From sequence record SRR20825019_212: a stretch of 64,000 nt of DNA. One strand, given 5' to 3'. Below are positions 1 to 64,000 of the stretch, piece after piece. The translations under genes and the position numbers were made by a program. Within the stretch, counting starts at the first letter, position 1. The number at the start of each line of letters is the position of its first letter. The notes beneath the pieces were generated by a model. The model was not told the origin of the DNA. It saw only the letters and a program-made list of their open reading frames with translations, and searched no databases.

Positions 1-57
1 GGTTAGAGCGTCGGATTCATAACCCGGAGGCCGGGGGTTCAAGTCCCCCTCTCGCTA
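1..57 (+). tRNA. tRNA-Met(CAT), probably elongator; 5' end lies outside the window
   Basis: D-arm end GGTTAGAGC, anticodon loop TTCATAA (CAT at 18-20), T-arm GGGGG-TTCAAGT-CCCCC, acceptor 3' strand TCTCGCT and discriminator A. No encoded CCA. Ile2 is not fully excluded. Confidence 0.9.
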
Positions 58-58
58 C

Positions 59-90
59 AAAAAAGACCACTTTAAAAGTGGTCTTTTTTT
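59..90. terminator. Bidirectional intrinsic terminator between the tRNA and the HupE/UreJ gene
   Basis: A-run, GACCACTT-taa-AAGTGGTC hairpin, T-run; lies between convergent genes. Confidence 0.85.
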
Positions 91-154
91 GTTTTGACAG
101 TATTACTCCCCTTCCATAATTCACATTAATCTGGACATTAAACACCTGACTGAC

Positions 155-838
155 TCAATGCCCATTAAAATAGCCATAGACCTGATAAGCGAACAGACCG
201 ATACCCGCAATAATCAAATAAACATTGGATGCTTTATAAAAGGCTTCGTAGCTAGGTTTACCCTTCCAAGCCTTTATAAGAAGAATGATCGGGATTAGGG
301 CGGCTATTTGGCCCAACTCAACACCAACGTTAAAGCTAATAATCTTCAGTAAAAATTGGTCTTGGCCCATATCAAAGGTTTGCAAACGTGTGGATAGCCC
401 CAACCCGTGGATAAGTCCAAATAAAAATACCATCATCAATAAATTTGGAGCTCTGGTTCCAAGTTTTTTAAAGCCTTCCAAGTTCTCAAACCCCTTATAA
501 AGTACGCTTAATGCTATGATGGCATCAATTAGGTGTTCATTGACCTGAACCCCTAGGTACGTCCCTCCTAAAAGCGTAATGCTGTGTCCTATGGTAAAAA
601 CGGTGATAAACTTTAAAATATCCCGAAACCCTTTCAGGAAAAAGATAACCCCTACCAAAAACAGCAAGTGGTCATAACCTGTAAGCATATGCTTGGCCCC
701 TACCCAAATATAGGATAACAACCCACCGCTATCCAATATCTGCTGGTCACCTGAGCTAACATCATGAGCCAGTAACAGCATTGGAAAAAGTAACATTACC
801 AAAAGAGAGAAGCTAGCTCCTACTGGTTTTATGTACAT
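155..838 (-). CDS. HupE/UreJ family membrane protein (putative Ni/Co transporter)
   Basis: Signal peptide followed by His; motifs HMLTGYDHLLF, FTIGHSITL, FGLIHGLG, FNVGVELGQ. Confidence 0.85.
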   Translation of the reverse strand: MYIKPVGASFSLLVMLLFPMLLLAHDVSSGDQQILDSGGLLSYIWVGAKHMLTGYDHLLFLVGVIFFLKGFRDILKFITVFTIGHSITLLGGTYLGVQVNEHLIDAIIALSVLYKGFENLEGFKKLGTRAPNLLMMVFLFGLIHGLGLSTRLQTFDMGQDQFLLKIISFNVGVELGQIAALIPIILLIKAWKGKPSYEAFYKASNVYLIIAGIGLFAYQVYGYFNGH

Positions 839-1848
839 TATTTCTTCTTGCTTTTAAAGTAAAAGAAAAGGCCGGCAACAATTACCAAACTTACAAGGAG
901 AAAAATGTAAGATGAAAAACTTTCTTCTTCATGTGTGTGATGATTTTCATCTTTATCCGTCCCATGCGCTGCACTATGACCTGAACCCACGGCGAAGGTA
1001 AGCGTGGCCCAATTGGACTCGTGGGTGAGACCCTCTTCCTCCGACTGTACCATATAAATGGTTCTCATATGCCATACTCCTGCATTGGTTATTTCAAACT
1101 CTAAAATACCGGCATCATCAGTACGAAGTTGCAAACCAGAATTATGGTCATGGTCTGGGGTTTCTCCACTTTTATGCGTATGCGGGTCCCCTCCATCATG
1201 ACTATGTTCTATTGTGGTATTTTCTTCGGATTTCTCCGTACCAATAATTACCAATTGGTTGGCCAAAGGCTTCCCCTTATACAGCAATTGTACTTTTAAG
1301 GAATGCCCGGCATGAATATCATAGGGGTTTTCTTGTGGAATAAATTCAATAGGATACCCCAATGCAGTTTTCCAGTCATCAGACAATTCCTCTCCTACTT
1401 GAAAAATAGTTTTAACGTGCTTGGAGTATTTCTCAACCGCATCCTGGTCCAGAGCATTGTTCTCTTTTCTCCATTCCAACATGTCTACCACTCCATCATG
1501 TTCCAAATAATCGTTGAACGATTTTGCATCCAATGCAATATTCTTTGCTGCAGTTGAAACACCTGCTACCCAAGTACCGGGGCCACCGGTCTTAAAATTC
1601 AAAAATGTAATACTGTCCTTTTCGGTCCATTGAGCTGAATCTACTTGGATACGCTGACCATTACCTACCAAGCTCATATCGAGCATACGGTTCCTGTCTA
1701 TTACATTTTCACTTTTCTCAAAAGTGCCATTAAATAGTTGAATTGCTGCATTTGTGTTCGGGTCAAGGAAATAATTGTCCATTTTCAAGAACATATCGTG
1801 ACTACATAATAGCACGATGGCCAAAAGGCCAAAAAAAACTTTCTTCAT
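838..1848 (-). CDS. DUF4198-like exported protein with His-rich segments and C-terminal membrane anchor
   Basis: Signal peptide then SHDMFL; LGYPIEFIPQENPY, LRTDDAG, ESNWATLTF; His-rich inserts; C-terminal TM followed by KSKKK; start/stop overlap with the HupE gene. Confidence 0.7.
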   Translation of the reverse strand: MKKVFFGLLAIVLLCSHDMFLKMDNYFLDPNTNAAIQLFNGTFEKSENVIDRNRMLDMSLVGNGQRIQVDSAQWTEKDSITFLNFKTGGPGTWVAGVSTAAKNIALDAKSFNDYLEHDGVVDMLEWRKENNALDQDAVEKYSKHVKTIFQVGEELSDDWKTALGYPIEFIPQENPYDIHAGHSLKVQLLYKGKPLANQLVIIGTEKSEENTTIEHSHDGGDPHTHKSGETPDHDHNSGLQLRTDDAGILEFEITNAGVWHMRTIYMVQSEEEGLTHESNWATLTFAVGSGHSAAHGTDKDENHHTHEEESFSSYIFLLVSLVIVAGLFFYFKSKKK

Positions 1849-1989
1849 TATGATTTTGTTTGTTAAAGATCAGGTGGTGAAATCAATTTCCTACCTTGTG
1901 GTACAAATATCCGCAAATCATCTATTTTGTCCATACCCAAAATTTCAAAAACATAAAAATATCGTCCGTTTTGAAGTCTGGATAATCGG

Positions 1990-4542
1990 CTACATATTTA
2001 CAAATCGATAGAGCTCATCGGAAGCTTGTAAGAGTTTTCCTTTTAATGAAGGTTCAAGGCCTGGGTGATTTTTCAAATATTCCTCCACTATTTGATAAGC
2101 TTCTTTGGACTGATATTGCCCCACTGTAGCTGACAACCATCTTTTAGGAAAGAAAATATCACCTGTCCTTTGAATCTCCTCCAATAAGTCCAATGCCAAC
2201 GGAAGTTGTTGTATTGCGGTTTTTTGTCGTAAAGGATGGTGCAGATATCCACAAGCGGTTCCCACCCAAGATTCTTTTTCCCTGTTTTTGGTATCTCGGA
2301 ACGATTTAAAAAAGGTTTCCCTCACCGCAGCATCAGATGAAAGTGCGGGCTGTAAGAATTCAAATCGTTTTATCTTGTCTGCATTATCCAATTCGGATTT
2401 GGCTGTTTCCAGAATTTCAACAGCTTTTTTATGATCATATAAGGCCAAATCCATTGCCATATCGGTATAATCGTCCTGATTAAACTTTAGACCTGGTATT
2501 TTTATGTTTTTGCTCCAAACGGCATACAGCCTCTCCTTGGCCCTTTCAGAATATGCTAAACCTTTCCAGAGTCCAAAAATATTTTTCTTGATATTGGGCT
2601 CATATGTATCCTCGAGCAGTTCTTTCCATAGCAAGTTTTCGACCAATGGCTGCTTTTCCGCTCTTTGTTCTTCGGTAAAGTAACTCCAAAACAATTGTGA
2701 AGCTTCTCCACTGACCATTCCATGAACAAATTCGTTTTCCTCTTGTAGGATGACATCCATATATAAATCAAAAACCTCGAGAGGAGGGATTTGCCCAGAT
2801 AGAACGTTCTCATAGGCATTGAGATAGGCATATCCACGGGCGACTTCATCTTTTAGCGTTGGGATTACGTTCAATTTGGACGAATCCAAAGGAAAAATAC
2901 CATAGCCAAAGGCATTTGAGTTATAAATTATCGTCTCGGGTCGTGGAAGTCCCTCCGCTAACTTCACATTTACAATACTATCGGATATCGTGACTGGGAT
3001 TATTCTGGTGCTATCCGGATATACCAAGGTTATTTCAAAAGATTGTGGCCATAATTTATCACTTCCATCTTCTGCTTTTTGAGAAAGCGTGAAACTTGCT
3101 ATTTTCCCATTTTCATACTCAATCCCCTCAGTTATCATAGGCCTACCTGATTGATTTACCCATACTTCACTCCAATCTTTTAGGTTTATGGGCGTCCTTT
3201 CATCCAAAATCTCCACCAAATCGTTCCAAGTGGCATTTCCATAGGCATAGGCCTGAATATATTCGCGTATACCATCTCGGAAAGCCTTCTCCCCGATTGC
3301 AGCCTCTAGTTGCCGCATCATAATTGGTGCCTTGTTATATATGATGCCCCCGTAAAGACTACCAGCATTTTTTAGGTTATCCAAATGTTGCCGTATAGGG
3401 TTGGTGCCACGAGTCCTGTCCTCACCGTAGGCACCACGGTAATGGGAAATCAAAAACTGGAGTTTATGGTTGATTTCGGGAAAGGTCGGGTTCATGATCT
3501 TATCGGCCATAAAATTGGCAAACACCTCTTTCATCCACACATCGTTGAACCAATCCATGGTGACCATATCCCCAAACCACATATGGGATGTTTCATGTGC
3601 TATAAGTTTGGCACTGCCCATAAGACGGCGTTCGGTAGCACTTTCATCCAAGAAGATAGAAGATTGACGGTATTGAATAGCTCCAACATGCTCCATTCCT
3701 CCGTATTGAAACCCCGGAATGGCTGCAAAATCCAATTTCTTAAAGGGAAACTCATATTGGGTGTAATCCTTTAAAAAATCGATTGATCGCTGATGAAGGT
3801 CGAAAATCTTGGGAACACTGTAAGCAATTTTTGCTGAATCTGTTTCACGATATAGCATTGTCATATCAAACATACCTGGGTTTTCGGTAACCGATTCAAA
3901 CTTCCCTGCAACCAAAGAAAACAGATAAGTGCTCATAAAATCGCTTTCCTCAAATGAGTAATGTACCGTTTCTCCTCTTGGCTCCGCTTCCTTTAATGGT
4001 GCTCCACAAAGAACTTTCCAGTCGGCAGGTGCCATAACATCCACTACATAACGTCCCTTGATGTTGGGCTGATCAAAACAAGGGAACAATGTACTGGCAC
4101 GATCAGGTACCAAAAGGGTATATAAATAGTTTTCATTCCTGTTCAAGGACAGTTCTCCCGCATTAAAGGTAATTTCAATCGTATTGGGCCCTTCCTCAAG
4201 GTTTTTCGAAATAATAATATGTTCTTGTTGATGAACAACTTCTTGCTCTTGACCATTTACCCGAATAGTTTTTAACAATGAAGCGTCTGCATTAAAATCA
4301 AGATATATGGGTTGCGAAAGATCATGAAGGTTCACATCCAACTTTAATTTTGAGGCTATTGGACGATTTTTATCCGCCGGAATATCAAAAGAAAGTCCAT
4401 ACACCACATTGGATACTTGGCCAACTCGATACTCTGCCAGTTGCAGCGGAATACCCTCTGCCAATAAATCTTCTTTTTTTGTTGACTCACAGGAGGTTGA
4501 AATTATCAATACACTCACACAGGCCAGAATGCTTGTTTTCAT
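1990..4542 (-). CDS. M1 family zinc aminopeptidase (PepN-like), lipoprotein
   Basis: GGMEH exopeptidase motif, HETSH...E zinc motif, FPCFDQP, IYNKA; lipobox-like STSC. Confidence 0.9.
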   Translation of the reverse strand: MKTSILACVSVLIISTSCESTKKEDLLAEGIPLQLAEYRVGQVSNVVYGLSFDIPADKNRPIASKLKLDVNLHDLSQPIYLDFNADASLLKTIRVNGQEQEVVHQQEHIIISKNLEEGPNTIEITFNAGELSLNRNENYLYTLLVPDRASTLFPCFDQPNIKGRYVVDVMAPADWKVLCGAPLKEAEPRGETVHYSFEESDFMSTYLFSLVAGKFESVTENPGMFDMTMLYRETDSAKIAYSVPKIFDLHQRSIDFLKDYTQYEFPFKKLDFAAIPGFQYGGMEHVGAIQYRQSSIFLDESATERRLMGSAKLIAHETSHMWFGDMVTMDWFNDVWMKEVFANFMADKIMNPTFPEINHKLQFLISHYRGAYGEDRTRGTNPIRQHLDNLKNAGSLYGGIIYNKAPIMMRQLEAAIGEKAFRDGIREYIQAYAYGNATWNDLVEILDERTPINLKDWSEVWVNQSGRPMITEGIEYENGKIASFTLSQKAEDGSDKLWPQSFEITLVYPDSTRIIPVTISDSIVNVKLAEGLPRPETIIYNSNAFGYGIFPLDSSKLNVIPTLKDEVARGYAYLNAYENVLSGQIPPLEVFDLYMDVILQEENEFVHGMVSGEASQLFWSYFTEEQRAEKQPLVENLLWKELLEDTYEPNIKKNIFGLWKGLAYSERAKERLYAVWSKNIKIPGLKFNQDDYTDMAMDLALYDHKKAVEILETAKSELDNADKIKRFEFLQPALSSDAAVRETFFKSFRDTKNREKESWVGTACGYLHHPLRQKTAIQQLPLALDLLEEIQRTGDIFFPKRWLSATVGQYQSKEAYQIVEEYLKNHPGLEPSLKGKLLQASDELYRFVNM

Positions 4543-4621
4543 AAAAACTTGGTTGATTCGGTTCCCTTTTGCTCATCAAGGTAGCTAAAATCATCTTGAT
4601 AAAGCATTAAAAAACAAATAC

Positions 4622-5386
4622 TTAATCCCTTGCCACATAGTTGACGATATCCACTCCTGTATTCCCGGTTTTTGGGTTGTAGGCATAAACGGTGATTTGA
4701 TAATATCCAGCTTCCTTGATTCCAAAGTGGCCTTGAAAGCTGTTTTGTGCTGGATTGTCCAATTCGACCTCCCCTACACTCTCTCCGTCTTTTTTGACCA
4801 TGGCTTTCACTTCAATTAATTTGGAATCCCAAATTCCATCTACTTCTATCGGGCAACCGCACATCATAACGATATGGGCCTCTATTGGTAACCCTGAATC
4901 GGGTATAGATCCCAGATTAATATATTGATGGGTATTGGGCTTTAAAATATCCACCACAAAACCAGGTATTTCCAATACTATACCATCGCCTAAAATGTGT
5001 TTACCCGGAATCAACCAAAGTTCCGTACTGGCCTGTACGCGAGCATTTTTTTTATGGATTGGCGATAGTATTTCCACCTGCACAAAAACGGGCTCGTTGA
5101 TATCCAAAATGGCCAAAAAACCTGCGGTCTTATCATCGCTGAGTTCCGTGTAACGTTCATGGACACTCTTCATGATCAGGTCAGTGTTTCCCGTTGCACC
5201 AGTGGTATTGCCCTCGGCCATGATCTCACCGTTCAAACTGTTACGGACGATTACGTGGGCTCCTCCTATGGAACTTCCAACGAACTTGGCATCCTTTGCC
5301 TTGGCACGTACCATGAGTTTTGTCTCGGTGGCAAAACCATGTAAACAAATAAGGAGTAATGTTAGGGATAGAATTGATTTCTTCAT
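4622..5386 (-). CDS. Secreted hypothetical protein with MMCGCP motif
   Basis: 254-aa ORF with Sec signal peptide and beta-rich composition; no family recognised. Confidence 0.7.
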   Translation of the reverse strand: MKKSILSLTLLLICLHGFATETKLMVRAKAKDAKFVGSSIGGAHVIVRNSLNGEIMAEGNTTGATGNTDLIMKSVHERYTELSDDKTAGFLAILDINEPVFVQVEILSPIHKKNARVQASTELWLIPGKHILGDGIVLEIPGFVVDILKPNTHQYINLGSIPDSGLPIEAHIVMMCGCPIEVDGIWDSKLIEVKAMVKKDGESVGEVELDNPAQNSFQGHFGIKEAGYYQITVYAYNPKTGNTGVDIVNYVARD

Positions 5387-5468
5387 TTTGGTTGATTTTT
5401 CAATCCTAAAATTAAGGCTTTTAAAAAGTTCTCAGGGGCGAAATCCGTTTTTTATCCCAATTCAATTA

Positions 5469-5711
5469 CTACGAACCAACTTGTGAACGTAATTGCTTAA
5501 GTTCATCTCTGGCCGCCCGTATAAGTTGTTTTAGTTGATTGGAATCCTTTTTGGGGCAATCTTGCCCCAAATGATATTCGGAGCTTTCTATAACTCTTTG
5601 ACAATAGGAAATTTGTTCTTGCAATGGACATTTGCAGATGGTCTGGCCGTATAAATTGTCCAATTGGCGCAAGGAAGGGGTCGAGGCACTATTTTTAAAA
5701 ATCTTCAACAT
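5469..5711 (-). CDS. Small hypothetical protein (80 aa)
   Basis: Fills the gap co-directionally with its neighbours; plausible helical protein; start uncertain. Confidence 0.5.
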   Translation of the reverse strand: MLKIFKNSASTPSLRQLDNLYGQTICKCPLQEQISYCQRVIESSEYHLGQDCPKKDSNQLKQLIRAARDELKQLRSQVGS

Positions 5712-5771
5712 AAATCAAACAGATAATCTCATCACACAATACCGCAACAAAAATCAAGCCACAGTATTTTG

Positions 5772-6473
5772 CTACTCTCCCTCTACCCTCAGCATAAACC
5801 CACGGCGGCTTACGTTTACTATGCTCAGTTTGGGGTCGTGCGCCAGATGTTTACGTAAATGCGATATAAAAACGTTGAGACTTTTTTTGTTGAAATAATC
5901 ATTCTTGTCCCAAACCGTGGTCAAGATTTCTTTATGAGTACACAATTGATTTTTGTTCTTGGCCAATAATGCCAGAAGGTCAAATTCCTTTCCTGTTAAT
6001 TTGATAGGCTTCCCGTTGTGTTTGAGTTCAAAATTGTCCATGTTGAGAACGTAATCGCCAATCTCATATTCGGACACTTGAACTTCTTGTTCCTCATCCT
6101 TTACCAACCTGGCCAACAATGCATTGATACGCACAACAAGCTCTTCTTCATCTATGGGCTTTTTAAGATAGTCAACAGCACCCATTGAAAACCCTTTAAG
6201 AACATCTATTTTGAGCGACCTTGCTGTCAAAAAAATAAAGGGCAGCTCGGGATTTATTCCTTTTATCTTTTGTGACAGTTCAAATCCATCCATATCGGGG
6301 AGCATCACGTCTAATATGGCCAAGTCAAAAACATTGGTCTTGGTTTTTAGCACAGCCTCCGAAGCATCTTTGGCCCATGTCACCACAAAACCTTTCATTC
6401 CTAAATATTCCGATAATAGATACCCTAGGGAATTATCATCCTCAACCAATATCAACTTATATTTTTTATCCAT
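5772..6473 (-). CDS. OmpR/PhoB family response regulator
   Basis: LVEDD, LDVMLPDMDG, FLTA, DYLKKP receiver motifs; winged-helix C-terminus (LNVFISHLRKHL...RGFML). Confidence 0.93.
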   Translation of the reverse strand: MDKKYKLILVEDDNSLGYLLSEYLGMKGFVVTWAKDASEAVLKTKTNVFDLAILDVMLPDMDGFELSQKIKGINPELPFIFLTARSLKIDVLKGFSMGAVDYLKKPIDEEELVVRINALLARLVKDEEQEVQVSEYEIGDYVLNMDNFELKHNGKPIKLTGKEFDLLALLAKNKNQLCTHKEILTTVWDKNDYFNKKSLNVFISHLRKHLAHDPKLSIVNVSRRGFMLRVEGE

Positions 6474-7740
6474 TTTTGGTCAATTTAAAGGACATGGTAA
6501 ATGTGGTTCCTTGTCCTGGTTCGCTTTGCACCGTAATTTTTCCACGGTGCATTTTGATTATTTTTTGCACATAATACAGTCCTAAGCCGTATCCTTTTAC
6601 CTTGTGGACATCTCCATTTTTAACCCTATAATATTTTTTGAAGATTTTGGGCATATCCTCCTTGGCAATACCTTGTCCATTATCGGTGGCCCTGATGAAC
6701 AATCGTCCCTTTTGTTTGCTTGCGGTCAATTTTATTTGTGGATTGTCCGAGTACTTTTTTGCATTTTCCAATAGGTTGCCCACCACATTTTCCAGATGGA
6801 ACCTTTCGGCCCTAATAATGTATGGACCTTCTTCGAGTTCGAACTCAAACTGAATTTCTTCATGCTTGGCCAACAAACTAAAACCTTCGCAAATTCGCTC
6901 CAGTTCTGGTTTAAAATCAATCTCCTGAAACTGCAATAGTTTGTTTCCGGACTCCATGCTGGCCAGCTCCAAAACTTTATCGATATGCTTTTTGAGCCTG
7001 TTCGATTCGGCTCGAATCAATTCCACCACGGCTTTTTTATTCTCAGGCACATCTTCCTCCAAGATTTTGCTTGCCAATCCTATGGAGAAGACAGGTGTTT
7101 TTAATTCATGTGTCAGGTTATTGATAAAATCGTTCGTGGTAGTGTTGATGCTTCGTTGTAAATAAAATGATCTAAGTACCCATATTACCACTATGATTAT
7201 CATCAACAAGAATAATAGTCCAGGAACGATGAGCCCCCGTAATTGTCCCAAAAAGTACTTGTTCAAATCTTCAAAACCAATCTCCAGAATAATTTCTTTT
7301 TGGAGCAATTCTGGTAAATATCCTTTCACTTTAATTGGGTAAGTAAGGTCTTCTTGCGCTTTTATGTGAGGGCGTACGGAACTCAAATATGTTATGGAAT
7401 CGCGTGAATACAGTTTATAGGTGAAAGGGGCATCAATTCCGGAAAGGTTTAACTGGTAAGAGATATAGTCGTTTAAATAATATTGGGATGCCTTCTCTAG
7501 GCTATCCAACCCGATCCTGACCTCGGAAGTATCTTTTCTGATAGTATTTCCCAGTGTGTAGGTCAATGAGTTTACCGCTGAGAGCTCACTGTTTATATTG
7601 TCTCTGGCCTGATCCATTTTATCAGAAAATTGGACACGGGCCAAACCTAGTCCCACCCTCAGATATTGGTATTGCACCACCAACAAACCGACAACTGCGA
7701 TTATAAAAAAAATAACATAGAGGTTCCTTTTGGTCAGCAT
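6466..7740 (-). CDS. Sensor histidine kinase
   Basis: Two TM helices; H-box THELKTP, N-box NLLENAKKY, DNGQGI, GYGLGL, GTTF; overlaps the regulator start. Confidence 0.93.
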   Translation of the reverse strand: MLTKRNLYVIFFIIAVVGLLVVQYQYLRVGLGLARVQFSDKMDQARDNINSELSAVNSLTYTLGNTIRKDTSEVRIGLDSLEKASQYYLNDYISYQLNLSGIDAPFTYKLYSRDSITYLSSVRPHIKAQEDLTYPIKVKGYLPELLQKEIILEIGFEDLNKYFLGQLRGLIVPGLLFLLMIIIVVIWVLRSFYLQRSINTTTNDFINNLTHELKTPVFSIGLASKILEEDVPENKKAVVELIRAESNRLKKHIDKVLELASMESGNKLLQFQEIDFKPELERICEGFSLLAKHEEIQFEFELEEGPYIIRAERFHLENVVGNLLENAKKYSDNPQIKLTASKQKGRLFIRATDNGQGIAKEDMPKIFKKYYRVKNGDVHKVKGYGLGLYYVQKIIKMHRGKITVQSEPGQGTTFTMSFKLTKNG

Positions 7741-7782
7741 ACCGCTAAATAAACAAAAATATACCAGCTAATTACCCAATGG

Positions 7783-7828
7783 TTAACCCTATTAGTCTTT
7801 CATTAACCTTTTTGATCTTTCATTAGTC
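7783..7828. promoter_or_regulatory. Phased direct repeats (TTAACC/TTAGTC/TTGATC), putative OmpR-family binding sites
   Basis: Hexamers at 7783, 7792, 7803, 7812 and 7823 (alternating 9/11 bp spacing) just upstream of the kinase gene. Confidence 0.5.
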
Positions 7829-7859
7829 CCTGTGCTTAAACACAAGGTTTATATTAGCG

Positions 7860-7925
7860 TTGAGTTTAGTTAAAACATATAAAGTAGTAAATCTTCAAAC
7901 CGACCTGTTCTAGGTCGGTTTTTTT
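7860..7925 (+). ncRNA. Candidate small RNA
   Basis: Promoter-like TATATTAG at ~7850-7857, then ~65 nt with no long ORF, ending in a strong terminator that has no upstream + strand gene to terminate. Confidence 0.4.
7897..7925 (+). terminator. Intrinsic terminator
   Basis: AAACCGACCT-gttct-AGGTCGGTTT followed by a T-run. Confidence 0.85.
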
Positions 7926-7987
7926 ATTTTAATGCAACGGAAGCCCTATTTTCATTTTTCGGCTATGGATTAAGGTTCTATATAGTT

Positions 7988-7995
7988 TATCTTTG
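7988..7995 (+). promoter_or_regulatory. Bacteroidota -7 promoter element for the phosphatase gene
   Basis: TATCTTTG matches TAnnTTTG, 17 bp before the ATG at 8013. Confidence 0.55.
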
Positions 7996-8012
7996 GATTC
8001 CAAATTATATGG

Positions 8013-8756
8013 ATGATAAGTATTTTTCAGAAGAAAATTTACTTGGTCGATTATTTGAGCGGCCTTGTGGATATCCACAACCACATTTTACCTGGTATTG
8101 ACGATGGCGCCAAAACTGTTGGGGATTCGTTGGAGTTGATCAAAGGATTTTCCGATTTTGGGGTGACTAATTTTATATGCACGCCCCATATCATGCACAA
8201 TTACTATGACAACACCCCAAGTACAATCAAAAAGGCACATGGTAAACTTTATAATGAATTGCAAAAAAATGATGGTTTGCAAGTCAATTTGGAGTATGCC
8301 GCTGAACACATGATCGATGATAATTTTGAAAGCATACTGCATGGCAAACAAGTAATGCCTTTGGGAAAGGATTATTTGCTAGTTGAAATGTCGTATTTAC
8401 AGCCATCCTTTAATTTTGATGTGGCCGTTGACCAAATCGCCAAGCACAAATATTTTCCAATACTGGCACACCCGGAAAGGTATATGTACTATCATGGTAA
8501 ATATGGGAAGTATGCGTCCTTAAAATCTGAAGGAGTCTTGTTTCAGCTCAATCTATTGTCGTTGAGTCCCAAATCCTATGGAAAGGCTGTGCATAAAACA
8601 GCTGAGAAACTATTGAACGACGGTATGATCGATTTTGTAGGAAGCGATGTCCACAACATCAGGCAATTGATGTTGTTGAAAGAAATCAAAATATCAAAAA
8701 AGACATTAGATCATCTCTTCCCTATTATCGAAAATACAATTCAGACCTTTTATTGA
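8013..8756 (+). CDS. PHP-family protein-tyrosine phosphatase (CpsB/CapC type)
   Basis: DIHNHILPGIDDG, TPH, AHPERY, GSDVH; adjacent to a BY-kinase. Confidence 0.92.
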   Translation: MISIFQKKIYLVDYLSGLVDIHNHILPGIDDGAKTVGDSLELIKGFSDFGVTNFICTPHIMHNYYDNTPSTIKKAHGKLYNELQKNDGLQVNLEYAAEHMIDDNFESILHGKQVMPLGKDYLLVEMSYLQPSFNFDVAVDQIAKHKYFPILAHPERYMYYHGKYGKYASLKSEGVLFQLNLLSLSPKSYGKAVHKTAEKLLNDGMIDFVGSDVHNIRQLMLLKEIKISKKTLDHLFPIIENTIQTFY

Positions 8757-8759
8757 TTA

Positions 8760-11144
8760 TTAGGAGAAATTCCACCATTTTTTAACGGACTTTCCGTAAC
8801 CATAGCCGTATTTTCCTCCATAGCCCAATTCGGATTGCTTTACATTGTTGACCACAAAGGACAGTCCTTTTAATTTGCCTTCCTCTTTCAGCTTTAATGG
8901 AAAATCGATGACTTTAAGTTCAGTTGCACCCGCCTTGACCACATATAGAATTTGGCTGGCATACTCACTGATCAACAACGTGTCGGTCACTACCATTAAT
9001 GGTGCGGTGTCCACGATAACATAATCGTACATTTTGGATACCTTCTCAAATAATTCACCCATTCTAGGGTTCATGAGTAACTCTGTTGGGTTTGGCGGTA
9101 TTTTTCCTGAAAATATAAGGTCTATTTCGTTTTCATTGATGTGTGCCGGAACGGTGATGTCCTGTACCTTTAAATCAGAATTGACGAGAAACTCTGTTAG
9201 TCCTGCCTTTGTACTCCTTCTGGGTTGAACACCCTCCTTTCCGACCTCAACATTTTCGTCACTGGAAAAGAAATCATAAAGCTTAGGGTTTCGGATATCA
9301 GCTCCCACCAATAAGACCTTCTTTCCAGTATCGGCATAAATCTTGGCCAGATTGGATGAAATGAATGTTTTACCCTCCCCAGGAACGCTGGAAGTTATAA
9401 ATATAAGATTGTCCGGCTTCGATTTCTGGCTCTTTTGAATATAGTTGAGATTGGTCCTTAAGATTCTCAAAGACTCCGCCAAAACTGAACGGTCGTCCTT
9501 CTTTACAATCTTTCTGTCTTTTTTCCCAATCTTTGGAAGTTCGGCAATTACAGGGATATTGTTCCCTATGACACCTTCCAAATCCTGTTTGCTATTTAAC
9601 GTGTTGTCCAATAATCCCGATACATAAATAAACATGAACGGAAGTACAAACCCAAGGAACAGGGCCGCAACATAGTTGATCATCTTGTTAGGTGCCACGG
9701 GGGCAGAACTGGTACTATACGCAGCATCTACAATGGATGATGGTGGAGAAGCTGAGGCAAAGGCTATTTGAGCCTCCTCCCGCTTTTCCAGAAGATATAG
9801 GTACAAAGACTCTGTGGTCTCCAATTTCCGTGTAATATCACGTAGTTCGCGCTCATTTCCAGGAGCTGAATAAATCCTACTGTTAATTCTGGATTGTTGC
9901 CGGGCCAAACTGTTGATCTGCAGTTCCAAGTTTCCCGTGGTATTGTTCAAACTCGAAAGCAAACTACTTTTTAAGGTATTAAGCTCCTTGTCCAAATTTT
10001 GAACCACCGGATTCAGATTACTGGAACTTTCCAACAACCTGTTTCTTTCTGCAACCAATTGATTGTACCGCGCGGTAGTTCCTGTAATCGTTTGGTCGGA
10101 GAGCCCAAGGTTTGATGGCAAAATCTCATAACCGTCTTGGTTTTCGACCATGTCTTTCATGGAAGATGCCATATTCAATTGCAAAGAAGCACTTTCCAAC
10201 TGTTGGCGGTTCTCCATACCCACACTTAAGTTGATATTGGACTCGGATGATATATCCGTAATTCCACGATTGGTCTTGAATTCTTCCGCGGATTGATCGA
10301 CATTGTAAAGGTTAGAGTAAATCTCTGTGATACGGGCATCAATAAAATTAGAGGTCTTGTCCGCTGCAATCTTTTTATCCTCAATAGCATTTTCATTATA
10401 GACTGCTATAAGTTCATTGATAATGTCCTGTGCCCTTTGCTGTATCCTATCTTGAAGATAAAGGGACAAAATATTCGAAGACCGCTCCAATGGAGTAATT
10501 TGAACACGGCCTCGATAACTATCAGCAACCACAGTAGCGGGTCTGATTACAATTCTAAATTCATTCCCTTTGTAAATCTTTATGTTTTCAACACTTGGCG
10601 TTATGATCATATCTCCCAATGGAGTTGAAATATTGGAGCCAAAAGTGTTTTGTTTATAGGGCTCATCTTCCTGTCTCTTGTAACCAAATGTTGCATCGGA
10701 CATTACATTTAAATAAAAGCTGAAGCCAGATTGGCTTACTATGGAATCCGACTCCTTAAAATTTAAATTGAAAGGAGAGTCTTTGTATATCTCAGAATCT
10801 AGAATATTACCCAATCTAAAAATTTGTGTGTTCAGCTGAAGCTTTTTTACAACTTCTACAAAATTAGACCGAGATTTGATGATTTCAATCTCATCGATAA
10901 TTGGATTCATCTGTCCCTGAAAAGCACCCAAATCCTGAAAAACCGCAAGTTCGGGGTTATTGTTTCCCTCCATCTCTATTTTGATTCGAGCTTGGGCATC
11001 ATAGAGGGGTGCTGTATAGCGATTGTAAAGGAAGGCTATACCTAAACAAAATATAATAGCGAGCAAAAACAAATACCACTTGCTCGTATACTGTCTAATT
11101 ATTTCCTTGAAATCAATACTTTTAAATGAAAACTTGTTTTCCAA
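8760..11144 (-). CDS. wzc: Polysaccharide co-polymerase / BY tyrosine kinase
   Basis: Two TMs flanking a coiled-coil periplasmic region; Walker A SSVPGEGKT, ADIRNP, VDTAP; C-terminal Tyr cluster GYGGKYGYGYG; TTG start. Confidence 0.93.
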   Translation of the reverse strand: MENKFSFKSIDFKEIIRQYTSKWYLFLLAIIFCLGIAFLYNRYTAPLYDAQARIKIEMEGNNNPELAVFQDLGAFQGQMNPIIDEIEIIKSRSNFVEVVKKLQLNTQIFRLGNILDSEIYKDSPFNLNFKESDSIVSQSGFSFYLNVMSDATFGYKRQEDEPYKQNTFGSNISTPLGDMIITPSVENIKIYKGNEFRIVIRPATVVADSYRGRVQITPLERSSNILSLYLQDRIQQRAQDIINELIAVYNENAIEDKKIAADKTSNFIDARITEIYSNLYNVDQSAEEFKTNRGITDISSESNINLSVGMENRQQLESASLQLNMASSMKDMVENQDGYEILPSNLGLSDQTITGTTARYNQLVAERNRLLESSSNLNPVVQNLDKELNTLKSSLLSSLNNTTGNLELQINSLARQQSRINSRIYSAPGNERELRDITRKLETTESLYLYLLEKREEAQIAFASASPPSSIVDAAYSTSSAPVAPNKMINYVAALFLGFVLPFMFIYVSGLLDNTLNSKQDLEGVIGNNIPVIAELPKIGKKDRKIVKKDDRSVLAESLRILRTNLNYIQKSQKSKPDNLIFITSSVPGEGKTFISSNLAKIYADTGKKVLLVGADIRNPKLYDFFSSDENVEVGKEGVQPRRSTKAGLTEFLVNSDLKVQDITVPAHINENEIDLIFSGKIPPNPTELLMNPRMGELFEKVSKMYDYVIVDTAPLMVVTDTLLISEYASQILYVVKAGATELKVIDFPLKLKEEGKLKGLSFVVNNVKQSELGYGGKYGYGYGKSVKKWWNFS

Positions 11145-11180
11145 AGATTACTATTTAAGAATTTGAAATGGTATTATAAA

Positions 11181-11942
11181 TTAATTGCGCGTCAAGAATA
11201 ACGTAGTTGTTACTATCAAAGAAAGTATGGAAAGTGCTATCGTAGTTCTATTGTCCAATGAAGAAGAGACTGCAGCCGATTTGTTGGGTTCTACATAGAC
11301 CACATCATTTTGTGTGAGGTAATATGCTGGAGAGTTCATTACATTCTTGGAAGTCAAGTCCAATCTATTGTACACCTTTACACCATCAAAGTCCCTGATT
11401 ACCATTACATTTTCCCTTCTACCTTTAATGGTCAGGTCTCCTGCCAATCCAAGCGCTTCCAATATGGTCACTTGTTCCCCAATAATCGGATAGGTTCCCG
11501 GGCTACGTACCTCTCCCAATACAGTTACGGTGAAGTTTCTCAATCTTACATTAATAATTGGATCTTTTAAGTAAGATGAAAGCCTTTCCTTAAGATCAAT
11601 CTTAAGTTCCTCCGGGGACAACCCCAATACATTTACCTTTCCAATCACAGGGAACTCAATATCCCCATTTTTATCGACGATATAGTCCAATGATTCCGAT
11701 TGTCCGTTGGCCGCAACCCCTATGGTCAGATTAAAAGGAGCACTTGCTTCAGGGTTTAGGGTCGCCACATAGATGCTGATAACATCATCCACCTTGAACT
11801 TGGGCTCAAACCTGTTTTCGGTAACAATTGTTTCAAAATCCTGTGAATCTTGAAAATACACAACTTTTTTTGATGATGTGCATGAGACTACAGCACAGGC
11901 TATGGCAAGCAGTATTATCGCGGGTTTAATTTTTTGATACAT
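11181..11942 (-). CDS. wza: Polysaccharide export outer-membrane lipoprotein
   Basis: Lipobox VVSC; Poly_export motif YIVDKNGDIEFPVIG; SLBB motif VLGEVRSPG...EALGLAGD. Confidence 0.9.
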   Translation of the reverse strand: MYQKIKPAIILLAIACAVVSCTSSKKVVYFQDSQDFETIVTENRFEPKFKVDDVISIYVATLNPEASAPFNLTIGVAANGQSESLDYIVDKNGDIEFPVIGKVNVLGLSPEELKIDLKERLSSYLKDPIINVRLRNFTVTVLGEVRSPGTYPIIGEQVTILEALGLAGDLTIKGRRENVMVIRDFDGVKVYNRLDLTSKNVMNSPAYYLTQNDVVYVEPNKSAAVSSSLDNRTTIALSILSLIVTTTLFLTRN

Positions 11943-11953
11943 CTGGAAAGTGT

Positions 11954-13900
11954 TTAGTTATTGAATTGAGGATATCCAATCCTAGAGGTTTTCTGTGTTT
12001 CCTTTATTGGTGTTTTCTTGTCCAATTTACAAAAATCTGAATTGTTGGAAATATATTCCGGTACTATGTCCTTCATCAATTTCACTACATTGTCTTTGAA
12101 GAACAAGTTGGAAATACAAAGTTCGTCTATCATGGTTCGAGTTCCCACATAATCGATTTCACGCACCTTACTGATCATAATCTTGTCATGATAGGTAGGA
12201 AGCGTATTCTCACCATTTGCCAAAAGTTCTTCATAAAGTTTTTCACCTGGCCTTAGCCCGGTTACCTTGATATCGATATCATCCGGATAGTGAAGGCCTG
12301 AGAGTCGTATCATATTCTTGGCCAAATCCATAATCTTAACGGATTCTCCCATATCAAAAATAAAGATTTCACCACCTTTGCCCATGGCCCCGGCTTCCAA
12401 TACCAATTGTGAAGCTTCTGGAATGGTCATAAAATATCTGGTAATGTCTTTGTGCGTTACGGTCAATGGGCCTCCCTTTTCGATTTGCTTTCTGAACAAA
12501 GGAATCACGGATCCATTTGATCCAAGTACATTCCCGAACCTTGTTGTTATAAATTTTGTTTTTCCCTCTTGCTGTCTACAGCTTATGTACATTTCTGCAA
12601 TTCGTTTGGTCGCACCCATAATGTTGGTCGGGTTTACCGCCTTATCCGTCGATACGAACACAAACTTTTCAACTTCATATTCGCAAGCAAGGTCAACAAT
12701 GGTCTTAGTACCGGCAACATTGATCTTGATCGCCTCATATGGATTTTGCTCCATAAGGGGCACGTGTTTATAAGCCGCAGCATGGAAAATCCTATCCGGT
12801 TTGTATTGCTCAAAAAGCACACGCATCTTGTTCTTGTCCCTAATATCGCTCACAATGGGCACGTAATTGAAGAAACCTGCCTGTTTTAACTCTTGCTGTA
12901 GATCATAAAGAGCTGATTCTGCTTGATCAATCACAATCAAAGAGCGATAGTTGTATTTGCAAATCTGCCTTACCAATTCACTTCCTATAGAACCAGCGCC
13001 CCCGGTCACCATGATGACTTTGTCATCAAAATCCTTCATCACCTTGCTGTTCTTGATTTCAATAGGTGGACGATCCAATAAATCCTCAATCTGTACACGC
13101 TTAATTTGCGAAACCTTGAGCTCTCCATTGATCCAATCCTCTACGGGAGGTACAATCTTAACCTTTACTGGAAGATCTACAATCTCATTGACAAGGATCC
13201 TCAATTGTTTGGGATTGATGCTCTGTATAGAAAAAATTACTTCTGAGATATTGTGGAACTTGACAAAATCCTCGGTCAAAATCGACTTGTCATATACCTT
13301 GACCCCATTGATCTGTTTTCCTACTTTCTGCAAGTTATTGTCTACAAAACCAATGACCTTAGCTCCCATTTTAGAGTGATTGGTCAATGTATTGTAAGTA
13401 ATGATTCCTGATTCCCCGGCACCATAGATAATCAAGTTCTTTGTAGGTACCTGATTACCTTTCATCAAACTTTCAAAAGCAATCTTAAACACCATTCGAG
13501 ATGCAGACAATGCTATGAATGTAAGCAAACTGTTAATGATTATTATGGACAAAGGGATGGTGAATTTTTCAAAAAACACCATATACCTATTGAACATTAC
13601 AACGCCAATGGCACCTATACTTGCCAAACATACAGCATTAAAAATGGCATAAACATCCTTTATACCGGTGTGTCTTACCACACCCTTATAACTGCCAGAT
13701 ATAAGAAAGGCCAAAAAGAACAATACAACTACGACTGGCAATTGCATCCACAACTGCTCCACATCAAAATCGAAGCTTAGGTTAAACCTGATAAAATATG
13801 CAAGAATAAAGGAAAATGAAACTATACAAAGGTCTATCAAAAGTACGGTCCACTTTGATGCGTATCGCTGGCCGGTCCTAAAAAAGAATTCTTTTATCAT
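11954..13900 (-). CDS. Membrane-bound UDP-GlcNAc 4,6-dehydratase (CapD/PglF/WbpM family)
   Basis: Four N-terminal TMs; TGGAGSIG, HAAAYKHVP, STDKAVNP, RFGNVLGSNGS, GLRPGEKLYEEL. Confidence 0.92.
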   Translation of the reverse strand: MIKEFFFRTGQRYASKWTVLLIDLCIVSFSFILAYFIRFNLSFDFDVEQLWMQLPVVVVLFFLAFLISGSYKGVVRHTGIKDVYAIFNAVCLASIGAIGVVMFNRYMVFFEKFTIPLSIIIINSLLTFIALSASRMVFKIAFESLMKGNQVPTKNLIIYGAGESGIITYNTLTNHSKMGAKVIGFVDNNLQKVGKQINGVKVYDKSILTEDFVKFHNISEVIFSIQSINPKQLRILVNEIVDLPVKVKIVPPVEDWINGELKVSQIKRVQIEDLLDRPPIEIKNSKVMKDFDDKVIMVTGGAGSIGSELVRQICKYNYRSLIVIDQAESALYDLQQELKQAGFFNYVPIVSDIRDKNKMRVLFEQYKPDRIFHAAAYKHVPLMEQNPYEAIKINVAGTKTIVDLACEYEVEKFVFVSTDKAVNPTNIMGATKRIAEMYISCRQQEGKTKFITTRFGNVLGSNGSVIPLFRKQIEKGGPLTVTHKDITRYFMTIPEASQLVLEAGAMGKGGEIFIFDMGESVKIMDLAKNMIRLSGLHYPDDIDIKVTGLRPGEKLYEELLANGENTLPTYHDKIMISKVREIDYVGTRTMIDELCISNLFFKDNVVKLMKDIVPEYISNNSDFCKLDKKTPIKETQKTSRIGYPQFNN

Positions 13901-15030
13901 TTTAATTCACTTTTGATAATTCCACAAATTCTTTCCAGATCAGTGGTTTCCAAACTAGACCCACTTGGCAAACATAGTCCACGATTAAACAGGTCTTCAC
14001 TAACACCGTTTACATACGAATTGTTATTCTTGAATACTGGCTGTAAATGCATTGGCTTCCACAAGGGCCTTGATTCTATGTTCTCGTGTTCAAGGGCAAT
14101 TCGTATACCCTCCCTGTCCTCAAAAGAAGGGGTTAGAATGCATGTGAGCCAACGGTTGGATATACTACCCTTAGGTTCTTCCAAAAAAGTGATTTTGGAC
14201 TGGTCCGACAGGTGTTCCCTGTAGTATTCATAATTTTTCCTTCTTGCGGCCACTCTATCTCCCAAAACCTCCATTTGCCCTCGTCCAATACCAGCTAGCA
14301 CATTGCTCATTCTATAATTGTAACCTATGTGGGAGTGTTCGTAATGGGGAGCATTATCTCTCGCCTGCGTGGCCAAGAAAACTGCCTTCTCCTTTGTCTT
14401 TTGGTCTTTGCAAAGCAGGGCACCTCCACCTGATGTGGTAATAATTTTGTTTCCATTGAAGGATAGGATTCCTATGTCACCAAAACTTCCGCAATTAAAT
14501 CCTTGATATGAACTTCCCAGTGCCTCGGCACTGTCCTCTATCACAGGAATGTCATATTCCTTTGCTATGGCATGGATTTCATCCACCTTATAGGGCATAC
14601 CGTATAAATGCACTGCTACAATGGCTTTGGGTTTTTCACCATTTGCCAATCTATCCTCAATGGCCTCCTTTAATAATGCAGGGGAAATATTCCAGGTTTC
14701 TTCTTCACTGTCCACAAATATGGGTGTGGCACCCAAATAAGTAATCGGATTTGCGGAGGCGGCAAAAGTAAAGCTCTGGCAAATTACCTCGTCACCATGG
14801 CCTACACCTAAAAGCTCCAGACCTAAATGTATAGCTGCCGTTCCAGAACTCAAGCAGGCTGCATGGACATTGTTACCTATAAAATCCTCAATTGATTTTT
14901 CAAATTGTTGTACGTTGGGACCCAAAGGGGCTATCCAATTGGTTTCAAAGGCTTCCTTTACATAGGTTTCCTCGTTTCCGCCCATGTGTGGCGGTGACAA
15001 CCAAATTTTTTTTAATACTGTGGTTTCCAT
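13897..15030 (-). CDS. DegT/DnrJ family PLP-dependent sugar aminotransferase (PglE-like)
   Basis: IWLSPPH, SSGTAAIH, EDSAEALG, SFNGNKIITTSGGG; start moved to the ATG at 15030 (METTVLKK). Confidence 0.9.
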   Translation of the reverse strand: METTVLKKIWLSPPHMGGNEETYVKEAFETNWIAPLGPNVQQFEKSIEDFIGNNVHAACLSSGTAAIHLGLELLGVGHGDEVICQSFTFAASANPITYLGATPIFVDSEEETWNISPALLKEAIEDRLANGEKPKAIVAVHLYGMPYKVDEIHAIAKEYDIPVIEDSAEALGSSYQGFNCGSFGDIGILSFNGNKIITTSGGGALLCKDQKTKEKAVFLATQARDNAPHYEHSHIGYNYRMSNVLAGIGRGQMEVLGDRVAARRKNYEYYREHLSDQSKITFLEEPKGSISNRWLTCILTPSFEDREGIRIALEHENIESRPLWKPMHLQPVFKNNNSYVNGVSEDLFNRGLCLPSGSSLETTDLERICGIIKSELK

Positions 15031-15343
15031 TATCAGTTTTGGGTTGATATAAGTAGGACAAGAATTTCTTCTCGAAAGTAAATGTAATAGTAAAATTGGG
15101 GCTGGAAACCATTTTGCTTTACTATTCGCCAAACACAAAAAATAATCGATTAAGTGTTGGAATGATGGTAAGTTGAAAGAAATGCAATCCGGTGAAACGT
15201 GAAAATCTCAGTTTACGGCACTGTACTTTTTACAGTGTATACAGAACCCTCCATACTTTCTAAAATAACAACACAAATTAGTTTTACTAAAAAGTAACCC
15301 GCGAATTCCATTAATTCCCCATTTTTGTATAAACTTTTCAACT

Positions 15344-16378
15344 ATGAGAATTCTGGTAACCGGGTGTGCAGGATTTATAGGGTATCACTTAACCCAAAAA
15401 TTGATTGAAAATGGCCATAATGTGATGGGTATCGACAATCTCAACGATTATTATGATGTCCGGTTAAAATTGGACCGTTTAAAAGAGCTCGGTATCGATT
15501 CGGATACTGCACTTCATCAAAATAAGACCGTGGCAAGTGATTCTTTTAAAGGCTTCAAATTTGTTAGAATGTCGATTGAAGACCGCGAAAATTTGCCACA
15601 ATTGTTCAGTCACAATCATTTTGATGTCGTTTGCAATTTGGCCGCGCAAGCTGGGGTACGTTACAGTCTTGAAAACCCAGAAGCTTATGTGGATAGCAAC
15701 ATTGTCGGGTTCTTGAATGTTTTGGAATGTTGTAAGAACCATAGCATTGAACATTTGGTGTATGCCAGCAGTTCCAGTGTGTATGGAATGAACAAAAAAG
15801 TTCCCTTTAATACCACCGATTCTGTAGACCATCCCATAAGCCTGTACGCTGCTTCCAAAAAAAGCAACGAGTTAATGGCCCACACATACAGTCATCTTTA
15901 TGGGATAAGAACCACCGGGTTGCGCTTTTTTACCGTATATGGCCCTTGGGGGCGACCTGATATGGCCATGTTTTTGTTTACGGACGCCATCCTAAAGCAT
16001 AAACCGATAAAAGTCTTCAACCATGGGAAACTTGAAAGGGACTTTACTTATATAGATGATATTGTACAAGGAATCACCCAAATAGTTGAAAACAGGCATA
16101 CGGCTGCCTATAATTCTGACAACCTTTATCATCTGTATAACATCGGAAACAGCAAAAGTGTGAAATTGCTAGATTTTATCGAAGCTATTGAAGATGAGAT
16201 TGGCTTAAAAGCATCTAAAGAAATGATGCCCATGCAACCGGGGGATGTGGAAAAAACGTGGGCCGATGTATCAGGGCTGGAAAGAGATTATAACTACCGG
16301 CCAAATACTCCTATCAAATCCGGCGTGAAAAAATTTGTTGCCTGGTACAAAACATATTATGGCAATTCAAATGAATAA
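15344..16378 (+). CDS. NAD-dependent epimerase, UDP-glucuronate 4-epimerase type
   Basis: TGCAGFIG, NLAAQAGVRYS, YAASKK, RFFTVYGPWGRPDMA, QPGDV. Confidence 0.88.
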   Translation: MRILVTGCAGFIGYHLTQKLIENGHNVMGIDNLNDYYDVRLKLDRLKELGIDSDTALHQNKTVASDSFKGFKFVRMSIEDRENLPQLFSHNHFDVVCNLAAQAGVRYSLENPEAYVDSNIVGFLNVLECCKNHSIEHLVYASSSSVYGMNKKVPFNTTDSVDHPISLYAASKKSNELMAHTYSHLYGIRTTGLRFFTVYGPWGRPDMAMFLFTDAILKHKPIKVFNHGKLERDFTYIDDIVQGITQIVENRHTAAYNSDNLYHLYNIGNSKSVKLLDFIEAIEDEIGLKASKEMMPMQPGDVEKTWADVSGLERDYNYRPNTPIKSGVKKFVAWYKTYYGNSNE

Positions 16379-16558
16379 TATGGAATCGTAAGCTCGTTAC
16401 CCTATAAATGGTTTGATCTCCAAAACACCTCTTTCCTCAATTAGACACTCATTTTAACACTAAACATGTATTTTATCCGTTTTATCAAAAGTTCACCTAA
16501 AACCAGCTTGGTTCTAATTACTTTTCTTCATATTTGCTCGAAATTTTCTTAAACACCC

Positions 16559-17557
16559 ATGGATATATCACACCTTGACCTAAACAAAGAACATACTATT
16601 TTAGTTACGGGAGGAGCTGGATTTATTGGCTCCAACCTATGTGAAGCATTGTTGGACAATGGAAATAAAGTAACCTGTCTGGACAACTTTTCAACAGGTA
16701 AAAGAGAAAATATCGCCCACTTACAATCCAATCCCAATTTTAAATTGATAGAAGGCGATATTAGAAATCTGGATGATTGCCAAAAAGCCTGTGAGGGCGT
16801 TGATTACATTTTACATGAAGCCGCTTTGGGATCGGTCCCTAGATCAATAAATGATCCCATTACAAGTAATGAAGTGAATGTTTCTGGATTTTTAAACATG
16901 TTGGTAGCCGCGCGCGATGCCAAGGTAAAGCGTTTTGTATATGCTGCCAGTTCTTCAACTTACGGGGATTCCGAGTCACTACCAAAGGTTGAGGACAAGA
17001 TAGGAAAGCCTCTATCCCCCTACGCAATCACTAAATATGTGAATGAGCTTTATGCCGAAATATTTTCCAAAACTTATGGGCTTCAAACCATAGGACTACG
17101 TTATTTCAATGTTTTTGGAAGAAAGCAAGACCCAAATGGAGCCTATGCCGCGGTAATCCCAAAGTTTGTTATGCATTTAATGCAGCACGAGTCACCGGTC
17201 ATTAACGGAGATGGTTCTTTTTCCAGGGATTTCACCTATATTGATAATGTCATCGAAATGAATGTAAGGGCTCTGACCAGCACCAACAAGGAAGCCGTGA
17301 ACACAGTATACAATGTAGCCTTTGGAGAGCGGACCGACCTAAACGAACTTGTTGGGCTACTAAAGGAGTTTTTAGGTGAGTTTGATGCCGAAATAAAACG
17401 AATCGAACCAAAATATGGCCCTAATCGACAAGGAGATGTACCCCACTCCCTAGCCTCTATTGAAAAAGCAAAAACTCTACTTAACTACAGTCCCAAATAC
17501 GATATGAGATCAGGGCTCAAAGAAGCCGTAAATTGGTACTGGAAGAATCTTAAATAA
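16559..17557 (+). CDS. UDP-GlcNAc(A) 4-epimerase (WbpP/TviC type)
   Basis: [39 protein letters not shown]. Confidence 0.88.
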
Positions 17558-17571
17558 AATACGAGAATAAA

Positions 17572-18900
17572 ATGAACTTAACAATAATTGGAACTGGATA
17601 CGTTGGATTGGTGACAGGAACTTGTTTTGCCGAAATGGGAAACAAAGTGACCTGCGTTGATATTGATGAAAAGAAAATAGAAAACCTAAAAAAAGGGATT
17701 ATTCCCATATACGAACCTGGCCTTGAGGCTATGGTACAGCGCAATGTGGACAATAAAACCTTATTCTTCAACACCCAACTCAAAGATTGTTTAGCAGATT
17801 GCGACATGGCCTTTATTGCCGTGGGCACTCCGATGGGGGAAGATGGTTCTGCGGATTTGAAATACGTACTCAATGTTGCTTCCGAAATTGGAAAGCACAT
17901 GAGCCAACCTCTCATCATTGTAGACAAATCCACAGTTCCAGTTGGGACGGCAGATAAAGTAAAGGATGTTATCCAAGATGAATTGAACAAAAGAAATGCC
18001 AACATCGATTTTCATGTGGTTTCAAACCCTGAATTCCTAAAAGAAGGGGACGCCATTGGCGACTTTATGAAACCGGACAGGGTTGTTGTAGGTACCGAGG
18101 ATAAAGCTACTGCAGAGAAAATGCGCCAGCTCTACGCTCCATTCTTTAGAAGTAGCATGGACCGTATGTTGGTGATGGATGTGCGTTCTGCAGAAATGAC
18201 CAAATATGTTGCCAACGCCATGCTTGCCACAAAAATTTCGTTCATGAATGAGGTGGCGAACATTTGTGAACTTGTGGGCGCCGATGTAAACAAGGTAAGA
18301 ATTGGAATTGGGTCCGACAGCCGAATTGGTTACAGCTTCATCTATCCCGGTAGCGGCTACGGAGGGTCATGTTTTCCAAAAGATGTTAAGGCACTTAAGA
18401 AGACAGCTCAACAACATGGCTATCAAGCACAATTGCTCAATGCCGTGGAGGATGTTAACGATAGACAGAAATTGGTCATCGCCGACAAGGTTATCGAACA
18501 TTTTGGGAAAGACCTATCTGGTAAAACATTTGCCGTGTGGGGTCTATCCTTTAAACCAGGAACTGATGACATGCGGGAAGCCCCCTCAATTTATATCATA
18601 AATAAACTTACAGAACTCGGGGCTAAAATACAGGCCTATGATCCCAAAGCGGTTCACGAAGCCAAAGAATTTTATTTAAAGGACAACAAAAATATTGAGT
18701 ACGCTGACTCTAGGTACGAAGCATTGGAAAATGCCGATGCGTTGTTGCTTTTGACAGAATGGAAGGAGTTTAGATCACCCGATTTTATGGCAATCAAGAA
18801 TAACCTTAAGAACCCTTTAATTTTTGATGGTCGTAATCAGTATGATGGGGAACGAATGGAAAATATTGGAATTAAATATTATCAAATCGGAAAAAAATAG
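17572..18900 (+). CDS. ugd: UDP-glucose 6-dehydrogenase
   Basis: [43 protein letters not shown]. Confidence 0.9.
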
Positions 18901-18960
18901 GATTCAAAGAAAAACAAGATACGCTGTTCAAAAGCATCGCAGTATAACAAAAACACTAAC

Positions 18961-20241
18961 ATGAACAACAATAAAATAGCTGTAATAGGATTGGGATATG
19001 TAGGCCTTCCCTTGGCAAGATTGTTTGCCACCAAGTATCCTGTAACCGGTTTCGATATCAACGAATCCCGAATTAAAGAACTACAGACCGGAGTGGACTC
19101 CACACTGGAAGTGGAAAACGAGGTATTGCAATCCGTATTGATTGACAAACCATTGGAAACCAACGGGCTCTACTGCAGCAATAAAATCGATGATATTGCC
19201 CATGCCAATATATACGTAATTACCGTCCCTACCCCTGTCGATAAAAACAATAGACCCGATTTGACCCCATTGAAAAAATCCAGTGAAACTGTGGGCAAGG
19301 TATTGAAAAAGGGAGATATCGTTATTTATGAATCTACTGTTTATCCTGGGGCAACCGAGGAAGAATGTATTCCTGTACTCGAGAGCATAAGCGGATTAAA
19401 GTTCAATGAAGACTTTTATGCAGGATATTCCCCTGAGCGAATCAATCCGGGGGATAAATTACATACGGTTGAAAAAATATTAAAGGTAACCTCTGGCTCC
19501 ACTCCAGAAATCGGAAAAGTTGTGGATGAGCTTTACTCCTCTGTCATAACCGCTGGTACGCATTTGGCACCAACCATAAAAGTTGCCGAAGCAGCTAAGG
19601 TTATTGAGAATTCCCAAAGGGACATCAATATTGCCTTTGTAAACGAGCTTGCCAAAATTTTCAATCTCATGGATATTGACACGCATGCTGTTTTGGAGGC
19701 AGCTGGGACCAAATGGAACTTTCTGCCCTTTAAACCAGGGTTGGTCGGTGGACATTGTATCGGTGTAGATCCCTATTACTTGGCACAGCGTGCCCAGGAG
19801 TTCGGTTACCACCCTGAAATTATATTGGCGGGTAGACGCTTGAATGATAGTATGGGAGGTTATGTTGCCTCCGAGATCATCAAATTGATGGTAAAAAAAG
19901 ACCTGCGCATCAAAGGGGCCAAGGTTTTGGTGTTGGGGATTACTTTCAAAGAGAACTGTCCGGATGTACGAAATACGCGCGCAGTAGATGTAATCAAGCA
20001 ATTGATGGATTATGGCACCGATGTCACTGTATATGACCCTTGGGCCAACCCTGCCGAGGTGGAACATGAGTATGGTTTATCCATCACTAAAAACCTTCCT
20101 GATGAAAAGTTTGATGCCGTTGTGCTCACCGTCGCCCATCAAAAGTTTTTGGAAATGGAGTTAAGGCCATTGCTTAAACAAGATGGTGTACTTTATGACG
20201 TTAAGGGCATTATTAAGGAAGCTGTGGAAGCTAGGTTGTAA
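18961..20241 (+). CDS. UDP-N-acetylhexosamine 6-dehydrogenase (WbpO/TviB type)
   Basis: GLGYVGLP, ESTVYPG, YSPERINPG, GGHCIGVDPYY, FKENCPDVRN. Confidence 0.9.
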   Translation: MNNNKIAVIGLGYVGLPLARLFATKYPVTGFDINESRIKELQTGVDSTLEVENEVLQSVLIDKPLETNGLYCSNKIDDIAHANIYVITVPTPVDKNNRPDLTPLKKSSETVGKVLKKGDIVIYESTVYPGATEEECIPVLESISGLKFNEDFYAGYSPERINPGDKLHTVEKILKVTSGSTPEIGKVVDELYSSVITAGTHLAPTIKVAEAAKVIENSQRDINIAFVNELAKIFNLMDIDTHAVLEAAGTKWNFLPFKPGLVGGHCIGVDPYYLAQRAQEFGYHPEIILAGRRLNDSMGGYVASEIIKLMVKKDLRIKGAKVLVLGITFKENCPDVRNTRAVDVIKQLMDYGTDVTVYDPWANPAEVEHEYGLSITKNLPDEKFDAVVLTVAHQKFLEMELRPLLKQDGVLYDVKGIIKEAVEARL

Positions 20242-20272
20242 TAGCTAAGCCCAACTAAATAATTAAAAGCAT

Positions 20273-21775
20273 ATGAGCCAGCTAAAGCAAGGTGCTCTAC
20301 TTACCTATCTAAAAATAGGGGTTACCAATATTGTTGGTCTGATCCTTACGCCATACATCATAAAAACCCTTGGTGATTCTGAGTATGGTCTATATGTACT
20401 TGTCGGTTCAATTATAGCCTATTTAGGTTTAATGAACTTAGGGATAAATAATGCAACCGTGAGATATGTTGCAAAGTATAAAGCTTTGGGGGATAAGAAA
20501 TCGGAAAAAATATTTTTAGGAACTACCATGTGGTTGTATTTGATGATTTCAGGTTTAATCATAATTATTGGTTGGGTCATATACTTTAATCTAGAAGATA
20601 TCTTCTCAAAATCTCTATCCTCAAATGAAATAGAAAAGGTAAAGACCATGTTTGTCATACTTGTCTTTAATATGGCCATTGCCCTTCCTGGTGGCACCTA
20701 TTTTGCGATTTGTGGTGCTTATGAACGATTTGTTTTTCCATCAACCGTAATGATATCCAAGTATATTTTAAGGTCCTTGGCTGTGTTCTTAGTACTGTAT
20801 CTTGGTGGTGATGCACTCAGTATCGTTATTACAGATACTGTTTTTAGTTTAGCCATTATAATTGTTTCATTTTTTTATGTTCGGAAAATTCTTAAAATCA
20901 ATATCTCCCTTAAATTTTTTAATAAAAAACTGATTGGTAATATTCTAAGTTATTCTTTATGGGTCTTCCTTTTTGGAATCGTATACAAGTTTCAATGGAA
21001 TGCAGGACAAATCGTACTTGGAATAAACAACAATACCACATTAGTTGCAATTTTTGGCGTTTCTGTACTTTTAGGTGGATACTATGGAGCTTTTGCAGGA
21101 GCAATAAATGGCGTCCTTGTACCTAGAGCTACCCAAATGGTAGTAAAAAACTCCGATGGCAAAGAACTTACCGAGGCGATGATAAAAATAGGTAGAATGA
21201 ACACCTATATTCTTGGCATAATTTTGTCCGGTTTTATATTGTTTGGACAAAGCTTTATAATTCTTTGGGTTGGAGAAAGTTATACGGAATCATATATCAT
21301 TTCACTCCTATTTATGTCCGTTATGACTCTTCCATTGATACAGGCCTTTGGCAATTCCATTTTGGAAGGAATGCGCAAGAATAGGTTTAAATCCGTCCTA
21401 AGCGTCATAACCGTCGGGTTAGGGGTTCTGGCAGGATTTTATCTTTCACCTAAATTTGGATTGGTTGGTATGGCAATACCTTTGGTCAGTGCTATGTTCA
21501 TTAATAGCTTAATCATGAACTTTTACTACAAAAAAACTTTTGATTTTGAAATCATCCCTTTTTTTAAAGATACTATTTTATATCCCCTATTAGTATACGC
21601 TCCACTTATCTACTTATTCCAATATTTCTTAAATCCAACTCATCTTGACTCATGGTTAGGTTTAGTACTTTACGTTGTTATTTATACAATTATTTTTTGT
21701 GCTTTAACCTATACACTTTTAATGAATAGTTATGAAAAAGGATTAATAAAAAAAATAATTTCTTTTAAAAAGTAA
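20273..21775 (+). CDS. wzx: Oligosaccharide flippase
   Basis: Many TM segments; N-terminal LG.SEYGLY pattern typical of polysaccharide flippases; locus context. Confidence 0.85.
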   Translation: MSQLKQGALLTYLKIGVTNIVGLILTPYIIKTLGDSEYGLYVLVGSIIAYLGLMNLGINNATVRYVAKYKALGDKKSEKIFLGTTMWLYLMISGLIIIIGWVIYFNLEDIFSKSLSSNEIEKVKTMFVILVFNMAIALPGGTYFAICGAYERFVFPSTVMISKYILRSLAVFLVLYLGGDALSIVITDTVFSLAIIIVSFFYVRKILKINISLKFFNKKLIGNILSYSLWVFLFGIVYKFQWNAGQIVLGINNNTTLVAIFGVSVLLGGYYGAFAGAINGVLVPRATQMVVKNSDGKELTEAMIKIGRMNTYILGIILSGFILFGQSFIILWVGESYTESYIISLLFMSVMTLPLIQAFGNSILEGMRKNRFKSVLSVITVGLGVLAGFYLSPKFGLVGMAIPLVSAMFINSLIMNFYYKKTFDFEIIPFFKDTILYPLLVYAPLIYLFQYFLNPTHLDSWLGLVLYVVIYTIIFCALTYTLLMNSYEKGLIKKIISFKK

Positions 21776-21779
21776 ACCC

Positions 21780-22910
21780 ATGCAAAAACCTAGAATACTA
21801 TTTTGCGTTGAATCACTTTCATGTGGCGGTGCGGAGAAAAGCTTATTAAGTCTATTAAATAGTATGGACCAAAATAAGTTTGAAATTGATGTGCTTGTTT
21901 ATAAACCTGGTGGGGAATTCGAAAAATTCTTGCCCAAGACAATGAGTTTAAAATCGATAGGCTTTACGCCGGGAATATCTCACAGAATAAATTTTAAATT
22001 ATTGAGGGTGCTTAATCAAAAAAATCGATATCATAATGCACAATTACTTTGGAAAAGTATAAGAGGAGCAATTCCCTCTTATAAAACCAATTACGATATT
22101 GCGGTATCTTGGGGGCAAGGGTTTGCAACTTACTATGTTTCACAAAAAGTTAAGGCTAATAAGAAATATGCCTGGGTGAATATAGACTACGAAAAAGCCG
22201 GTTATTACTGGAAGCAAGACATTTACATTTACAAAGAATTTGATTGTGTTGTAGGTGTTTCTGAATTTGTTAAGGAATCCATGCAGAAATTTTTGCCGGA
22301 GAACCAAGTGATATCCATTCGAAATATTATCGACCCTGATGAAATCAAATCAAGGGGCAAGGAACCAAAACCGGAAAATTTTGAAAAAAATTCAATTAAC
22401 ATTGTTTCCGTTGGAAGGTTAGCAAAGCAAAAAGGATTTGAACTCGCAATAGGTGCAATTAAAAAGTTAGTTGATGAGAATCTTCAGGTTCACCTGTATA
22501 TTGTGGGTGAAGGACCTGAAAGAACAACTTTGGAAAAGGAAATTGAAGATTTGCAATTGGAAAATCACATTACTCTGCTTGGGTTTAGAGATAATCCATA
22601 CCCATATATCAATGATTGTGATATATACCTTCAAAGTTCTTGGTTTGAAGGTTTGGGCAGGACCATTATTGAGGCGGGGTTATTATGCAAACCCATAGTT
22701 ACAACTGATTTTCCGACCGCCTATTCCATTTTAAAAGACAAAGAAACTGGACTGATAGTACCAATGACCGTTGAAAATATAGCACTTGGTATTAAGGAAA
22801 TAATCGAGGATGTTTCCCTGAAAAATAGACTTGTTTCAAATTTGGAAAAACAAGAAGACAAAGAAAAGGAAAAAACACTCAAAGCAGTTTATTCGCTATT
22901 TGAATCATGA
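21780..22910 (+). CDS. Glycosyltransferase family 4 (GT-B)
   Basis: GGAEK, VGRLAKQKG, EGLGRTIIEA (E-x7-E). Confidence 0.87.
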   Translation: MQKPRILFCVESLSCGGAEKSLLSLLNSMDQNKFEIDVLVYKPGGEFEKFLPKTMSLKSIGFTPGISHRINFKLLRVLNQKNRYHNAQLLWKSIRGAIPSYKTNYDIAVSWGQGFATYYVSQKVKANKKYAWVNIDYEKAGYYWKQDIYIYKEFDCVVGVSEFVKESMQKFLPENQVISIRNIIDPDEIKSRGKEPKPENFEKNSINIVSVGRLAKQKGFELAIGAIKKLVDENLQVHLYIVGEGPERTTLEKEIEDLQLENHITLLGFRDNPYPYINDCDIYLQSSWFEGLGRTIIEAGLLCKPIVTTDFPTAYSILKDKETGLIVPMTVENIALGIKEIIEDVSLKNRLVSNLEKQEDKEKEKTLKAVYSLFES

Positions 22911-23935
22911 AAATAGGTATACAGCCCACACCGATAGGATTTACCAACCATTGGATAAAATATTGTGAAGACAATAAGATTCCTTACAAAATTATAGATT
23001 GTTATAGAAATGATGTAATTGAACAATTGGAAGACTGTGATGCGTTTATGTGGAATCATGACCTCTTGCTATCTAAAGATAATATACTTGCCAAAAGAAT
23101 ACTATTTGCGGTAGAACACTCTGGAAAAATAACTTTTCCAAAATTTGAGGAGGGATGGCATTATGACGATAAAATTGCACAGAAGTTTTTATTGGAATCC
23201 ATTAAAGCTCCCCTTGTCCCTTCTTTTCTATTTACCAATTTGAACAAAGCCTTGGAGTGGTCAGGTCAAACCAATTATCCCAAAGTTTTTAAACTGAAAG
23301 GTGGGGCTGGTTCATCTAATGTAAAATTAATAAAGTCTAAACGAGAAGCTGTCAAAGTAATAAACAAGTCCTTTAAAAAAGGGCACAAACCAGTTAACAA
23401 AGACTATTTTTTTGAAGAAGCTCTAAGAAGGTACAAACAAAAAGAAATTGGTTCAATTTCTTTTCTAAAATCTATGGTAAAATATTTTTTACCTGTAAGA
23501 AAGGAGTTTTTACAGATTAAAGAACAAGGTTACGTCTATTTTCAAGAGTTTATACCTAACAATGATAACGATTATAGAATTGTTGTAATTAATCAAAACA
23601 AAGCATTTGGAATCAAGCGTTATAATAGGAAAGATGATTTCAGGGCTTCAGGAAGTGGAAAAATAGAATACTTAGATGAGTCCAATTGTCCCAAAGATTG
23701 TTTGAAAATTGCTTTCGACGTTGCAAAAAGGCTAAACATGGACAGTATTGCTTACGATTTTATTTATGACAAAGATAAAAATCCCTTGATTATTGAAATT
23801 ACATTTGCTTTTGGCTCAAAAGCAAGCAAGGCTAGTGGATATTGGGATGAGGATTTTAAATGGCATAGTGAGAAAATAAATATGCAACAATGGATGGTTG
23901 AAAACGTAATGAAACGTGTAAAAATCAACAATTAG
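22907..23935 (+). CDS. ATP-grasp (RimK-like) ligase
   Basis: YDDK, VFKLKGGAGSSNV, YFQEFIP, DYRI, DFRASGSG, AYDF...IIEI. Confidence 0.75.
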   Translation: MKIGIQPTPIGFTNHWIKYCEDNKIPYKIIDCYRNDVIEQLEDCDAFMWNHDLLLSKDNILAKRILFAVEHSGKITFPKFEEGWHYDDKIAQKFLLESIKAPLVPSFLFTNLNKALEWSGQTNYPKVFKLKGGAGSSNVKLIKSKREAVKVINKSFKKGHKPVNKDYFFEEALRRYKQKEIGSISFLKSMVKYFLPVRKEFLQIKEQGYVYFQEFIPNNDNDYRIVVINQNKAFGIKRYNRKDDFRASGSGKIEYLDESNCPKDCLKIAFDVAKRLNMDSIAYDFIYDKDKNPLIIEITFAFGSKASKASGYWDEDFKWHSEKINMQQWMVENVMKRVKINN

Positions 23936-23940
23936 TAAAA

Positions 23941-25062
23941 ATGAAGATACAAACTATCACCTGCCACGATGTTTATAATTATGGTGCCAGCCTTCAAGAG
24001 TATGCTCTTTTGGAATTTTTGAAAAAAGAAGGCCATACACCTGAAACAATAAACTACAAACCACCGTACCTTAGTAATCACTTTAACCTTTGGCAGGTTT
24101 CCCACCCCTTTTTTAGTCGAAATGTTTTAACCCGTTTAATCTATCTGGCTTTAAAACTTCCCAAAAGGCTTTATAACAGAAAAAGGAAAAAGAATTTTGA
24201 TGACTTTACCAAAAACTATATTCCATCGACCCATACGCTTTATAAAAACAATGAAGAATTAAAAAAAAACCTTCCCATTGCAGAAGCTTATATCTGTGGA
24301 AGTGATCAAATTTGGAATTCATTTTTTGAGAACGGCAAAGATCCCGCATTTTACTTGGACTTTGTTCCGTCCAATAAATTAAAAATTTCCTATGCAGCAA
24401 GTTTTGCGATTGATAGTTTGGAAGAAAATTTAAAACCGTTCGTAAAAGAACAGGTTTCCCGTTTAAACCACGTTGCCGTTCGGGAAACATCTGGTGTGAA
24501 AATTCTTAATGATTTGGGGATTGATAATGTCGTCCAAGTTTTAGATCCTGTGTTTTTATTGGATAAAAATCATTGGGCAAGCATAGCAAAACCAAAAAAA
24601 GTTCATGAAGACTACATTTTCATTTATGATTTTGATTATAACCCAGCAATACAAGAATTTGCTCAGAGAGTTCAAAGCAAAACAGGTTATAAAATAATCA
24701 GCATGAACGAGTTGAATACCTATTCGGACCACAATTATTATCTTGAAGGCCCCGAAGTCTTCTTAGATCTTGTTAAAAACGCAAAACTGGTAGTTGCAAA
24801 TTCCTTTCATGCAGTTGCCTTCTCTATTATTTTCCAAAAAGAGATGGTTGTTTTCAACAGAAAAGAGGCTATAAATACAAGGATGAGAGACCTGTTGAGC
24901 CTCTTTAATATTCATGGTCGCCTTTTTGGCAAAAACGATGAAGTTGCTTGGGATAACTTAGGTAAAATCAATTACGATGAAATTCAGGGTAGTATTCATC
25001 AAAACATTGAATATTCCAAAAATTATTTAAGAAAGGCCTTGAACAATTCTAAATTGAATTAA
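23941..25062 (+). CDS. Polysaccharide pyruvyl transferase family protein
   Basis: NYGASLQ, CGSDQIWN, SYAASF, VRE, DPVFLL, NSFHA. Confidence 0.85.
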   Translation: MKIQTITCHDVYNYGASLQEYALLEFLKKEGHTPETINYKPPYLSNHFNLWQVSHPFFSRNVLTRLIYLALKLPKRLYNRKRKKNFDDFTKNYIPSTHTLYKNNEELKKNLPIAEAYICGSDQIWNSFFENGKDPAFYLDFVPSNKLKISYAASFAIDSLEENLKPFVKEQVSRLNHVAVRETSGVKILNDLGIDNVVQVLDPVFLLDKNHWASIAKPKKVHEDYIFIYDFDYNPAIQEFAQRVQSKTGYKIISMNELNTYSDHNYYLEGPEVFLDLVKNAKLVVANSFHAVAFSIIFQKEMVVFNRKEAINTRMRDLLSLFNIHGRLFGKNDEVAWDNLGKINYDEIQGSIHQNIEYSKNYLRKALNNSKLN

Positions 25063-25073
25063 AACAACTCATT

Positions 25074-26171
25074 ATGAGACTGTTATATGTCACAAATCAA
25101 ATAAGCGGTCCTGGCGGATTGGAAAGGGTTCTGTCTATAAAAGCAAGCTATTTTGCCAATCAACTTGGACATGATGTACACATTTTGACTTTAAATGACA
25201 CAACAGACTCCCTTTTCTTCGATTTTAGTTCTGCAATCCAAACACATAATATCGAGCTAAAACGCTCCCCTATCCATTATATTAAAGGTTATTTAATAGG
25301 TATCAAGAATACAATTTCCAAGGTTAACCCCGATATTATTTTGGTTTGCGATGATGGGTTAAAGGGCATGCTCCTCCCCTTTTTTTTAGGGAAATCAAGG
25401 CCAATGATCTATGAAAGGCATGTTTCCAAAAACATAGCTGTTAAAAATGAAAATCCCTCGCTACTTCAAAAAATAAAAAATAAGATACAGTTTAAATTAA
25501 TGGCCTGGGGTGCATCTAAATATGATGCTTTCGTGGTATTGACAAATGGAAATCTTAATGAGTGGAACCTTCCTAATCTTACGGTTATTCCCAATCCCTT
25601 ATCCTTTTCTCCACAAATTAATGCTTTGGAAAAAAATAAATCGGTAATAGCTGTGGGTAAACATTGCTTCCAAAAAGGATATGATCTTTTGGTTAAAGCA
25701 TGGAAGTCTGTCAACCAAAAGCACCCTGAGTGGAAACTTGAAATTTATGGAACAAAAAATCCGGATTTCTCGGTTTCACCCTTGATTGATAAATACAATT
25801 TAAACAGTTCCATACTTCTTCACAATCCTACCAAAGACATCGCCTCCGAGTTCCAAAGAACAGCCATTCATGTGCTTTCTAGTAGGTTCGAAGGTTTTGG
25901 AATGGTTATTACGGAAGCTATGGCATGTGGATTACCCTCCATTTCTTTTGACTGCCCATATGGCCCATCAGATATTATAACTAACGAAGAAAATGGACTA
26001 TTGGTAAAAAATGGAGATACCGAAGCTTTATCCAATGCAATTTGCCAACTTATTGAAGATAAAGCATTGCGAGAAAGATTGGGAAAGAACGCCATCGAAT
26101 CCATAAATCGTTATAAGATTGAGGAAATCGCAAAACAATGGAACAGTTTATTTAAAAGCTTAGCGGCTTAA
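25074..26171 (+). CDS. Glycosyltransferase family 4 (AmsD-like)
   Basis: GGLER, VIPNP, SSRFEGFGMVITEAM, FDCPYGP. Confidence 0.88.
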   Translation: MRLLYVTNQISGPGGLERVLSIKASYFANQLGHDVHILTLNDTTDSLFFDFSSAIQTHNIELKRSPIHYIKGYLIGIKNTISKVNPDIILVCDDGLKGMLLPFFLGKSRPMIYERHVSKNIAVKNENPSLLQKIKNKIQFKLMAWGASKYDAFVVLTNGNLNEWNLPNLTVIPNPLSFSPQINALEKNKSVIAVGKHCFQKGYDLLVKAWKSVNQKHPEWKLEIYGTKNPDFSVSPLIDKYNLNSSILLHNPTKDIASEFQRTAIHVLSSRFEGFGMVITEAMACGLPSISFDCPYGPSDIITNEENGLLVKNGDTEALSNAICQLIEDKALRERLGKNAIESINRYKIEEIAKQWNSLFKSLAA

Positions 26172-26277
26172 AGATTACAATTCAACTAAAGATTAGGTCA
26201 TTTAAAGAAATCCGTTTTAAATGCGCCTTATATCTTATACTTTAGAAGATAAATTTTAAAACCCCACTAACCGTAGA

Positions 26278-27381
26278 ATGAAGACCATTGTTATTTTAAC
26301 AGACCAGCTCCATAAAATTGGAGGTATCAACAGTCTCATTCAATTGAAAGCAAATCATTGGGTCAATAACAACTATGTGGTCCATATCATAACCACTGAA
26401 CAGGGCGCAAATACTCCATTTTATGAATTTGACCCTAAAATTGGAATACATGATTTAGGTATTGATTACGACAGAAACCAAAGTTATTTCGGAAAAGAAA
26501 ATCTTCCTAAAGTCCTCAAGAATTTTTGGTTGTTGAAGAAGTCGCTAAAAAAAATCAGTCCCGATTTGTTGATTATAGCCAATCATATTCCGGTGACTTA
26601 TTTTTTTCCATTTTTAAAGTCCAAATCCAAGGTTTTAAAGGAATATCATTTTACCCAATTTTTCCGGTCACAAAAAAAGGTTACGCTTTTTAAGAGATTT
26701 GAAAACTATATCGAATCCAAGTTGGACTTTCAAGTGGTTTTGAACAAAGAAGAAACAACGTTTTACAACTCGGATAAAGTCCAGTATATTCCCAACCCTA
26801 TTCCATTTACTCAATTAGGAACTCTCAATAATCATGAAAGGGAACCCATAGCTATGGCTGCGGGTCGTATATCTACTGTAAAACGCTTTGATGTTCTTCT
26901 TGAAATTTGGGCAAAATTCAAAGAATGGGATGATACTTGGCGTTTGGAAATTTATGGAGATGGTCCTAAAAATGAAATTGAGCATCTTAACGACCTAATC
27001 ATTAAACTTGGTTTGGGAGATTCTGTTAAAATTCTAAAACCGGTCAACAACCTTCCCGAGATTATGTGTACAAGGGGAATGTACCTTATGACTTCTGAAC
27101 AAGAATGCTTTCCAATGGTATTGTTGGAAGCACAGGCCTCAGGACTTCCAATTGTATCTTTCGACTGTCCCACGGGACCAAGAAACATAATTAAATCTGG
27201 AGAAGATGGAATCTTGGTTGAGTTTAACAATCAGGAGGCATTTGTAAAAGCAGTATCCAGACTAAGCTCTGATGAAAGTCTAAGGGAAAAGCTAACCTTA
27301 AACGGGCTGGAATCCGTTCAACAATATCTTTTGGGCAATGTAATGCAACAATGGGAAGATAAAATACTAAGTAAGATATAA
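26278..27381 (+). CDS. Glycosyltransferase family 4 (AmsD-like)
   Basis: [26 protein letters not shown]. Confidence 0.87.
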
Positions 27382-27944
27382 TGAGAAGGTTATTTATTAA
27401 GATATACAGATTTGCCTTTATACTCCATGGTATCGATTTTTTACGATCCGCCGATAAAGAGACCATTATAGGGGACATATATTCGCAAAAGGAGAAGCCT
27501 TCCAATAGATCTAGAATATTTTTTGACCTTCTGGAAAAACTTGCATCCGACAAGTATTTTAGAACATTGTTTTATTTTAGAACCCGCGGGCTTCTAAGTA
27601 ATTTTTTACGCATATTTTTCCCGCGGGACCAGCGGTTTACAATTGATATCAATACAGAATTGGGAGGTGGTGTAATCTTGGCCCACCCCTACAGTAGTAT
27701 TATCAATGCGGAATCTGTTGGTAAGAATCTATATATCAATCAATTGGTGACCATAGGTGAAAGCAATGGCCACAGACCAAAAATAGGAAACAACGTAAAA
27801 CTGTATACCAATGCTACAATTATTGGGGGCATAACCATTGGCGACAATGTAGTGGTCGGTGCAGGATCTGTAGTTGTAAAGGACGTTCCTTCCAATTGCA
27901 TCATCGCTGGTAATCCGGCAAAAATTATTAGATACGTAAAATAA
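27381..27944 (+). CDS. Hexapeptide-repeat O-acetyltransferase (CysE/WcaB-like)
   Basis: Left-handed beta-helix repeats; [12 protein letters not shown]...GNPAK. Confidence 0.82.
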
Positions 27945-27948
27945 ATAT

Positions 27949-29046
27949 ATGTTCTCATTTGTACCATTAGAGTCATATTATCCTTTATATATAAACCTTT
28001 GCCTCTTTCTGGTAATCTTTACTTTGTTACATACTTGGATTTTAGATATTGACAATCGCTCCAATCTAACCTTTATTAATTTGGCAGGTCTTTTTCTATT
28101 GGTCTTTATAATTCTCTACATGGGTCAAAGAGAAATTGACGGTATCTTCTTTGGTGATACTGTAAATTATGCCCATACTTATCAGAATTATGCAATGGGA
28201 GGTCAAATCCAAAAAGACGTCGATTTAGGTTGGCATAATTTCATGAAGTTTATGTCGAGTTATGTACCTATTTCAATGTTCTTTACAGTTGTGGCCTTTA
28301 TATATACATTTCCTTTATATAAGATATCCGTCACCTACTTTGGCAGACATTGGTACTATGCATTTATTATGTTTCTTGTTTCCTTTTCTTTTTGGACCTA
28401 TGGGGTAAATGGGATTCGCAATGGTGCCGCTTGTTCATTGTTTCTTTGGGGGCTTTGTTACGAAAGGAAAAAGCTATTGATGGCCCTATTTTTCTTGCTT
28501 GGGGTTTCTTTTCATAAAACTGTTCTGCTGCCTGTATTGGCATATTTAGTTACTTATGTATATAACAATCCCAAATTCTTTTTTTTGGGATGGCTTCTGT
28601 GTATTCCCCTATCCCTTGCTGCAGGAGGGGTATGGATCAACCTTTTTGCCAGTTTAGGTTTTGGCGATGATAGGTTGTCGGGTTATCTAACATCAAGTTC
28701 ATCTGCTGGCACTTTTTCCAACACAGGTTTTCGTTGGGATTTTTTATTTCATTCGGCCTTTGCTGTTTTTGCAGGTTGGTATTTTGTATTGAAAAGGAAA
28801 TTTGAGGACACCACCTATAATAGGCTTTTGATTACCTATTTGATTTGTAACGGATTTTGGATTTTGGTCATCAAGGCAAATTTTTCAAACCGCTTTGCCT
28901 ACCTTTCCTGGTTTATGATGGCTATTGTAATCATCTATCCTATGTTAAAAAAACAGTTTTTCTCAAATCAACATTTTATGATCGGAAAAGTAATGGCCGT
29001 CTACTTTTCATTTACCTATTTAATGTACTATATCTATTATTCTTAA
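27949..29046 (+). CDS. EpsG family protein, putative Wzy polymerase
   Basis: About 10 TMs; GDTVNY, NGIRNG, SFHKT, NRFAY; the only polymerase candidate in the locus. Confidence 0.75.
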   Translation: MFSFVPLESYYPLYINLCLFLVIFTLLHTWILDIDNRSNLTFINLAGLFLLVFIILYMGQREIDGIFFGDTVNYAHTYQNYAMGGQIQKDVDLGWHNFMKFMSSYVPISMFFTVVAFIYTFPLYKISVTYFGRHWYYAFIMFLVSFSFWTYGVNGIRNGAACSLFLWGLCYERKKLLMALFFLLGVSFHKTVLLPVLAYLVTYVYNNPKFFFLGWLLCIPLSLAAGGVWINLFASLGFGDDRLSGYLTSSSSAGTFSNTGFRWDFLFHSAFAVFAGWYFVLKRKFEDTTYNRLLITYLICNGFWILVIKANFSNRFAYLSWFMMAIVIIYPMLKKQFFSNQHFMIGKVMAVYFSFTYLMYYIYYS

Positions 29047-29053
29047 AGAGCTT

Positions 29054-29938
29054 ATGAAAACGTTAACCGTATTCACCCCTTCTTTCAATAGGGCTTATTG
29101 TTTGGACCAATTATACAACAGTCTTGTTCAACAATCCAGTAAAGATTTTTGCTGGCTTATTATAGATGATGGCTCTTCCGATAATACTAAAGAACTAGTG
29201 CAATCGTGGATTGATGAAAATCTTATTGACATCCAATACCATCATCAAGAAAATCAAGGTATGCACGGTGGGCATAATTCGGCTTATAAACTAATTAAAA
29301 CCGAATTGAATCTTTGTATCGATTCTGACGATTTTATGCCAACAAATGGTGTTGAACTAATTTTAAAACAATGGTCGGAAGTAAAGGATAATCCTCATTT
29401 AGCTGGAATAATAGGCCTGGATGCGAACAAGTCAGGAAAAATATTAGGAACCAAACTTCCTGAAGGTATAGAAGAAGCTACTTTATATGACCTACACCAC
29501 AAATACAAGGTTACCGGAGATAAAAAATTGGTGTTACGCACGGCAGTGGTCCGAGAATTCCCGCCTTATCCAATTTACGAAGATGAAAGACTGGTTCCTT
29601 TGGGTACCTTATACCTACAAATAGACCAAAAGTATAAATATAAATGTGCAAATGAAGTCTATTGTATTGTAGAGTATCTGGAGGATGGATCTTCCCGGAA
29701 CATACTAAAGCAATATAAAAGAAGTCCAAGGGGATTTCTTTATTCAAGGATATTGGAAATGAAGTATTCAAAGTCTTGGACCTATACATTCACAAGGGCA
29801 ATGCACTATATTTCTTCTTGCATTTTTATTAAAAAATGGAATTTTTTAAGCGGTAATCCCAAAAAGGTGACAACCATACTAGCTCTTCCCTTTGGAATTC
29901 TATTGCACATTTACATACTTTTAAAAATTAGGAGATGA
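29054..29938 (+). CDS. Glycosyltransferase family 2
   Basis: FTPSFNRA, IIDDGSSD, ENQG, DSDD. Confidence 0.9.
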   Translation: MKTLTVFTPSFNRAYCLDQLYNSLVQQSSKDFCWLIIDDGSSDNTKELVQSWIDENLIDIQYHHQENQGMHGGHNSAYKLIKTELNLCIDSDDFMPTNGVELILKQWSEVKDNPHLAGIIGLDANKSGKILGTKLPEGIEEATLYDLHHKYKVTGDKKLVLRTAVVREFPPYPIYEDERLVPLGTLYLQIDQKYKYKCANEVYCIVEYLEDGSSRNILKQYKRSPRGFLYSRILEMKYSKSWTYTFTRAMHYISSCIFIKKWNFLSGNPKKVTTILALPFGILLHIYILLKIRR

Positions 29939-31032
29939 AAATACTTCATATCGCAAATAGTCTACAGACCGGTGGAGCAGAAAAATTGCTGGTGGAAAGC
30001 ATTCCCAGGCTTAACAATAAAGAACACCTAAATGTAGATTTATTATTGCTCTCGGCAGATGATGAGCCCTTTCTCAAAGTACTTCGATCAAAGCAGACGG
30101 GACAAATATTCAGTTTGAGCAAGAAACAGATGTACAACCCATTGTTCATATTTAGAATACGGCCATTCCTAAAAAAATATGATATTGTCCATGTCCACTT
30201 ATTTCCCTCATTATATTGGGCAGGATTCGCAAAACTATTGTCTACTTCAAAGGTAAAAATGGTGTATACAGAACATAACACCACAAACAGAAGAAGAGAA
30301 ATTACCCTATTTAAATATTTAGACCGGTTTGTGTATTCACTGTTTGACAAAATAATAACCATCTCCCCAGATGTAGATAAGAATATTAAATCCCATTTAG
30401 GAGCTAAATCAGGTGACGATAAGTTCTTGAAAATTCCAAATGGGGTTGATATATCTGCTATCAACGAGGCACAACCAATCAATAAGGCCGATATTAGTCC
30501 TTTATTTAATAATGATTCCATAATACTTTTGCAGGTATCCTCTTTTACAGCACAAAAGGATCAAAAAACCGTTATTAAAGCGTTACAAAATTTGCCCGAA
30601 AATGTAATGGCTTGTTTTGTAGGGGATGGACCTTTAAAAAAAGAATGTGAAGTTTATGCAAAAGAACTAAACTTAAGTAACAGAGTTGTTTTTCTAGGAA
30701 TTAGAACAGATGTGGTAAGACTATTAAAATCTGTAGATTATGTTGTTTTGTCATCATATTTTGAAGGGTTATCACTTGCAAGTATTGAAGGAATGGCATC
30801 GGGCAAGCCATTTATCGCCACTAACGTCCCTGGACTTGGTGATATTGTTAAAGGAGCAGGAATATTGTTCCCTGTAAATAATAGCGAAATACTTTCCCAG
30901 ATTGTAAAAGAGCTTATGCTTGACAAGTCACTTTGTACAAAAGTTATTGAAAGTTGTAAAGCAAGGGCATCGGAATATGATATTGCCCTTATGATTAACA
31001 AAATAAATACTTTATACAGTAGCTTAATGTAA
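29935..31032 (+). CDS. Glycosyltransferase family 4
   Basis: GGAEK, HVHLF, TEH, IPNG, EGLSLASIEGM. Confidence 0.88.
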   Translation: MKILHIANSLQTGGAEKLLVESIPRLNNKEHLNVDLLLLSADDEPFLKVLRSKQTGQIFSLSKKQMYNPLFIFRIRPFLKKYDIVHVHLFPSLYWAGFAKLLSTSKVKMVYTEHNTTNRRREITLFKYLDRFVYSLFDKIITISPDVDKNIKSHLGAKSGDDKFLKIPNGVDISAINEAQPINKADISPLFNNDSIILLQVSSFTAQKDQKTVIKALQNLPENVMACFVGDGPLKKECEVYAKELNLSNRVVFLGIRTDVVRLLKSVDYVVLSSYFEGLSLASIEGMASGKPFIATNVPGLGDIVKGAGILFPVNNSEILSQIVKELMLDKSLCTKVIESCKARASEYDIALMINKINTLYSSLM

Positions 31033-31070
31033 TTTAGTTTGAGCCAAGATGATGAAGAAATCCCGTTAAC

Positions 31071-31108
31071 AAAAAATGGTCTGCAAGATTTGCTTGCAGA
31101 CCATTTTT
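31071..31108. terminator. Bidirectional intrinsic terminator
   Basis: AAAAATGGTCTGCAAG-atttg-CTTGCAGACCATTTTT between convergent genes. Confidence 0.88.
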
Positions 31109-31128
31109 AAATTTTTAAGAACTTATCC

Positions 31129-33237
31129 CTATTGCTCCGTGCAACTGTTATTATTTGAAATATTAACAGAACTAGATAGGGAAACTCCATTGGCTTGAGT
31201 AATACACTGTACATTTAAAGGGGTCTGGGACGTGTAAACAGTTATTGAATTGTTTTCAATATTACTATTGGGTGCATCATCATAAAACAAAATACCATGT
31301 TCACCAATATTAGCATCGATATTATTGTCAGATATATTAATGTTTCTTCCTCCATTAATTTGTATATCACCACTATCGTTATTTGTATAATCGATAGAAT
31401 TGGCACCAATCAGGGAAGGAGGCGCTCCAGTAGATGAATTGCTTTTATTTCCAGAAATAATGTTGTTACTAACCACAAAGTTTGCGCTTGAAGAGCTACT
31501 CCAATCGTTTCCAAGACTCATAGAAAAATTCGCCCCTGGAAGCATATGGACATTATTGCCTTCTATTGCAACATTTTTAACAGTATTTGTAGTCCGAATC
31601 CCTCTACTACTTGCTCTTATTATATTGTTTGAAAGAGTACAATTGGAGGCTCCCATACTTGAGTCCGTTGATCCTGCGCCAAAAGCAACCCCAACTGTTC
31701 CCTCAAGTTCATTATCTCTTGCCACTACTCCGTTACCTGCTATATTTAAGGCCGTTCCTTCGGGATATATAACCCTATTCCCATAAATCTCATTTCCAAA
31801 AACAAAGTCTTCCCTATCATAAGTTTCAGCGCTTCCAGCATTAATACCCGCTCCTGTAATCTCATTATTTCTAATAACAACACCATCTACGGTATGGAAG
31901 GATACACCACAATAGGTCATTTCATTATTCTCAACAATTATAGGTCCATAGCCATGAGACAATAGAAAACCTCCAGCTTTAGTGTTTTCTTTATCTCTTA
32001 AATATTGGACATTATTTCTTATTGTAACATTCCTAACCCTTTGATATTCAGTCAAATTACCTGAACTATCTCTGGAACGATGTGGCTCTATATTCAAATT
32101 ACATGAAGGTGCCATTGAATTAGAATACTGAGTATCAACTCCGCCATCTATAAAAGTACAGCCTTGAACAGTAATGTCGCGTCCATCGGTGATTGTCAAA
32201 TTAATTCTACTGTTCGAATCAAAAACACAATTTTTAATTAAAATATTATTGGAGCCTATGTAATCTGGATCATAAGTAAAACGATTACTTTCTATAGCCA
32301 ACCCGTCTTGTGTCGCATTACTCATATGAACATTCTCAATAACTACGTTAACACCAGTCTTGATTTTCATAGTATGGCTTCGTGGTAAATTGTCCTTTCT
32401 ACCATAAAGGTCTCTATCACCATGTAAATATCCTCCAGAAACCTTAACATTTTCAACACCCTGAATCATTATTAAGAAAGTAGAGTATTCATCAAGTGAA
32501 GGAAATGTTCTCAAGTGTGTATTACTTGTCATTTTTAAATGAAAGTTTGAAGGCATTACGATATTGTAGTTAAAGCCACCCTTTCCATGAAAAAACGCAT
32601 CAAGCTTATCAATTTCAAAAGTATCCCCTTCTAGGGAATGTACTAAATCGACAGCATCCTGTATACCAAAACTGTTGTCCTTGGCCCTTTGAAGGTCAAC
32701 ATCACCCTGAACAATATCCCATCGCTCCGGATAAAACTGAAAAATTGGGTCATCTAATTTAACATCACCTTCAATGGTCAAATCCTTATTGAGCAAGTCA
32801 CCATCAATGGTACCTTGAGCAGAAAAGTTCAACGTTCCGTTTATAATTTCACCTCCTGCAAAAACAAAAGTGACTCCGGAAGGTACCGTTATGGTTTGTC
32901 CTCCCAAGTCCATCCGACAGGCAATTTCCAAGGTTGAGTTGCTTTCAATACCATCCAATGTGTAGTCACATGGTGTATTATCTATTTTAAGTCCCTCTGA
33001 GGAATCAAAATCAGGGCCGTTGTCCGTTTCTCCCAAATCTGGAGTATCTTGGTCATCGGAACCATCGGAATTTCCATCAGAATCTCCATCCGAACCATCA
33101 ACGGTTTCCTCATCAGGGTCTTCCAAACCAACTAGGTCTATAAGGTCTTCATCTTGCGAACAAGAGATAAATGAGGCTTGAATTAGGCAAAGAAAAATTA
33201 CCGAAAAGAAAAGTAATTTTGGGGTGTTCTTTTGCAT
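31129..33237 (-). CDS. Right-handed parallel beta-helix lipoprotein (pectin-lyase-like fold)
   Basis: Lipobox FISC (Cys26) followed by an acidic stretch; many Asn/Ile-rich PbH1-like repeats (NVVIENV, NILIKNC, NVTIRNN, VVIRNNEI). Confidence 0.75.
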   Translation of the reverse strand: MQKNTPKLLFFSVIFLCLIQASFISCSQDEDLIDLVGLEDPDEETVDGSDGDSDGNSDGSDDQDTPDLGETDNGPDFDSSEGLKIDNTPCDYTLDGIESNSTLEIACRMDLGGQTITVPSGVTFVFAGGEIINGTLNFSAQGTIDGDLLNKDLTIEGDVKLDDPIFQFYPERWDIVQGDVDLQRAKDNSFGIQDAVDLVHSLEGDTFEIDKLDAFFHGKGGFNYNIVMPSNFHLKMTSNTHLRTFPSLDEYSTFLIMIQGVENVKVSGGYLHGDRDLYGRKDNLPRSHTMKIKTGVNVVIENVHMSNATQDGLAIESNRFTYDPDYIGSNNILIKNCVFDSNSRINLTITDGRDITVQGCTFIDGGVDTQYSNSMAPSCNLNIEPHRSRDSSGNLTEYQRVRNVTIRNNVQYLRDKENTKAGGFLLSHGYGPIIVENNEMTYCGVSFHTVDGVVIRNNEITGAGINAGSAETYDREDFVFGNEIYGNRVIYPEGTALNIAGNGVVARDNELEGTVGVAFGAGSTDSSMGASNCTLSNNIIRASSRGIRTTNTVKNVAIEGNNVHMLPGANFSMSLGNDWSSSSSANFVVSNNIISGNKSNSSTGAPPSLIGANSIDYTNNDSGDIQINGGRNINISDNNIDANIGEHGILFYDDAPNSNIENNSITVYTSQTPLNVQCITQANGVSLSSSVNISNNNSCTEQ
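33053..33099 (-). repeat. Short degenerate coding tandem repeat (DGS/DGDS/DGNS linker)
   Basis: CATCGGAA-like units encode DGSDGDSDGNSDGSDD. Confidence 0.55.
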
Positions 33238-33282
33238 CTGCTACTTTTTAATTTACAAATTTGTTCTTTTAAGTTCAAAAAA

Positions 33283-33312
33283 CGACAAAATGTGTCTTTT
33301 TTTCGACAAAAT
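33283..33312. promoter_or_regulatory. 9-bp direct repeat CGACAAAAT x2 with 12-bp spacer (LytTR-like geometry)
   Basis: Exact copies at 33283 and 33304, upstream of the beta-helix gene in a divergent intergenic region. Confidence 0.45.
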
Positions 33313-33496
33313 ACACCAGCACTTACGTTCAATACCAAACAATTAGACGTTGAACCTATCGATTTTAACAAAAAAATCGATGAAATGCATCTTTCCTATG
33401 CTTTTTCTAGTTAGCCCTCAAATCCACTTTATCTATAATTTATCACACTAAATCTAAAAGTAATTTTTATTTAACCCTTTTCAACTTATATGGAAT

Positions 33497-33504
33497 TATA
33501 TTTG
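33497..33504 (+). promoter_or_regulatory. Bacteroidota -7 promoter element
   Basis: TATATTTG matches TAnnTTTG, 60 bp upstream of the GT4 gene at 33565. Confidence 0.5.
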
Positions 33505-33564
33505 ACATCCTGAAAAGTCCCCATATTTTTAAATCAAATTGCTACCTAACCCATCACCTATTCC

Positions 33565-34725
33565 ATGAAGCAAAAGTTAATAAGGATAACCACAGTGCCT
33601 ATTTCACTCGGGGGACTGTTGCAGGGACAATCTAAATTTCTGAGTCAGTTCTATGAGGTTGTCGGTATCTCATCGGATAAGGAAAACTTGGAAAAAGTGG
33701 GGGCCAAGGAAGAAATAAGGGTGATTCCCGTAAACCTTACTAGAAAGATAACCCCTATTCAGGATCTTAAGGCATTAATAACTCTTTATAAAATCCTAAG
33801 AAAAGAAAAACCGTTCATTGTCCACTCCCATACACCAAAGGCAGGAACAATCGGCATGATGGCCGCGCGCTTGGCCGGTGTTCCACACAGATTACACACC
33901 ATTGCCGGGCTACCTCTTGTGGAAGCTACCGGACCAAAAAGGGTTTTGCTGAATGCCGTAGAAAAATTGACCTATTACTGCGCAACTAAAGTATATCCAA
34001 ACTCGGTGGGACTACAGGACATCGTACTGGACCACAAGTTCACGGATGCAAAAAAATTAAAGGTGATCGGCCATGGCAGCTCCAATGGTATAGATACCTC
34101 CTATTTTGACCCAAGCTTATATTCCAATGCATCAAAACTTGAGCTTCGCAAAAAACTAAAGCTCGCCGATGATGACTATGTGTTTGTATTTGTCGGCCGA
34201 TTGGTTGGGGACAAAGGAATCAATGAACTTATTGCTGCCTTTAAAAATATTTTGAAGGAGCATACCAATGTACAACTGTTGCTGGTGGGGAATCCTGAAG
34301 AAGAGCTTGACCCAATGTTGCCCGAAACAGAGGAGTTCATCTTCAAGTCCGATAAAGTAATTGCCACGGGATGGGCAGATGATGTGCGCCCTTATTTTGC
34401 CATCAGTGATTGTTTGACGTTTCCCAGTTATCGTGAGGGCTTTCCCAATGTGGTAATGCAATCTGGGGCAATGGGGCTTTACAGTATTGTAAGCGATATC
34501 AATGGTTGTAATGAGATTGTAGAAGAGGGAGTCAACGGAACCATCATACCGACTAAAAATACCGAGGCGCTCTTCAACGCTATGAAACACGTGTTGGAGA
34601 ACAAAGAGAAGTTTGCCGCAGAAAAAGATGTTTACCGGGAGATGATCAAGAAGAGATATGAAAGGTCCTTTATTTGGAACGAACTCTTAAAAGAATATCA
34701 AGAGCTGGAAGGCACCAAAGATTGA
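33565..34725 (+). CDS. Glycosyltransferase family 4 (CapM-like)
   Basis: HSHTPKAG, GSSNGID, FVGRLVGDKG, PSYREGFPNV. Confidence 0.9.
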   Translation: MKQKLIRITTVPISLGGLLQGQSKFLSQFYEVVGISSDKENLEKVGAKEEIRVIPVNLTRKITPIQDLKALITLYKILRKEKPFIVHSHTPKAGTIGMMAARLAGVPHRLHTIAGLPLVEATGPKRVLLNAVEKLTYYCATKVYPNSVGLQDIVLDHKFTDAKKLKVIGHGSSNGIDTSYFDPSLYSNASKLELRKKLKLADDDYVFVFVGRLVGDKGINELIAAFKNILKEHTNVQLLLVGNPEEELDPMLPETEEFIFKSDKVIATGWADDVRPYFAISDCLTFPSYREGFPNVVMQSGAMGLYSIVSDINGCNEIVEEGVNGTIIPTKNTEALFNAMKHVLENKEKFAAEKDVYREMIKKRYERSFIWNELLKEYQELEGTKD

Positions 34726-34972
34726 TTCAAAACATACAGTTTACCCAAAGCTACATTTCAATATCTGAAGGATTCTTTAAAGTTCAATACTAAATGGAAT
34801 TGAAGCCAAACCCTTGTTTTAATCTAGAACTTTTACAATTCGTCTAAAATATCATTTCCTTAAACCATTAATCAATGCATTTTGCCAATGTTGCCCTAAT
34901 TTTAAAGTGTCTTAGTGCTTTTTGTTTGTACTAAATAGAATATTATCCCTAAATCCCTGTTTAACCTCATAT

Positions 34973-35575
34973 ATGTACAATGTTTTTATAAAACCGATTA
35001 TAGATTTTCTCATTGCATTAGTTCTACTTGTGCTCCTGTCGCCATTATTGTTGGTCCTGATACTTTTACTATTGGTCGTTAACCATGGTAAACCGTTCTT
35101 TTTACAGCCACGTCCCGGAAAAGATGGAAAAATTTTCAGAATCATTAAATTCAAGACCATGCGCGATTTTAAACCTGGCTCATCAATCGATATCCATAGC
35201 CCCAAGCGAGTAACACCTATAGGTGGATTCGTTCGCAAATACTCTCTGGACGAGCTCCTGCAATTGGTAAACGTGCTTAAAGGCGATATGTCCCTCGTAG
35301 GCCCAAGACCTTTATTGGTAGAATACCTGCCGCTTTATAATGAAGAACAGAGCAAACGACACAATGTAAGACCTGGAATAACAGGGTGGGCCCAAGTAAA
35401 TGGCAGAAATACAATCGATTGGAATCAAAAATTCAAGTTGGACGTTTGGTATGTCGAAAACATTTCTGCAATGTTGGACTTGAAGATTATCTATAAAACA
35501 TTTATAAAAGTGATCAAGAAAAGTGACATCAATCAAAATGAAAACAAAACAATGCCCCAATGGGCCGGTAATTGA
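34973..35575 (+). CDS. Initiating phosphoglycosyl transferase (PglC-like, Bac_transf)
   Basis: KFKTM, SLDELLQL, GDMSLVGPRP, RPGITGWAQVNGRN; start set at ATG 34973. Confidence 0.9.
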   Translation: MYNVFIKPIIDFLIALVLLVLLSPLLLVLILLLLVVNHGKPFFLQPRPGKDGKIFRIIKFKTMRDFKPGSSIDIHSPKRVTPIGGFVRKYSLDELLQLVNVLKGDMSLVGPRPLLVEYLPLYNEEQSKRHNVRPGITGWAQVNGRNTIDWNQKFKLDVWYVENISAMLDLKIIYKTFIKVIKKSDINQNENKTMPQWAGN

Positions 35576-35614
35576 CCGATCTATATAAATTAATTTCCCT
35601 GAACACTATATAAC

Positions 35615-36256
35615 ATGAAAAAAGTAAGAATCTATGGAGCAGGCGGACACTCTCAGGTTATTCGAAAAGTTCTCGAATTAAACGACATCGTCGTTACAGA
35701 CACTTATGATGACAAGCCGTCAACGGTTCACAGTGCTTATCAAAATACAAATATTGAAAGTGGGGCGAGGGATGGAAAGGATGCATTCCCCCACGAAGGA
35801 GATCCGGTGATCATAGCTGTTGGCAATAATTTACAACGAGCGGAAATTGCTGAATTTTTGAAAAGTACATTTGAGAAAGCTATTCATCCATCATCAATAA
35901 TTGCCGAAAGCGCAATAGTTGGAGAAGGAACAGTTGTTTTTGCCGGCGCAATCATACAACCGAACACTACGGTAGGCAAACATGTCATCGTAAATACGGC
36001 AGCAAGTATAGATCACGATAATAGTATTGGTGACTATGCCCATATTTCTCCAAAAGCTGCACTTTGCGGACATGTGGAGGTTGGTGAAGGTTCGCATGTA
36101 GGAGTAGGTGCAGTTGTGATACCAAAAATAAAAATAGGAAAGTGGTGTACCATAGGAGCAGGAACAGTTGTCATTAAAGATGTGCCGGATTATGCAACCG
36201 TGGTGGGCAACCCTGGTAGGATAATTAAAATCAATAACCCATTTGCATCGCAATAG
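35615..36256 (+). CDS. PglD/NeuD-family sugar N-acetyltransferase, copy 1
   Basis: YGAGGH, IAVGNN..R, IHPS, NTAASIDHD, hexapeptide repeats. Confidence 0.88.
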   Translation: MKKVRIYGAGGHSQVIRKVLELNDIVVTDTYDDKPSTVHSAYQNTNIESGARDGKDAFPHEGDPVIIAVGNNLQRAEIAEFLKSTFEKAIHPSSIIAESAIVGEGTVVFAGAIIQPNTTVGKHVIVNTAASIDHDNSIGDYAHISPKAALCGHVEVGEGSHVGVGAVVIPKIKIGKWCTIGAGTVVIKDVPDYATVVGNPGRIIKINNPFASQ

Positions 36257-36283
36257 TTTAATGGCAGTTGACATTTAAATGTA

Positions 36284-36937
36284 GTGAAAAGTCAAGTTAA
36301 ACATATAAGGTTATATGGTGCAGGGGGGCATTCCGGCGTTATTAAGGATGTAGCCCAACTTTTAGGGTACAATATCGTTGATGTTTTTGATGATCATCCA
36401 TCCGATAGTGTGCATTGGGATTCCGATGCAGTGAAGATTGGCCTTACATTTTCTAACGACTTTCCGCATGAGGGACCACCTTTCATCATTGCAATTGGTG
36501 ATAATAAAACAAGGGCGGAACTGTCCCATAAAATAAAAGCTGTTTTTAAAACATTGATACATCCATCTGCGGTCATAAGCAAAGAGAGCAGTATTGGTGA
36601 AGGAACAGTAGTATATGCCGGAGTGGTAATTCAACCCAATACAACCATTGGAAAACATGTAATAGTAAATACTTCGGCAAGTATTGATCACGACAATTAC
36701 ATAGCTGATTTTGTACACGTAGCTCCCAAAGCTGCACTTACAGGCCATGTTGAGGTAGGAGAAGGTTCGTTCATAGGAGCCGGTGCCGTGGTCATACCAA
36801 AAATAAAAATCGGTAAATGGTGCACAATAGGTGCCGGAAGTGTCGTTATAAAGGATGTCCCGGACAATGCGGTCGTTGTAGGAAATCCTGCGAAAATTAT
36901 CAGATATCAAAATTTAAACGAAAGTAATGGAAAATAA
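36284..36937 (+). CDS. PglD/NeuD-family sugar N-acetyltransferase, copy 2
   Basis: YGAGGH, IAIGDN..R, NTSASIDHD; GTG start; close paralog of copy 1. Confidence 0.87.
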   Translation: MKSQVKHIRLYGAGGHSGVIKDVAQLLGYNIVDVFDDHPSDSVHWDSDAVKIGLTFSNDFPHEGPPFIIAIGDNKTRAELSHKIKAVFKTLIHPSAVISKESSIGEGTVVYAGVVIQPNTTIGKHVIVNTSASIDHDNYIADFVHVAPKAALTGHVEVGEGSFIGAGAVVIPKIKIGKWCTIGAGSVVIKDVPDNAVVVGNPAKIIRYQNLNESNGK

Positions 36938-39539
36938 AATTCCTTTCAATCTTGCATTCATTGGTTCGGGAATTTCGTCAACTTTCACCTTGTATCATAC
37001 CCTCAAGAAACTGGAGAAAAAAGAACATGGTGATACAATTCGAATTGCCGTTGTGGAAAAGTTTGAAACCTTCCATAGTGGAATTCCCTATGGTGAAAGG
37101 TCGGGAAGTACAACCTTACTGATCACCTCACTCAAAAACTTTTTGCCGGAACCCGAATTGTCAGAGTTTATAGAATGGCTCAACAAAAACAAACAACAGC
37201 TTTTGAATGAGCTTAAGGAACAAGGAGGACCATTGTCGCTGGAATGGATACAAAAACACCATCATGAACTAGAGAACAACCAATGGGAAGACCTCTTTAT
37301 CCCAAGAAGGTTCTTTGGTTATTACATGGACGAAAAAATAGGGACGGTTGTACAGGCCCTAGAAAAGCAAAAAGGAGTCTCAGTTTCATATATCAGAGGT
37401 AAGGTAATCGACTTGGCACAAAATGAAGGAGCATGGGAAATCCATTTTAAGGAGCAATCTCCCATTTTTGCAGAAAAGGCCATCTTGGCCATTGGTTCTT
37501 TGCCTTCCAATTACTTGTGGAAAAGAAAGAAACGATTTAAAAAAGACAACTTTCTCTTGATCAACGACCCTTACAAACCAAGGTTGTCGGAAACCATTGA
37601 AAGTATCAGGGACTTCGCTTTTCAATCCAAAGAGGCCATTAATGTTTCCATTATAGGAGCCAATGCCAGTGGTCTAGAGATGCTTTACCAACTCAACGAC
37701 CATCCAGACATCAAGGAAAGGATCAATCATTTTTACATGATATCCACTCAAGGACTCCTACCCGATTCAAAAATAGACCATACTAAGCTAAAGCAGTTTA
37801 AAACAGTCCATTTAGATGGTTTAAATGAAATAGAATACTTAAAGGCATCAGAAATTGCCGAAGCCGTATATCAAGATCTAGATTTAGCGGACAATATACA
37901 ATTGGGTGCTTCCAGTACCGTTGGTATTGTATCCCAAAAATTCGGGGCGCTCCTGGAAAAGCTCGACCGGGATGAGTTGGAAAGATTCGCCTGTCATTAT
38001 GGAAACCAGATAGGCAGAAGACAGCGCTGTGCAGGGGAACATTATGCCAACGTGGCAAGGATTCTAAAAAAGAAAAAACAGTTTACCCACATTGCCGGTA
38101 GATTCTCGGATATAATTCCAAACCCTTCTGGATATGAGCTTGCATATACGGACAAGGACAATTTGCATCAAACTGTTGGGGAACCAATACATATTGTTAT
38201 CAATTGTATTAGTGGAATTACGTTTTCGCATCCCAATATTCCAAAATTGATCGCTAGTCTGATTTCCAAAAATATGATTCAGGCAAATGAATCCGAGATA
38301 GGTATACGGGTGAACAACGAGTTTGAGGCCGCTGAGAACCTTCATGTCATAGGCCCTTTATTGGCCGGCAACATTATTGGCGGCAAAGCAGTATGGCATG
38401 TCGAGCATTGCGGAAGAATCATTGCCTTTTCGAAAATGCTCTCAGATTTTTTAGTGGATGATTCCCCATATGATTTTGATCTCGACATCATTAAGTTGGA
38501 CCAGCAAGAAGGCATAGACTCCTACAAGCATCTGATAAAAACAGAATGGAACAACAATCCATATTATTTATACGAGTACTTGTCCCATCACAAATCGGAT
38601 AATAACAAAATCATAGCGTTCAACTTTAAGGTAAACGGTGCATCAACCATAGTAATGCCTATGATATTGCGAGAAATTGAAGTTTCAAAAGAACCATTTT
38701 ATGATATTATTTCACCTTATGGCTACAATGGGCCACTCTATGAAGAGGGGGTAAATGAGCAAATAATTAAAAAGTTTTGGGAGCTTGTTGATGAATGGTA
38801 CACTAAAAACAATGTGGTTTCAGAGTTCGTTCGGTTTCATTTAAATGGGAACCATCAAAATTACACGGGTGAAACGGTATCAACATTGAACAATGTCTTT
38901 GGTCCATTGATGAACAATTTTGAAGAACAATGGGATTCCTTTGTTTCCAAAGTAAGAAACAACTATCGTAAGGCAGAAAAGGAAGACCTTACCATAAAAT
39001 TTCATGAAGGAACAGCTATTGAAGACCATCATATAGCTACATTTTACAACATTTATGTAAGTACGATGAAAAGGAACGGAGCTTCCAAGATGCTGTACTT
39101 TTCTTTGGAACATTTTGAAAACATGATTCTTAAAAATAAGGAAAATTTCACCATAGTGCTTGTATATAAGGATGATGTTGCCATATCCACAGAACTTATC
39201 ATCCACCTCAACGATTGTATGTATGCATATCTGGGTGGCACACTGTCGGATTACTTCAATTGTCGTCCAAATGACTACTTGCGGGTAGAGGTCATCCGCT
39301 GGGGCATTGAAAAAGGAAAGAGCCATTATATTCTTGGAGGGGGAATCACCAATGGCGACGGACTGTACAAATTCAAGAAATCCCTGTTTCCAAATTCCAC
39401 TGACCGTATTTTTTATACAGGACGAAAAATCATAAACAAAACTAAATACGATGAACTTTGTGAGTTGGTCTGTGGACCTGTGAACGAAAAAGAGACAGGG
39501 TCCTTTTTTCCACTTTACCGGATGAATCCTTCATCATAG
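36927..39539 (+). CDS. Fusion of an FAD/NAD(P)-binding oxidoreductase-like domain and a FemAB/GNAT-like domain
   Basis: N-terminal part has FIGSGIS, GIPYG, FIPRRFFG, LAIG, IIGANASG; C-terminal ~355 aa have SPYGYNGP, RNNYRKA, LGGG..GLYKFK, FFPLYR. Confidence 0.7.
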   Translation: MENKIPFNLAFIGSGISSTFTLYHTLKKLEKKEHGDTIRIAVVEKFETFHSGIPYGERSGSTTLLITSLKNFLPEPELSEFIEWLNKNKQQLLNELKEQGGPLSLEWIQKHHHELENNQWEDLFIPRRFFGYYMDEKIGTVVQALEKQKGVSVSYIRGKVIDLAQNEGAWEIHFKEQSPIFAEKAILAIGSLPSNYLWKRKKRFKKDNFLLINDPYKPRLSETIESIRDFAFQSKEAINVSIIGANASGLEMLYQLNDHPDIKERINHFYMISTQGLLPDSKIDHTKLKQFKTVHLDGLNEIEYLKASEIAEAVYQDLDLADNIQLGASSTVGIVSQKFGALLEKLDRDELERFACHYGNQIGRRQRCAGEHYANVARILKKKKQFTHIAGRFSDIIPNPSGYELAYTDKDNLHQTVGEPIHIVINCISGITFSHPNIPKLIASLISKNMIQANESEIGIRVNNEFEAAENLHVIGPLLAGNIIGGKAVWHVEHCGRIIAFSKMLSDFLVDDSPYDFDLDIIKLDQQEGIDSYKHLIKTEWNNNPYYLYEYLSHHKSDNNKIIAFNFKVNGASTIVMPMILREIEVSKEPFYDIISPYGYNGPLYEEGVNEQIIKKFWELVDEWYTKNNVVSEFVRFHLNGNHQNYTGETVSTLNNVFGPLMNNFEEQWDSFVSKVRNNYRKAEKEDLTIKFHEGTAIEDHHIATFYNIYVSTMKRNGASKMLYFSLEHFENMILKNKENFTIVLVYKDDVAISTELIIHLNDCMYAYLGGTLSDYFNCRPNDYLRVEVIRWGIEKGKSHYILGGGITNGDGLYKFKKSLFPNSTDRIFYTGRKIINKTKYDELCELVCGPVNEKETGSFFPLYRMNPSS

Positions 39540-39558
39540 AGATGAACCAAACTATTGT

Positions 39559-40611
39559 ATGTTTAAAGTTATTACAGAGGAAAATGAATGGAACAGGGCA
39601 ATAAGTTCTTTTGAAAAAAAGGACTTTTACCACTCCTATGATTACCACCAGGTCTGCATAAAGGACAATGAAGTGGCAAAGCTTCTTGTGTACAGTTCTG
39701 GTGATACGTCCATTGCATTCCCTTTAGTGATAAGGCCCATCAATGGTAGTGGTTTTTTTGACGCTACATCGGTATATGGATATGCTGGGCCATTGATATC
39801 CAACCTCTCCTCCCACTTCGATTTTCAAGATTGGAAAGAACAAATGCTCGGGTATTTCTTGGATGATAAGATCATCAGCATTTTTTCAAGTACAAACCCT
39901 TTTATCGATGATCAAGAACAGCTTCTTTCCCACATGGGAGAAATCGAGTCCCTTGGCGATATTGTATATTTTGACCTAAAGGAATCCACCGAACATCAAA
40001 AACAATACTCAAAGACTACAAAAAGATACCTCAACCGCAATAAAAGGCTTTTCAATATTAGAGAGGGAAACTCTGAAGATGATGCGCGTCAGTTTTTGGA
40101 AATATATTATCAAAGTATGGAACGCGTAGGAGCCAGTAGCCAGTACTATTTTAAACTTCCCTACTTCATCAAACTTTTACAGAACAACAGTTTTTTTGAT
40201 GCCAGCATTGTATTTGCAACTTCCAAAAAAAACGGAGATGTCGCCTCTGGTGCTTTTATCATCCGTACCAAAGACCACATCGTTCAATATCATTTGTCCG
40301 GGACGGTAGATGCTTACAGGCACCTGTCCCCTATCCGCTGGGTTATTGACCATGTAAGGTGCCAAGGTAAGTTGGACAGTTATAACTTTTTTAACCTTGG
40401 CGGAGGTGTTGGAAGCAAAAATGATTCTTTATATGATTTTAAGGCATCCTTCTCCAAAAAGACAGCTCCTTTCAAGGTCTGGAAATATATTTCCAATATC
40501 GAGGTTTACGACCAACTGTGCACAATTGCACGAGAAAAGGAAGGGAAAGAAAATTCAAATACCAACTACTTTCCAGCTTACCGAACCAATTCCTATTTTG
40601 ATACTCCCTAA
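39559..40611 (+). CDS. FemAB/GNAT-like (amino)acyltransferase
   Basis: SVYGYAGP, YHLSGT, NLGGGVG...LYDFKASF, YFPAYR; paralog of the fusion's C-terminal domain. Confidence 0.75.
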   Translation: MFKVITEENEWNRAISSFEKKDFYHSYDYHQVCIKDNEVAKLLVYSSGDTSIAFPLVIRPINGSGFFDATSVYGYAGPLISNLSSHFDFQDWKEQMLGYFLDDKIISIFSSTNPFIDDQEQLLSHMGEIESLGDIVYFDLKESTEHQKQYSKTTKRYLNRNKRLFNIREGNSEDDARQFLEIYYQSMERVGASSQYYFKLPYFIKLLQNNSFFDASIVFATSKKNGDVASGAFIIRTKDHIVQYHLSGTVDAYRHLSPIRWVIDHVRCQGKLDSYNFFNLGGGVGSKNDSLYDFKASFSKKTAPFKVWKYISNIEVYDQLCTIAREKEGKENSNTNYFPAYRTNSYFDTP

Positions 40612-40654
40612 TCTCTAATACTTCCTAGAATCAAATTGGAGAATAGTTACTTTT

Positions 40655-41293
40655 TCAAGTTGATCTCACACCCTCTTCAAGCTGTTTCTTTCGGTGCACA
40701 TCAAAACTCTCAATAAAAGCATCCGGGTCTTCTGCGACATCTTTTCCCGATAAGGCCTTTTTAAAAGTCTGTACCAATATTTTGGAATCCATCAAGAGGC
40801 CAATATTCTCTACATATTCTACGTCTAGGTCAAATCTTTCCTCCCAAGTCAAAAAATTTCTTCCGGATATTTGAGCAAGACCGGTAATACCAGGTCTCAC
40901 TGAATGTCTTTTTTTTTCTCTCTCATTGTAGAACGGCAGGTAATATGTTCTCAACGGTCTGGGTCCAACCAAGCTCATATCCCCTTTTACTATATTGATA
41001 AGTTGTGGGATCTCGTCCAAGGAGGTCTTTCTTACGAATGCGCCTACTTTGGTTATACGTTGGTTGTCGGGCAGCAATTTTCCGGAATCATCGGTTTTGT
41101 CGTTCATAGTCTTAAACTTTAGAATATGAAAAACCTTTTCATTTTTACCTGGCCGTTCTTGCGTAAAAAAAGGAGTTCCCTTAAAATCGATCCAAAGTAA
41201 AATGGTGACTAAAATAAAGATTGGAGAAAGCAAGATCAATCCAACAAATGATGCCGTAAAGTCAAAACATCTTTTAAAAAAATTACTGTACAC
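40655..41293 (-). CDS. Second initiating phosphoglycosyl transferase (PglC-like)
   Basis: KFKTM, SLDEIPQL, GDMSLVGPRP, RPGITGLAQISGRN; GTG start. Confidence 0.9.
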   Translation of the reverse strand: MYSNFFKRCFDFTASFVGLILLSPIFILVTILLWIDFKGTPFFTQERPGKNEKVFHILKFKTMNDKTDDSGKLLPDNQRITKVGAFVRKTSLDEIPQLINIVKGDMSLVGPRPLRTYYLPFYNEREKKRHSVRPGITGLAQISGRNFLTWEERFDLDVEYVENIGLLMDSKILVQTFKKALSGKDVAEDPDAFIESFDVHRKKQLEEGVRST

Positions 41294-41332
41294 CGGAATA
41301 TAAGTTTAGTTATTTTTCAATTTGAAAATGTA

Positions 41333-41914
41333 TTAATTCTGATTTTCCATCAACTTCATACTTTCAATGATCAACGGAAGTCCCTTACTTGAAAACTTCG
41401 GATATAACGTATCAAAAGTATCTCCCTCATCTATTCTAACAGGCTCTTGGCACAAGATGGTTCCACGATCGAACCTGTCATCGATAATATGTGTCGTAAT
41501 ACCTGTTACCTTCACCCCGTAATCAAGGGCATCCTGTATGGCTGTCTTGGTTGCCAAAAAACTAGGAAACAAGGAGGGATGTATATTCGCTATTTTATTT
41601 GGGAACGCATCCAACATTTGCTTTCGGATAAGGTGTTCGAATCCAAGAAGGAAAATGTGCGTTATCCCGTTTTCCAATAAAATATCGATCATTCTAGCTT
41701 GATGGTCCCGCTTATTGTTAAAATCTTTCAAGGGCATACGAACATGCTTTATCCCATTTAGCTTTGCCTCATCAGCCGCGCCACAGTTCTCCTGTTCATA
41801 AATGACCATCCCTATTTTGTCAATTTGACCATTTTCGGCATGCCATGCAATGGCATCTTTGGCATTTTTGCCCCAAAAACTACATAAAAAGGCCCATTTG
41901 ATTTTTTTATCCAT
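41333..41914 (-). CDS. Formyltransferase (PurN-like N10-formyl-THF-dependent fold)
   Basis: NIHPSLFPSF, GVKVTGITTH, DRGTILCQ; lacks the canonical PurN N-terminal SGxGSN loop. Confidence 0.8.
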   Translation of the reverse strand: MDKKIKWAFLCSFWGKNAKDAIAWHAENGQIDKIGMVIYEQENCGAADEAKLNGIKHVRMPLKDFNNKRDHQARMIDILLENGITHIFLLGFEHLIRKQMLDAFPNKIANIHPSLFPSFLATKTAIQDALDYGVKVTGITTHIIDDRFDRGTILCQEPVRIDEGDTFDTLYPKFSSKGLPLIIESMKLMENQN

Positions 41915-42231
41915 ATAAAGTGTTCATTAATAGCATCTACAAATAGGAAAGATATGCTCATTCTGATTGACCACTTTCCTAATTCAGTAAAAATAAATGA
42001 TGCCGTTGCAATAGTATTTGCTCCAACAATCGCTAAGATAATCCCGGGCATTGCAATACTCCAAGAATTTCTGCCGAACGCCCTTATTTTACCCGTAACA
42101 TGACGAACATCCTTAATTAGTAAGTTCATCGATGAAACCTGTGAGATTAACTCGATCCTGTGTTGAAATATCCAATTAATCTTACTTTTACAATAAACCG
42201 ACCAATAGTTTCCCAAACACAAGGATTATCC

Positions 42232-43674
42232 ATGCTTTTTAATTCTTTTGAGTTCCTACTTTTTTTTCCAATAGTACTTTTAATGTACTATCTGCTACCT
42301 CATAAACTACGGTGGCTGTTCTTATTGGCTTCAAGTTATTATTTCTATGCCGCATCGGAACCCTACCTGATTATTCTATTGCTCATATCCACTCTGGTGG
42401 ATTACTATTGTGGTCTAAAAATCGGCGACGTAGTTTCCAGAAGGAAAAAATATTACCTATGGCTCAGCATAGTGGTCAACATAGGCATTCTTGTTGCCTT
42501 CAAATATTTATTTTTCTTCATTGATTCCACAAACAGCATCTTGGAATATTTTGGGGTAGAGATATCCTCTTCCGAAAAAATACAGTCGTACAGAATTGAT
42601 CAAATCTTGTTACCGGTAGGTATCAGCTTCTATACGTTTCAGACCATGAGCTACACCATAGAGGTTTACCGGGGCAATATGAAGCCCGAGAAACACCTTG
42701 GTAGATTCGCCCTTTTTGTTGCTTTCTTTCCTCAATTGGTCGCTGGCCCTATTGAAAAGGCCACTAGGCTATTGCCTCAGTTAAAAAAAACCATTTCTCC
42801 CGATATATCCCAAATCAAACGAGGAATGATAATCATGGCATGGGGGTTCTTTTTAAAAATTGTCGTGGCCGATCGTTTGGGCATTTACGTGGATGCTGTT
42901 TATGCTGATCCAGACGGTCATCAGGGACTCCCCTCTTTGTTGGCAGCTTTCTTTTTTGTATTCCAGATATACTTTGATTTCGCTGCCTACACTTATATTG
43001 CTATAGGAGCTGCAAAGACCATGGGGATTTCATTGATCAATAATTTTAACAGACCCTTGTTCTCGATCAATATTACGCAGTTCTGGCAACGCTGGCATAT
43101 ATCGCTGACCCAATGGATTAGGGATTATCTCTATAGTCCCTTGAGAAGAAAGGCCCATTTAAACCGGGTGGTCTCCGTACTATTGGTCTTCTTTATTATG
43201 GGACTATGGCACGGAGCCAATTGGACCTTTGTGGTCTGGGGATTGATCAATGCCCTGTTTTTGATAATAGAAGTGGCTACCAACAAATGGCGGAAAAATA
43301 GTTTTGACTTTTTACACATTCCCTCCAAGCTTAGGTACTTTATGGGTTGGGCGGTGTCATTTACCCTAATGATGCTGTCCCTAATCTTCTTTAGATCGGC
43401 ATCAATACAAGAAGCTTTCAACTTTATTGGCAATCTTTTTGTTGTTCCAAACTTGCACATCAATGTACTCAACAACTATTTGGAGCTCTTTTTGAGCATC
43501 CTTTTGATTTTTGGTGTACAATGGGTTCACTTTGTTAAGGGGAACAATAAGATATATGAATTGGTGGAAGGGCGACCGGTCTGGGCCCGGTGGTCCATGT
43601 ACTTGGCATATATCGCCATTATTGTGATGCTGGGCATCAACAGGCAAGAGAGTTTTATTTATTTTCAATTCTGA
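42232..43674 (+). CDS. MBOAT O-acyltransferase (AlgI/DltB-like), copy 1
   Basis: MLFNS, LPVGISFYTFQ, FFPQLVAGPIE, FWQRWHISL, catalytic GLWHGA, C-terminal FIYFQF; start set at ATG 42232. Confidence 0.92.
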   Translation: MLFNSFEFLLFFPIVLLMYYLLPHKLRWLFLLASSYYFYAASEPYLIILLLISTLVDYYCGLKIGDVVSRRKKYYLWLSIVVNIGILVAFKYLFFFIDSTNSILEYFGVEISSSEKIQSYRIDQILLPVGISFYTFQTMSYTIEVYRGNMKPEKHLGRFALFVAFFPQLVAGPIEKATRLLPQLKKTISPDISQIKRGMIIMAWGFFLKIVVADRLGIYVDAVYADPDGHQGLPSLLAAFFFVFQIYFDFAAYTYIAIGAAKTMGISLINNFNRPLFSINITQFWQRWHISLTQWIRDYLYSPLRRKAHLNRVVSVLLVFFIMGLWHGANWTFVVWGLINALFLIIEVATNKWRKNSFDFLHIPSKLRYFMGWAVSFTLMMLSLIFFRSASIQEAFNFIGNLFVVPNLHINVLNNYLELFLSILLIFGVQWVHFVKGNNKIYELVEGRPVWARWSMYLAYIAIIVMLGINRQESFIYFQF

Positions 43675-43679
43675 TCACA

Positions 43680-44615
43680 ATGAGATATTTTATCCTAAAG
43701 CTCCTCCTTTTTTTCGCGCTATTGGCCTCGGCGTATGCCTTTATGGTCAATAGACTTTCCGAAGGCTATGTAGATATGTATTATCCTAAATATACCCAAG
43801 GTGCCAGTAGTTTGGTCATTGGACTCTCGAGGGCAGATCAAGGAATTGACCCCAAAACAGTCACCGAAAATATCAATCAGGAAATAAATCTGCCATTGAT
43901 AAATTTCGCCGCTAACCAATACTATTATGGAGAGGTATATCTGGAGGCCATCAAAGAAAAACTTATTAGGGCCAATGGCAAAGGAGTGTTCATACTAAGT
44001 GCATCTCCGGGTAGCTTTACCGCCCCTATTGGCTTTGGAGCCGAAGGAATCAAAAAAATGGACGAGAAAGCGGCCATAGGAAAAACCGAAGACTTCAACT
44101 CGAACCCCAACTATAGTTACATCATAAACTGTTATGGACAGGGGCTTTACCATGCCCTGTTTGCCCAAAGGGCACCAGGAAATGTAATTACGCATGACAA
44201 TGGATGGAACGAGGTCTTGGTATCTGGAAGCGACTTTACCCTGAGCGATGCTTTGAAAATGGACTGGAAAAGACAAAACCTTGCCTATTTTCAACGTAGA
44301 CTACCCAAGGAAGAAACAAAAAACTATAGATGGGAATGGTTTGGAAAGACCATTGAATACCTTAAGGACAAGGGACAGGTAATTTTGGTAAGAATGCCGG
44401 CCGACAAAGAAATTATTGATTTCGAAAATGAGAATTCCCCCAATTTTAGAAAATCAATGGACAGCATTACAAAAATTCATCAAATTCCTTATCTCGACTA
44501 TTCCAAAAATGCCTCTGGTTACAAAACCTATGATGGGTCGCACCTACATTCTGAGAGCGCTATCCAATTTTCTACACAATTGGCCAAGGATATCGCCGTT
44601 CATATAAAAAAGTGA
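43680..44615 (+). CDS. Membrane-anchored SGNH-like (DltD/AlgJ-type) acyltransferase partner
   Basis: N-terminal TM, IGLSRA (G-x-S), C-terminal YDGSHL (D-x-x-H); directly after the MBOAT; start set at ATG 43680. Confidence 0.65.
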   Translation: MRYFILKLLLFFALLASAYAFMVNRLSEGYVDMYYPKYTQGASSLVIGLSRADQGIDPKTVTENINQEINLPLINFAANQYYYGEVYLEAIKEKLIRANGKGVFILSASPGSFTAPIGFGAEGIKKMDEKAAIGKTEDFNSNPNYSYIINCYGQGLYHALFAQRAPGNVITHDNGWNEVLVSGSDFTLSDALKMDWKRQNLAYFQRRLPKEETKNYRWEWFGKTIEYLKDKGQVILVRMPADKEIIDFENENSPNFRKSMDSITKIHQIPYLDYSKNASGYKTYDGSHLHSESAIQFSTQLAKDIAVHIKK

Positions 44616-44622
44616 TAGCCGC

Positions 44623-45660
44623 TTGATAAGTGAAAAAAAACATATAATTCCCCCACCACTTGATGACCCGTATACTTCGGATACCTTCACGTCCATTTGG
44701 TCACAGCACTTTGCAAGAGGTTTGGATACCATCAATTGTGATTGTTTTGAAGGAATATCGTTTTATAAAAAGGGAAGACTTCCCGTATATAACAATGTAG
44801 GGGCCACAAACACTAAAGGGATTCATTATTGTGTCAATCCCTCAACCATGCCCATTGCAAATGACAACAAGGTCTATCTTATTTATGATGTTCCGGATTT
44901 TGGATTCCACAGGGAACAAATACCAAATGGACTCCGATTGATTTCTATACCACAATACGAAGGTTATATTTGTGATTTGGCCAATGAAGGGTCCGCCGAA
45001 GGATACCTCACAACCAACCTAAGCTCGCGGAGCCGGTCCAAGTTGAGGAATTACGGAAATAAGTTGAAGAAAAAGTATTCAGTGGAATACCAGATGATAT
45101 GGGGCGATATGCCAGAAAAAGAATATGACACCCTTTTTGAAAAATTCCATGAACTTCTTGTACGCAGGTTCGATGAAAAACAGATAGTGAACAACAATCT
45201 GGACCCAAAAGAATGGTCATTTTTCAAGGATGTTACTTTGCCAATGATGCGCAACAAAGAAGCAGGTTTATTTGTTGGCTCTGTTCAGGGCAATCCAATA
45301 GCCATTACACTACTCAATTTTTCAAAGGACCATGCCTATGACGTCATACGGGTTTTTGACATCGATTTTTCAGAGTATAGGATAGGTAGTCTCAGTATAG
45401 TTGGACAAATAGATTGGTGCATTAAAAACAATTTTAAGGTTTTGGACTTTTCCAAAGGTCATTTTGATTATAAGGAGAGATGGTGCAATCGTTCCTATAT
45501 GCTAAATTATCATATCTGGTACAATCCCAAGAGCTTGATGAGCAGGGGAATTGCCCAACTATTGGCTACAAAGTTCAAACTTAAATACTGGGCCCGTACA
45601 CAAGGAATTCATAAAAGCTTGCATAAAATACGCTATAAACTGGGACACAAACCTAAGTGA
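44623..45660 (+). CDS. GNAT/Fem-like (Acetyltransf_6-type) protein, array member 1
   Basis: YDVPDF, RRFDEK, FDIDFSEYRIG, DFSKGHFDYKERW; TTG start uncertain. Confidence 0.75.
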   Translation: MISEKKHIIPPPLDDPYTSDTFTSIWSQHFARGLDTINCDCFEGISFYKKGRLPVYNNVGATNTKGIHYCVNPSTMPIANDNKVYLIYDVPDFGFHREQIPNGLRLISIPQYEGYICDLANEGSAEGYLTTNLSSRSRSKLRNYGNKLKKKYSVEYQMIWGDMPEKEYDTLFEKFHELLVRRFDEKQIVNNNLDPKEWSFFKDVTLPMMRNKEAGLFVGSVQGNPIAITLLNFSKDHAYDVIRVFDIDFSEYRIGSLSIVGQIDWCIKNNFKVLDFSKGHFDYKERWCNRSYMLNYHIWYNPKSLMSRGIAQLLATKFKLKYWARTQGIHKSLHKIRYKLGHKPK

Positions 45661-45671
45661 AATGTTGAACA

Positions 45672-46619
45672 ATGACTGGCCTTCCCAAGCACTATACCGA
45701 CCATTGTCTGTTTCAGTTATACCTGAACAAAACACTGCATGCCGTACACCAAGGGAAAGTTCGGAACCTGCTTGTGAACCGTTATTTATCACTTACCCCC
45801 TCAGTCTATCAAGAAGATGGGAAATCATTTTATATAATCAAAGACGTACCCGACTATCTTAATTTTCAAGAACATACTCCCCTTGACCATGGCTTTATCA
45901 AGGTACCACAATATGATGGACATTTAGTCAACCTACATTCCTACCAGAACCTCTCTGAGTATTTGAACGACCAACTCAGTAAACGCAATATCAAAAATCT
46001 TAGGAGTAAAAAAAGAAAACTGGAATCCTTGGGAGGCATCAGGTATAAGGTGTTGTCTGGTGATTTGGTGGAATCTGAATATGAAAAAATATTCGACTAT
46101 TTTAAAAAACTACTGTCCAAAAGGTTTGATCAAAAGGGTATTCTGAACAGGGACCTTGCCTACTGGCGGCAATTGTATGGTTTTACACTGCCCAAGTTAC
46201 GAAATGGCGACGCCAAATTGTTTGTTATATATAAGGATGAACTGCCTATATGCATTGCCTTGAACTACATTGTGGATCATGTAATGTTCAGTCATATTCA
46301 AACCTACGACATTGATTATTCACCATACAATTTGGGCGATATCCATATACAGTTCCAGTTGGAATGGTGTTTCTCCAATAATATTGACATCTATGACGTT
46401 TCCAAGGGTACCAACCCTTACAAGGAAAAATGGTGCAATCATCGCTATCGTTTGTTCCACGAAATCGTATATTCCAAAAAATCCGTTGTGTGCACCATAA
46501 GGGCCAAATCCAAAAAAATAGAACTGAACATCTTGCAATGGTTCAGAAATATAGGGATTTTGGGAAATCTAATACAAATGGACAAATGGTTATATGCCAT
46601 AAATAAATGGCGCAAATAG
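45672..46619 (+). CDS. GNAT/Fem-like protein, array member 2
   Basis: KDVPDY, KRFDQK, YDIDYSPYNLG, DVSKGTNPYKEKW. Confidence 0.75.
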   Translation: MTGLPKHYTDHCLFQLYLNKTLHAVHQGKVRNLLVNRYLSLTPSVYQEDGKSFYIIKDVPDYLNFQEHTPLDHGFIKVPQYDGHLVNLHSYQNLSEYLNDQLSKRNIKNLRSKKRKLESLGGIRYKVLSGDLVESEYEKIFDYFKKLLSKRFDQKGILNRDLAYWRQLYGFTLPKLRNGDAKLFVIYKDELPICIALNYIVDHVMFSHIQTYDIDYSPYNLGDIHIQFQLEWCFSNNIDIYDVSKGTNPYKEKWCNHRYRLFHEIVYSKKSVVCTIRAKSKKIELNILQWFRNIGILGNLIQMDKWLYAINKWRK

Positions 46620-46651
46620 GTTATTTTAATAACAGGTGAGAGTCACTAATT

Positions 46652-47818
46652 ATGGCGAGAATTCTTAACATACTATCCAATCACATCGATTTTCATGAAC
46701 TTGTTCTTCTTGAAAAAAAGACGGACAAGTTGTATCGCTGGATAAGGAATTCATTTACCGGCAATTTGGCATATCAAAAAAAGCTTCCCCGAGAAAATCC
46801 TAACTACGGTGGACAAAGGCCCATGGTACTTACCAGTGTACCTAGTTATATTGATACGGAACTGGACCTTGGAACCGATATAATCATTAAAAAAGTCCGG
46901 ACCTTCCCTGGCTCATTGATAAAACTATCGGCCTATAAAAGTTACGAGGAGTACTTAAAAAAGACCTTTGATCAAAAAGGACGGTCTCATTTTGCCAAAT
47001 GTCAGAATCTCCTGAATGAGTGTTTTACCATCCGGCATCAAATCTATTATGGTTCCATGGAAAAGGAAGAATACCAAATAGTTTTTAATGCTTTTGAGCA
47101 AATGCAGGCTAGGCGTTTTAAACAAAAGGGCTTACAGTCCGGTACTGATCCTATGCTATCGGAATACCGAGAAAAAACCTTGGAACTTGTTCGCAATAAA
47201 CAAGCTTGCATTTCGGTCATATATAATGGGGATACGCCCATCGCCATAAGTCTGAACTATATACTGGGAAAAATTATTCATGGATTCACCAAAACCTTTG
47301 ATTCGGCCTATTCCAAATTTAGTCTAGGACACATTGAACTTCTCAATGTCATAAAGTGGTCCTTTGATGAAGGATTTGAAGTGTTCGATTTTATGAAAGG
47401 TGAATATAGCTACAAAAATAGGTTTGCAGATACCTCCTACCCTTTTTTGCTCGAAACCATATACCACAAGAAAGGAACCTTAAATCGCATTTGGGGCCGT
47501 TCCGTTTTTTTGGGGCTAAAACTTTTTTATTTTATCTATCACGCTACAAGACTTGTTAGATCTGCCAATACCAAAAGGTCTAGGAACATATCCAGAAATT
47601 TGTTGAAAGTTCAAAAAATACCTGTAGATACTGATACCATTAGCGTTGAGGAGAAAAGAGTGCATTTCGATGAAATACAGAGTCAATATATTCAAAAAGC
47701 CATCTGTGATTATTGTTATCGCAACAGAGAGCCCATGGATTCCTTTAAATTTTATTTAAAAGATGACCATATAAAAATGATATCCAAGAAAGAAGTTTTG
47801 ATATTTAAGGAGCTATAG
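46652..47818 (+). CDS. GNAT/Fem-like protein, array member 3
   Basis: TSVPSY, RRFKQK, FDSAYSKFSLG, DFMKGEYSYKNRF. Confidence 0.75.
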   Translation: MARILNILSNHIDFHELVLLEKKTDKLYRWIRNSFTGNLAYQKKLPRENPNYGGQRPMVLTSVPSYIDTELDLGTDIIIKKVRTFPGSLIKLSAYKSYEEYLKKTFDQKGRSHFAKCQNLLNECFTIRHQIYYGSMEKEEYQIVFNAFEQMQARRFKQKGLQSGTDPMLSEYREKTLELVRNKQACISVIYNGDTPIAISLNYILGKIIHGFTKTFDSAYSKFSLGHIELLNVIKWSFDEGFEVFDFMKGEYSYKNRFADTSYPFLLETIYHKKGTLNRIWGRSVFLGLKLFYFIYHATRLVRSANTKRSRNISRNLLKVQKIPVDTDTISVEEKRVHFDEIQSQYIQKAICDYCYRNREPMDSFKFYLKDDHIKMISKKEVLIFKEL

Positions 47819-47824
47819 CCCAAT

Positions 47825-49021
47825 ATGAAGAACGTTTCCTTTTTAGCAGAGCTACTCGAAAAAGACACTATTACCGAGCATGTAAGGTCTATTTCCCTAA
47901 AAGATGATCCTAGCAAGGTGTATCTAAATACAACTGATAAGCTGGAGCCTCGTAGAGAAAATGTGCTCTATACTGACGTGCCGGGATACTTGAACGTTAC
48001 TTTTACACAAAACGGCCAGAAAAAATGGGGAGAATCAGTGGCTACTTTTGAGGGTTCCTATATTGATTTAAAAAAATATACTGACCTAGACCAGCTCTTG
48101 AAAAGTAAGTTGAGCTCTAAAAGAGTATCGAGGTTGAGGGCCTATAAAAGAACCTTGGAAAAGGTATTCCCAATAAACTATCAATATTATTATGGCGAAA
48201 TACAGGATCGCACTTATGAAAACTTGATGAACACCTTGAAACAGATGGTCACCACCCGTTTTGATGAAAAACAAATGAGCCATATGGCCCTCACGGAATG
48301 GGATCGATTCAAGGAACTGGGAAAAGGACTTATTCGAGAAAAAAAAGCATCCTTGATCGTTATTTATCATGGTGATGAGCCTATACATATTTCCTTCAAC
48401 TATATCTGGAAACAATTGGTTTTTGGCTATGTCAGGGGCTTCAATATTGATTACTCCAAGTTTTACCTGGGGTATATCGATATCATGATCCAACTACAAT
48501 GGTGTTTTGAGATGGGTTTCGAAATCTATGACCTTTTGCGTGAAAATATGGAGTACAAACTTCGTTTTGCGGATCATACCTATCTCTATGCCTGTCATAT
48601 AACGGTTGCCAAACAAGGACCTCTTTCTATAATAAGTCCTTTAATAACTTGGCTCTCCCTATCGTTAAAATTTGACATCTATTATCCATTCATGTCAAGA
48701 TTAAGAGCCATTTACCACCGAATCCCATTCTTGCCCAAAAGAAAGAAAAGAAGAATTCAGCCCTTCTACCATTTGGAAAAACTCGACAAAGAACAATGGG
48801 CAAAAATGGACAAGAAAAGGTTCTCGCAAACTGGAATCGACTCTTTGAACGAACCCTATGGCAAACGAGCCATATATCACTTTTTGTACCTTTCCAAGGA
48901 CAAACTGGAGCATCTCAAAATCTACACCAGTTTGGACGATGAGCATTCAATTATTTTGGAATGCCCCAACAGTTTAGGAAAAGTCATTTTCAAAAACAGA
49001 GTGGAAAAGCATGGGAAATAA
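47825..49021 (+). CDS. GNAT/Fem-like protein, array member 4
   Basis: TDVPGY, TRFDEK, FNIDYSKFYLG, DLLRENMEYKLRF. Confidence 0.75.
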   Translation: MKNVSFLAELLEKDTITEHVRSISLKDDPSKVYLNTTDKLEPRRENVLYTDVPGYLNVTFTQNGQKKWGESVATFEGSYIDLKKYTDLDQLLKSKLSSKRVSRLRAYKRTLEKVFPINYQYYYGEIQDRTYENLMNTLKQMVTTRFDEKQMSHMALTEWDRFKELGKGLIREKKASLIVIYHGDEPIHISFNYIWKQLVFGYVRGFNIDYSKFYLGYIDIMIQLQWCFEMGFEIYDLLRENMEYKLRFADHTYLYACHITVAKQGPLSIISPLITWLSLSLKFDIYYPFMSRLRAIYHRIPFLPKRKKRRIQPFYHLEKLDKEQWAKMDKKRFSQTGIDSLNEPYGKRAIYHFLYLSKDKLEHLKIYTSLDDEHSIILECPNSLGKVIFKNRVEKHGK

Positions 49022-50189
49022 GCCATCCAATAAAATCATCTTTTTGAGATCGCTATTAGCAGAAGAAAAGTTTCCGGATGCCATCGAACAGGTGTTGGAC
49101 TCCAGAAATGACCTTCCACTCTATGAAAAAACTTCGGCCAATCCACTATTCATAGAAAATAAGTCCTTTGTCCTTCAAGATGTGCCCGGTTACGTAAATT
49201 TGATATTGAATCAACATCAGAGAAAGCTTTCAACACATACCATTCCCACTCAACAAACGCATGTAATCGAGCTCGACCGCTATTCCGATGGGAACCAATA
49301 CATGGAACAACATTTTGGCCCAAAAACCCGGTCCGCCCTTAGAAGATACAAAAAACGCTTGGAGGAATGTTTTGATATCCGTTATGAAGCATATCAGGGG
49401 AACATCGATAAAAAATGGTACAATGAAATCTTTGAACAACTAAGAACACTCATGACAAGAAGGTTCAAAGAAAAGAACGAAGAGAACTATGAACTGCCGC
49501 ATCTTGACGAAATAAAGGCTGATCTGTACCCGATGCTATTGCAAAATAGGGCAACATTATTCGTCATATATGCAAATGGAGAACCGGTAAGCATCAGAAT
49601 CAACATGATGAAGGATAAACTGGCCTTTTACATACTCAGTGCGTATGACCCGGATTATGATGTTTTTCGATTGGGAAAGTTGGATATGTGGAAGAATATT
49701 TCTTGGTTAATTAATCAAGGTTATACCACATACGACCTGCTAAAAGGATATGCCTACATCAAAGAAAAATGGGCTGACAGAACGTATGCCAACAATCTGG
49801 TTTTTGTAAATGAAGCTTCAAATTTATGGAACCGGCTAAAGTTCTTCGTTACACTAACGAGTGTACGATTTAGACATACCATGGTAAAAAAATTAAAATA
49901 TATAGGGCTGGACAAAATCATACACCGAATAAAAAGGAGAAAGATAAATCATCTTGACAAAGCCAACTATGTGGTTTTACCTTTGAAAGAAACGAAAGCT
50001 ATCAAAACAATCCATAAAAATGCCCTGATAAACCTAAAAGAAAACAAATCACTGATTGCACCGATTATTGAACTTGCATATAAGCACCGTTCCCGTTTCG
50101 ACCAGATACAAGTATTCCTAAAAAACGGAAATTCCAAGGAATACTATATCCATATCAAGGGCCGTTACTATGTACTAACGTTATGTTGA
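49011..50189 (+). CDS. GNAT/Fem-like protein, array member 5
   Basis: QDVPGY, RRFKEK, YDPDYDVFRLG, DLLKGYAYIKEKW. Confidence 0.75.
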   Translation: MGNKPSNKIIFLRSLLAEEKFPDAIEQVLDSRNDLPLYEKTSANPLFIENKSFVLQDVPGYVNLILNQHQRKLSTHTIPTQQTHVIELDRYSDGNQYMEQHFGPKTRSALRRYKKRLEECFDIRYEAYQGNIDKKWYNEIFEQLRTLMTRRFKEKNEENYELPHLDEIKADLYPMLLQNRATLFVIYANGEPVSIRINMMKDKLAFYILSAYDPDYDVFRLGKLDMWKNISWLINQGYTTYDLLKGYAYIKEKWADRTYANNLVFVNEASNLWNRLKFFVTLTSVRFRHTMVKKLKYIGLDKIIHRIKRRKINHLDKANYVVLPLKETKAIKTIHKNALINLKENKSLIAPIIELAYKHRSRFDQIQVFLKNGNSKEYYIHIKGRYYVLTLC

Positions 50190-50211
50190 TTCCTTCCAAA
50201 ACCACAGACCA

Positions 50212-51185
50212 ATGAGAGCAAGGTTTCTTCTTGATATACTTTTGGGGCCTTCCCATATCGAAACACCGGTTCTTACGGGCAAGGTCGATGAAAATGGCAT
50301 ATATAAGGTGTCATTGGCCGAAAACCAAGATAACGATGAGGCTTACACCATAATCGATGTTCCTGACCACCAATCCGTAAGGTTTTTGGAATCCCTAGAA
50401 TCCCGGAATAGGTTTACTTCCCCCCTATACCAAGGTTATCTTATTGAATTGAGCGAACATGATAGTTTTGAAGATTATTTCAGGTCACATTTTAATGCAA
50501 AAGGATCCAGAAATCTGAGGAGGCAAGGTAAAAAGCTTTTCAAGGAAATTCCTGCCCGCATGGTGACTTACTATGGAAAAACCGAAAGAGGAACGTTGGA
50601 CATGCTGTTTGAAAGCTTGGGAGAGTTCCTTGAAAAACGGTTTGAGCAAAAGGAGGTATCCAATTATGAAATACCCTTGTTGCCCCTGTACAAAAAAATG
50701 TTCCGCAAATTGCTTCCAGAAAAAAAGGCCGTGATTTTTTCCTTGTTCGATGCGGATGATCCAATAGCTTTGGGCATCGGTTTTGTTTATGGAGACACCC
50801 TTTATCTTTTCAATATCGCTTATGATGTTGACTACTCCCAATATGGGCCGGGAAACCAAATTATGATGGAGGCCGTGGCTTGGTGCTTTGATAAAGGAAT
50901 CGCCCGTGTGGATATGGGCCGGGGCGACTTTTTACACAAAAAAAATGGGTGAATACTTCGTACACTTATACACAAATAGACTTGTACGACCCTAAAAATG
51001 TTGGAAGAAGATTGCGGGCATTACTTTCTTGGACCTTGAACACCTCTCGTTTTTATGGAATCCGATTCCTAAAAAAACTCCAAGTGCACCAATTGGCCAA
51101 AAGATGGTTTATCTGGAAATACAGGACCAAACAATTCCTGAGCAATAAAAACGACCATTCCACAAAAAATATATCGGAGTCCTGA
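50212..51185 (+). pseudogene. GNAT/Fem-like protein, array member 6, frameshifted at an A8 tract (50938-50945)
   Basis: ORFs 50212-50952 and 50949-51185 join into one 324-aa frame if one A is added, restoring HKKKW-VNTSY, which matches the family's YK.KW motif. Confidence 0.75.
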
Positions 51186-51187
51186 CC

Positions 51188-52366
51188 ATGAGCAACGTAA
51201 AACACATAAATATCTTTCAATCCCTTTACGAACGGGGGAGTTTGCCCATGGAATTTGCCCATTCAAAAATAATGGACAATTCTTTGCTGTTTGATGAATA
51301 TTCATGGGTAAGACAGGAAAAATATGCTTTTTCGTGTCGTTTAATTCCGTCCTATTTTATCATTGATCAAGCGAAATCTTCATACAATATCAAGACCGTT
51401 GACCAACATAATTGGGGGTACTCCATTGATCTCTCCAATTGCTCCTCCATTGACGACTACCTATCTTCCCAGTTCAAGTCGAAACCAAGGAGTATCATTC
51501 GACGTTATGTCAACAGACTGGAAGCTTGTTTTCCCATATCATACAAGCTGTACCATGGGGAACTTGAAAAGGAGATTTACAACGCTGTTTTTGATGCTCT
51601 ACGAGATATGATCAAGAAACGGTTTCAAGAACGCGAAGAAACCCATAAAGAAATGTGGAGATGGGAGGCGCTAAAACAAAACACCTATCAACAAATCTTA
51701 AACAAACAGGCCTCATTATTTGTGATTTACGATGAATCCAAACCCATAGAGATATCTTTAAATTATCATTTGGGTCCGGTTCTTTTCAGTTCGGTATCGT
51801 CATACGACCTTGACTACGGAAAGTTCGGCCTTGGTCATGTAGAAATCTACAAACAGCTGGAGTGGTGCCTATCCAATGGATATAAATTATTTGAAATGGG
51901 TGTCGGCGGAATGGATTACAAAAGAAAATGGAGCAACCATATCTACCAGTTTTCTCATTGGATAATCACCCCAAAAGAGAATTTGTTCCTAGGGTTGGTC
52001 AGTAAGATTGAACTCTGGAAGGTTCGTCTAAAGGAATATCTAAAATCAAAAAAAGTGAACGAACTCCGTGATAGGGTTATTGAACTCATCAATTTTGGTA
52101 AAACCAAGAAAATAGTTTTGGATGAAGTTGATTTTTCAACTGAAGCGGTCAATGGTCATATCAACCTTCAAATGCTAATGCTGTTAACTCCCAAGGAGGT
52201 GGAACAGATAGAAGGGCTTAGAAAAGCTATCAATGATTTTCTCTATACCAATACACTGGCCTATTCAAAAATAAAAGTATATAAGGACAATAGTAATTCT
52301 AGATGCTTTTTGATAGGGTATAATTACAAGGGAAAAGACCAATTCACCAAAATAACACACAAATAA
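51188..52366 (+). CDS. GNAT/Fem-like protein, array member 7
   Basis: RLIPSY, KRFQER, YDLDYGKFGLG, EMGVGGMDYKRKW. Confidence 0.78.
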   Translation: MSNVKHINIFQSLYERGSLPMEFAHSKIMDNSLLFDEYSWVRQEKYAFSCRLIPSYFIIDQAKSSYNIKTVDQHNWGYSIDLSNCSSIDDYLSSQFKSKPRSIIRRYVNRLEACFPISYKLYHGELEKEIYNAVFDALRDMIKKRFQEREETHKEMWRWEALKQNTYQQILNKQASLFVIYDESKPIEISLNYHLGPVLFSSVSSYDLDYGKFGLGHVEIYKQLEWCLSNGYKLFEMGVGGMDYKRKWSNHIYQFSHWIITPKENLFLGLVSKIELWKVRLKEYLKSKKVNELRDRVIELINFGKTKKIVLDEVDFSTEAVNGHINLQMLMLLTPKEVEQIEGLRKAINDFLYTNTLAYSKIKVYKDNSNSRCFLIGYNYKGKDQFTKITHK

Positions 52367-52686
52367 AATTAAACAAACCACTATTGGTTAGGTTAATTAG
52401 GAACATAATAAATAAATTATGTCGTCTAATTTGAGCATTATATCATAAAAATATCCCTATTGATAATTTCTCTTTTTATTTTTAAACCATATAGACAAAT
52501 AAAAGAATTAGACTGGCTTAATTAAAAGCCTATCCATAAAAAAAGATGACAATATACTCCCCCAAATTGTCTTTTCCTGAACTTATTTATTATGATAAAT
52601 CATTTTATACTTATTGATATGGTACGGACCAAATCATGGAGCTTTACCCGATTGGTAAATAACATTGTGAAACAGGGATAAGGCTT

Positions 52687-53787
52687 ATGGACAAAAATGA
52701 TCTACAAGTAGTTCTTTTGACCAAAAAAGAACTGCTGAAATATCTTGAATCACCACACGAACAACGTAAATATCCACTGCCCTTTTCCCAGAACAAGGCA
52801 CAATGGTTGTTGGATAAACCGGAGCTTGATGAGAACGACTGTTTGGCCGTAATGGCCGTGTCTGGAGGAAAACTACTTAGTTTTGCCCACTTGGTACCGG
52901 ATTTTCTGTCTTCTCCCGACCAAGATACCGGAACTAAGATATACTGGATAGTGCAATGGTGGGCGGCACCTTCTGCCAAAAGTACTGTTATCTCCACCTA
53001 TGTTTTTAGTGAAGCCCTACGGTTGAGCAACAACATGGTATTGACCAAGGCCTATGAAGAAAACGCCGATACCTTTTATAAAAAACAACCTTTTTCTGTC
53101 ATCGGAACCATGGAGCGGCACACCATTTTTATAGGGGTGGCCAAGGACATGGTAAACCAAAAGCTACGTTTGCCCAAATGGTTAAGCCCCATAACTCGCT
53201 GGGTCGAATCCATTTCAATGAAATACTATAATGCCATCAATAGTTCCCGGATCTATACTTTGACAAAGGATTTAGACCTCAGGTATATGAACCAATTGGA
53301 TGTAGAGGCTTGGAATTTTATCGAGCCTTACCTCCAAAGTGATTTGGTTGCAAAAAATTTGGCACAAATCAATTGGCAATTAGACCCTAGACAGTATGTA
53401 TCAAAACCATGGAACCATGGTAAAATGGATGATTCAAAAATCAGGGGATTTGCCGAGAGAATAGGTATTGTCAATTTTCTAGTGTACCGCGATGGGAAGG
53501 CAATCGGTTTTGCTTCCTTCCACTACATACACAGTACGGCCTATATGAAATATTGTATTGCCAACGATGCCGATATGCCAGGAGTATGTGCCTGTTTATA
53601 TAAGAACCTATACGAATTGAACATTTCCTATATGTTCACGGACAATCAAACTTTGGCAGAACATTTCACCAAGACGTTGTCCGTTTTTTATCATTATCGT
53701 CAAACCAAAAAATCCATGGCACATAATGCCTTGCACAAAGAACTGCAGGTATCGCAATTGGCCGAACAGGATGGACACTTTATATAA
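52687..53787 (+). CDS. Hypothetical protein, possibly a divergent GNAT-fold acyltransferase
   Basis: 366-aa soluble ORF directly before the adenylation enzyme; GNAT-like strands (AVSGGKLLSFA, YWIVQWWAAP, VYRDGKAIGFA). Confidence 0.5.
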   Translation: MDKNDLQVVLLTKKELLKYLESPHEQRKYPLPFSQNKAQWLLDKPELDENDCLAVMAVSGGKLLSFAHLVPDFLSSPDQDTGTKIYWIVQWWAAPSAKSTVISTYVFSEALRLSNNMVLTKAYEENADTFYKKQPFSVIGTMERHTIFIGVAKDMVNQKLRLPKWLSPITRWVESISMKYYNAINSSRIYTLTKDLDLRYMNQLDVEAWNFIEPYLQSDLVAKNLAQINWQLDPRQYVSKPWNHGKMDDSKIRGFAERIGIVNFLVYRDGKAIGFASFHYIHSTAYMKYCIANDADMPGVCACLYKNLYELNISYMFTDNQTLAEHFTKTLSVFYHYRQTKKSMAHNALHKELQVSQLAEQDGHFI

Positions 53788-53796
53788 CCCTGCAAC

Positions 53797-55293
53797 ATGA
53801 AATTTCTCGAGACCCTTCAAAATTCCATTAAGGTACACAGTGACCGAAATGCTTTTTTTATCAACGGAAATCATTACACCTATCAGGAATTGGGCACAGC
53901 CGTAAATGCGATCAGGGTGGCCATACAAAAAGAAATTCCAATATCCGAAAAGTATGTGGGCCTTATCACCAATGATGACCTGGAGACCTATGCAGCGATC
54001 ATTGCGCTTTGGTTCGAGGGGAAGGCCTATGTTGCTATCAATCCTATTTATCCTAGATCAAGAAACGAAGAGATACTTGCACAGACCAATTCAGTGTTTG
54101 TAATGGACTCTTCACCATCACCTTATTTTGGAAAGGGATTTAAAGTGATAGCTACCCATAGTTTGGATATGGTCAATAACATTCACCACTCTCCTCCTAA
54201 GAAAGTGGAACAAAATGATATTGCCTACGTCATCTTTACATCGGGAAGTACGGGCATACCTAAAGGGGCTCCGGTCAGTTTCAAGAACCTGAACGGTTTC
54301 GCAAATGCGATTGACAATAACCTCTCCTTCTCGCTGTCCGAGACAGACCGTTGCCTGCAAATGTTCGAATTGACCTTTGACATGTCCGTGGTATCCTACC
54401 TTGCCCCTTTGTTAAAAGGAGCTTGTGTATATACGGTGCCAAAGGATAGCATCAAGTACTTTCAGATCATAAAATTGTTATCGGAGCACCAACTTACCCT
54501 CTTGATCATGGTCCCCTCCATTATTCATTTCCTAAGACCCTATTTCAAAGAAATTCGAAGTGAGAGTGTAAGATATTCCTGTTTTGCAGGGGGTAAACTC
54601 TATGGTGATATAGGCAAGGAGTGGAACGCCTGTATTCCAAATGCCCAGATTATTAACTATTATGGCCCTACCGAGACCACCATATATTGTGGGGGCTATC
54701 TGTTTGACAAAGAAGGAAACAACAAAGAGGAAAACGGAGTAGTGTCCATAGGCAAACCTTTTGACAATACCACCTATTTGGTCATTGATGAAAACAATAA
54801 TGAAGTAGAGTATGGACAAACGGGAGAATTATGTATCGCGGGAGAGCAATTATTCCCTGGATATATACAAAACGAAGAAAGGAACAAGCTCGTTTTTTTT
54901 GAAAAACAGCATAATGATAAAACACTATTATTCTACAAATCAGGGGATATGTGCTATCGCGACCAAGATGGGGACTACATGTACGTGGGACGGGCCGACT
55001 TTCAGGTTAAAATAAGGGGGTTCCGTGTGGAACTGGGAGAAATTGAATACCACGTAAAGAAAAAATTACCGGGCTTGGATATCACGGTAATCGATTTGGA
55101 TGATGGAAACGGGAATACCGAACTCGGGCTGGCCGTTTGTTCAAGAGAACTGGATCTGAAACCTACGCTTTCCTATTTGAAAGACAACTTGCCACCATAT
55201 ATGATCCCAACAAGGTTCCTATTTATAGACAAATTGCCCCATAGTGTCAACGATAAAATTGATATGAAGAAACTTAGAACACTTTTTAAATAA
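53797..55293 (+). CDS. Stand-alone amino-acid adenylation enzyme (DltA-like)
   Basis: A3 YVIFTSGSTGIPKG, A4 FELTFDMSV, A5 NYYGPTE, A6 GELCIAG, A7 YKSGD, A8 GRADFQVKIRGFRVELGEIE, A9 LPPYMIP, A10 NDKID. Confidence 0.9.
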   Translation: MKFLETLQNSIKVHSDRNAFFINGNHYTYQELGTAVNAIRVAIQKEIPISEKYVGLITNDDLETYAAIIALWFEGKAYVAINPIYPRSRNEEILAQTNSVFVMDSSPSPYFGKGFKVIATHSLDMVNNIHHSPPKKVEQNDIAYVIFTSGSTGIPKGAPVSFKNLNGFANAIDNNLSFSLSETDRCLQMFELTFDMSVVSYLAPLLKGACVYTVPKDSIKYFQIIKLLSEHQLTLLIMVPSIIHFLRPYFKEIRSESVRYSCFAGGKLYGDIGKEWNACIPNAQIINYYGPTETTIYCGGYLFDKEGNNKEENGVVSIGKPFDNTTYLVIDENNNEVEYGQTGELCIAGEQLFPGYIQNEERNKLVFFEKQHNDKTLLFYKSGDMCYRDQDGDYMYVGRADFQVKIRGFRVELGEIEYHVKKKLPGLDITVIDLDDGNGNTELGLAVCSRELDLKPTLSYLKDNLPPYMIPTRFLFIDKLPHSVNDKIDMKKLRTLFK

Positions 55294-55306
55294 AATAGAA
55301 CATAAA

Positions 55307-55552
55307 ATGACGAACGACGAAAAGATACTGGCTGAACTAAAAGAAATATTCATAGAGACCCTTGGTCATGATAATTTTGAGCTCGATGGCAACACCACGG
55401 CCAATGATGTGGACGGTTGGGATTCCGTGACACATATGATGCTCATCAATGAGGTCGAGAAGAAATATGACATGAAGTTCTCTTTAATGGACCTGATGAG
55501 CCTAGAAAAAGTAGCAGATCTGGTGAAGGCTATAGAACAAAGGCAATCCTAA
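55307..55552 (+). CDS. Acyl/aminoacyl carrier protein (DltC-like)
   Basis: 81 aa, acidic; phosphopantetheine site GWDSVTHM. Confidence 0.88.
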   Translation: MTNDEKILAELKEIFIETLGHDNFELDGNTTANDVDGWDSVTHMMLINEVEKKYDMKFSLMDLMSLEKVADLVKAIEQRQS

Positions 55553-55560
55553 ATCCCCAA

Positions 55561-56520
55561 CTAGTTGGCAACACCGACACTTTTTAGGTCTTGGACAAGT
55601 AGTTCCGCAATCAAGGTGCGCCCATAATTATTCCAATGCCGATCGTATACCAAAGTGGTATTTCGATTGGCATTGTTGAGCTTTTCTCCAAAATCGATAT
55701 AATCAAAACCATTGGTGTCCAAATAGTCTAAAAACAGTTTTGGCGTAGTGGACACATCCATCAGCAGAACGGTTTTGTCCTTATCATATCCGTACAGGGC
55801 CACTAAATTCTTAAAGTTTTCAAGGAACGTTTGATCTTTTGATTCCGTCTTCTGCTGTGTTACCGATTTTGGCCTATTTCCACCTTGCGCCAATACTCTG
55901 GCATCATTGATCATATTCTTCATAGGCGTCAGTGCCCCTATTTCCGAGAGGTACACCAAAAACTTACTTTTTTTCAGGATTTTGTTCAAAGGCGACTCCA
56001 AGCTCAACCTTTCGTTCTGTACATAGTACTCTCTCCTATTGAGATCGTTGGAGAATTTCATTTTGATATAGATACGGTCAATAAGCTCAAAGTCCTCCCG
56101 ATAAGCATGGATCAAATGCATCTGGTCTGCCATATCATAACCGGCATAACCATATTCAAACACTTTTATTGTTTCCCCTAGTTCCAGTTCCATTTTTCTT
56201 CCTATGGAAGATTTATAGGGTTGATGAAATCCTTCGATAAAGGAATCCCCCACCAAGGCAACCTCATAGCCCTCTTTGGTGGGTTCAAACTCTTGATAGG
56301 AATTAAAGCCTGAACTGTTTATATTATATCTTACAAAGTTTTGGTTTCTATTACCGGTAACAGAATATCCTTCTTGGTTGGGCTTCCATTTTTCCACTTT
56401 GTTTTCGTCCACAAAACGGGACGGCTTATCCTCTCCCAAATAAAATATCCTGACTAAGACCTCCAAGGAAATCAGAATGAGAAAAGCGTAAACTCCTAAT
56501 TTGATGACTAACTTTTTCAT
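55561..56520 (-). CDS. Membrane-anchored SGNH-like (AlgJ/AlgX-type) acyltransferase partner
   Basis: N-terminal TM (LEVLVR), VGDSFIEG, C-terminal YDRHWN (D-x-H); directly after MBOAT copy 2. Confidence 0.7.
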   Translation of the reverse strand: MKKLVIKLGVYAFLILISLEVLVRIFYLGEDKPSRFVDENKVEKWKPNQEGYSVTGNRNQNFVRYNINSSGFNSYQEFEPTKEGYEVALVGDSFIEGFHQPYKSSIGRKMELELGETIKVFEYGYAGYDMADQMHLIHAYREDFELIDRIYIKMKFSNDLNRREYYVQNERLSLESPLNKILKKSKFLVYLSEIGALTPMKNMINDARVLAQGGNRPKSVTQQKTESKDQTFLENFKNLVALYGYDKDKTVLLMDVSTTPKLFLDYLDTNGFDYIDFGEKLNNANRNTTLVYDRHWNNYGRTLIAELLVQDLKSVGVAN

Positions 56521-56522
56521 GG

Positions 56523-57977
56523 TTAAAACTGAAAATATATGAACGATCTATCAAAACCACTGTCATAGAACAGTAGCATGGTAAAAATCACCAAAGTATA
56601 CGCAAAAAAACGAACAGCCTTGGACTTGAACTGGAACGGATTCCGTTCATCCCTTCGAATCCGATATTCATAAAGCACAAATACGGCCAAAAGGATAAAG
56701 TAATCCAACATACGATACCCATTGGGATGCTCATAGGGAGCATAACTAAAATCACTGAATATCCTCCCAATAAAATTAAAGGAATCTGTCAAGGATTCGG
56801 ATCTAAAGAAGATACGGGAAAAGGTGACGATTCCAAAAGTAAGTACCAATTGGCCCAATTCTGTCAAAGAAGGAAAAAGGGAGTTCTCCCCTACTACATT
56901 ATCCTTGTAAATGGTATTCCTTCCCATCAAAAAAACCGGGATATAAGCCAAGGCATGAAAACCTCCCCAAAATATAAAGGTCCAATTGGCCCCGTGCCAA
57001 AATCCGCTCACCAAAAATATGATACAGATATTTCGTATTGCCCTTCCCTGACTAACGCGCGACCCTCCCAACGGGATATAAACATAGTGCCTAAACCAAG
57101 TGGATAACGATATGTGCCACCTTTGCCAATACTCGGCTACATTTCTTGAAAAGTTAGGGAACTTGAAATTGGACATCAATTCCACGCCGAACAATTTGGC
57201 CGTACCAATGGCTATATCGGAATATCCGCTAAAATCCCCGTAAACCTGAAAACTGAACAGCGTTACACCCAGAATCAATGTGGATGCAGGATAGGTTTCA
57301 TGGTTCAAGAAAATATCATCCACAATCGGTGCTATACCATCCGCTATCACCAACTTTTTAAAAAGTCCCCAAAGAATGAGTTTGAGCCCACTTACTATTT
57401 GATCGTAGTTAAACGTTCTTTTATTCGTAATTTGATGTAATAAATTGGAAGCCCGCTCGATGGGACCGGCCACCAACTGCGGAAAGAACGCTACAAAGGT
57501 TGCGAAGGACAGAAAATCGTGGCAAGGCTTTATTCTTTTGTAATAAATATCCATGGAGTAGGACATCGTTTGGAAGGTATAGAAGGAAATCCCAACTGGC
57601 AATATAATCTTGAGTGTCCAAGTACTTTTGATGGAATATCCCATAACCTCAAATAGATCTATAAAGGAATCCACAAAAAAATTATAGTACTTAAAAAAAC
57701 CGAGCAAGGATATATTGAATATGACACTTACCCATAACCACAATTTCTGCTTTGGCCTATCGCCCTCGTTCCTGTGGATCATAATGCCCACAAAATAATC
57801 TACGACCGTACTGGCAATTATAAGAAACAAAAACCTCCAGTCCCAGAGCCCATAAAAGAAATAACTCCCAACAAGAACAAGTACGTTTTGAAGTCTTAAT
57901 CCCTTACCAAGAACGAACCAGTACAAAAGGAACATTATCGGCAGAAAAATAAAATACTCAAGGGAGTTGAACAACAT
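56523..57977 (-). CDS. MBOAT O-acyltransferase (AlgI/DltB-like), copy 2
   Basis: MLFNS, LPVGISFYTFQ, FFPQLVAGPIERA, WQRWHISL, GFWHGA, C-terminal FIYFQF. Confidence 0.92.
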   Translation of the reverse strand: MLFNSLEYFIFLPIMFLLYWFVLGKGLRLQNVLVLVGSYFFYGLWDWRFLFLIIASTVVDYFVGIMIHRNEGDRPKQKLWLWVSVIFNISLLGFFKYYNFFVDSFIDLFEVMGYSIKSTWTLKIILPVGISFYTFQTMSYSMDIYYKRIKPCHDFLSFATFVAFFPQLVAGPIERASNLLHQITNKRTFNYDQIVSGLKLILWGLFKKLVIADGIAPIVDDIFLNHETYPASTLILGVTLFSFQVYGDFSGYSDIAIGTAKLFGVELMSNFKFPNFSRNVAEYWQRWHISLSTWFRHYVYIPLGGSRVSQGRAIRNICIIFLVSGFWHGANWTFIFWGGFHALAYIPVFLMGRNTIYKDNVVGENSLFPSLTELGQLVLTFGIVTFSRIFFRSESLTDSFNFIGRIFSDFSYAPYEHPNGYRMLDYFILLAVFVLYEYRIRRDERNPFQFKSKAVRFFAYTLVIFTMLLFYDSGFDRSFIYFQF

Positions 57978-58008
57978 AATATCTTCTTTCCTTTATTATG
58001 ATGGCTCT

Positions 58009-59178
58009 TTAAAATTCAATGATCAAAAACTCGGACCTCCGGTTTTTTGAATGCTTTTCCTCGGTACAATAAACCCCATCAGTACACTCGTTGACCAATT
58101 GTGTTTCCCCATAGGCTTCATATACAATCCTGTCCTTTGAGATTCCTTTGGACACCACATAATCAACTGTTCTTTGCGCCCTACGCTCGGATAACCATTG
58201 ATTATATTTTTCCGTACCCCTGGAGTCCGTATGGGCGGTAACTTTAATATTTAAATTAGGTTCTTCTTCCATAATATTGACCAATTTGTCCAATAGCTCC
58301 TTATCATCTGTAGTCAAATATGATGAATTGAATTTGAAATATACGTTCCCCAATTGGTGCAATCTTGTCTGTAACGCATTTCTCTCGGCCTCTTTTGCTT
58401 CCTTCTTCGCTTTTTCGGCAGCTGCCAGTTCGGCCGCTTCTTTTTCTTTTTGCAATTGCTCTGCAAGCAAACGAGCTTTTTCATCAGCTCTTGCAATGGA
58501 ATCTTGTACTCGCTTTTGCTCCTTTTCCATTTCTTGTAAAAGCGCCAGTTTTTCTTGACCTTTTCGGGAAAGCCCTTTCTCTACTTTGAACCTGTAAGCA
58601 ACAGCAATGGCATGTTGGATATGATTGGTGACGTTCTCCGTGTCCATAGCCCATTTTCCTGTTGTATTAAAATCCAATCCCCAATGATCCGAAAACCAAG
58701 TTTTAAAACCGAGCACGCCATTATAGGTTCCCCTGCCCTGATTATTCGCGTCGGTATATCCTGCACCGATACCAATATAGGGATCAAAAAAACCGGTATG
58801 TCCCAATATTTTGTTCAGGTCATAGCTTACCCTAAAGTCAAAGCCCCAATAATCTATATCATCCGTTAAGGTGAGTTCGTCAACAACTTTACCTTCTTTG
58901 TATCGGTTATGAGATCCAATAGCCTCCAACCCAACACCATTCTTGAAATAACGCCCTATACTAACCCTCGATGGATAAGGAGCAATATTCCAACCAGAGC
59001 GAACATCAAAAAGTTCACGGAATTCGTCTCCGGAGTCATCAACGGCATTGGTTCCAAGCGAAACCATCCAATAACTCTGAACAATACTGTCCTTTTTTGT
59101 GAGTTCCATATCTTGAGCAACTCCAAGAGTAAAACAAGCCAATGCCATCACTATAATGGTAGGACGTAGAATGTGCAT
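58009..59178 (-). CDS. OmpA family outer-membrane protein
   Basis: Signal peptide, beta-barrel-like N-terminus, charged helical linker, OmpA_C motifs AHTDSRG, YNQWLSERRA, YGE, NRRSEF. Confidence 0.88.
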   Translation of the reverse strand: MHILRPTIIVMALACFTLGVAQDMELTKKDSIVQSYWMVSLGTNAVDDSGDEFRELFDVRSGWNIAPYPSRVSIGRYFKNGVGLEAIGSHNRYKEGKVVDELTLTDDIDYWGFDFRVSYDLNKILGHTGFFDPYIGIGAGYTDANNQGRGTYNGVLGFKTWFSDHWGLDFNTTGKWAMDTENVTNHIQHAIAVAYRFKVEKGLSRKGQEKLALLQEMEKEQKRVQDSIARADEKARLLAEQLQKEKEAAELAAAEKAKKEAKEAERNALQTRLHQLGNVYFKFNSSYLTTDDKELLDKLVNIMEEEPNLNIKVTAHTDSRGTEKYNQWLSERRAQRTVDYVVSKGISKDRIVYEAYGETQLVNECTDGVYCTEEKHSKNRRSEFLIIEF

Positions 59179-59292
59179 TCTTAATGATTTGAGGTTTATG
59201 CTTTCAAAGCTATGCCAAGCGTTCCAATCTGGGAACTTTGCCCTTTCAAGTGCGTTATTTATCGATAAGAAGTAGGAATAATTTTGAAAAGA

Positions 59293-59793
59293 CTATTCCT
59301 CAATCTTTTGGAAAACCACGGTTTTATCGACCAATGGCATTTTGTAGAGATAAAATGGGAAGTATATGGGTTGTATAGACATTTCTTCTTCGGAAACGTT
59401 ATGCACCTCTATAGCTATCAACATTTCTTGGTCCGTTTCCTTTAATTTGGATAAAACCGTTGTTTTTTCCCCGTGTTGCTCACCTAAACAAACCAAAATC
59501 AACATTTCCTTGGAAAAGTCGACCATCGGCACCGACAATCGAGGTTTACGTGTTTTGTTGATTTGCTTATAAAATTTGCCCAATGTTTTCGTATCCCTGA
59601 TTACACGGGTTCCAAAAGAATCAATATTGGTAAAGTTTTGATGCTCGATCAATGTCAAACCATCAATATGCTCGCCAACGGTGGAGCTTTCAGGCTTTTG
59701 AGCCTTGCAGGAAAGTAAGCAAATCGACGCTATGAGAAAAAAGTATTTGATATTAAAATGTGTTTTTAAAACGTGATTTAAATGCCTTTTCAT
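59293..59793 (-). CDS. Lipoprotein, possibly PrcB C-terminal-like; start uncertain
   Basis: Lipobox LLSC; VDFSKEMLILVCLGE pattern; the upstream in-frame ATGs overlap the bshA 3' end. Confidence 0.55.
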   Translation of the reverse strand: MKRHLNHVLKTHFNIKYFFLIASICLLSCKAQKPESSTVGEHIDGLTLIEHQNFTNIDSFGTRVIRDTKTLGKFYKQINKTRKPRLSVPMVDFSKEMLILVCLGEQHGEKTTVLSKLKETDQEMLIAIEVHNVSEEEMSIQPIYFPFYLYKMPLVDKTVVFQKIEE

Positions 59794-60895
59794 AAAGGTC
59801 TTCATATAAGGGAAGAATGTGTACAATGTCGAATTTAGAAGCTACATTGAAAGCGTTTTCCTTGAACCTTTCGAGGGTTTCATCGTCCTTCAAAATCTCA
59901 ATGGCCTTTGTTGCCATGGTCTCTACATCGCCAACATCCGCCAGATAACCAGATACACCATCGATGTTAACTTCTGGTATACCTCCCGTATTGCTGGAAA
60001 CTATCGCTACCTTATTGATCATGGCCTCCAATGCCGCCAAACCAAAACTTTCAGTTTCCGAGGGCAACAGAAACAAATCGGAAAAGCAAAGAATACGGTC
60101 AATCTCATTGCTGTTACCTAAAAACAGGACCTTATCCTTAATCCCCAATGAATCACACAAATCTTCTGCTTTTTCCTTTTCCGGGCCTTCACCCACCATG
60201 ATAAGTTTAGCTGGCATTTCCTTTTGGATGCGATGGAATATTTTGATGACGTCCGGAATACGCTTTACCTTTCTAAAATTACTTATGTGTGTTATGATGC
60301 GTTCATTTTCCTTCGCCATCATACTACGTTGGCAATCTGTGTAGGTCTTTTTGTACTTTGTTGTTTCTATAAAATTAGGAATCACCTCGATTTCCTTCTC
60401 TAAATCAAAAAGTTTTAAAGTCTCACTTTTAAGGGCTTCGGAAACAGAGGTCACCACATCGGATTTGTTTATACTGAACGTTACCGCTGGTTTGTAAAAA
60501 GGGTGCTTGCCCACCAAGGTAATGTCCGTTCCATGAAGCGTTGTGATCATAGGGATAAAAATCCCATATTCCTGAAGCATTTTTTTTGCCATATATCCAG
60601 CATAGGCATGTGGAATGGCATAGTGCACGTGCAACAGTTCAATATCATATAGTTTGATGGTGTCCACCAACTTACTTGACAGGGCCAGCTCATAGGGTTG
60701 GTAATGGAACAACGGATATTCCGGCACATGCACCTCATGAAAATGGATATTGTTTCCCAAAAGTTCCAATCGAACAGGCTGACGGTACGTGATAAAGTGT
60801 ACTTCGTGCCCCCGTTCTGCAAGGGCAATACCCAATTCCGTGGCAACAACGCCACTACCGCCAAAGGTCGGGTAACACACAATCGCTATTTTCAT
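59753..60895 (-). CDS. bshA: N-acetyl-alpha-D-glucosaminyl L-malate synthase (bacillithiol biosynthesis)
   Basis: CYPTFGGSGVVATELG, HVHYAIPHA, TTLHGTDIT, HISNFRKVKR, ESFGLAALEA. Confidence 0.93.
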   Translation of the reverse strand: MKIAIVCYPTFGGSGVVATELGIALAERGHEVHFITYRQPVRLELLGNNIHFHEVHVPEYPLFHYQPYELALSSKLVDTIKLYDIELLHVHYAIPHAYAGYMAKKMLQEYGIFIPMITTLHGTDITLVGKHPFYKPAVTFSINKSDVVTSVSEALKSETLKLFDLEKEIEVIPNFIETTKYKKTYTDCQRSMMAKENERIITHISNFRKVKRIPDVIKIFHRIQKEMPAKLIMVGEGPEKEKAEDLCDSLGIKDKVLFLGNSNEIDRILCFSDLFLLPSETESFGLAALEAMINKVAIVSSNTGGIPEVNIDGVSGYLADVGDVETMATKAIEILKDDETLERFKENAFNVASKFDIVHILPLYEDLYEKAFKSRFKNTF

Positions 60896-60924
60896 AAGAA
60901 CAAATCTACGGCAATATTTTATAC

Positions 60925-63837
60925 CTAATTAATAATGGAATCATAAATGGCCTGTTGTATACGGGTCCTCAGCCCGGATTTTATGAGCAAGGTGTTTGTT
61001 GCCGAGGGATAGGTCCTATTGGACAAAAACACATAAACAATTTTCTCATCAGGGTCTGCCCATGTATAGGTTCCAGTAAACCCACTGTGTCCAAAACTCT
61101 TTTGGGAGACACATCCACAAGTTGGCCCACTTTCATTCAACTGTGGCTTATCAAAACCGACACCTCTCCGTACGTTCTTATTACAGAAATAGCAGGTATT
61201 GAAACGCTTTACCGTTCGTGCATTAAAAAACTGTTCCCCACCATAATAACCTCCCTGTAAATACATCTGCATAATCTTGGCTACCTCATTGGCTGTACTA
61301 AAAAGACCTGCATGGCCACCTACTCCGCCCTGCATGGCCGCACCCATATCATGTACATAACCCTGCACGGTTTGATACCTGTAATAGTCGTCCTCTTCCG
61401 ATGGAACTATCTCTTCTTTGGAAAATTTTTTGAGCGGATTAAACGTTGTTCGCTGCAGTCCCATGGGGATATACAGAAATTCATTGACCAGTTCATCTAT
61501 GGGCCTACTATATGTTTTTTCGATATATTCCTTAAAAACGTAGTAACCTACATCGCTATACCTGTACCGATTCGATTTTAGGCTTTGCCGACCAATTCTG
61601 TTGTAAATGGAATCTTTGTATGACCTTGTGAGGTATAAATGCTCAGCTACTTTATAAGGAAATGCTTCGGATGGATTAGGGCTATAAAACTCTGATGATG
61701 GTTTCCTGTCCTTGTCCAACGTATCCAAATAAAAAGCAATCCAGGAAGGTAGGCGCCCATAATGCGACAGAGCCTTGAGCACTGAAACATCTTTGAGCTC
61801 GGTATCTGCATACGCTGGAATTAGGTCTTTAAAAGTATCGTTCAAAGCTATTTTTCCTTCCTCTTCCATTTTCATGATCATTGGCAAAGTAGAAAGTATC
61901 TTTGTCAGTGAAGCTAGGTCGTAAATGGATTCTTCAGATATTTTTTCTTCAGAATCATACGTAGGGTGACCAAAATTCTTGTTGTAAATAACCTTTCCTT
62001 TTCTGGCAATCAATACCTGCGCACCCGGAAACATTAAGGAATCCAATCCCTGCTGTACCAATGTGTCCACCTCGGCCAATAATTCCGAACTCATACCGAC
62101 CCTTTCCGGAATACTGTAGCCCAAACGTTGAATGGGTTCCACAGCAACTCCTGTTCCTACGGGGAACTCATCATGGGCCGAGACTGGAAGTTTTCCCGTA
62201 GCTCCTATAGCACCAAATATCACTTCTGCCACCTTTTCTTGAGCTATCTTACTGTTCTGATACCCTACCACTACGCCATCCATGGTATCAAAGTTGAGAA
62301 CGTCCAACAAAGCATAGGGTCTTGCAAAAAGGGCCAAGATAGTATTACTGGTTCGCAAGCGGGAGATTTCCTCCATCCAAAAAAGTTCGTTCTTGGAAAA
62401 TTTATATCCTTTCCAAGGACTTGAATTGTCTTTATGAAAACCGATAATGACCAAGTTGTAATTGGCGAGCTCTTTTTTATATTGTGCAATATCCTTGGCT
62501 TTGATGTGGGTTACCTTATAGTATTTGTTAAGTGATTCATGGAAAGTGCTCCCGGAATCATCGCCAAAATGTACGTATGCAATTTTCTTGTTGTCCAATT
62601 TTTTGATGGGCATCAAGGAAAAATTGTTTTTCGCTACCGTTATGGCCGCTTCAATGGCCTGTTCATAGATTACATCGTTCTCAACTCCATTCAAATCTTC
62701 ATACAAATTCTCCAACTTTACGGGTTGATAATTGTACAGACCAGCTTTGTATTTGGCCATTAATATCTTTTTGACGGATTCTGCCAACCGTTCCTCCGTA
62801 ATCAATCCCTCACCATATGCCTGGATGAAAGTTTCTTTTGCCTTAAGGACATTCTCGGGCATCAATAGCAAATCGTTACCTGCCAAAAAAGCTTCCAGTT
62901 CCACTTTGCCCTCTGGAGCAAATTCGGATACCGCCTTCATATTCAAAGCATCGGTGATAACCAAACCTTCAAAACCCAATTGGTTTTTCAATACTCCGGT
63001 AACAATACTCTTGGAAAGCGTGGATGGGTGGCCCTCCCTGCTCTCCAAGCTGGGAACATCCAAATGTGCGACCATGGTAGAGCTTAGTCCGGCCTCCATT
63101 GTTTTTTTGAAGGGATAAAGTTCTATGGAATCCAACCGTTCCACGGAAGAGGTGATGATAGGTAAGGATTTATGGGAATCCGTGGCGGTATCTCCATGGC
63201 CTGGAAAGTGCTTGCCACTTGAAAGCACGCCAGCCTTTTCCATTCCACGAACAAAAGCACGTCCTTTTTGGGCCACATTTTTAGGATCTTCCCCAAACGA
63301 GCGATTTCCGATAATAGGGTTCTGCGGGTTGTTGTTCACATCCAAGTCCGGCGCAAAATTAATGTGGACGCCCAAACGCTTGGCATGTTTTCCAATTTGA
63401 TAACCTATCTTTTCTACGATGGTACTATCCCGAATGGCTCCCAAGGTCATGTTCCACGGAAATGCATAAGTAGAGTCCAAACGCATGGCCAGTCCCCACT
63501 CTGCATCGGAACCGATGAGCAACGGTACTTTGGAAACGGATTGGTATTCGTTGGTCAATTTAGCTTGTTGTTCCGGTCCGCCAACCAAAAAGATGACGCC
63601 TCCTATACCTTGTTCCTCAACAATGTTCTTGACCTTATCGGTCGCAGCTTTGCTTTGGTTCGATGCAACGCTTACCATGAACAACTGTCCTACTTTTTCC
63701 TGTAGGGACATGTTCGCGTATTGATTTTCGACCCATGCCATTTGAGCCACCGAGTCTTTGACAATCAAGGGATTTGACTGTCCAAAGGTTTGAATGCATA
63801 CGAGTAGGAAAAAGGGGAATTGGAGTATTTTCCGCAT
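60925..63837 (-). CDS. GH3 beta-N-acetylglucosaminidase fused to a beta-lactamase-family serine hydrolase
   Basis: GH3 motifs DAEWG, KHFPGHGDT..DSH, TDALNM; C-terminal SxxK (ASLTK), YSD, GHAGLFS, GHSGFTG; start set at ATG 63837. Confidence 0.9.
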   Translation of the reverse strand: MRKILQFPFFLLVCIQTFGQSNPLIVKDSVAQMAWVENQYANMSLQEKVGQLFMVSVASNQSKAATDKVKNIVEEQGIGGVIFLVGGPEQQAKLTNEYQSVSKVPLLIGSDAEWGLAMRLDSTYAFPWNMTLGAIRDSTIVEKIGYQIGKHAKRLGVHINFAPDLDVNNNPQNPIIGNRSFGEDPKNVAQKGRAFVRGMEKAGVLSSGKHFPGHGDTATDSHKSLPIITSSVERLDSIELYPFKKTMEAGLSSTMVAHLDVPSLESREGHPSTLSKSIVTGVLKNQLGFEGLVITDALNMKAVSEFAPEGKVELEAFLAGNDLLLMPENVLKAKETFIQAYGEGLITEERLAESVKKILMAKYKAGLYNYQPVKLENLYEDLNGVENDVIYEQAIEAAITVAKNNFSLMPIKKLDNKKIAYVHFGDDSGSTFHESLNKYYKVTHIKAKDIAQYKKELANYNLVIIGFHKDNSSPWKGYKFSKNELFWMEEISRLRTSNTILALFARPYALLDVLNFDTMDGVVVGYQNSKIAQEKVAEVIFGAIGATGKLPVSAHDEFPVGTGVAVEPIQRLGYSIPERVGMSSELLAEVDTLVQQGLDSLMFPGAQVLIARKGKVIYNKNFGHPTYDSEEKISEESIYDLASLTKILSTLPMIMKMEEEGKIALNDTFKDLIPAYADTELKDVSVLKALSHYGRLPSWIAFYLDTLDKDRKPSSEFYSPNPSEAFPYKVAEHLYLTRSYKDSIYNRIGRQSLKSNRYRYSDVGYYVFKEYIEKTYSRPIDELVNEFLYIPMGLQRTTFNPLKKFSKEEIVPSEEDDYYRYQTVQGYVHDMGAAMQGGVGGHAGLFSTANEVAKIMQMYLQGGYYGGEQFFNARTVKRFNTCYFCNKNVRRGVGFDKPQLNESGPTCGCVSQKSFGHSGFTGTYTWADPDEKIVYVFLSNRTYPSATNTLLIKSGLRTRIQQAIYDSIIN

Positions 63838-63929
63838 AAATATCTTGTCTTGAACCACAACTTAATGCCAATAAAAATATTGCATTTCGTCGAGGAAAGT
63901 ATGGAAATTAAGATAAATTAAGGGTTTTG

Positions 63930-64000
63930 CTATACAAATCTGGAGTGCCAACTTTCGCTAGCGGGAACCTCCCAGTTTTCCAAGTATTCCTGTTTGGTAG
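63930..64000 (-). CDS. 3' end of an upstream gene (partial)
   Basis: Open frame ...TKQEYLENWEVPASESWHSRFV*, co-directional with the GH3 gene; truncated by the window edge. Confidence 0.5.
   Translation of the reverse strand, partial: TKQEYLENWEVPASESWHSRFV

Follow-up and report, generated by a model that had tools for sequence, protein, structure and literature searches.

Three separable modules at the conserved end of a flavobacterial surface-sugar locus: MBOAT/SGNH-like pairs, a Fem-like array and a G8-adenylation-carrier cassette

In a marine flavobacterium, a gene cluster for surface sugars has at its conserved end two MBOAT/SGNH-like pairs that bracket an array of GNAT genes, an adenylation enzyme and a carrier protein, and the question raised by this locus is whether these genes form a single relay. 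The earlier note on this DNA read them as one expanded Dlt-like system. The window, which is the whole stretch of 64,000 nucleotides analysed (record SRR20825019_212), contains three separable modules: the MBOAT/SGNH pairs, an array of PF13480 genes, and a cassette of G8, adenylation and carrier genes (Table 1). Most likely, the three modules decorate one lipid-linked surface glycan and are not one Dlt-like relay. The earlier interpretation is partly supported: its parts list is correct, every part it named is found in place by ORFs, Pfam and NCBIfam, and the literature searched contains no characterised system of this kind.

Gene content and locus context

The Pfam scan confirms the Wzx/Wzy-type locus described upstream, containing Wzc, Wza, Wzx, EpsG and glycosyltransferases. 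The sugar genes of this locus encode a PglF/PseB-like dehydratase and a LegC-family aminotransferase (388.9 bits versus a cut-off of 420), together with two NeuD/PglB/VioB-family acetyltransferases and two PglC-like transferases. The four genes from 36927 to 41914 (g0a, g0b, the PglC-like and the formyltransferase genes) keep their synteny in genome G005. Since a congener shares gene-for-gene synteny, with protein identities of 38-85%, and the arrangement recurs in many genera, it is not due to chance.

A set of 71 related Flavobacteriaceae loci was gathered with G7 as query and therefore says nothing about the frequency of MBOAT pairs or cassettes in loci that lack GNATs. MBOAT, SGNH-like, adenylation, carrier and G8 genes are found together in 22 of these loci, 20 loci have the MBOAT and SGNH-like genes and the array and lack the adenylation, carrier and G8 genes, and 22 show GNAT arrays only (within ±10 kb). 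Homologues of the adenylation enzyme (E<=1e-20) and of G8 (E<=1e-5) are absent genome-wide from five of five genomes that have the array but lack the cassette, and the adenylation query used did recover G001, G011, G005 and a copy with 27% identity. Among the 71 loci, 33 contain g0a/g0b, 24 contain a PglC-like phosphoglycosyl transferase gene, and in 30 a conserved OmpA-like gene adjoins the array. In metagenome loci the cassette is flanked by the PglC-like transferase gene and g0a, and PglC-like genes also flank the cassette and arrays in other loci.

Table 1. Features of the window, with coordinates, strand and basis of assignment.
Feature	Coordinates	Strand	Evidence
G0a, 870 aa, FAD/NAD(P)-binding domain fused to Fem-like domain	36927-39539	+	PF13480
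G0b, Fem-like	39559-40611	+	PF13480
PglC-like phosphoglycosyl transferase	40655-41293	-	Pfam, NCBIfam
Formyltransferase	41333-41914	-	Pfam, NCBIfam
MBOAT1, PatA/AlgI-type, fused C-terminal FIYFQF tail	42232-43674	+	PF03062, E 3.2e-21
Partner 1, membrane-anchored, SGNH-like (DUF1574-like)	43680-44615	+	Conserved motifs, Atlas, complex prediction
G1, Fem-type double-GNAT paralogue, 345 aa	44623-45660	+	PF13480, E 3.6e-12
G2, Fem-type paralogue, 315 aa	45672-46619	+	PF13480, E 1.8e-13; weak FemAB_like match
G3, Fem-type paralogue, 388 aa	46652-47818	+	PF13480, E 2.5e-12
G4, Fem-type paralogue, 398 aa	47825-49021	+	PF13480, E 1.1e-08
G5, Fem-type paralogue, 392 aa	49011-50189	+	PF13480, E 1.4e-15
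G6, Fem-type paralogue, split ORFs of 246 aa and 78 aa	50212-51185	+	PF13480, E 8e-19
G7, Fem-type paralogue, 392 aa	51188-52366	+	PF13480, E 1.2e-07; weak ATE_C match
G8, double-GNAT transferase of NMT/Eis type, first cassette gene	52687-53787	+	AF2 model fold matches
Stand-alone NRPS-type amino-acid adenylation enzyme	53797-55293	+	PF00501, E 3.3e-57
Carrier protein, 81 aa, DS phosphopantetheine site	55307-55552	+	PF00550, 30.8 bits versus 20.8
Partner 2, membrane-anchored AlgX/AlgJ-like SGNH	55561-56520	-	Conserved motifs, PF16822 in orthologues, Atlas
MBOAT2, PatA/AlgI-type, fused FIYFQF tail	56523-57977	-	PF03062, E 1.4e-28

The MBOAT/SGNH-like pairs

The ATG at 42232 is the true start of MBOAT1, because its orthologues start with MLFNSFEF. 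MBOAT1 shows a WHISL histidine motif, both MBOATs end in SFIYFQF, and FIYFQF is kept in every MBOAT1 or MBOAT2 orthologue with a recovered C-terminal end. Against the DltB model (TIGR04091, cut-off 375 bits), MBOAT1 scores 162.6 bits with about 92 C-terminal residues unmatched, and MBOAT2 scores 149.4 bits with residues 3-391 of 484 covered; about 90 residues of both proteins extend past the model. Judged by sequence, both MBOATs are of the PatA/AlgI form rather than DltB. Parts of PMC12148441 set out the MBOAT-SGNH mechanism of the PatA/AlgI type and ascribe the fused-tail form to acyl-CoA-using, carrier-free systems. Both pairs most likely perform acyl-CoA-fed O-acylation outside the cell, although the fused tyrosine tail alone may still be compatible with a carrier-protein donor. 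Full-length MBOATs adjoin a gene resembling partner 1 or 2 in 53 of 58 cases, and MBOAT2 and partner 2 persist in loci without the cassette.

The SGNH identity proposed for both partners is borne out at family level for partner 2: ALGX (PF16822) is matched by 16 of its 19 orthologues (best E 8.2e-06; the window copy reaches only E 0.24) and Lipase_GDSL_2 by 12 of the 19, the residues G91-D92-S93 and D293-x-H295-W296 are invariant, and the Atlas score to SGNH/GDSL clusters is 0.95-0.98. For partner 1, the window copy has no Pfam match and none of 18 orthologues matches an SGNH Pfam family, and the assignment is indirect, from the invariant motifs GxSR (G48-x-S50-R51) and DGxH (D285-G-x-H288), an Atlas feature score of 0.97-0.98 to DUF1574/SGNH clusters, and a complex prediction. 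By hhalign, the membrane anchor is the only region shared by the two partners. The predicted complex of MBOAT1 with partner 1 scores 0.75 (best of three controls, 0.00) and passes a mark that is reached by 51 of 78 solved complexes and two of 108 mismatched pairs. Its contacts agree between runs to at least 88%, the pLDDT of partner 1 is at least 85, and the last helix of MBOAT1 (457-471) touches the membrane anchor of partner 1; the high score may stem from recognition of DltB-DltD-type complexes already solved, and the supplied alignments were not used. The tail motif and this prediction make the proposed relay from MBOAT to C-terminal tyrosine to SGNH protein plausible for each pair.

The closest known systems for this module are PatA/PatB, of peptidoglycan O-acetylation, and AlgI/AlgJ/AlgX, which share with it an MBOAT that has the conserved histidine and, fused to its C-terminal end, an FxYxxF tail (FIYFQF in this locus), an adjoining membrane-anchored SGNH-like partner and, across the relatives gathered here, independence of a carrier protein; the AlgX Pfam match of the partner 2 orthologues is a further likeness. 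Unlike them, this locus has two pairs with unrelated partners, one of which belongs to no Pfam family, and the place of pair 1, immediately before a Fem-like array, is fixed. Partner 1 directly follows MBOAT1 in 32 loci, G1 is the next gene in 31 of these 32, and plain O-acetylation gives no account of this tight tie.

The G8-adenylation-carrier cassette and a Dlt-like relay

The G8 protein shows only a sub-threshold Acetyltransf_1 match in Pfam (18.5 bits versus a cut-off of 20.7). Its AF2 model is a double GNAT (pLDDT 84.4) and is closest over the whole protein to N-myristoyltransferase (NMT), with VIA Z scores of 19.2 (rmsd 4.2, 298 aligned) and 18.2 at 11-12% identity; Eis2 follows with Z 15.6, FemX reaches only Z 12.2, and the Foldseek E value is 4.2e-11. 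The G8 family contains 833 representatives at E<=0.001, nearly all stand-alone and of about 365 aa. NMT takes its acyl group from a phosphopantetheine thioester and places it on an amine, and by analogy this chemistry would fit a carrier-protein thioester as the donor for G8. In contrast to NMT, the donor would be an aminoacyl-carrier protein and not acyl-CoA, and the G8 gene always comes with those for an adenylation enzyme and a carrier.

The adenylation enzyme scores 314.3 bits against TIGR01733 (cut-off 317.4) and 248-262 bits against DltA models, of which the DltA equivalog gives 248 against a cut-off of 559.85; among PDB proteins, PheA gives 190.6 bits and DltA 162.9. The equivalents of Asp235, which binds the amino group, and Lys517 are kept in 23 of 23 orthologues, and the pocket residues form four classes. 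The carrier shows the motif GWDSV. The order G8-adenylation-carrier is found in all 23 cases among the 71 loci, with the adenylation gene immediately flanked by the other two, and the cassette is duplicated in locus L029. G8 is followed by the adenylation gene in 21 of 25 metagenome loci, and the other four end too early to tell.

These data bear on the reading in which the adenylation enzyme loads the carrier, the GNATs N-acylate or extend the amino acid there, and the (peptidyl-)aminoacyl group then travels through one or both MBOATs, by the tail tyrosine, to the SGNH protein and the polymer. As in the Dlt system of Firmicutes (DltA, DltC, DltB, DltX, DltD), a stand-alone adenylation enzyme and a small carrier lie beside MBOAT/SGNH-like genes, and the tyrosine-shuttle chemistry is probably common to both; all parts are together in the 22 loci mentioned, the enzyme keeps the amino-binding Asp and matches DltA models, and 8 bp separate the end of the carrier gene from partner 2/MBOAT2 in this genome, where MBOAT2 may yet be carrier-fed. 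However, the MBOATs have a fused tail instead of the DltX microprotein, all Dlt family cut-offs are missed (DltA, DltB and DltD), with no DltD Pfam match, and the adenylation and carrier genes are tied genetically to G8 and not to the MBOATs. The 20 loci without the cassette, and the five genomes without adenylation enzyme or G8, also argue against this reading, which we consider unlikely. Given the same tails, linkage and loci, a supply of the MBOATs by the adenylation enzyme and carrier, in the manner of DltA/DltC and DltB, is not supported and is probably wrong, and editing of a carrier-bound amino acid by the GNATs is likewise not supported: the array GNATs resemble users of aminoacyl-tRNA, not of thioesters.

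An adenylating enzyme and a Fem-like GNAT also occur together in the exopolysaccharide loci of the XrtA/PEP-CTERM system, as an AMP-forming ligase (TIGR03098) and a FemAB-family protein (TIGR03019). Here both matches are sub-threshold (G0a 50.8 bits versus 260.35 for TIGR03019; the adenylation enzyme 176.1 versus 592.35 for TIGR03098), and Pfam scans of the window show no exosortase. To our knowledge this FemAB/AMP-ligase system is uncharacterised, and the literature searched yielded no papers on it.

The Fem-like array and the predicted decoration route

The reported array of seven GNATs is present as seven colinear PF13480 (Acetyltransf_6) genes from 44623 to 52366 (E 1.2e-07 to 8e-19), but the sixth is split and two further PF13480 genes, g0a and g0b, lie just upstream. 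The break in G6 is a 1-nt deletion, an A8 run versus AAAAGAAAA in five related loci, and G6 is intact, with 324 aa, in the 98%-identical genome G001; G3 is only 87% identical to its G001 copy, and its neighbours are 97-100% identical. The paralogues share 22-37% pairwise identity (G4 with the others, 22-33%), have 1:1 orthologues in the congener, and form position-specific clades in a tree of 394 sequences: the G1 orthogroup (support 0.995) comprises 62 sequences, drawn from 58 loci, and nearly always sits at position 1-2; the G2 orthogroup occupies positions 2-3 in 41 loci, that of G3 positions 3-4 in 37, and the G5 clade, with a weak support of 0.47, positions 4-6 in 41. The number of paralogues per locus ranges from 1 to 8 among the 71 loci. 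All of G1-G7 keep a (Y/I/H)-K-x-x-(W/F) motif and none has an N-terminal signal sequence; four Fem-like paralogues have an extra C-terminal domain of unknown fold. Of 300 Flavobacteriaceae genera sampled, 74 have the subfamily, against none of 278 genomes of other Bacteroidota families, and no description of it was found in the literature searched.

The Fem-like nature proposed for these GNATs agrees with the AF2 model of G7 (pLDDT 89), whose five best VIA matches are all aminoacyl-tRNA users: FemX (Z 16.8, rmsd 3.8, 225 aligned), FemX Wv (15.7), Sbb17 (15.7), FemA (14.7) and the MprF-type L-PGS (14.2); the match to MprF/FemX has E 1.5e-08. Use of aminoacyl-tRNA by the array is a prediction from this model. 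FemX/FemA/FemB and MurM/N, which make Lipid II branch peptides, and Orf11/Sbb17, VlmA, DhpH/K and PacB share the double-GNAT fold, and, as in the Fem and MurM/N systems, several paralogues here would work one after another on an amine linked to a lipid or sugar. Passages of PMC12945691 report that the Fem-like Orf11 aminoacylates an amino sugar, and portions of PMC12945691 and PMC2922099 give precedent for this activity in Fem-like natural-product enzymes. Unlike the known Fem systems, G7 shows no sequence-level match to solved Fem structures, the seven to nine paralogues lie in one colinear operon of a Gram-negative Wzx/Wzy polysaccharide locus, and four of them carry the extra domain.

Alternatively, the products of the PF13480 genes would be ordinary N-acyltransferases or N-acetyltransferases that depend on CoA, or paralogues that are in part inactive; they would serve various amino sugars or strain-variable decorations and build no peptide. 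Pfam and source names give only GNAT/CelD/BioF2-like, G6 is broken in this strain and paralogue number varies, neither the window nor any of 55 related loci contains a tRNA gene, and no aaRS paralogue is among the 24 commonest neighbour families. CoA-using tandem GNATs also match the second lobe of the G7 model (Z 13.2), but they cover this one lobe only, whereas the whole-protein matches are aminoacyl-tRNA users; the lysine motif is kept in all seven, two NeuD/PglB/VioB acetyltransferases are already in the locus, and seven to nine colinear, individually conserved orthogroups are hard to square with acetylation alone. This alternative appears improbable. More doubtful still is aminoacylation of a membrane lipid or lipid A by the array, with the MBOAT pairs on a different target: the best fold matches include MprF and aminoacyl-PG synthases and the OmpA-like gene adjoins many arrays, but an MprF-type flippase/membrane domain is absent, the array proteins look soluble, and the genes are embedded among PglC-like transferase, sugar aminotransferase/acetyltransferase and glycosyltransferase genes.

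The best reading, to which we give about an even chance, is that aminoacyl groups or a peptide are built on an amino sugar in a tRNA-dependent way, that a carrier delivers an optional further residue, and that periplasmic O-acylation follows. The data show the assigned domains and folds, the colinear orthogroups, the presence or absence of whole modules and the unity of the cassette; donors (tRNA and CoA), acceptor and step order are inferred as follows. In the cytoplasm, G1-G7 with G0a and G0b would act as an ordered row of Fem/MprF-type double GNATs that transfer amino acids stepwise from aminoacyl-tRNA to an amine. The likeliest acceptor is a bacillosamine-like 4-amino-4,6-dideoxy-HexNAc, linked to undecaprenyl-diphosphate or to a nucleotide, with its 4-amino group as the target; the product would be one short peptide chain or several separate aminoacyl substituents. 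Where the cassette is present, the adenylation enzyme would load one alpha-amino acid onto the carrier, perhaps one not available as aminoacyl-tRNA, and the NMT-like G8 would move it from the carrier thioester to an amine of the same product. After export, each MBOAT would load the tyrosine in its own FIYFQF tail with an acyl group, most likely acetyl supplied by acyl-CoA, and pass this group to its SGNH-like partner for O-acylation of the polymer. Together, the array, the two MBOAT pairs and the loading cassette predict an undescribed peptide-decorated polysaccharide.

Gene organisation of the module and its flanks

The gene layout described in the earlier note is borne out by the ORF map and by the Pfam and NCBIfam scans: two pairs, each formed by an MBOAT and a membrane-anchored SGNH-like partner, bracket an array of seven Fem-like double-GNAT paralogues (G1-G7) and a cassette containing G8, an amino-acid adenylation enzyme and a small carrier protein.

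Features of the module and of its flanks in the window (nucleotide positions)
Feature	Position	Strand	Remarks
Two PF13480 genes (G0a and G0b), second PglC-like transferase, formyltransferase	36927-41914		Between the polysaccharide locus and MBOAT1
MBOAT1	42232-43674	+	Pfam/NCBIfam; ends SFIYFQF
Partner 1, anchored protein	43680-44615	+	No Pfam match
Seven PF13480 (Acetyltransf_6) genes, G1-G7	44623-52366	+	Pfam
G8, GNAT-like gene	52687-53787	+	
Adenylation enzyme, NRPS-type	53797-55293	+	
Carrier protein, 81 aa	55307-55552	+	
Partner 2, anchored protein	55561-56520	-	No Pfam match; convergent with plus-strand genes
MBOAT2	56523-57977	-	Ends SFIYFQF; convergent with plus-strand genes
OmpA-like beta-barrel protein, PrcB-like 177-aa ORF, GT4 glycosyltransferase, 977-aa GH3 (NagZ-like)/beta-lactamase-fold fusion	58009-63858		

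Upstream of the module lies a Wzx/Wzy-type polysaccharide locus, containing genes which encode Wzc, Wza, Wzx, an EpsG-type polymerase and glycosyltransferases, together with a PglF/PseB-like dehydratase, a LegC-family aminotransferase, a PglC-like transferase and two NeuD/PglB/VioB acetyltransferases. The closest named locus is that of Flagellimonas abyssi W52, with a G7 protein match 99% identical. In the related genome G001, the segment corresponding to 20394-32705 is replaced by unrelated DNA, and from 32705 onward both sequences are 98% identical, so the module belongs to the conserved flank of a locus which varies in a serotype-like manner. The replacement segment of G001 has about 19 kb, contains extra MBOAT genes and is flanked by DNA 98-99% identical to the window. 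In the window, region 20394-32705 contains genes encoding Wzx, GT4 glycosyltransferases, a RimK-like ATP-grasp, a pyruvyl transferase, EpsG and a beta-helix protein, and by comparison with G001 it is a serotype-like variable region. The last group of genes in the table is kept in many genera and anchors the array on the right.

The adenylation enzyme is present in four of 25 genomes of the genus (E<=1e-40), three with orthologues and one with a 27%-identical relative. In G005, the most distant of the three genomes with an orthologue, each gene from G0a through to the OmpA-like gene has a syntenic counterpart, and the encoded proteins are 85% (MBOAT2), 69% (adenylation enzyme) and 38-51% (GNATs) identical to those of the window. 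The sixth GNAT gene, G6, is split in the window by a 1-nt deletion at 50935-50950, which shows an A8 run versus AAAAGAAAA in five related loci, and it is intact (324 aa) in the 98%-identical G001; the split could be a pseudogene of the window strain or a homopolymer sequencing error. G3 (46652-47818) encodes 388 aa versus 398 aa in G001 and is 87% identical to the G001 copy, versus 97-100% for the neighbouring genes, a difference suggestive of local recombination or an exchange of alleles affecting this one member of the array. A tRNA scan of the window and of 55 related loci found no tRNA genes, a result neutral for the question of a tRNA donor, and a sigma-70 promoter/terminator scan, unsuited to Bacteroidota, gave counts at or below the shuffle expectation (43 versus 54.6 and 13 versus 15.7).

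MBOAT pairs and comparison with Dlt systems

The earlier note had proposed a Dlt-like relay, in which the adenylation enzyme and the carrier feed the MBOATs and the GNATs edit the carrier-bound amino acid. Its parts and the tyrosine relay are retained; the Dlt-like coupling and the action of the GNATs on a carrier-bound amino acid are not. Evidence against coupling comes, in the first place, from the NCBIfam scores, where all the Dlt equivalog cut-offs are missed: the adenylation enzyme reaches 248 bits with the DltA model TIGR01734 (cut-off 559.85) and more, 314.3, with a generic amino-acid adenylation model, and the two MBOATs reach 162.6 and 149.4 bits with the DltB model TIGR04091 (cut-off 375). 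Pocket residues of the adenylation enzyme also differ between orthologue classes. Both MBOATs show the WHISL histidine and end in a fused FIYFQF, which is present in every MBOAT orthologue with a recovered C-terminal end; they align to the DltB model only to residue ~390-410, and about 90 more residues lead to the FIYFQF end. PatA/AlgI-type MBOATs are characterised by the conserved histidine together with an FxYxxF motif fused at the C-terminus. According to PMC12148441, PatA auto-acetylates the tyrosine of such a fused tail with acetyl-CoA as donor, and fused-tail MBOAT/SGNH systems have no carrier protein, whereas DltB has no shuttle tail and relies instead on DltX, a separate microprotein, and on DltC as carrier.

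Inheritance also speaks against coupling. Seventy-one related loci, each including at most 10 kb of flank, were retrieved with the G7-orthologue alignment and their ORFs annotated by blastp against the window proteins; all but two are titled Flavobacteriaceae or one of its genera, the exceptions being L045 (Bacteroidota only) and L064 (Candidatus Gracilibacteria). As these loci were ascertained through G7, the counts measure the companions of the array and not the converse. MBOAT and SGNH-like genes are found together with the adenylation enzyme, carrier and G8 in 22 loci; 20 loci contain MBOAT and SGNH-like genes and the array without any of these three, whereas in a Dlt system adenylation enzyme and carrier would be expected to be co-inherited with MBOAT/SGNH; and 22 loci contain GNAT arrays alone. 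Three other loci show MBOAT and SGNH-like genes with a distant adenylating enzyme, two a distant enzyme alone and two an SGNH-like gene alone. In five of five genomes where array and MBOAT pairs are present without the cassette, neither the adenylation enzyme nor G8 was found anywhere; the same adenylation-enzyme query did find orthologues in the search of the 25 genomes of the genus. For instance, the source genomes of L008 and L009 contain the cassette, and that of L010 lacks it. The case is a caution: an adenylation enzyme and a carrier adjoining an MBOAT are insufficient alone to make a Dlt-like system. From the independence of the MBOAT pairs from the carrier cassette across loci, and from PMC12148441, their donor is probably an acyl-CoA.

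A D1/D2-like gene (partner 1- or partner 2-type) adjoins 53 of 58 full-length MBOATs, and G1 lies directly after MBOAT1 and partner 1 in 31 of 32 cases. The remaining five MBOATs are followed by a different 314-aa ORF without Pfam match. These belong to a third MBOAT type, found in L024, L025, L035, L039 and L046 (~12400-14800), which is 47-52% identical to MBOAT2, ends in QFIYFQF and has no D1/D2-like neighbour; the gene annotated next to it encodes a PglC-like transferase in the first four loci and G8 in L046. The 314-aa ORF directly after it (representative, L039:13816-14760) recurs in all five loci and may represent a third partner family. A 436-aa ORF without Pfam match is also common around MBOATs of this type.

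Partner 2 shows invariant GDS and DxHW motifs, and 16 of 19 of its orthologues match the ALGX SGNH family (best E 8.2e-06; the window copy only E 0.24). Partner 1 shows invariant GxSR and DGxH motifs and no Pfam match; by its Atlas features it falls close to DUF1574/SGNH clusters, a lead and no more. Alignment of both partners by hhalign covers only the 20-residue membrane anchor, and PDB sequence profile searches returned nothing significant for either (best, a GDSL protein at E 0.063 for partner 2 and an OatA-type "acetyltransferase" at E 0.34 for partner 1). Complex prediction, made without the orthologue alignments of this analysis, gives 0.75 for MBOAT1 with partner 1 and 0.00 for the best of three controls, at a mark which 51 of 78 solved complexes and two of 108 mismatched pairs reach; at least 88% of contacts agree between runs, partner pLDDT is at least 85, and the last helix of MBOAT1 lies against the membrane anchor of partner 1. 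As DltB-DltD-type complexes are solved, this pass may reflect likeness rather than binding of this particular pair.

The Fem-like array and the G8-adenylation-carrier cassette

The seven GNATs belong to PF13480, are 22-37% identical to one another, and are old paralogues; none shows a signal peptide. The AlphaFold model of G7 (pLDDT 89), on which the fold evidence for the array is based, is a double GNAT, closest to Fem/MprF members among the families listed by VIA-align. Its top five matches in this Foldseek-independent scan are all aminoacyl-tRNA-dependent enzymes: Staphylococcus aureus FemX (Z 16.8), W. viridescens FemX (15.7), the peptide synthase Sbb17 (15.7), FemA (14.7) and L-PGS (14.2). 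Foldseek also ranks MprF and FemX first (E 1.5e-08), and the match of CoA-using tandem GNATs is limited to one lobe. The lysine of a Y-K-x-x-W/F motif is kept in all seven paralogues, and K245 is invariant in G7 orthologues; this lysine is a candidate counterpart of Lys305, the catalytic lysine of FemX according to PMC12945691. At the sequence level, a PDB profile search with the G7 alignment gave nothing significant (best, an unrelated match at E 0.091), and G1-G7 do not reach the gathering thresholds of FemAB (PF02388) or FemAB_like (PF04339), where only G2 scores (FemAB_like, 19.3 bits versus 27); G0a reaches 37 bits versus the FemAB_like threshold of 27.

In a tree of 394 sequences, the array genes fall into clades that follow their place in the row: the G1 clade covers 58 loci (positions 1-2), the G2 clade 41 (positions 2-3) and the G3 clade 37 (positions 3-4), and G7-type genes come from 69 loci, many of which contain more than one copy. 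Such colinearity is suggestive of an ordered pathway. The G-type subfamily is present in 75 of 301 sampled Flavobacteriaceae genomes, corresponding to 74 of 300 genera, and 28 of these 75 contain at least three copies (up to six scored per genome); none of 278 genomes of other Bacteroidota families contains it (E<=1e-15). Source names of these GNATs are all generic, and no description of the cluster was found in the literature searched, most marine polysaccharide structures being in subscription journals outside it.

G7 (51188-52366) has an extra C-terminal domain after the double GNAT (residues ~300-392), as have G3, G4 and G5, which is absent from G1 and G2; in G7 it is confidently modelled as beta strands and two helices and is covered by no fold match. 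G0a (36927-39539) encodes an 870-aa fusion of an FAD/NAD(P)-binding domain (PF13454) and a Fem-like domain (PF13480/FemAB_like), a pairing similar to that of an amine oxidase/hydroxylase with a Fem-like transferase in valanimycin biosynthesis; its homologues recur beside PglC-like transferases and the cassette in other genera. Within 10 kb on either side of the arrays, Cupin_8/JmjC-type hydroxylases are present in 13 loci (among them L064 9107-9955, L030 12402-13445 and L057 272-1240), and "sugar-transfer associated" and PylC-like ATP-grasp genes in seven loci each; these genes are further amino-acid/peptide chemistry in the array neighbourhoods.

The cassette shows a fixed order. All 23 adenylation-enzyme orthologues (at least 46% identical), found in 22 loci, have G8 on the left and the carrier on the right, and L029 contains two cassettes; in 25 metagenome loci retrieved with G8, the adenylation enzyme follows in 21, and the remaining four are cut off before its place could be seen. 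The G8 model (pLDDT 84.4) is also a double GNAT, with the ranking reversed compared with G7: N-myristoyltransferases (Z 19.2, rmsd 4.2 over 298 aligned residues, and 18.2), Eis2 (15.6) and FemX (12.2). The match to N-myristoyltransferase extends over the whole protein and is a fold likeness only; the Pfam scan found no match of G8 to that family, and a PDB profile search with the G8 alignment gave nothing significant (best, a GNAT at E 0.66). Among 833 representatives of the G8 family (E<=0.001), almost all are stand-alone proteins of ~365 aa; no fusion to an adenylation domain was found among longer proteins, which is weak evidence; the best 150 representatives include only one longer protein, of 508 aa. 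On these models, the array looks like tRNA users and G8 like a thioester user, which agrees with the genetics of the loci.

All core motifs are present in the adenylation enzyme, which in PDB searches scores as a generic amino-acid A domain (190.6 bits for PheA versus 162.9 for DltA). Assignment to the glycine-domain type, from a match of 325 bits to linear gramicidin synthase, was rejected, that score being the sum of two domains (152.5 and 170.1 bits). Ten pocket positions of the Stachelhaus scheme were placed by motifs, and the Asp and Lys binding the amino and carboxyl groups are kept in 23 of 23 orthologues. Four pocket classes are found: DMVSCAYIYK in five loci and the window, DFVSSGY[VI]YK in 11 loci, DAT..GHVCK in six loci, and DFVSCGSVTK in one, the second cassette of L029, which suggests that the amino acid varies between lineages. 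Distant adenylating enzymes, 25-29% identical, adjoin g0b-g1 or the array in L069, L072, L075 (~620-2170), L058, L077 and L007 (13146-14666). The amino-binding Asp is absent in those of L069, L072, L075 and L077 (pocket SYSFTAMARK or CYSSTAMARK), suggesting a non-amino-acid acyl donor in those lineages, and is kept in the L058 copy.

Proposed pathway and its meaning

According to the reviews PMC12945691 and PMC2922099, Fem-type ligases extend amines from aminoacyl-tRNA, and the acceptor aminoacylated by Orf11, a ligase of this type, is an amino sugar. We consider the chances about even that the module builds aminoacyl or peptide groups on an amino sugar in a tRNA-dependent manner, with an optional residue added by G8 and O-acylation in the periplasm. 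In such a pathway, the array would first add aminoacyl groups or a peptide to the amino sugar, G8 would then add the optional carrier-delivered residue, and the two PatA/AlgI-type pairs would finally O-acylate the product in the periplasm. A more specific version, which is possible and rather unlikely, takes the row of seven to nine ligases as a tRNA-dependent assembly line: it would make a peptide of about 5-9 residues on an amino sugar of the capsule or O-antigen repeat unit, which some lineages would finish with a carrier-delivered non-ribosomal residue through the NMT-like G8, before periplasmic O-acylation.

If the assembly line is true, about a quarter of Flavobacteriaceae genera would make a "peptido-polysaccharide", built in the manner of a peptidoglycan branch, with a Wzx/Wzy glycan as its base. 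Marine Flavobacteriaceae have a major part in the degradation of algal matter, and surface glycans shape their interactions with phages, grazers and particles. The colinear paralogues would be a natural set of ligases differing in amino-acid and acceptor specificities, and the cassette, with at least four pocket types here, a compact and portable means to place a chosen amino acid on a sugar. A tRNA-built peptide on a surface polysaccharide would represent a new class of bacterial glycoconjugate, and the Fem ligase family would have been put to a new use, outside peptidoglycan, lipids and antibiotics.
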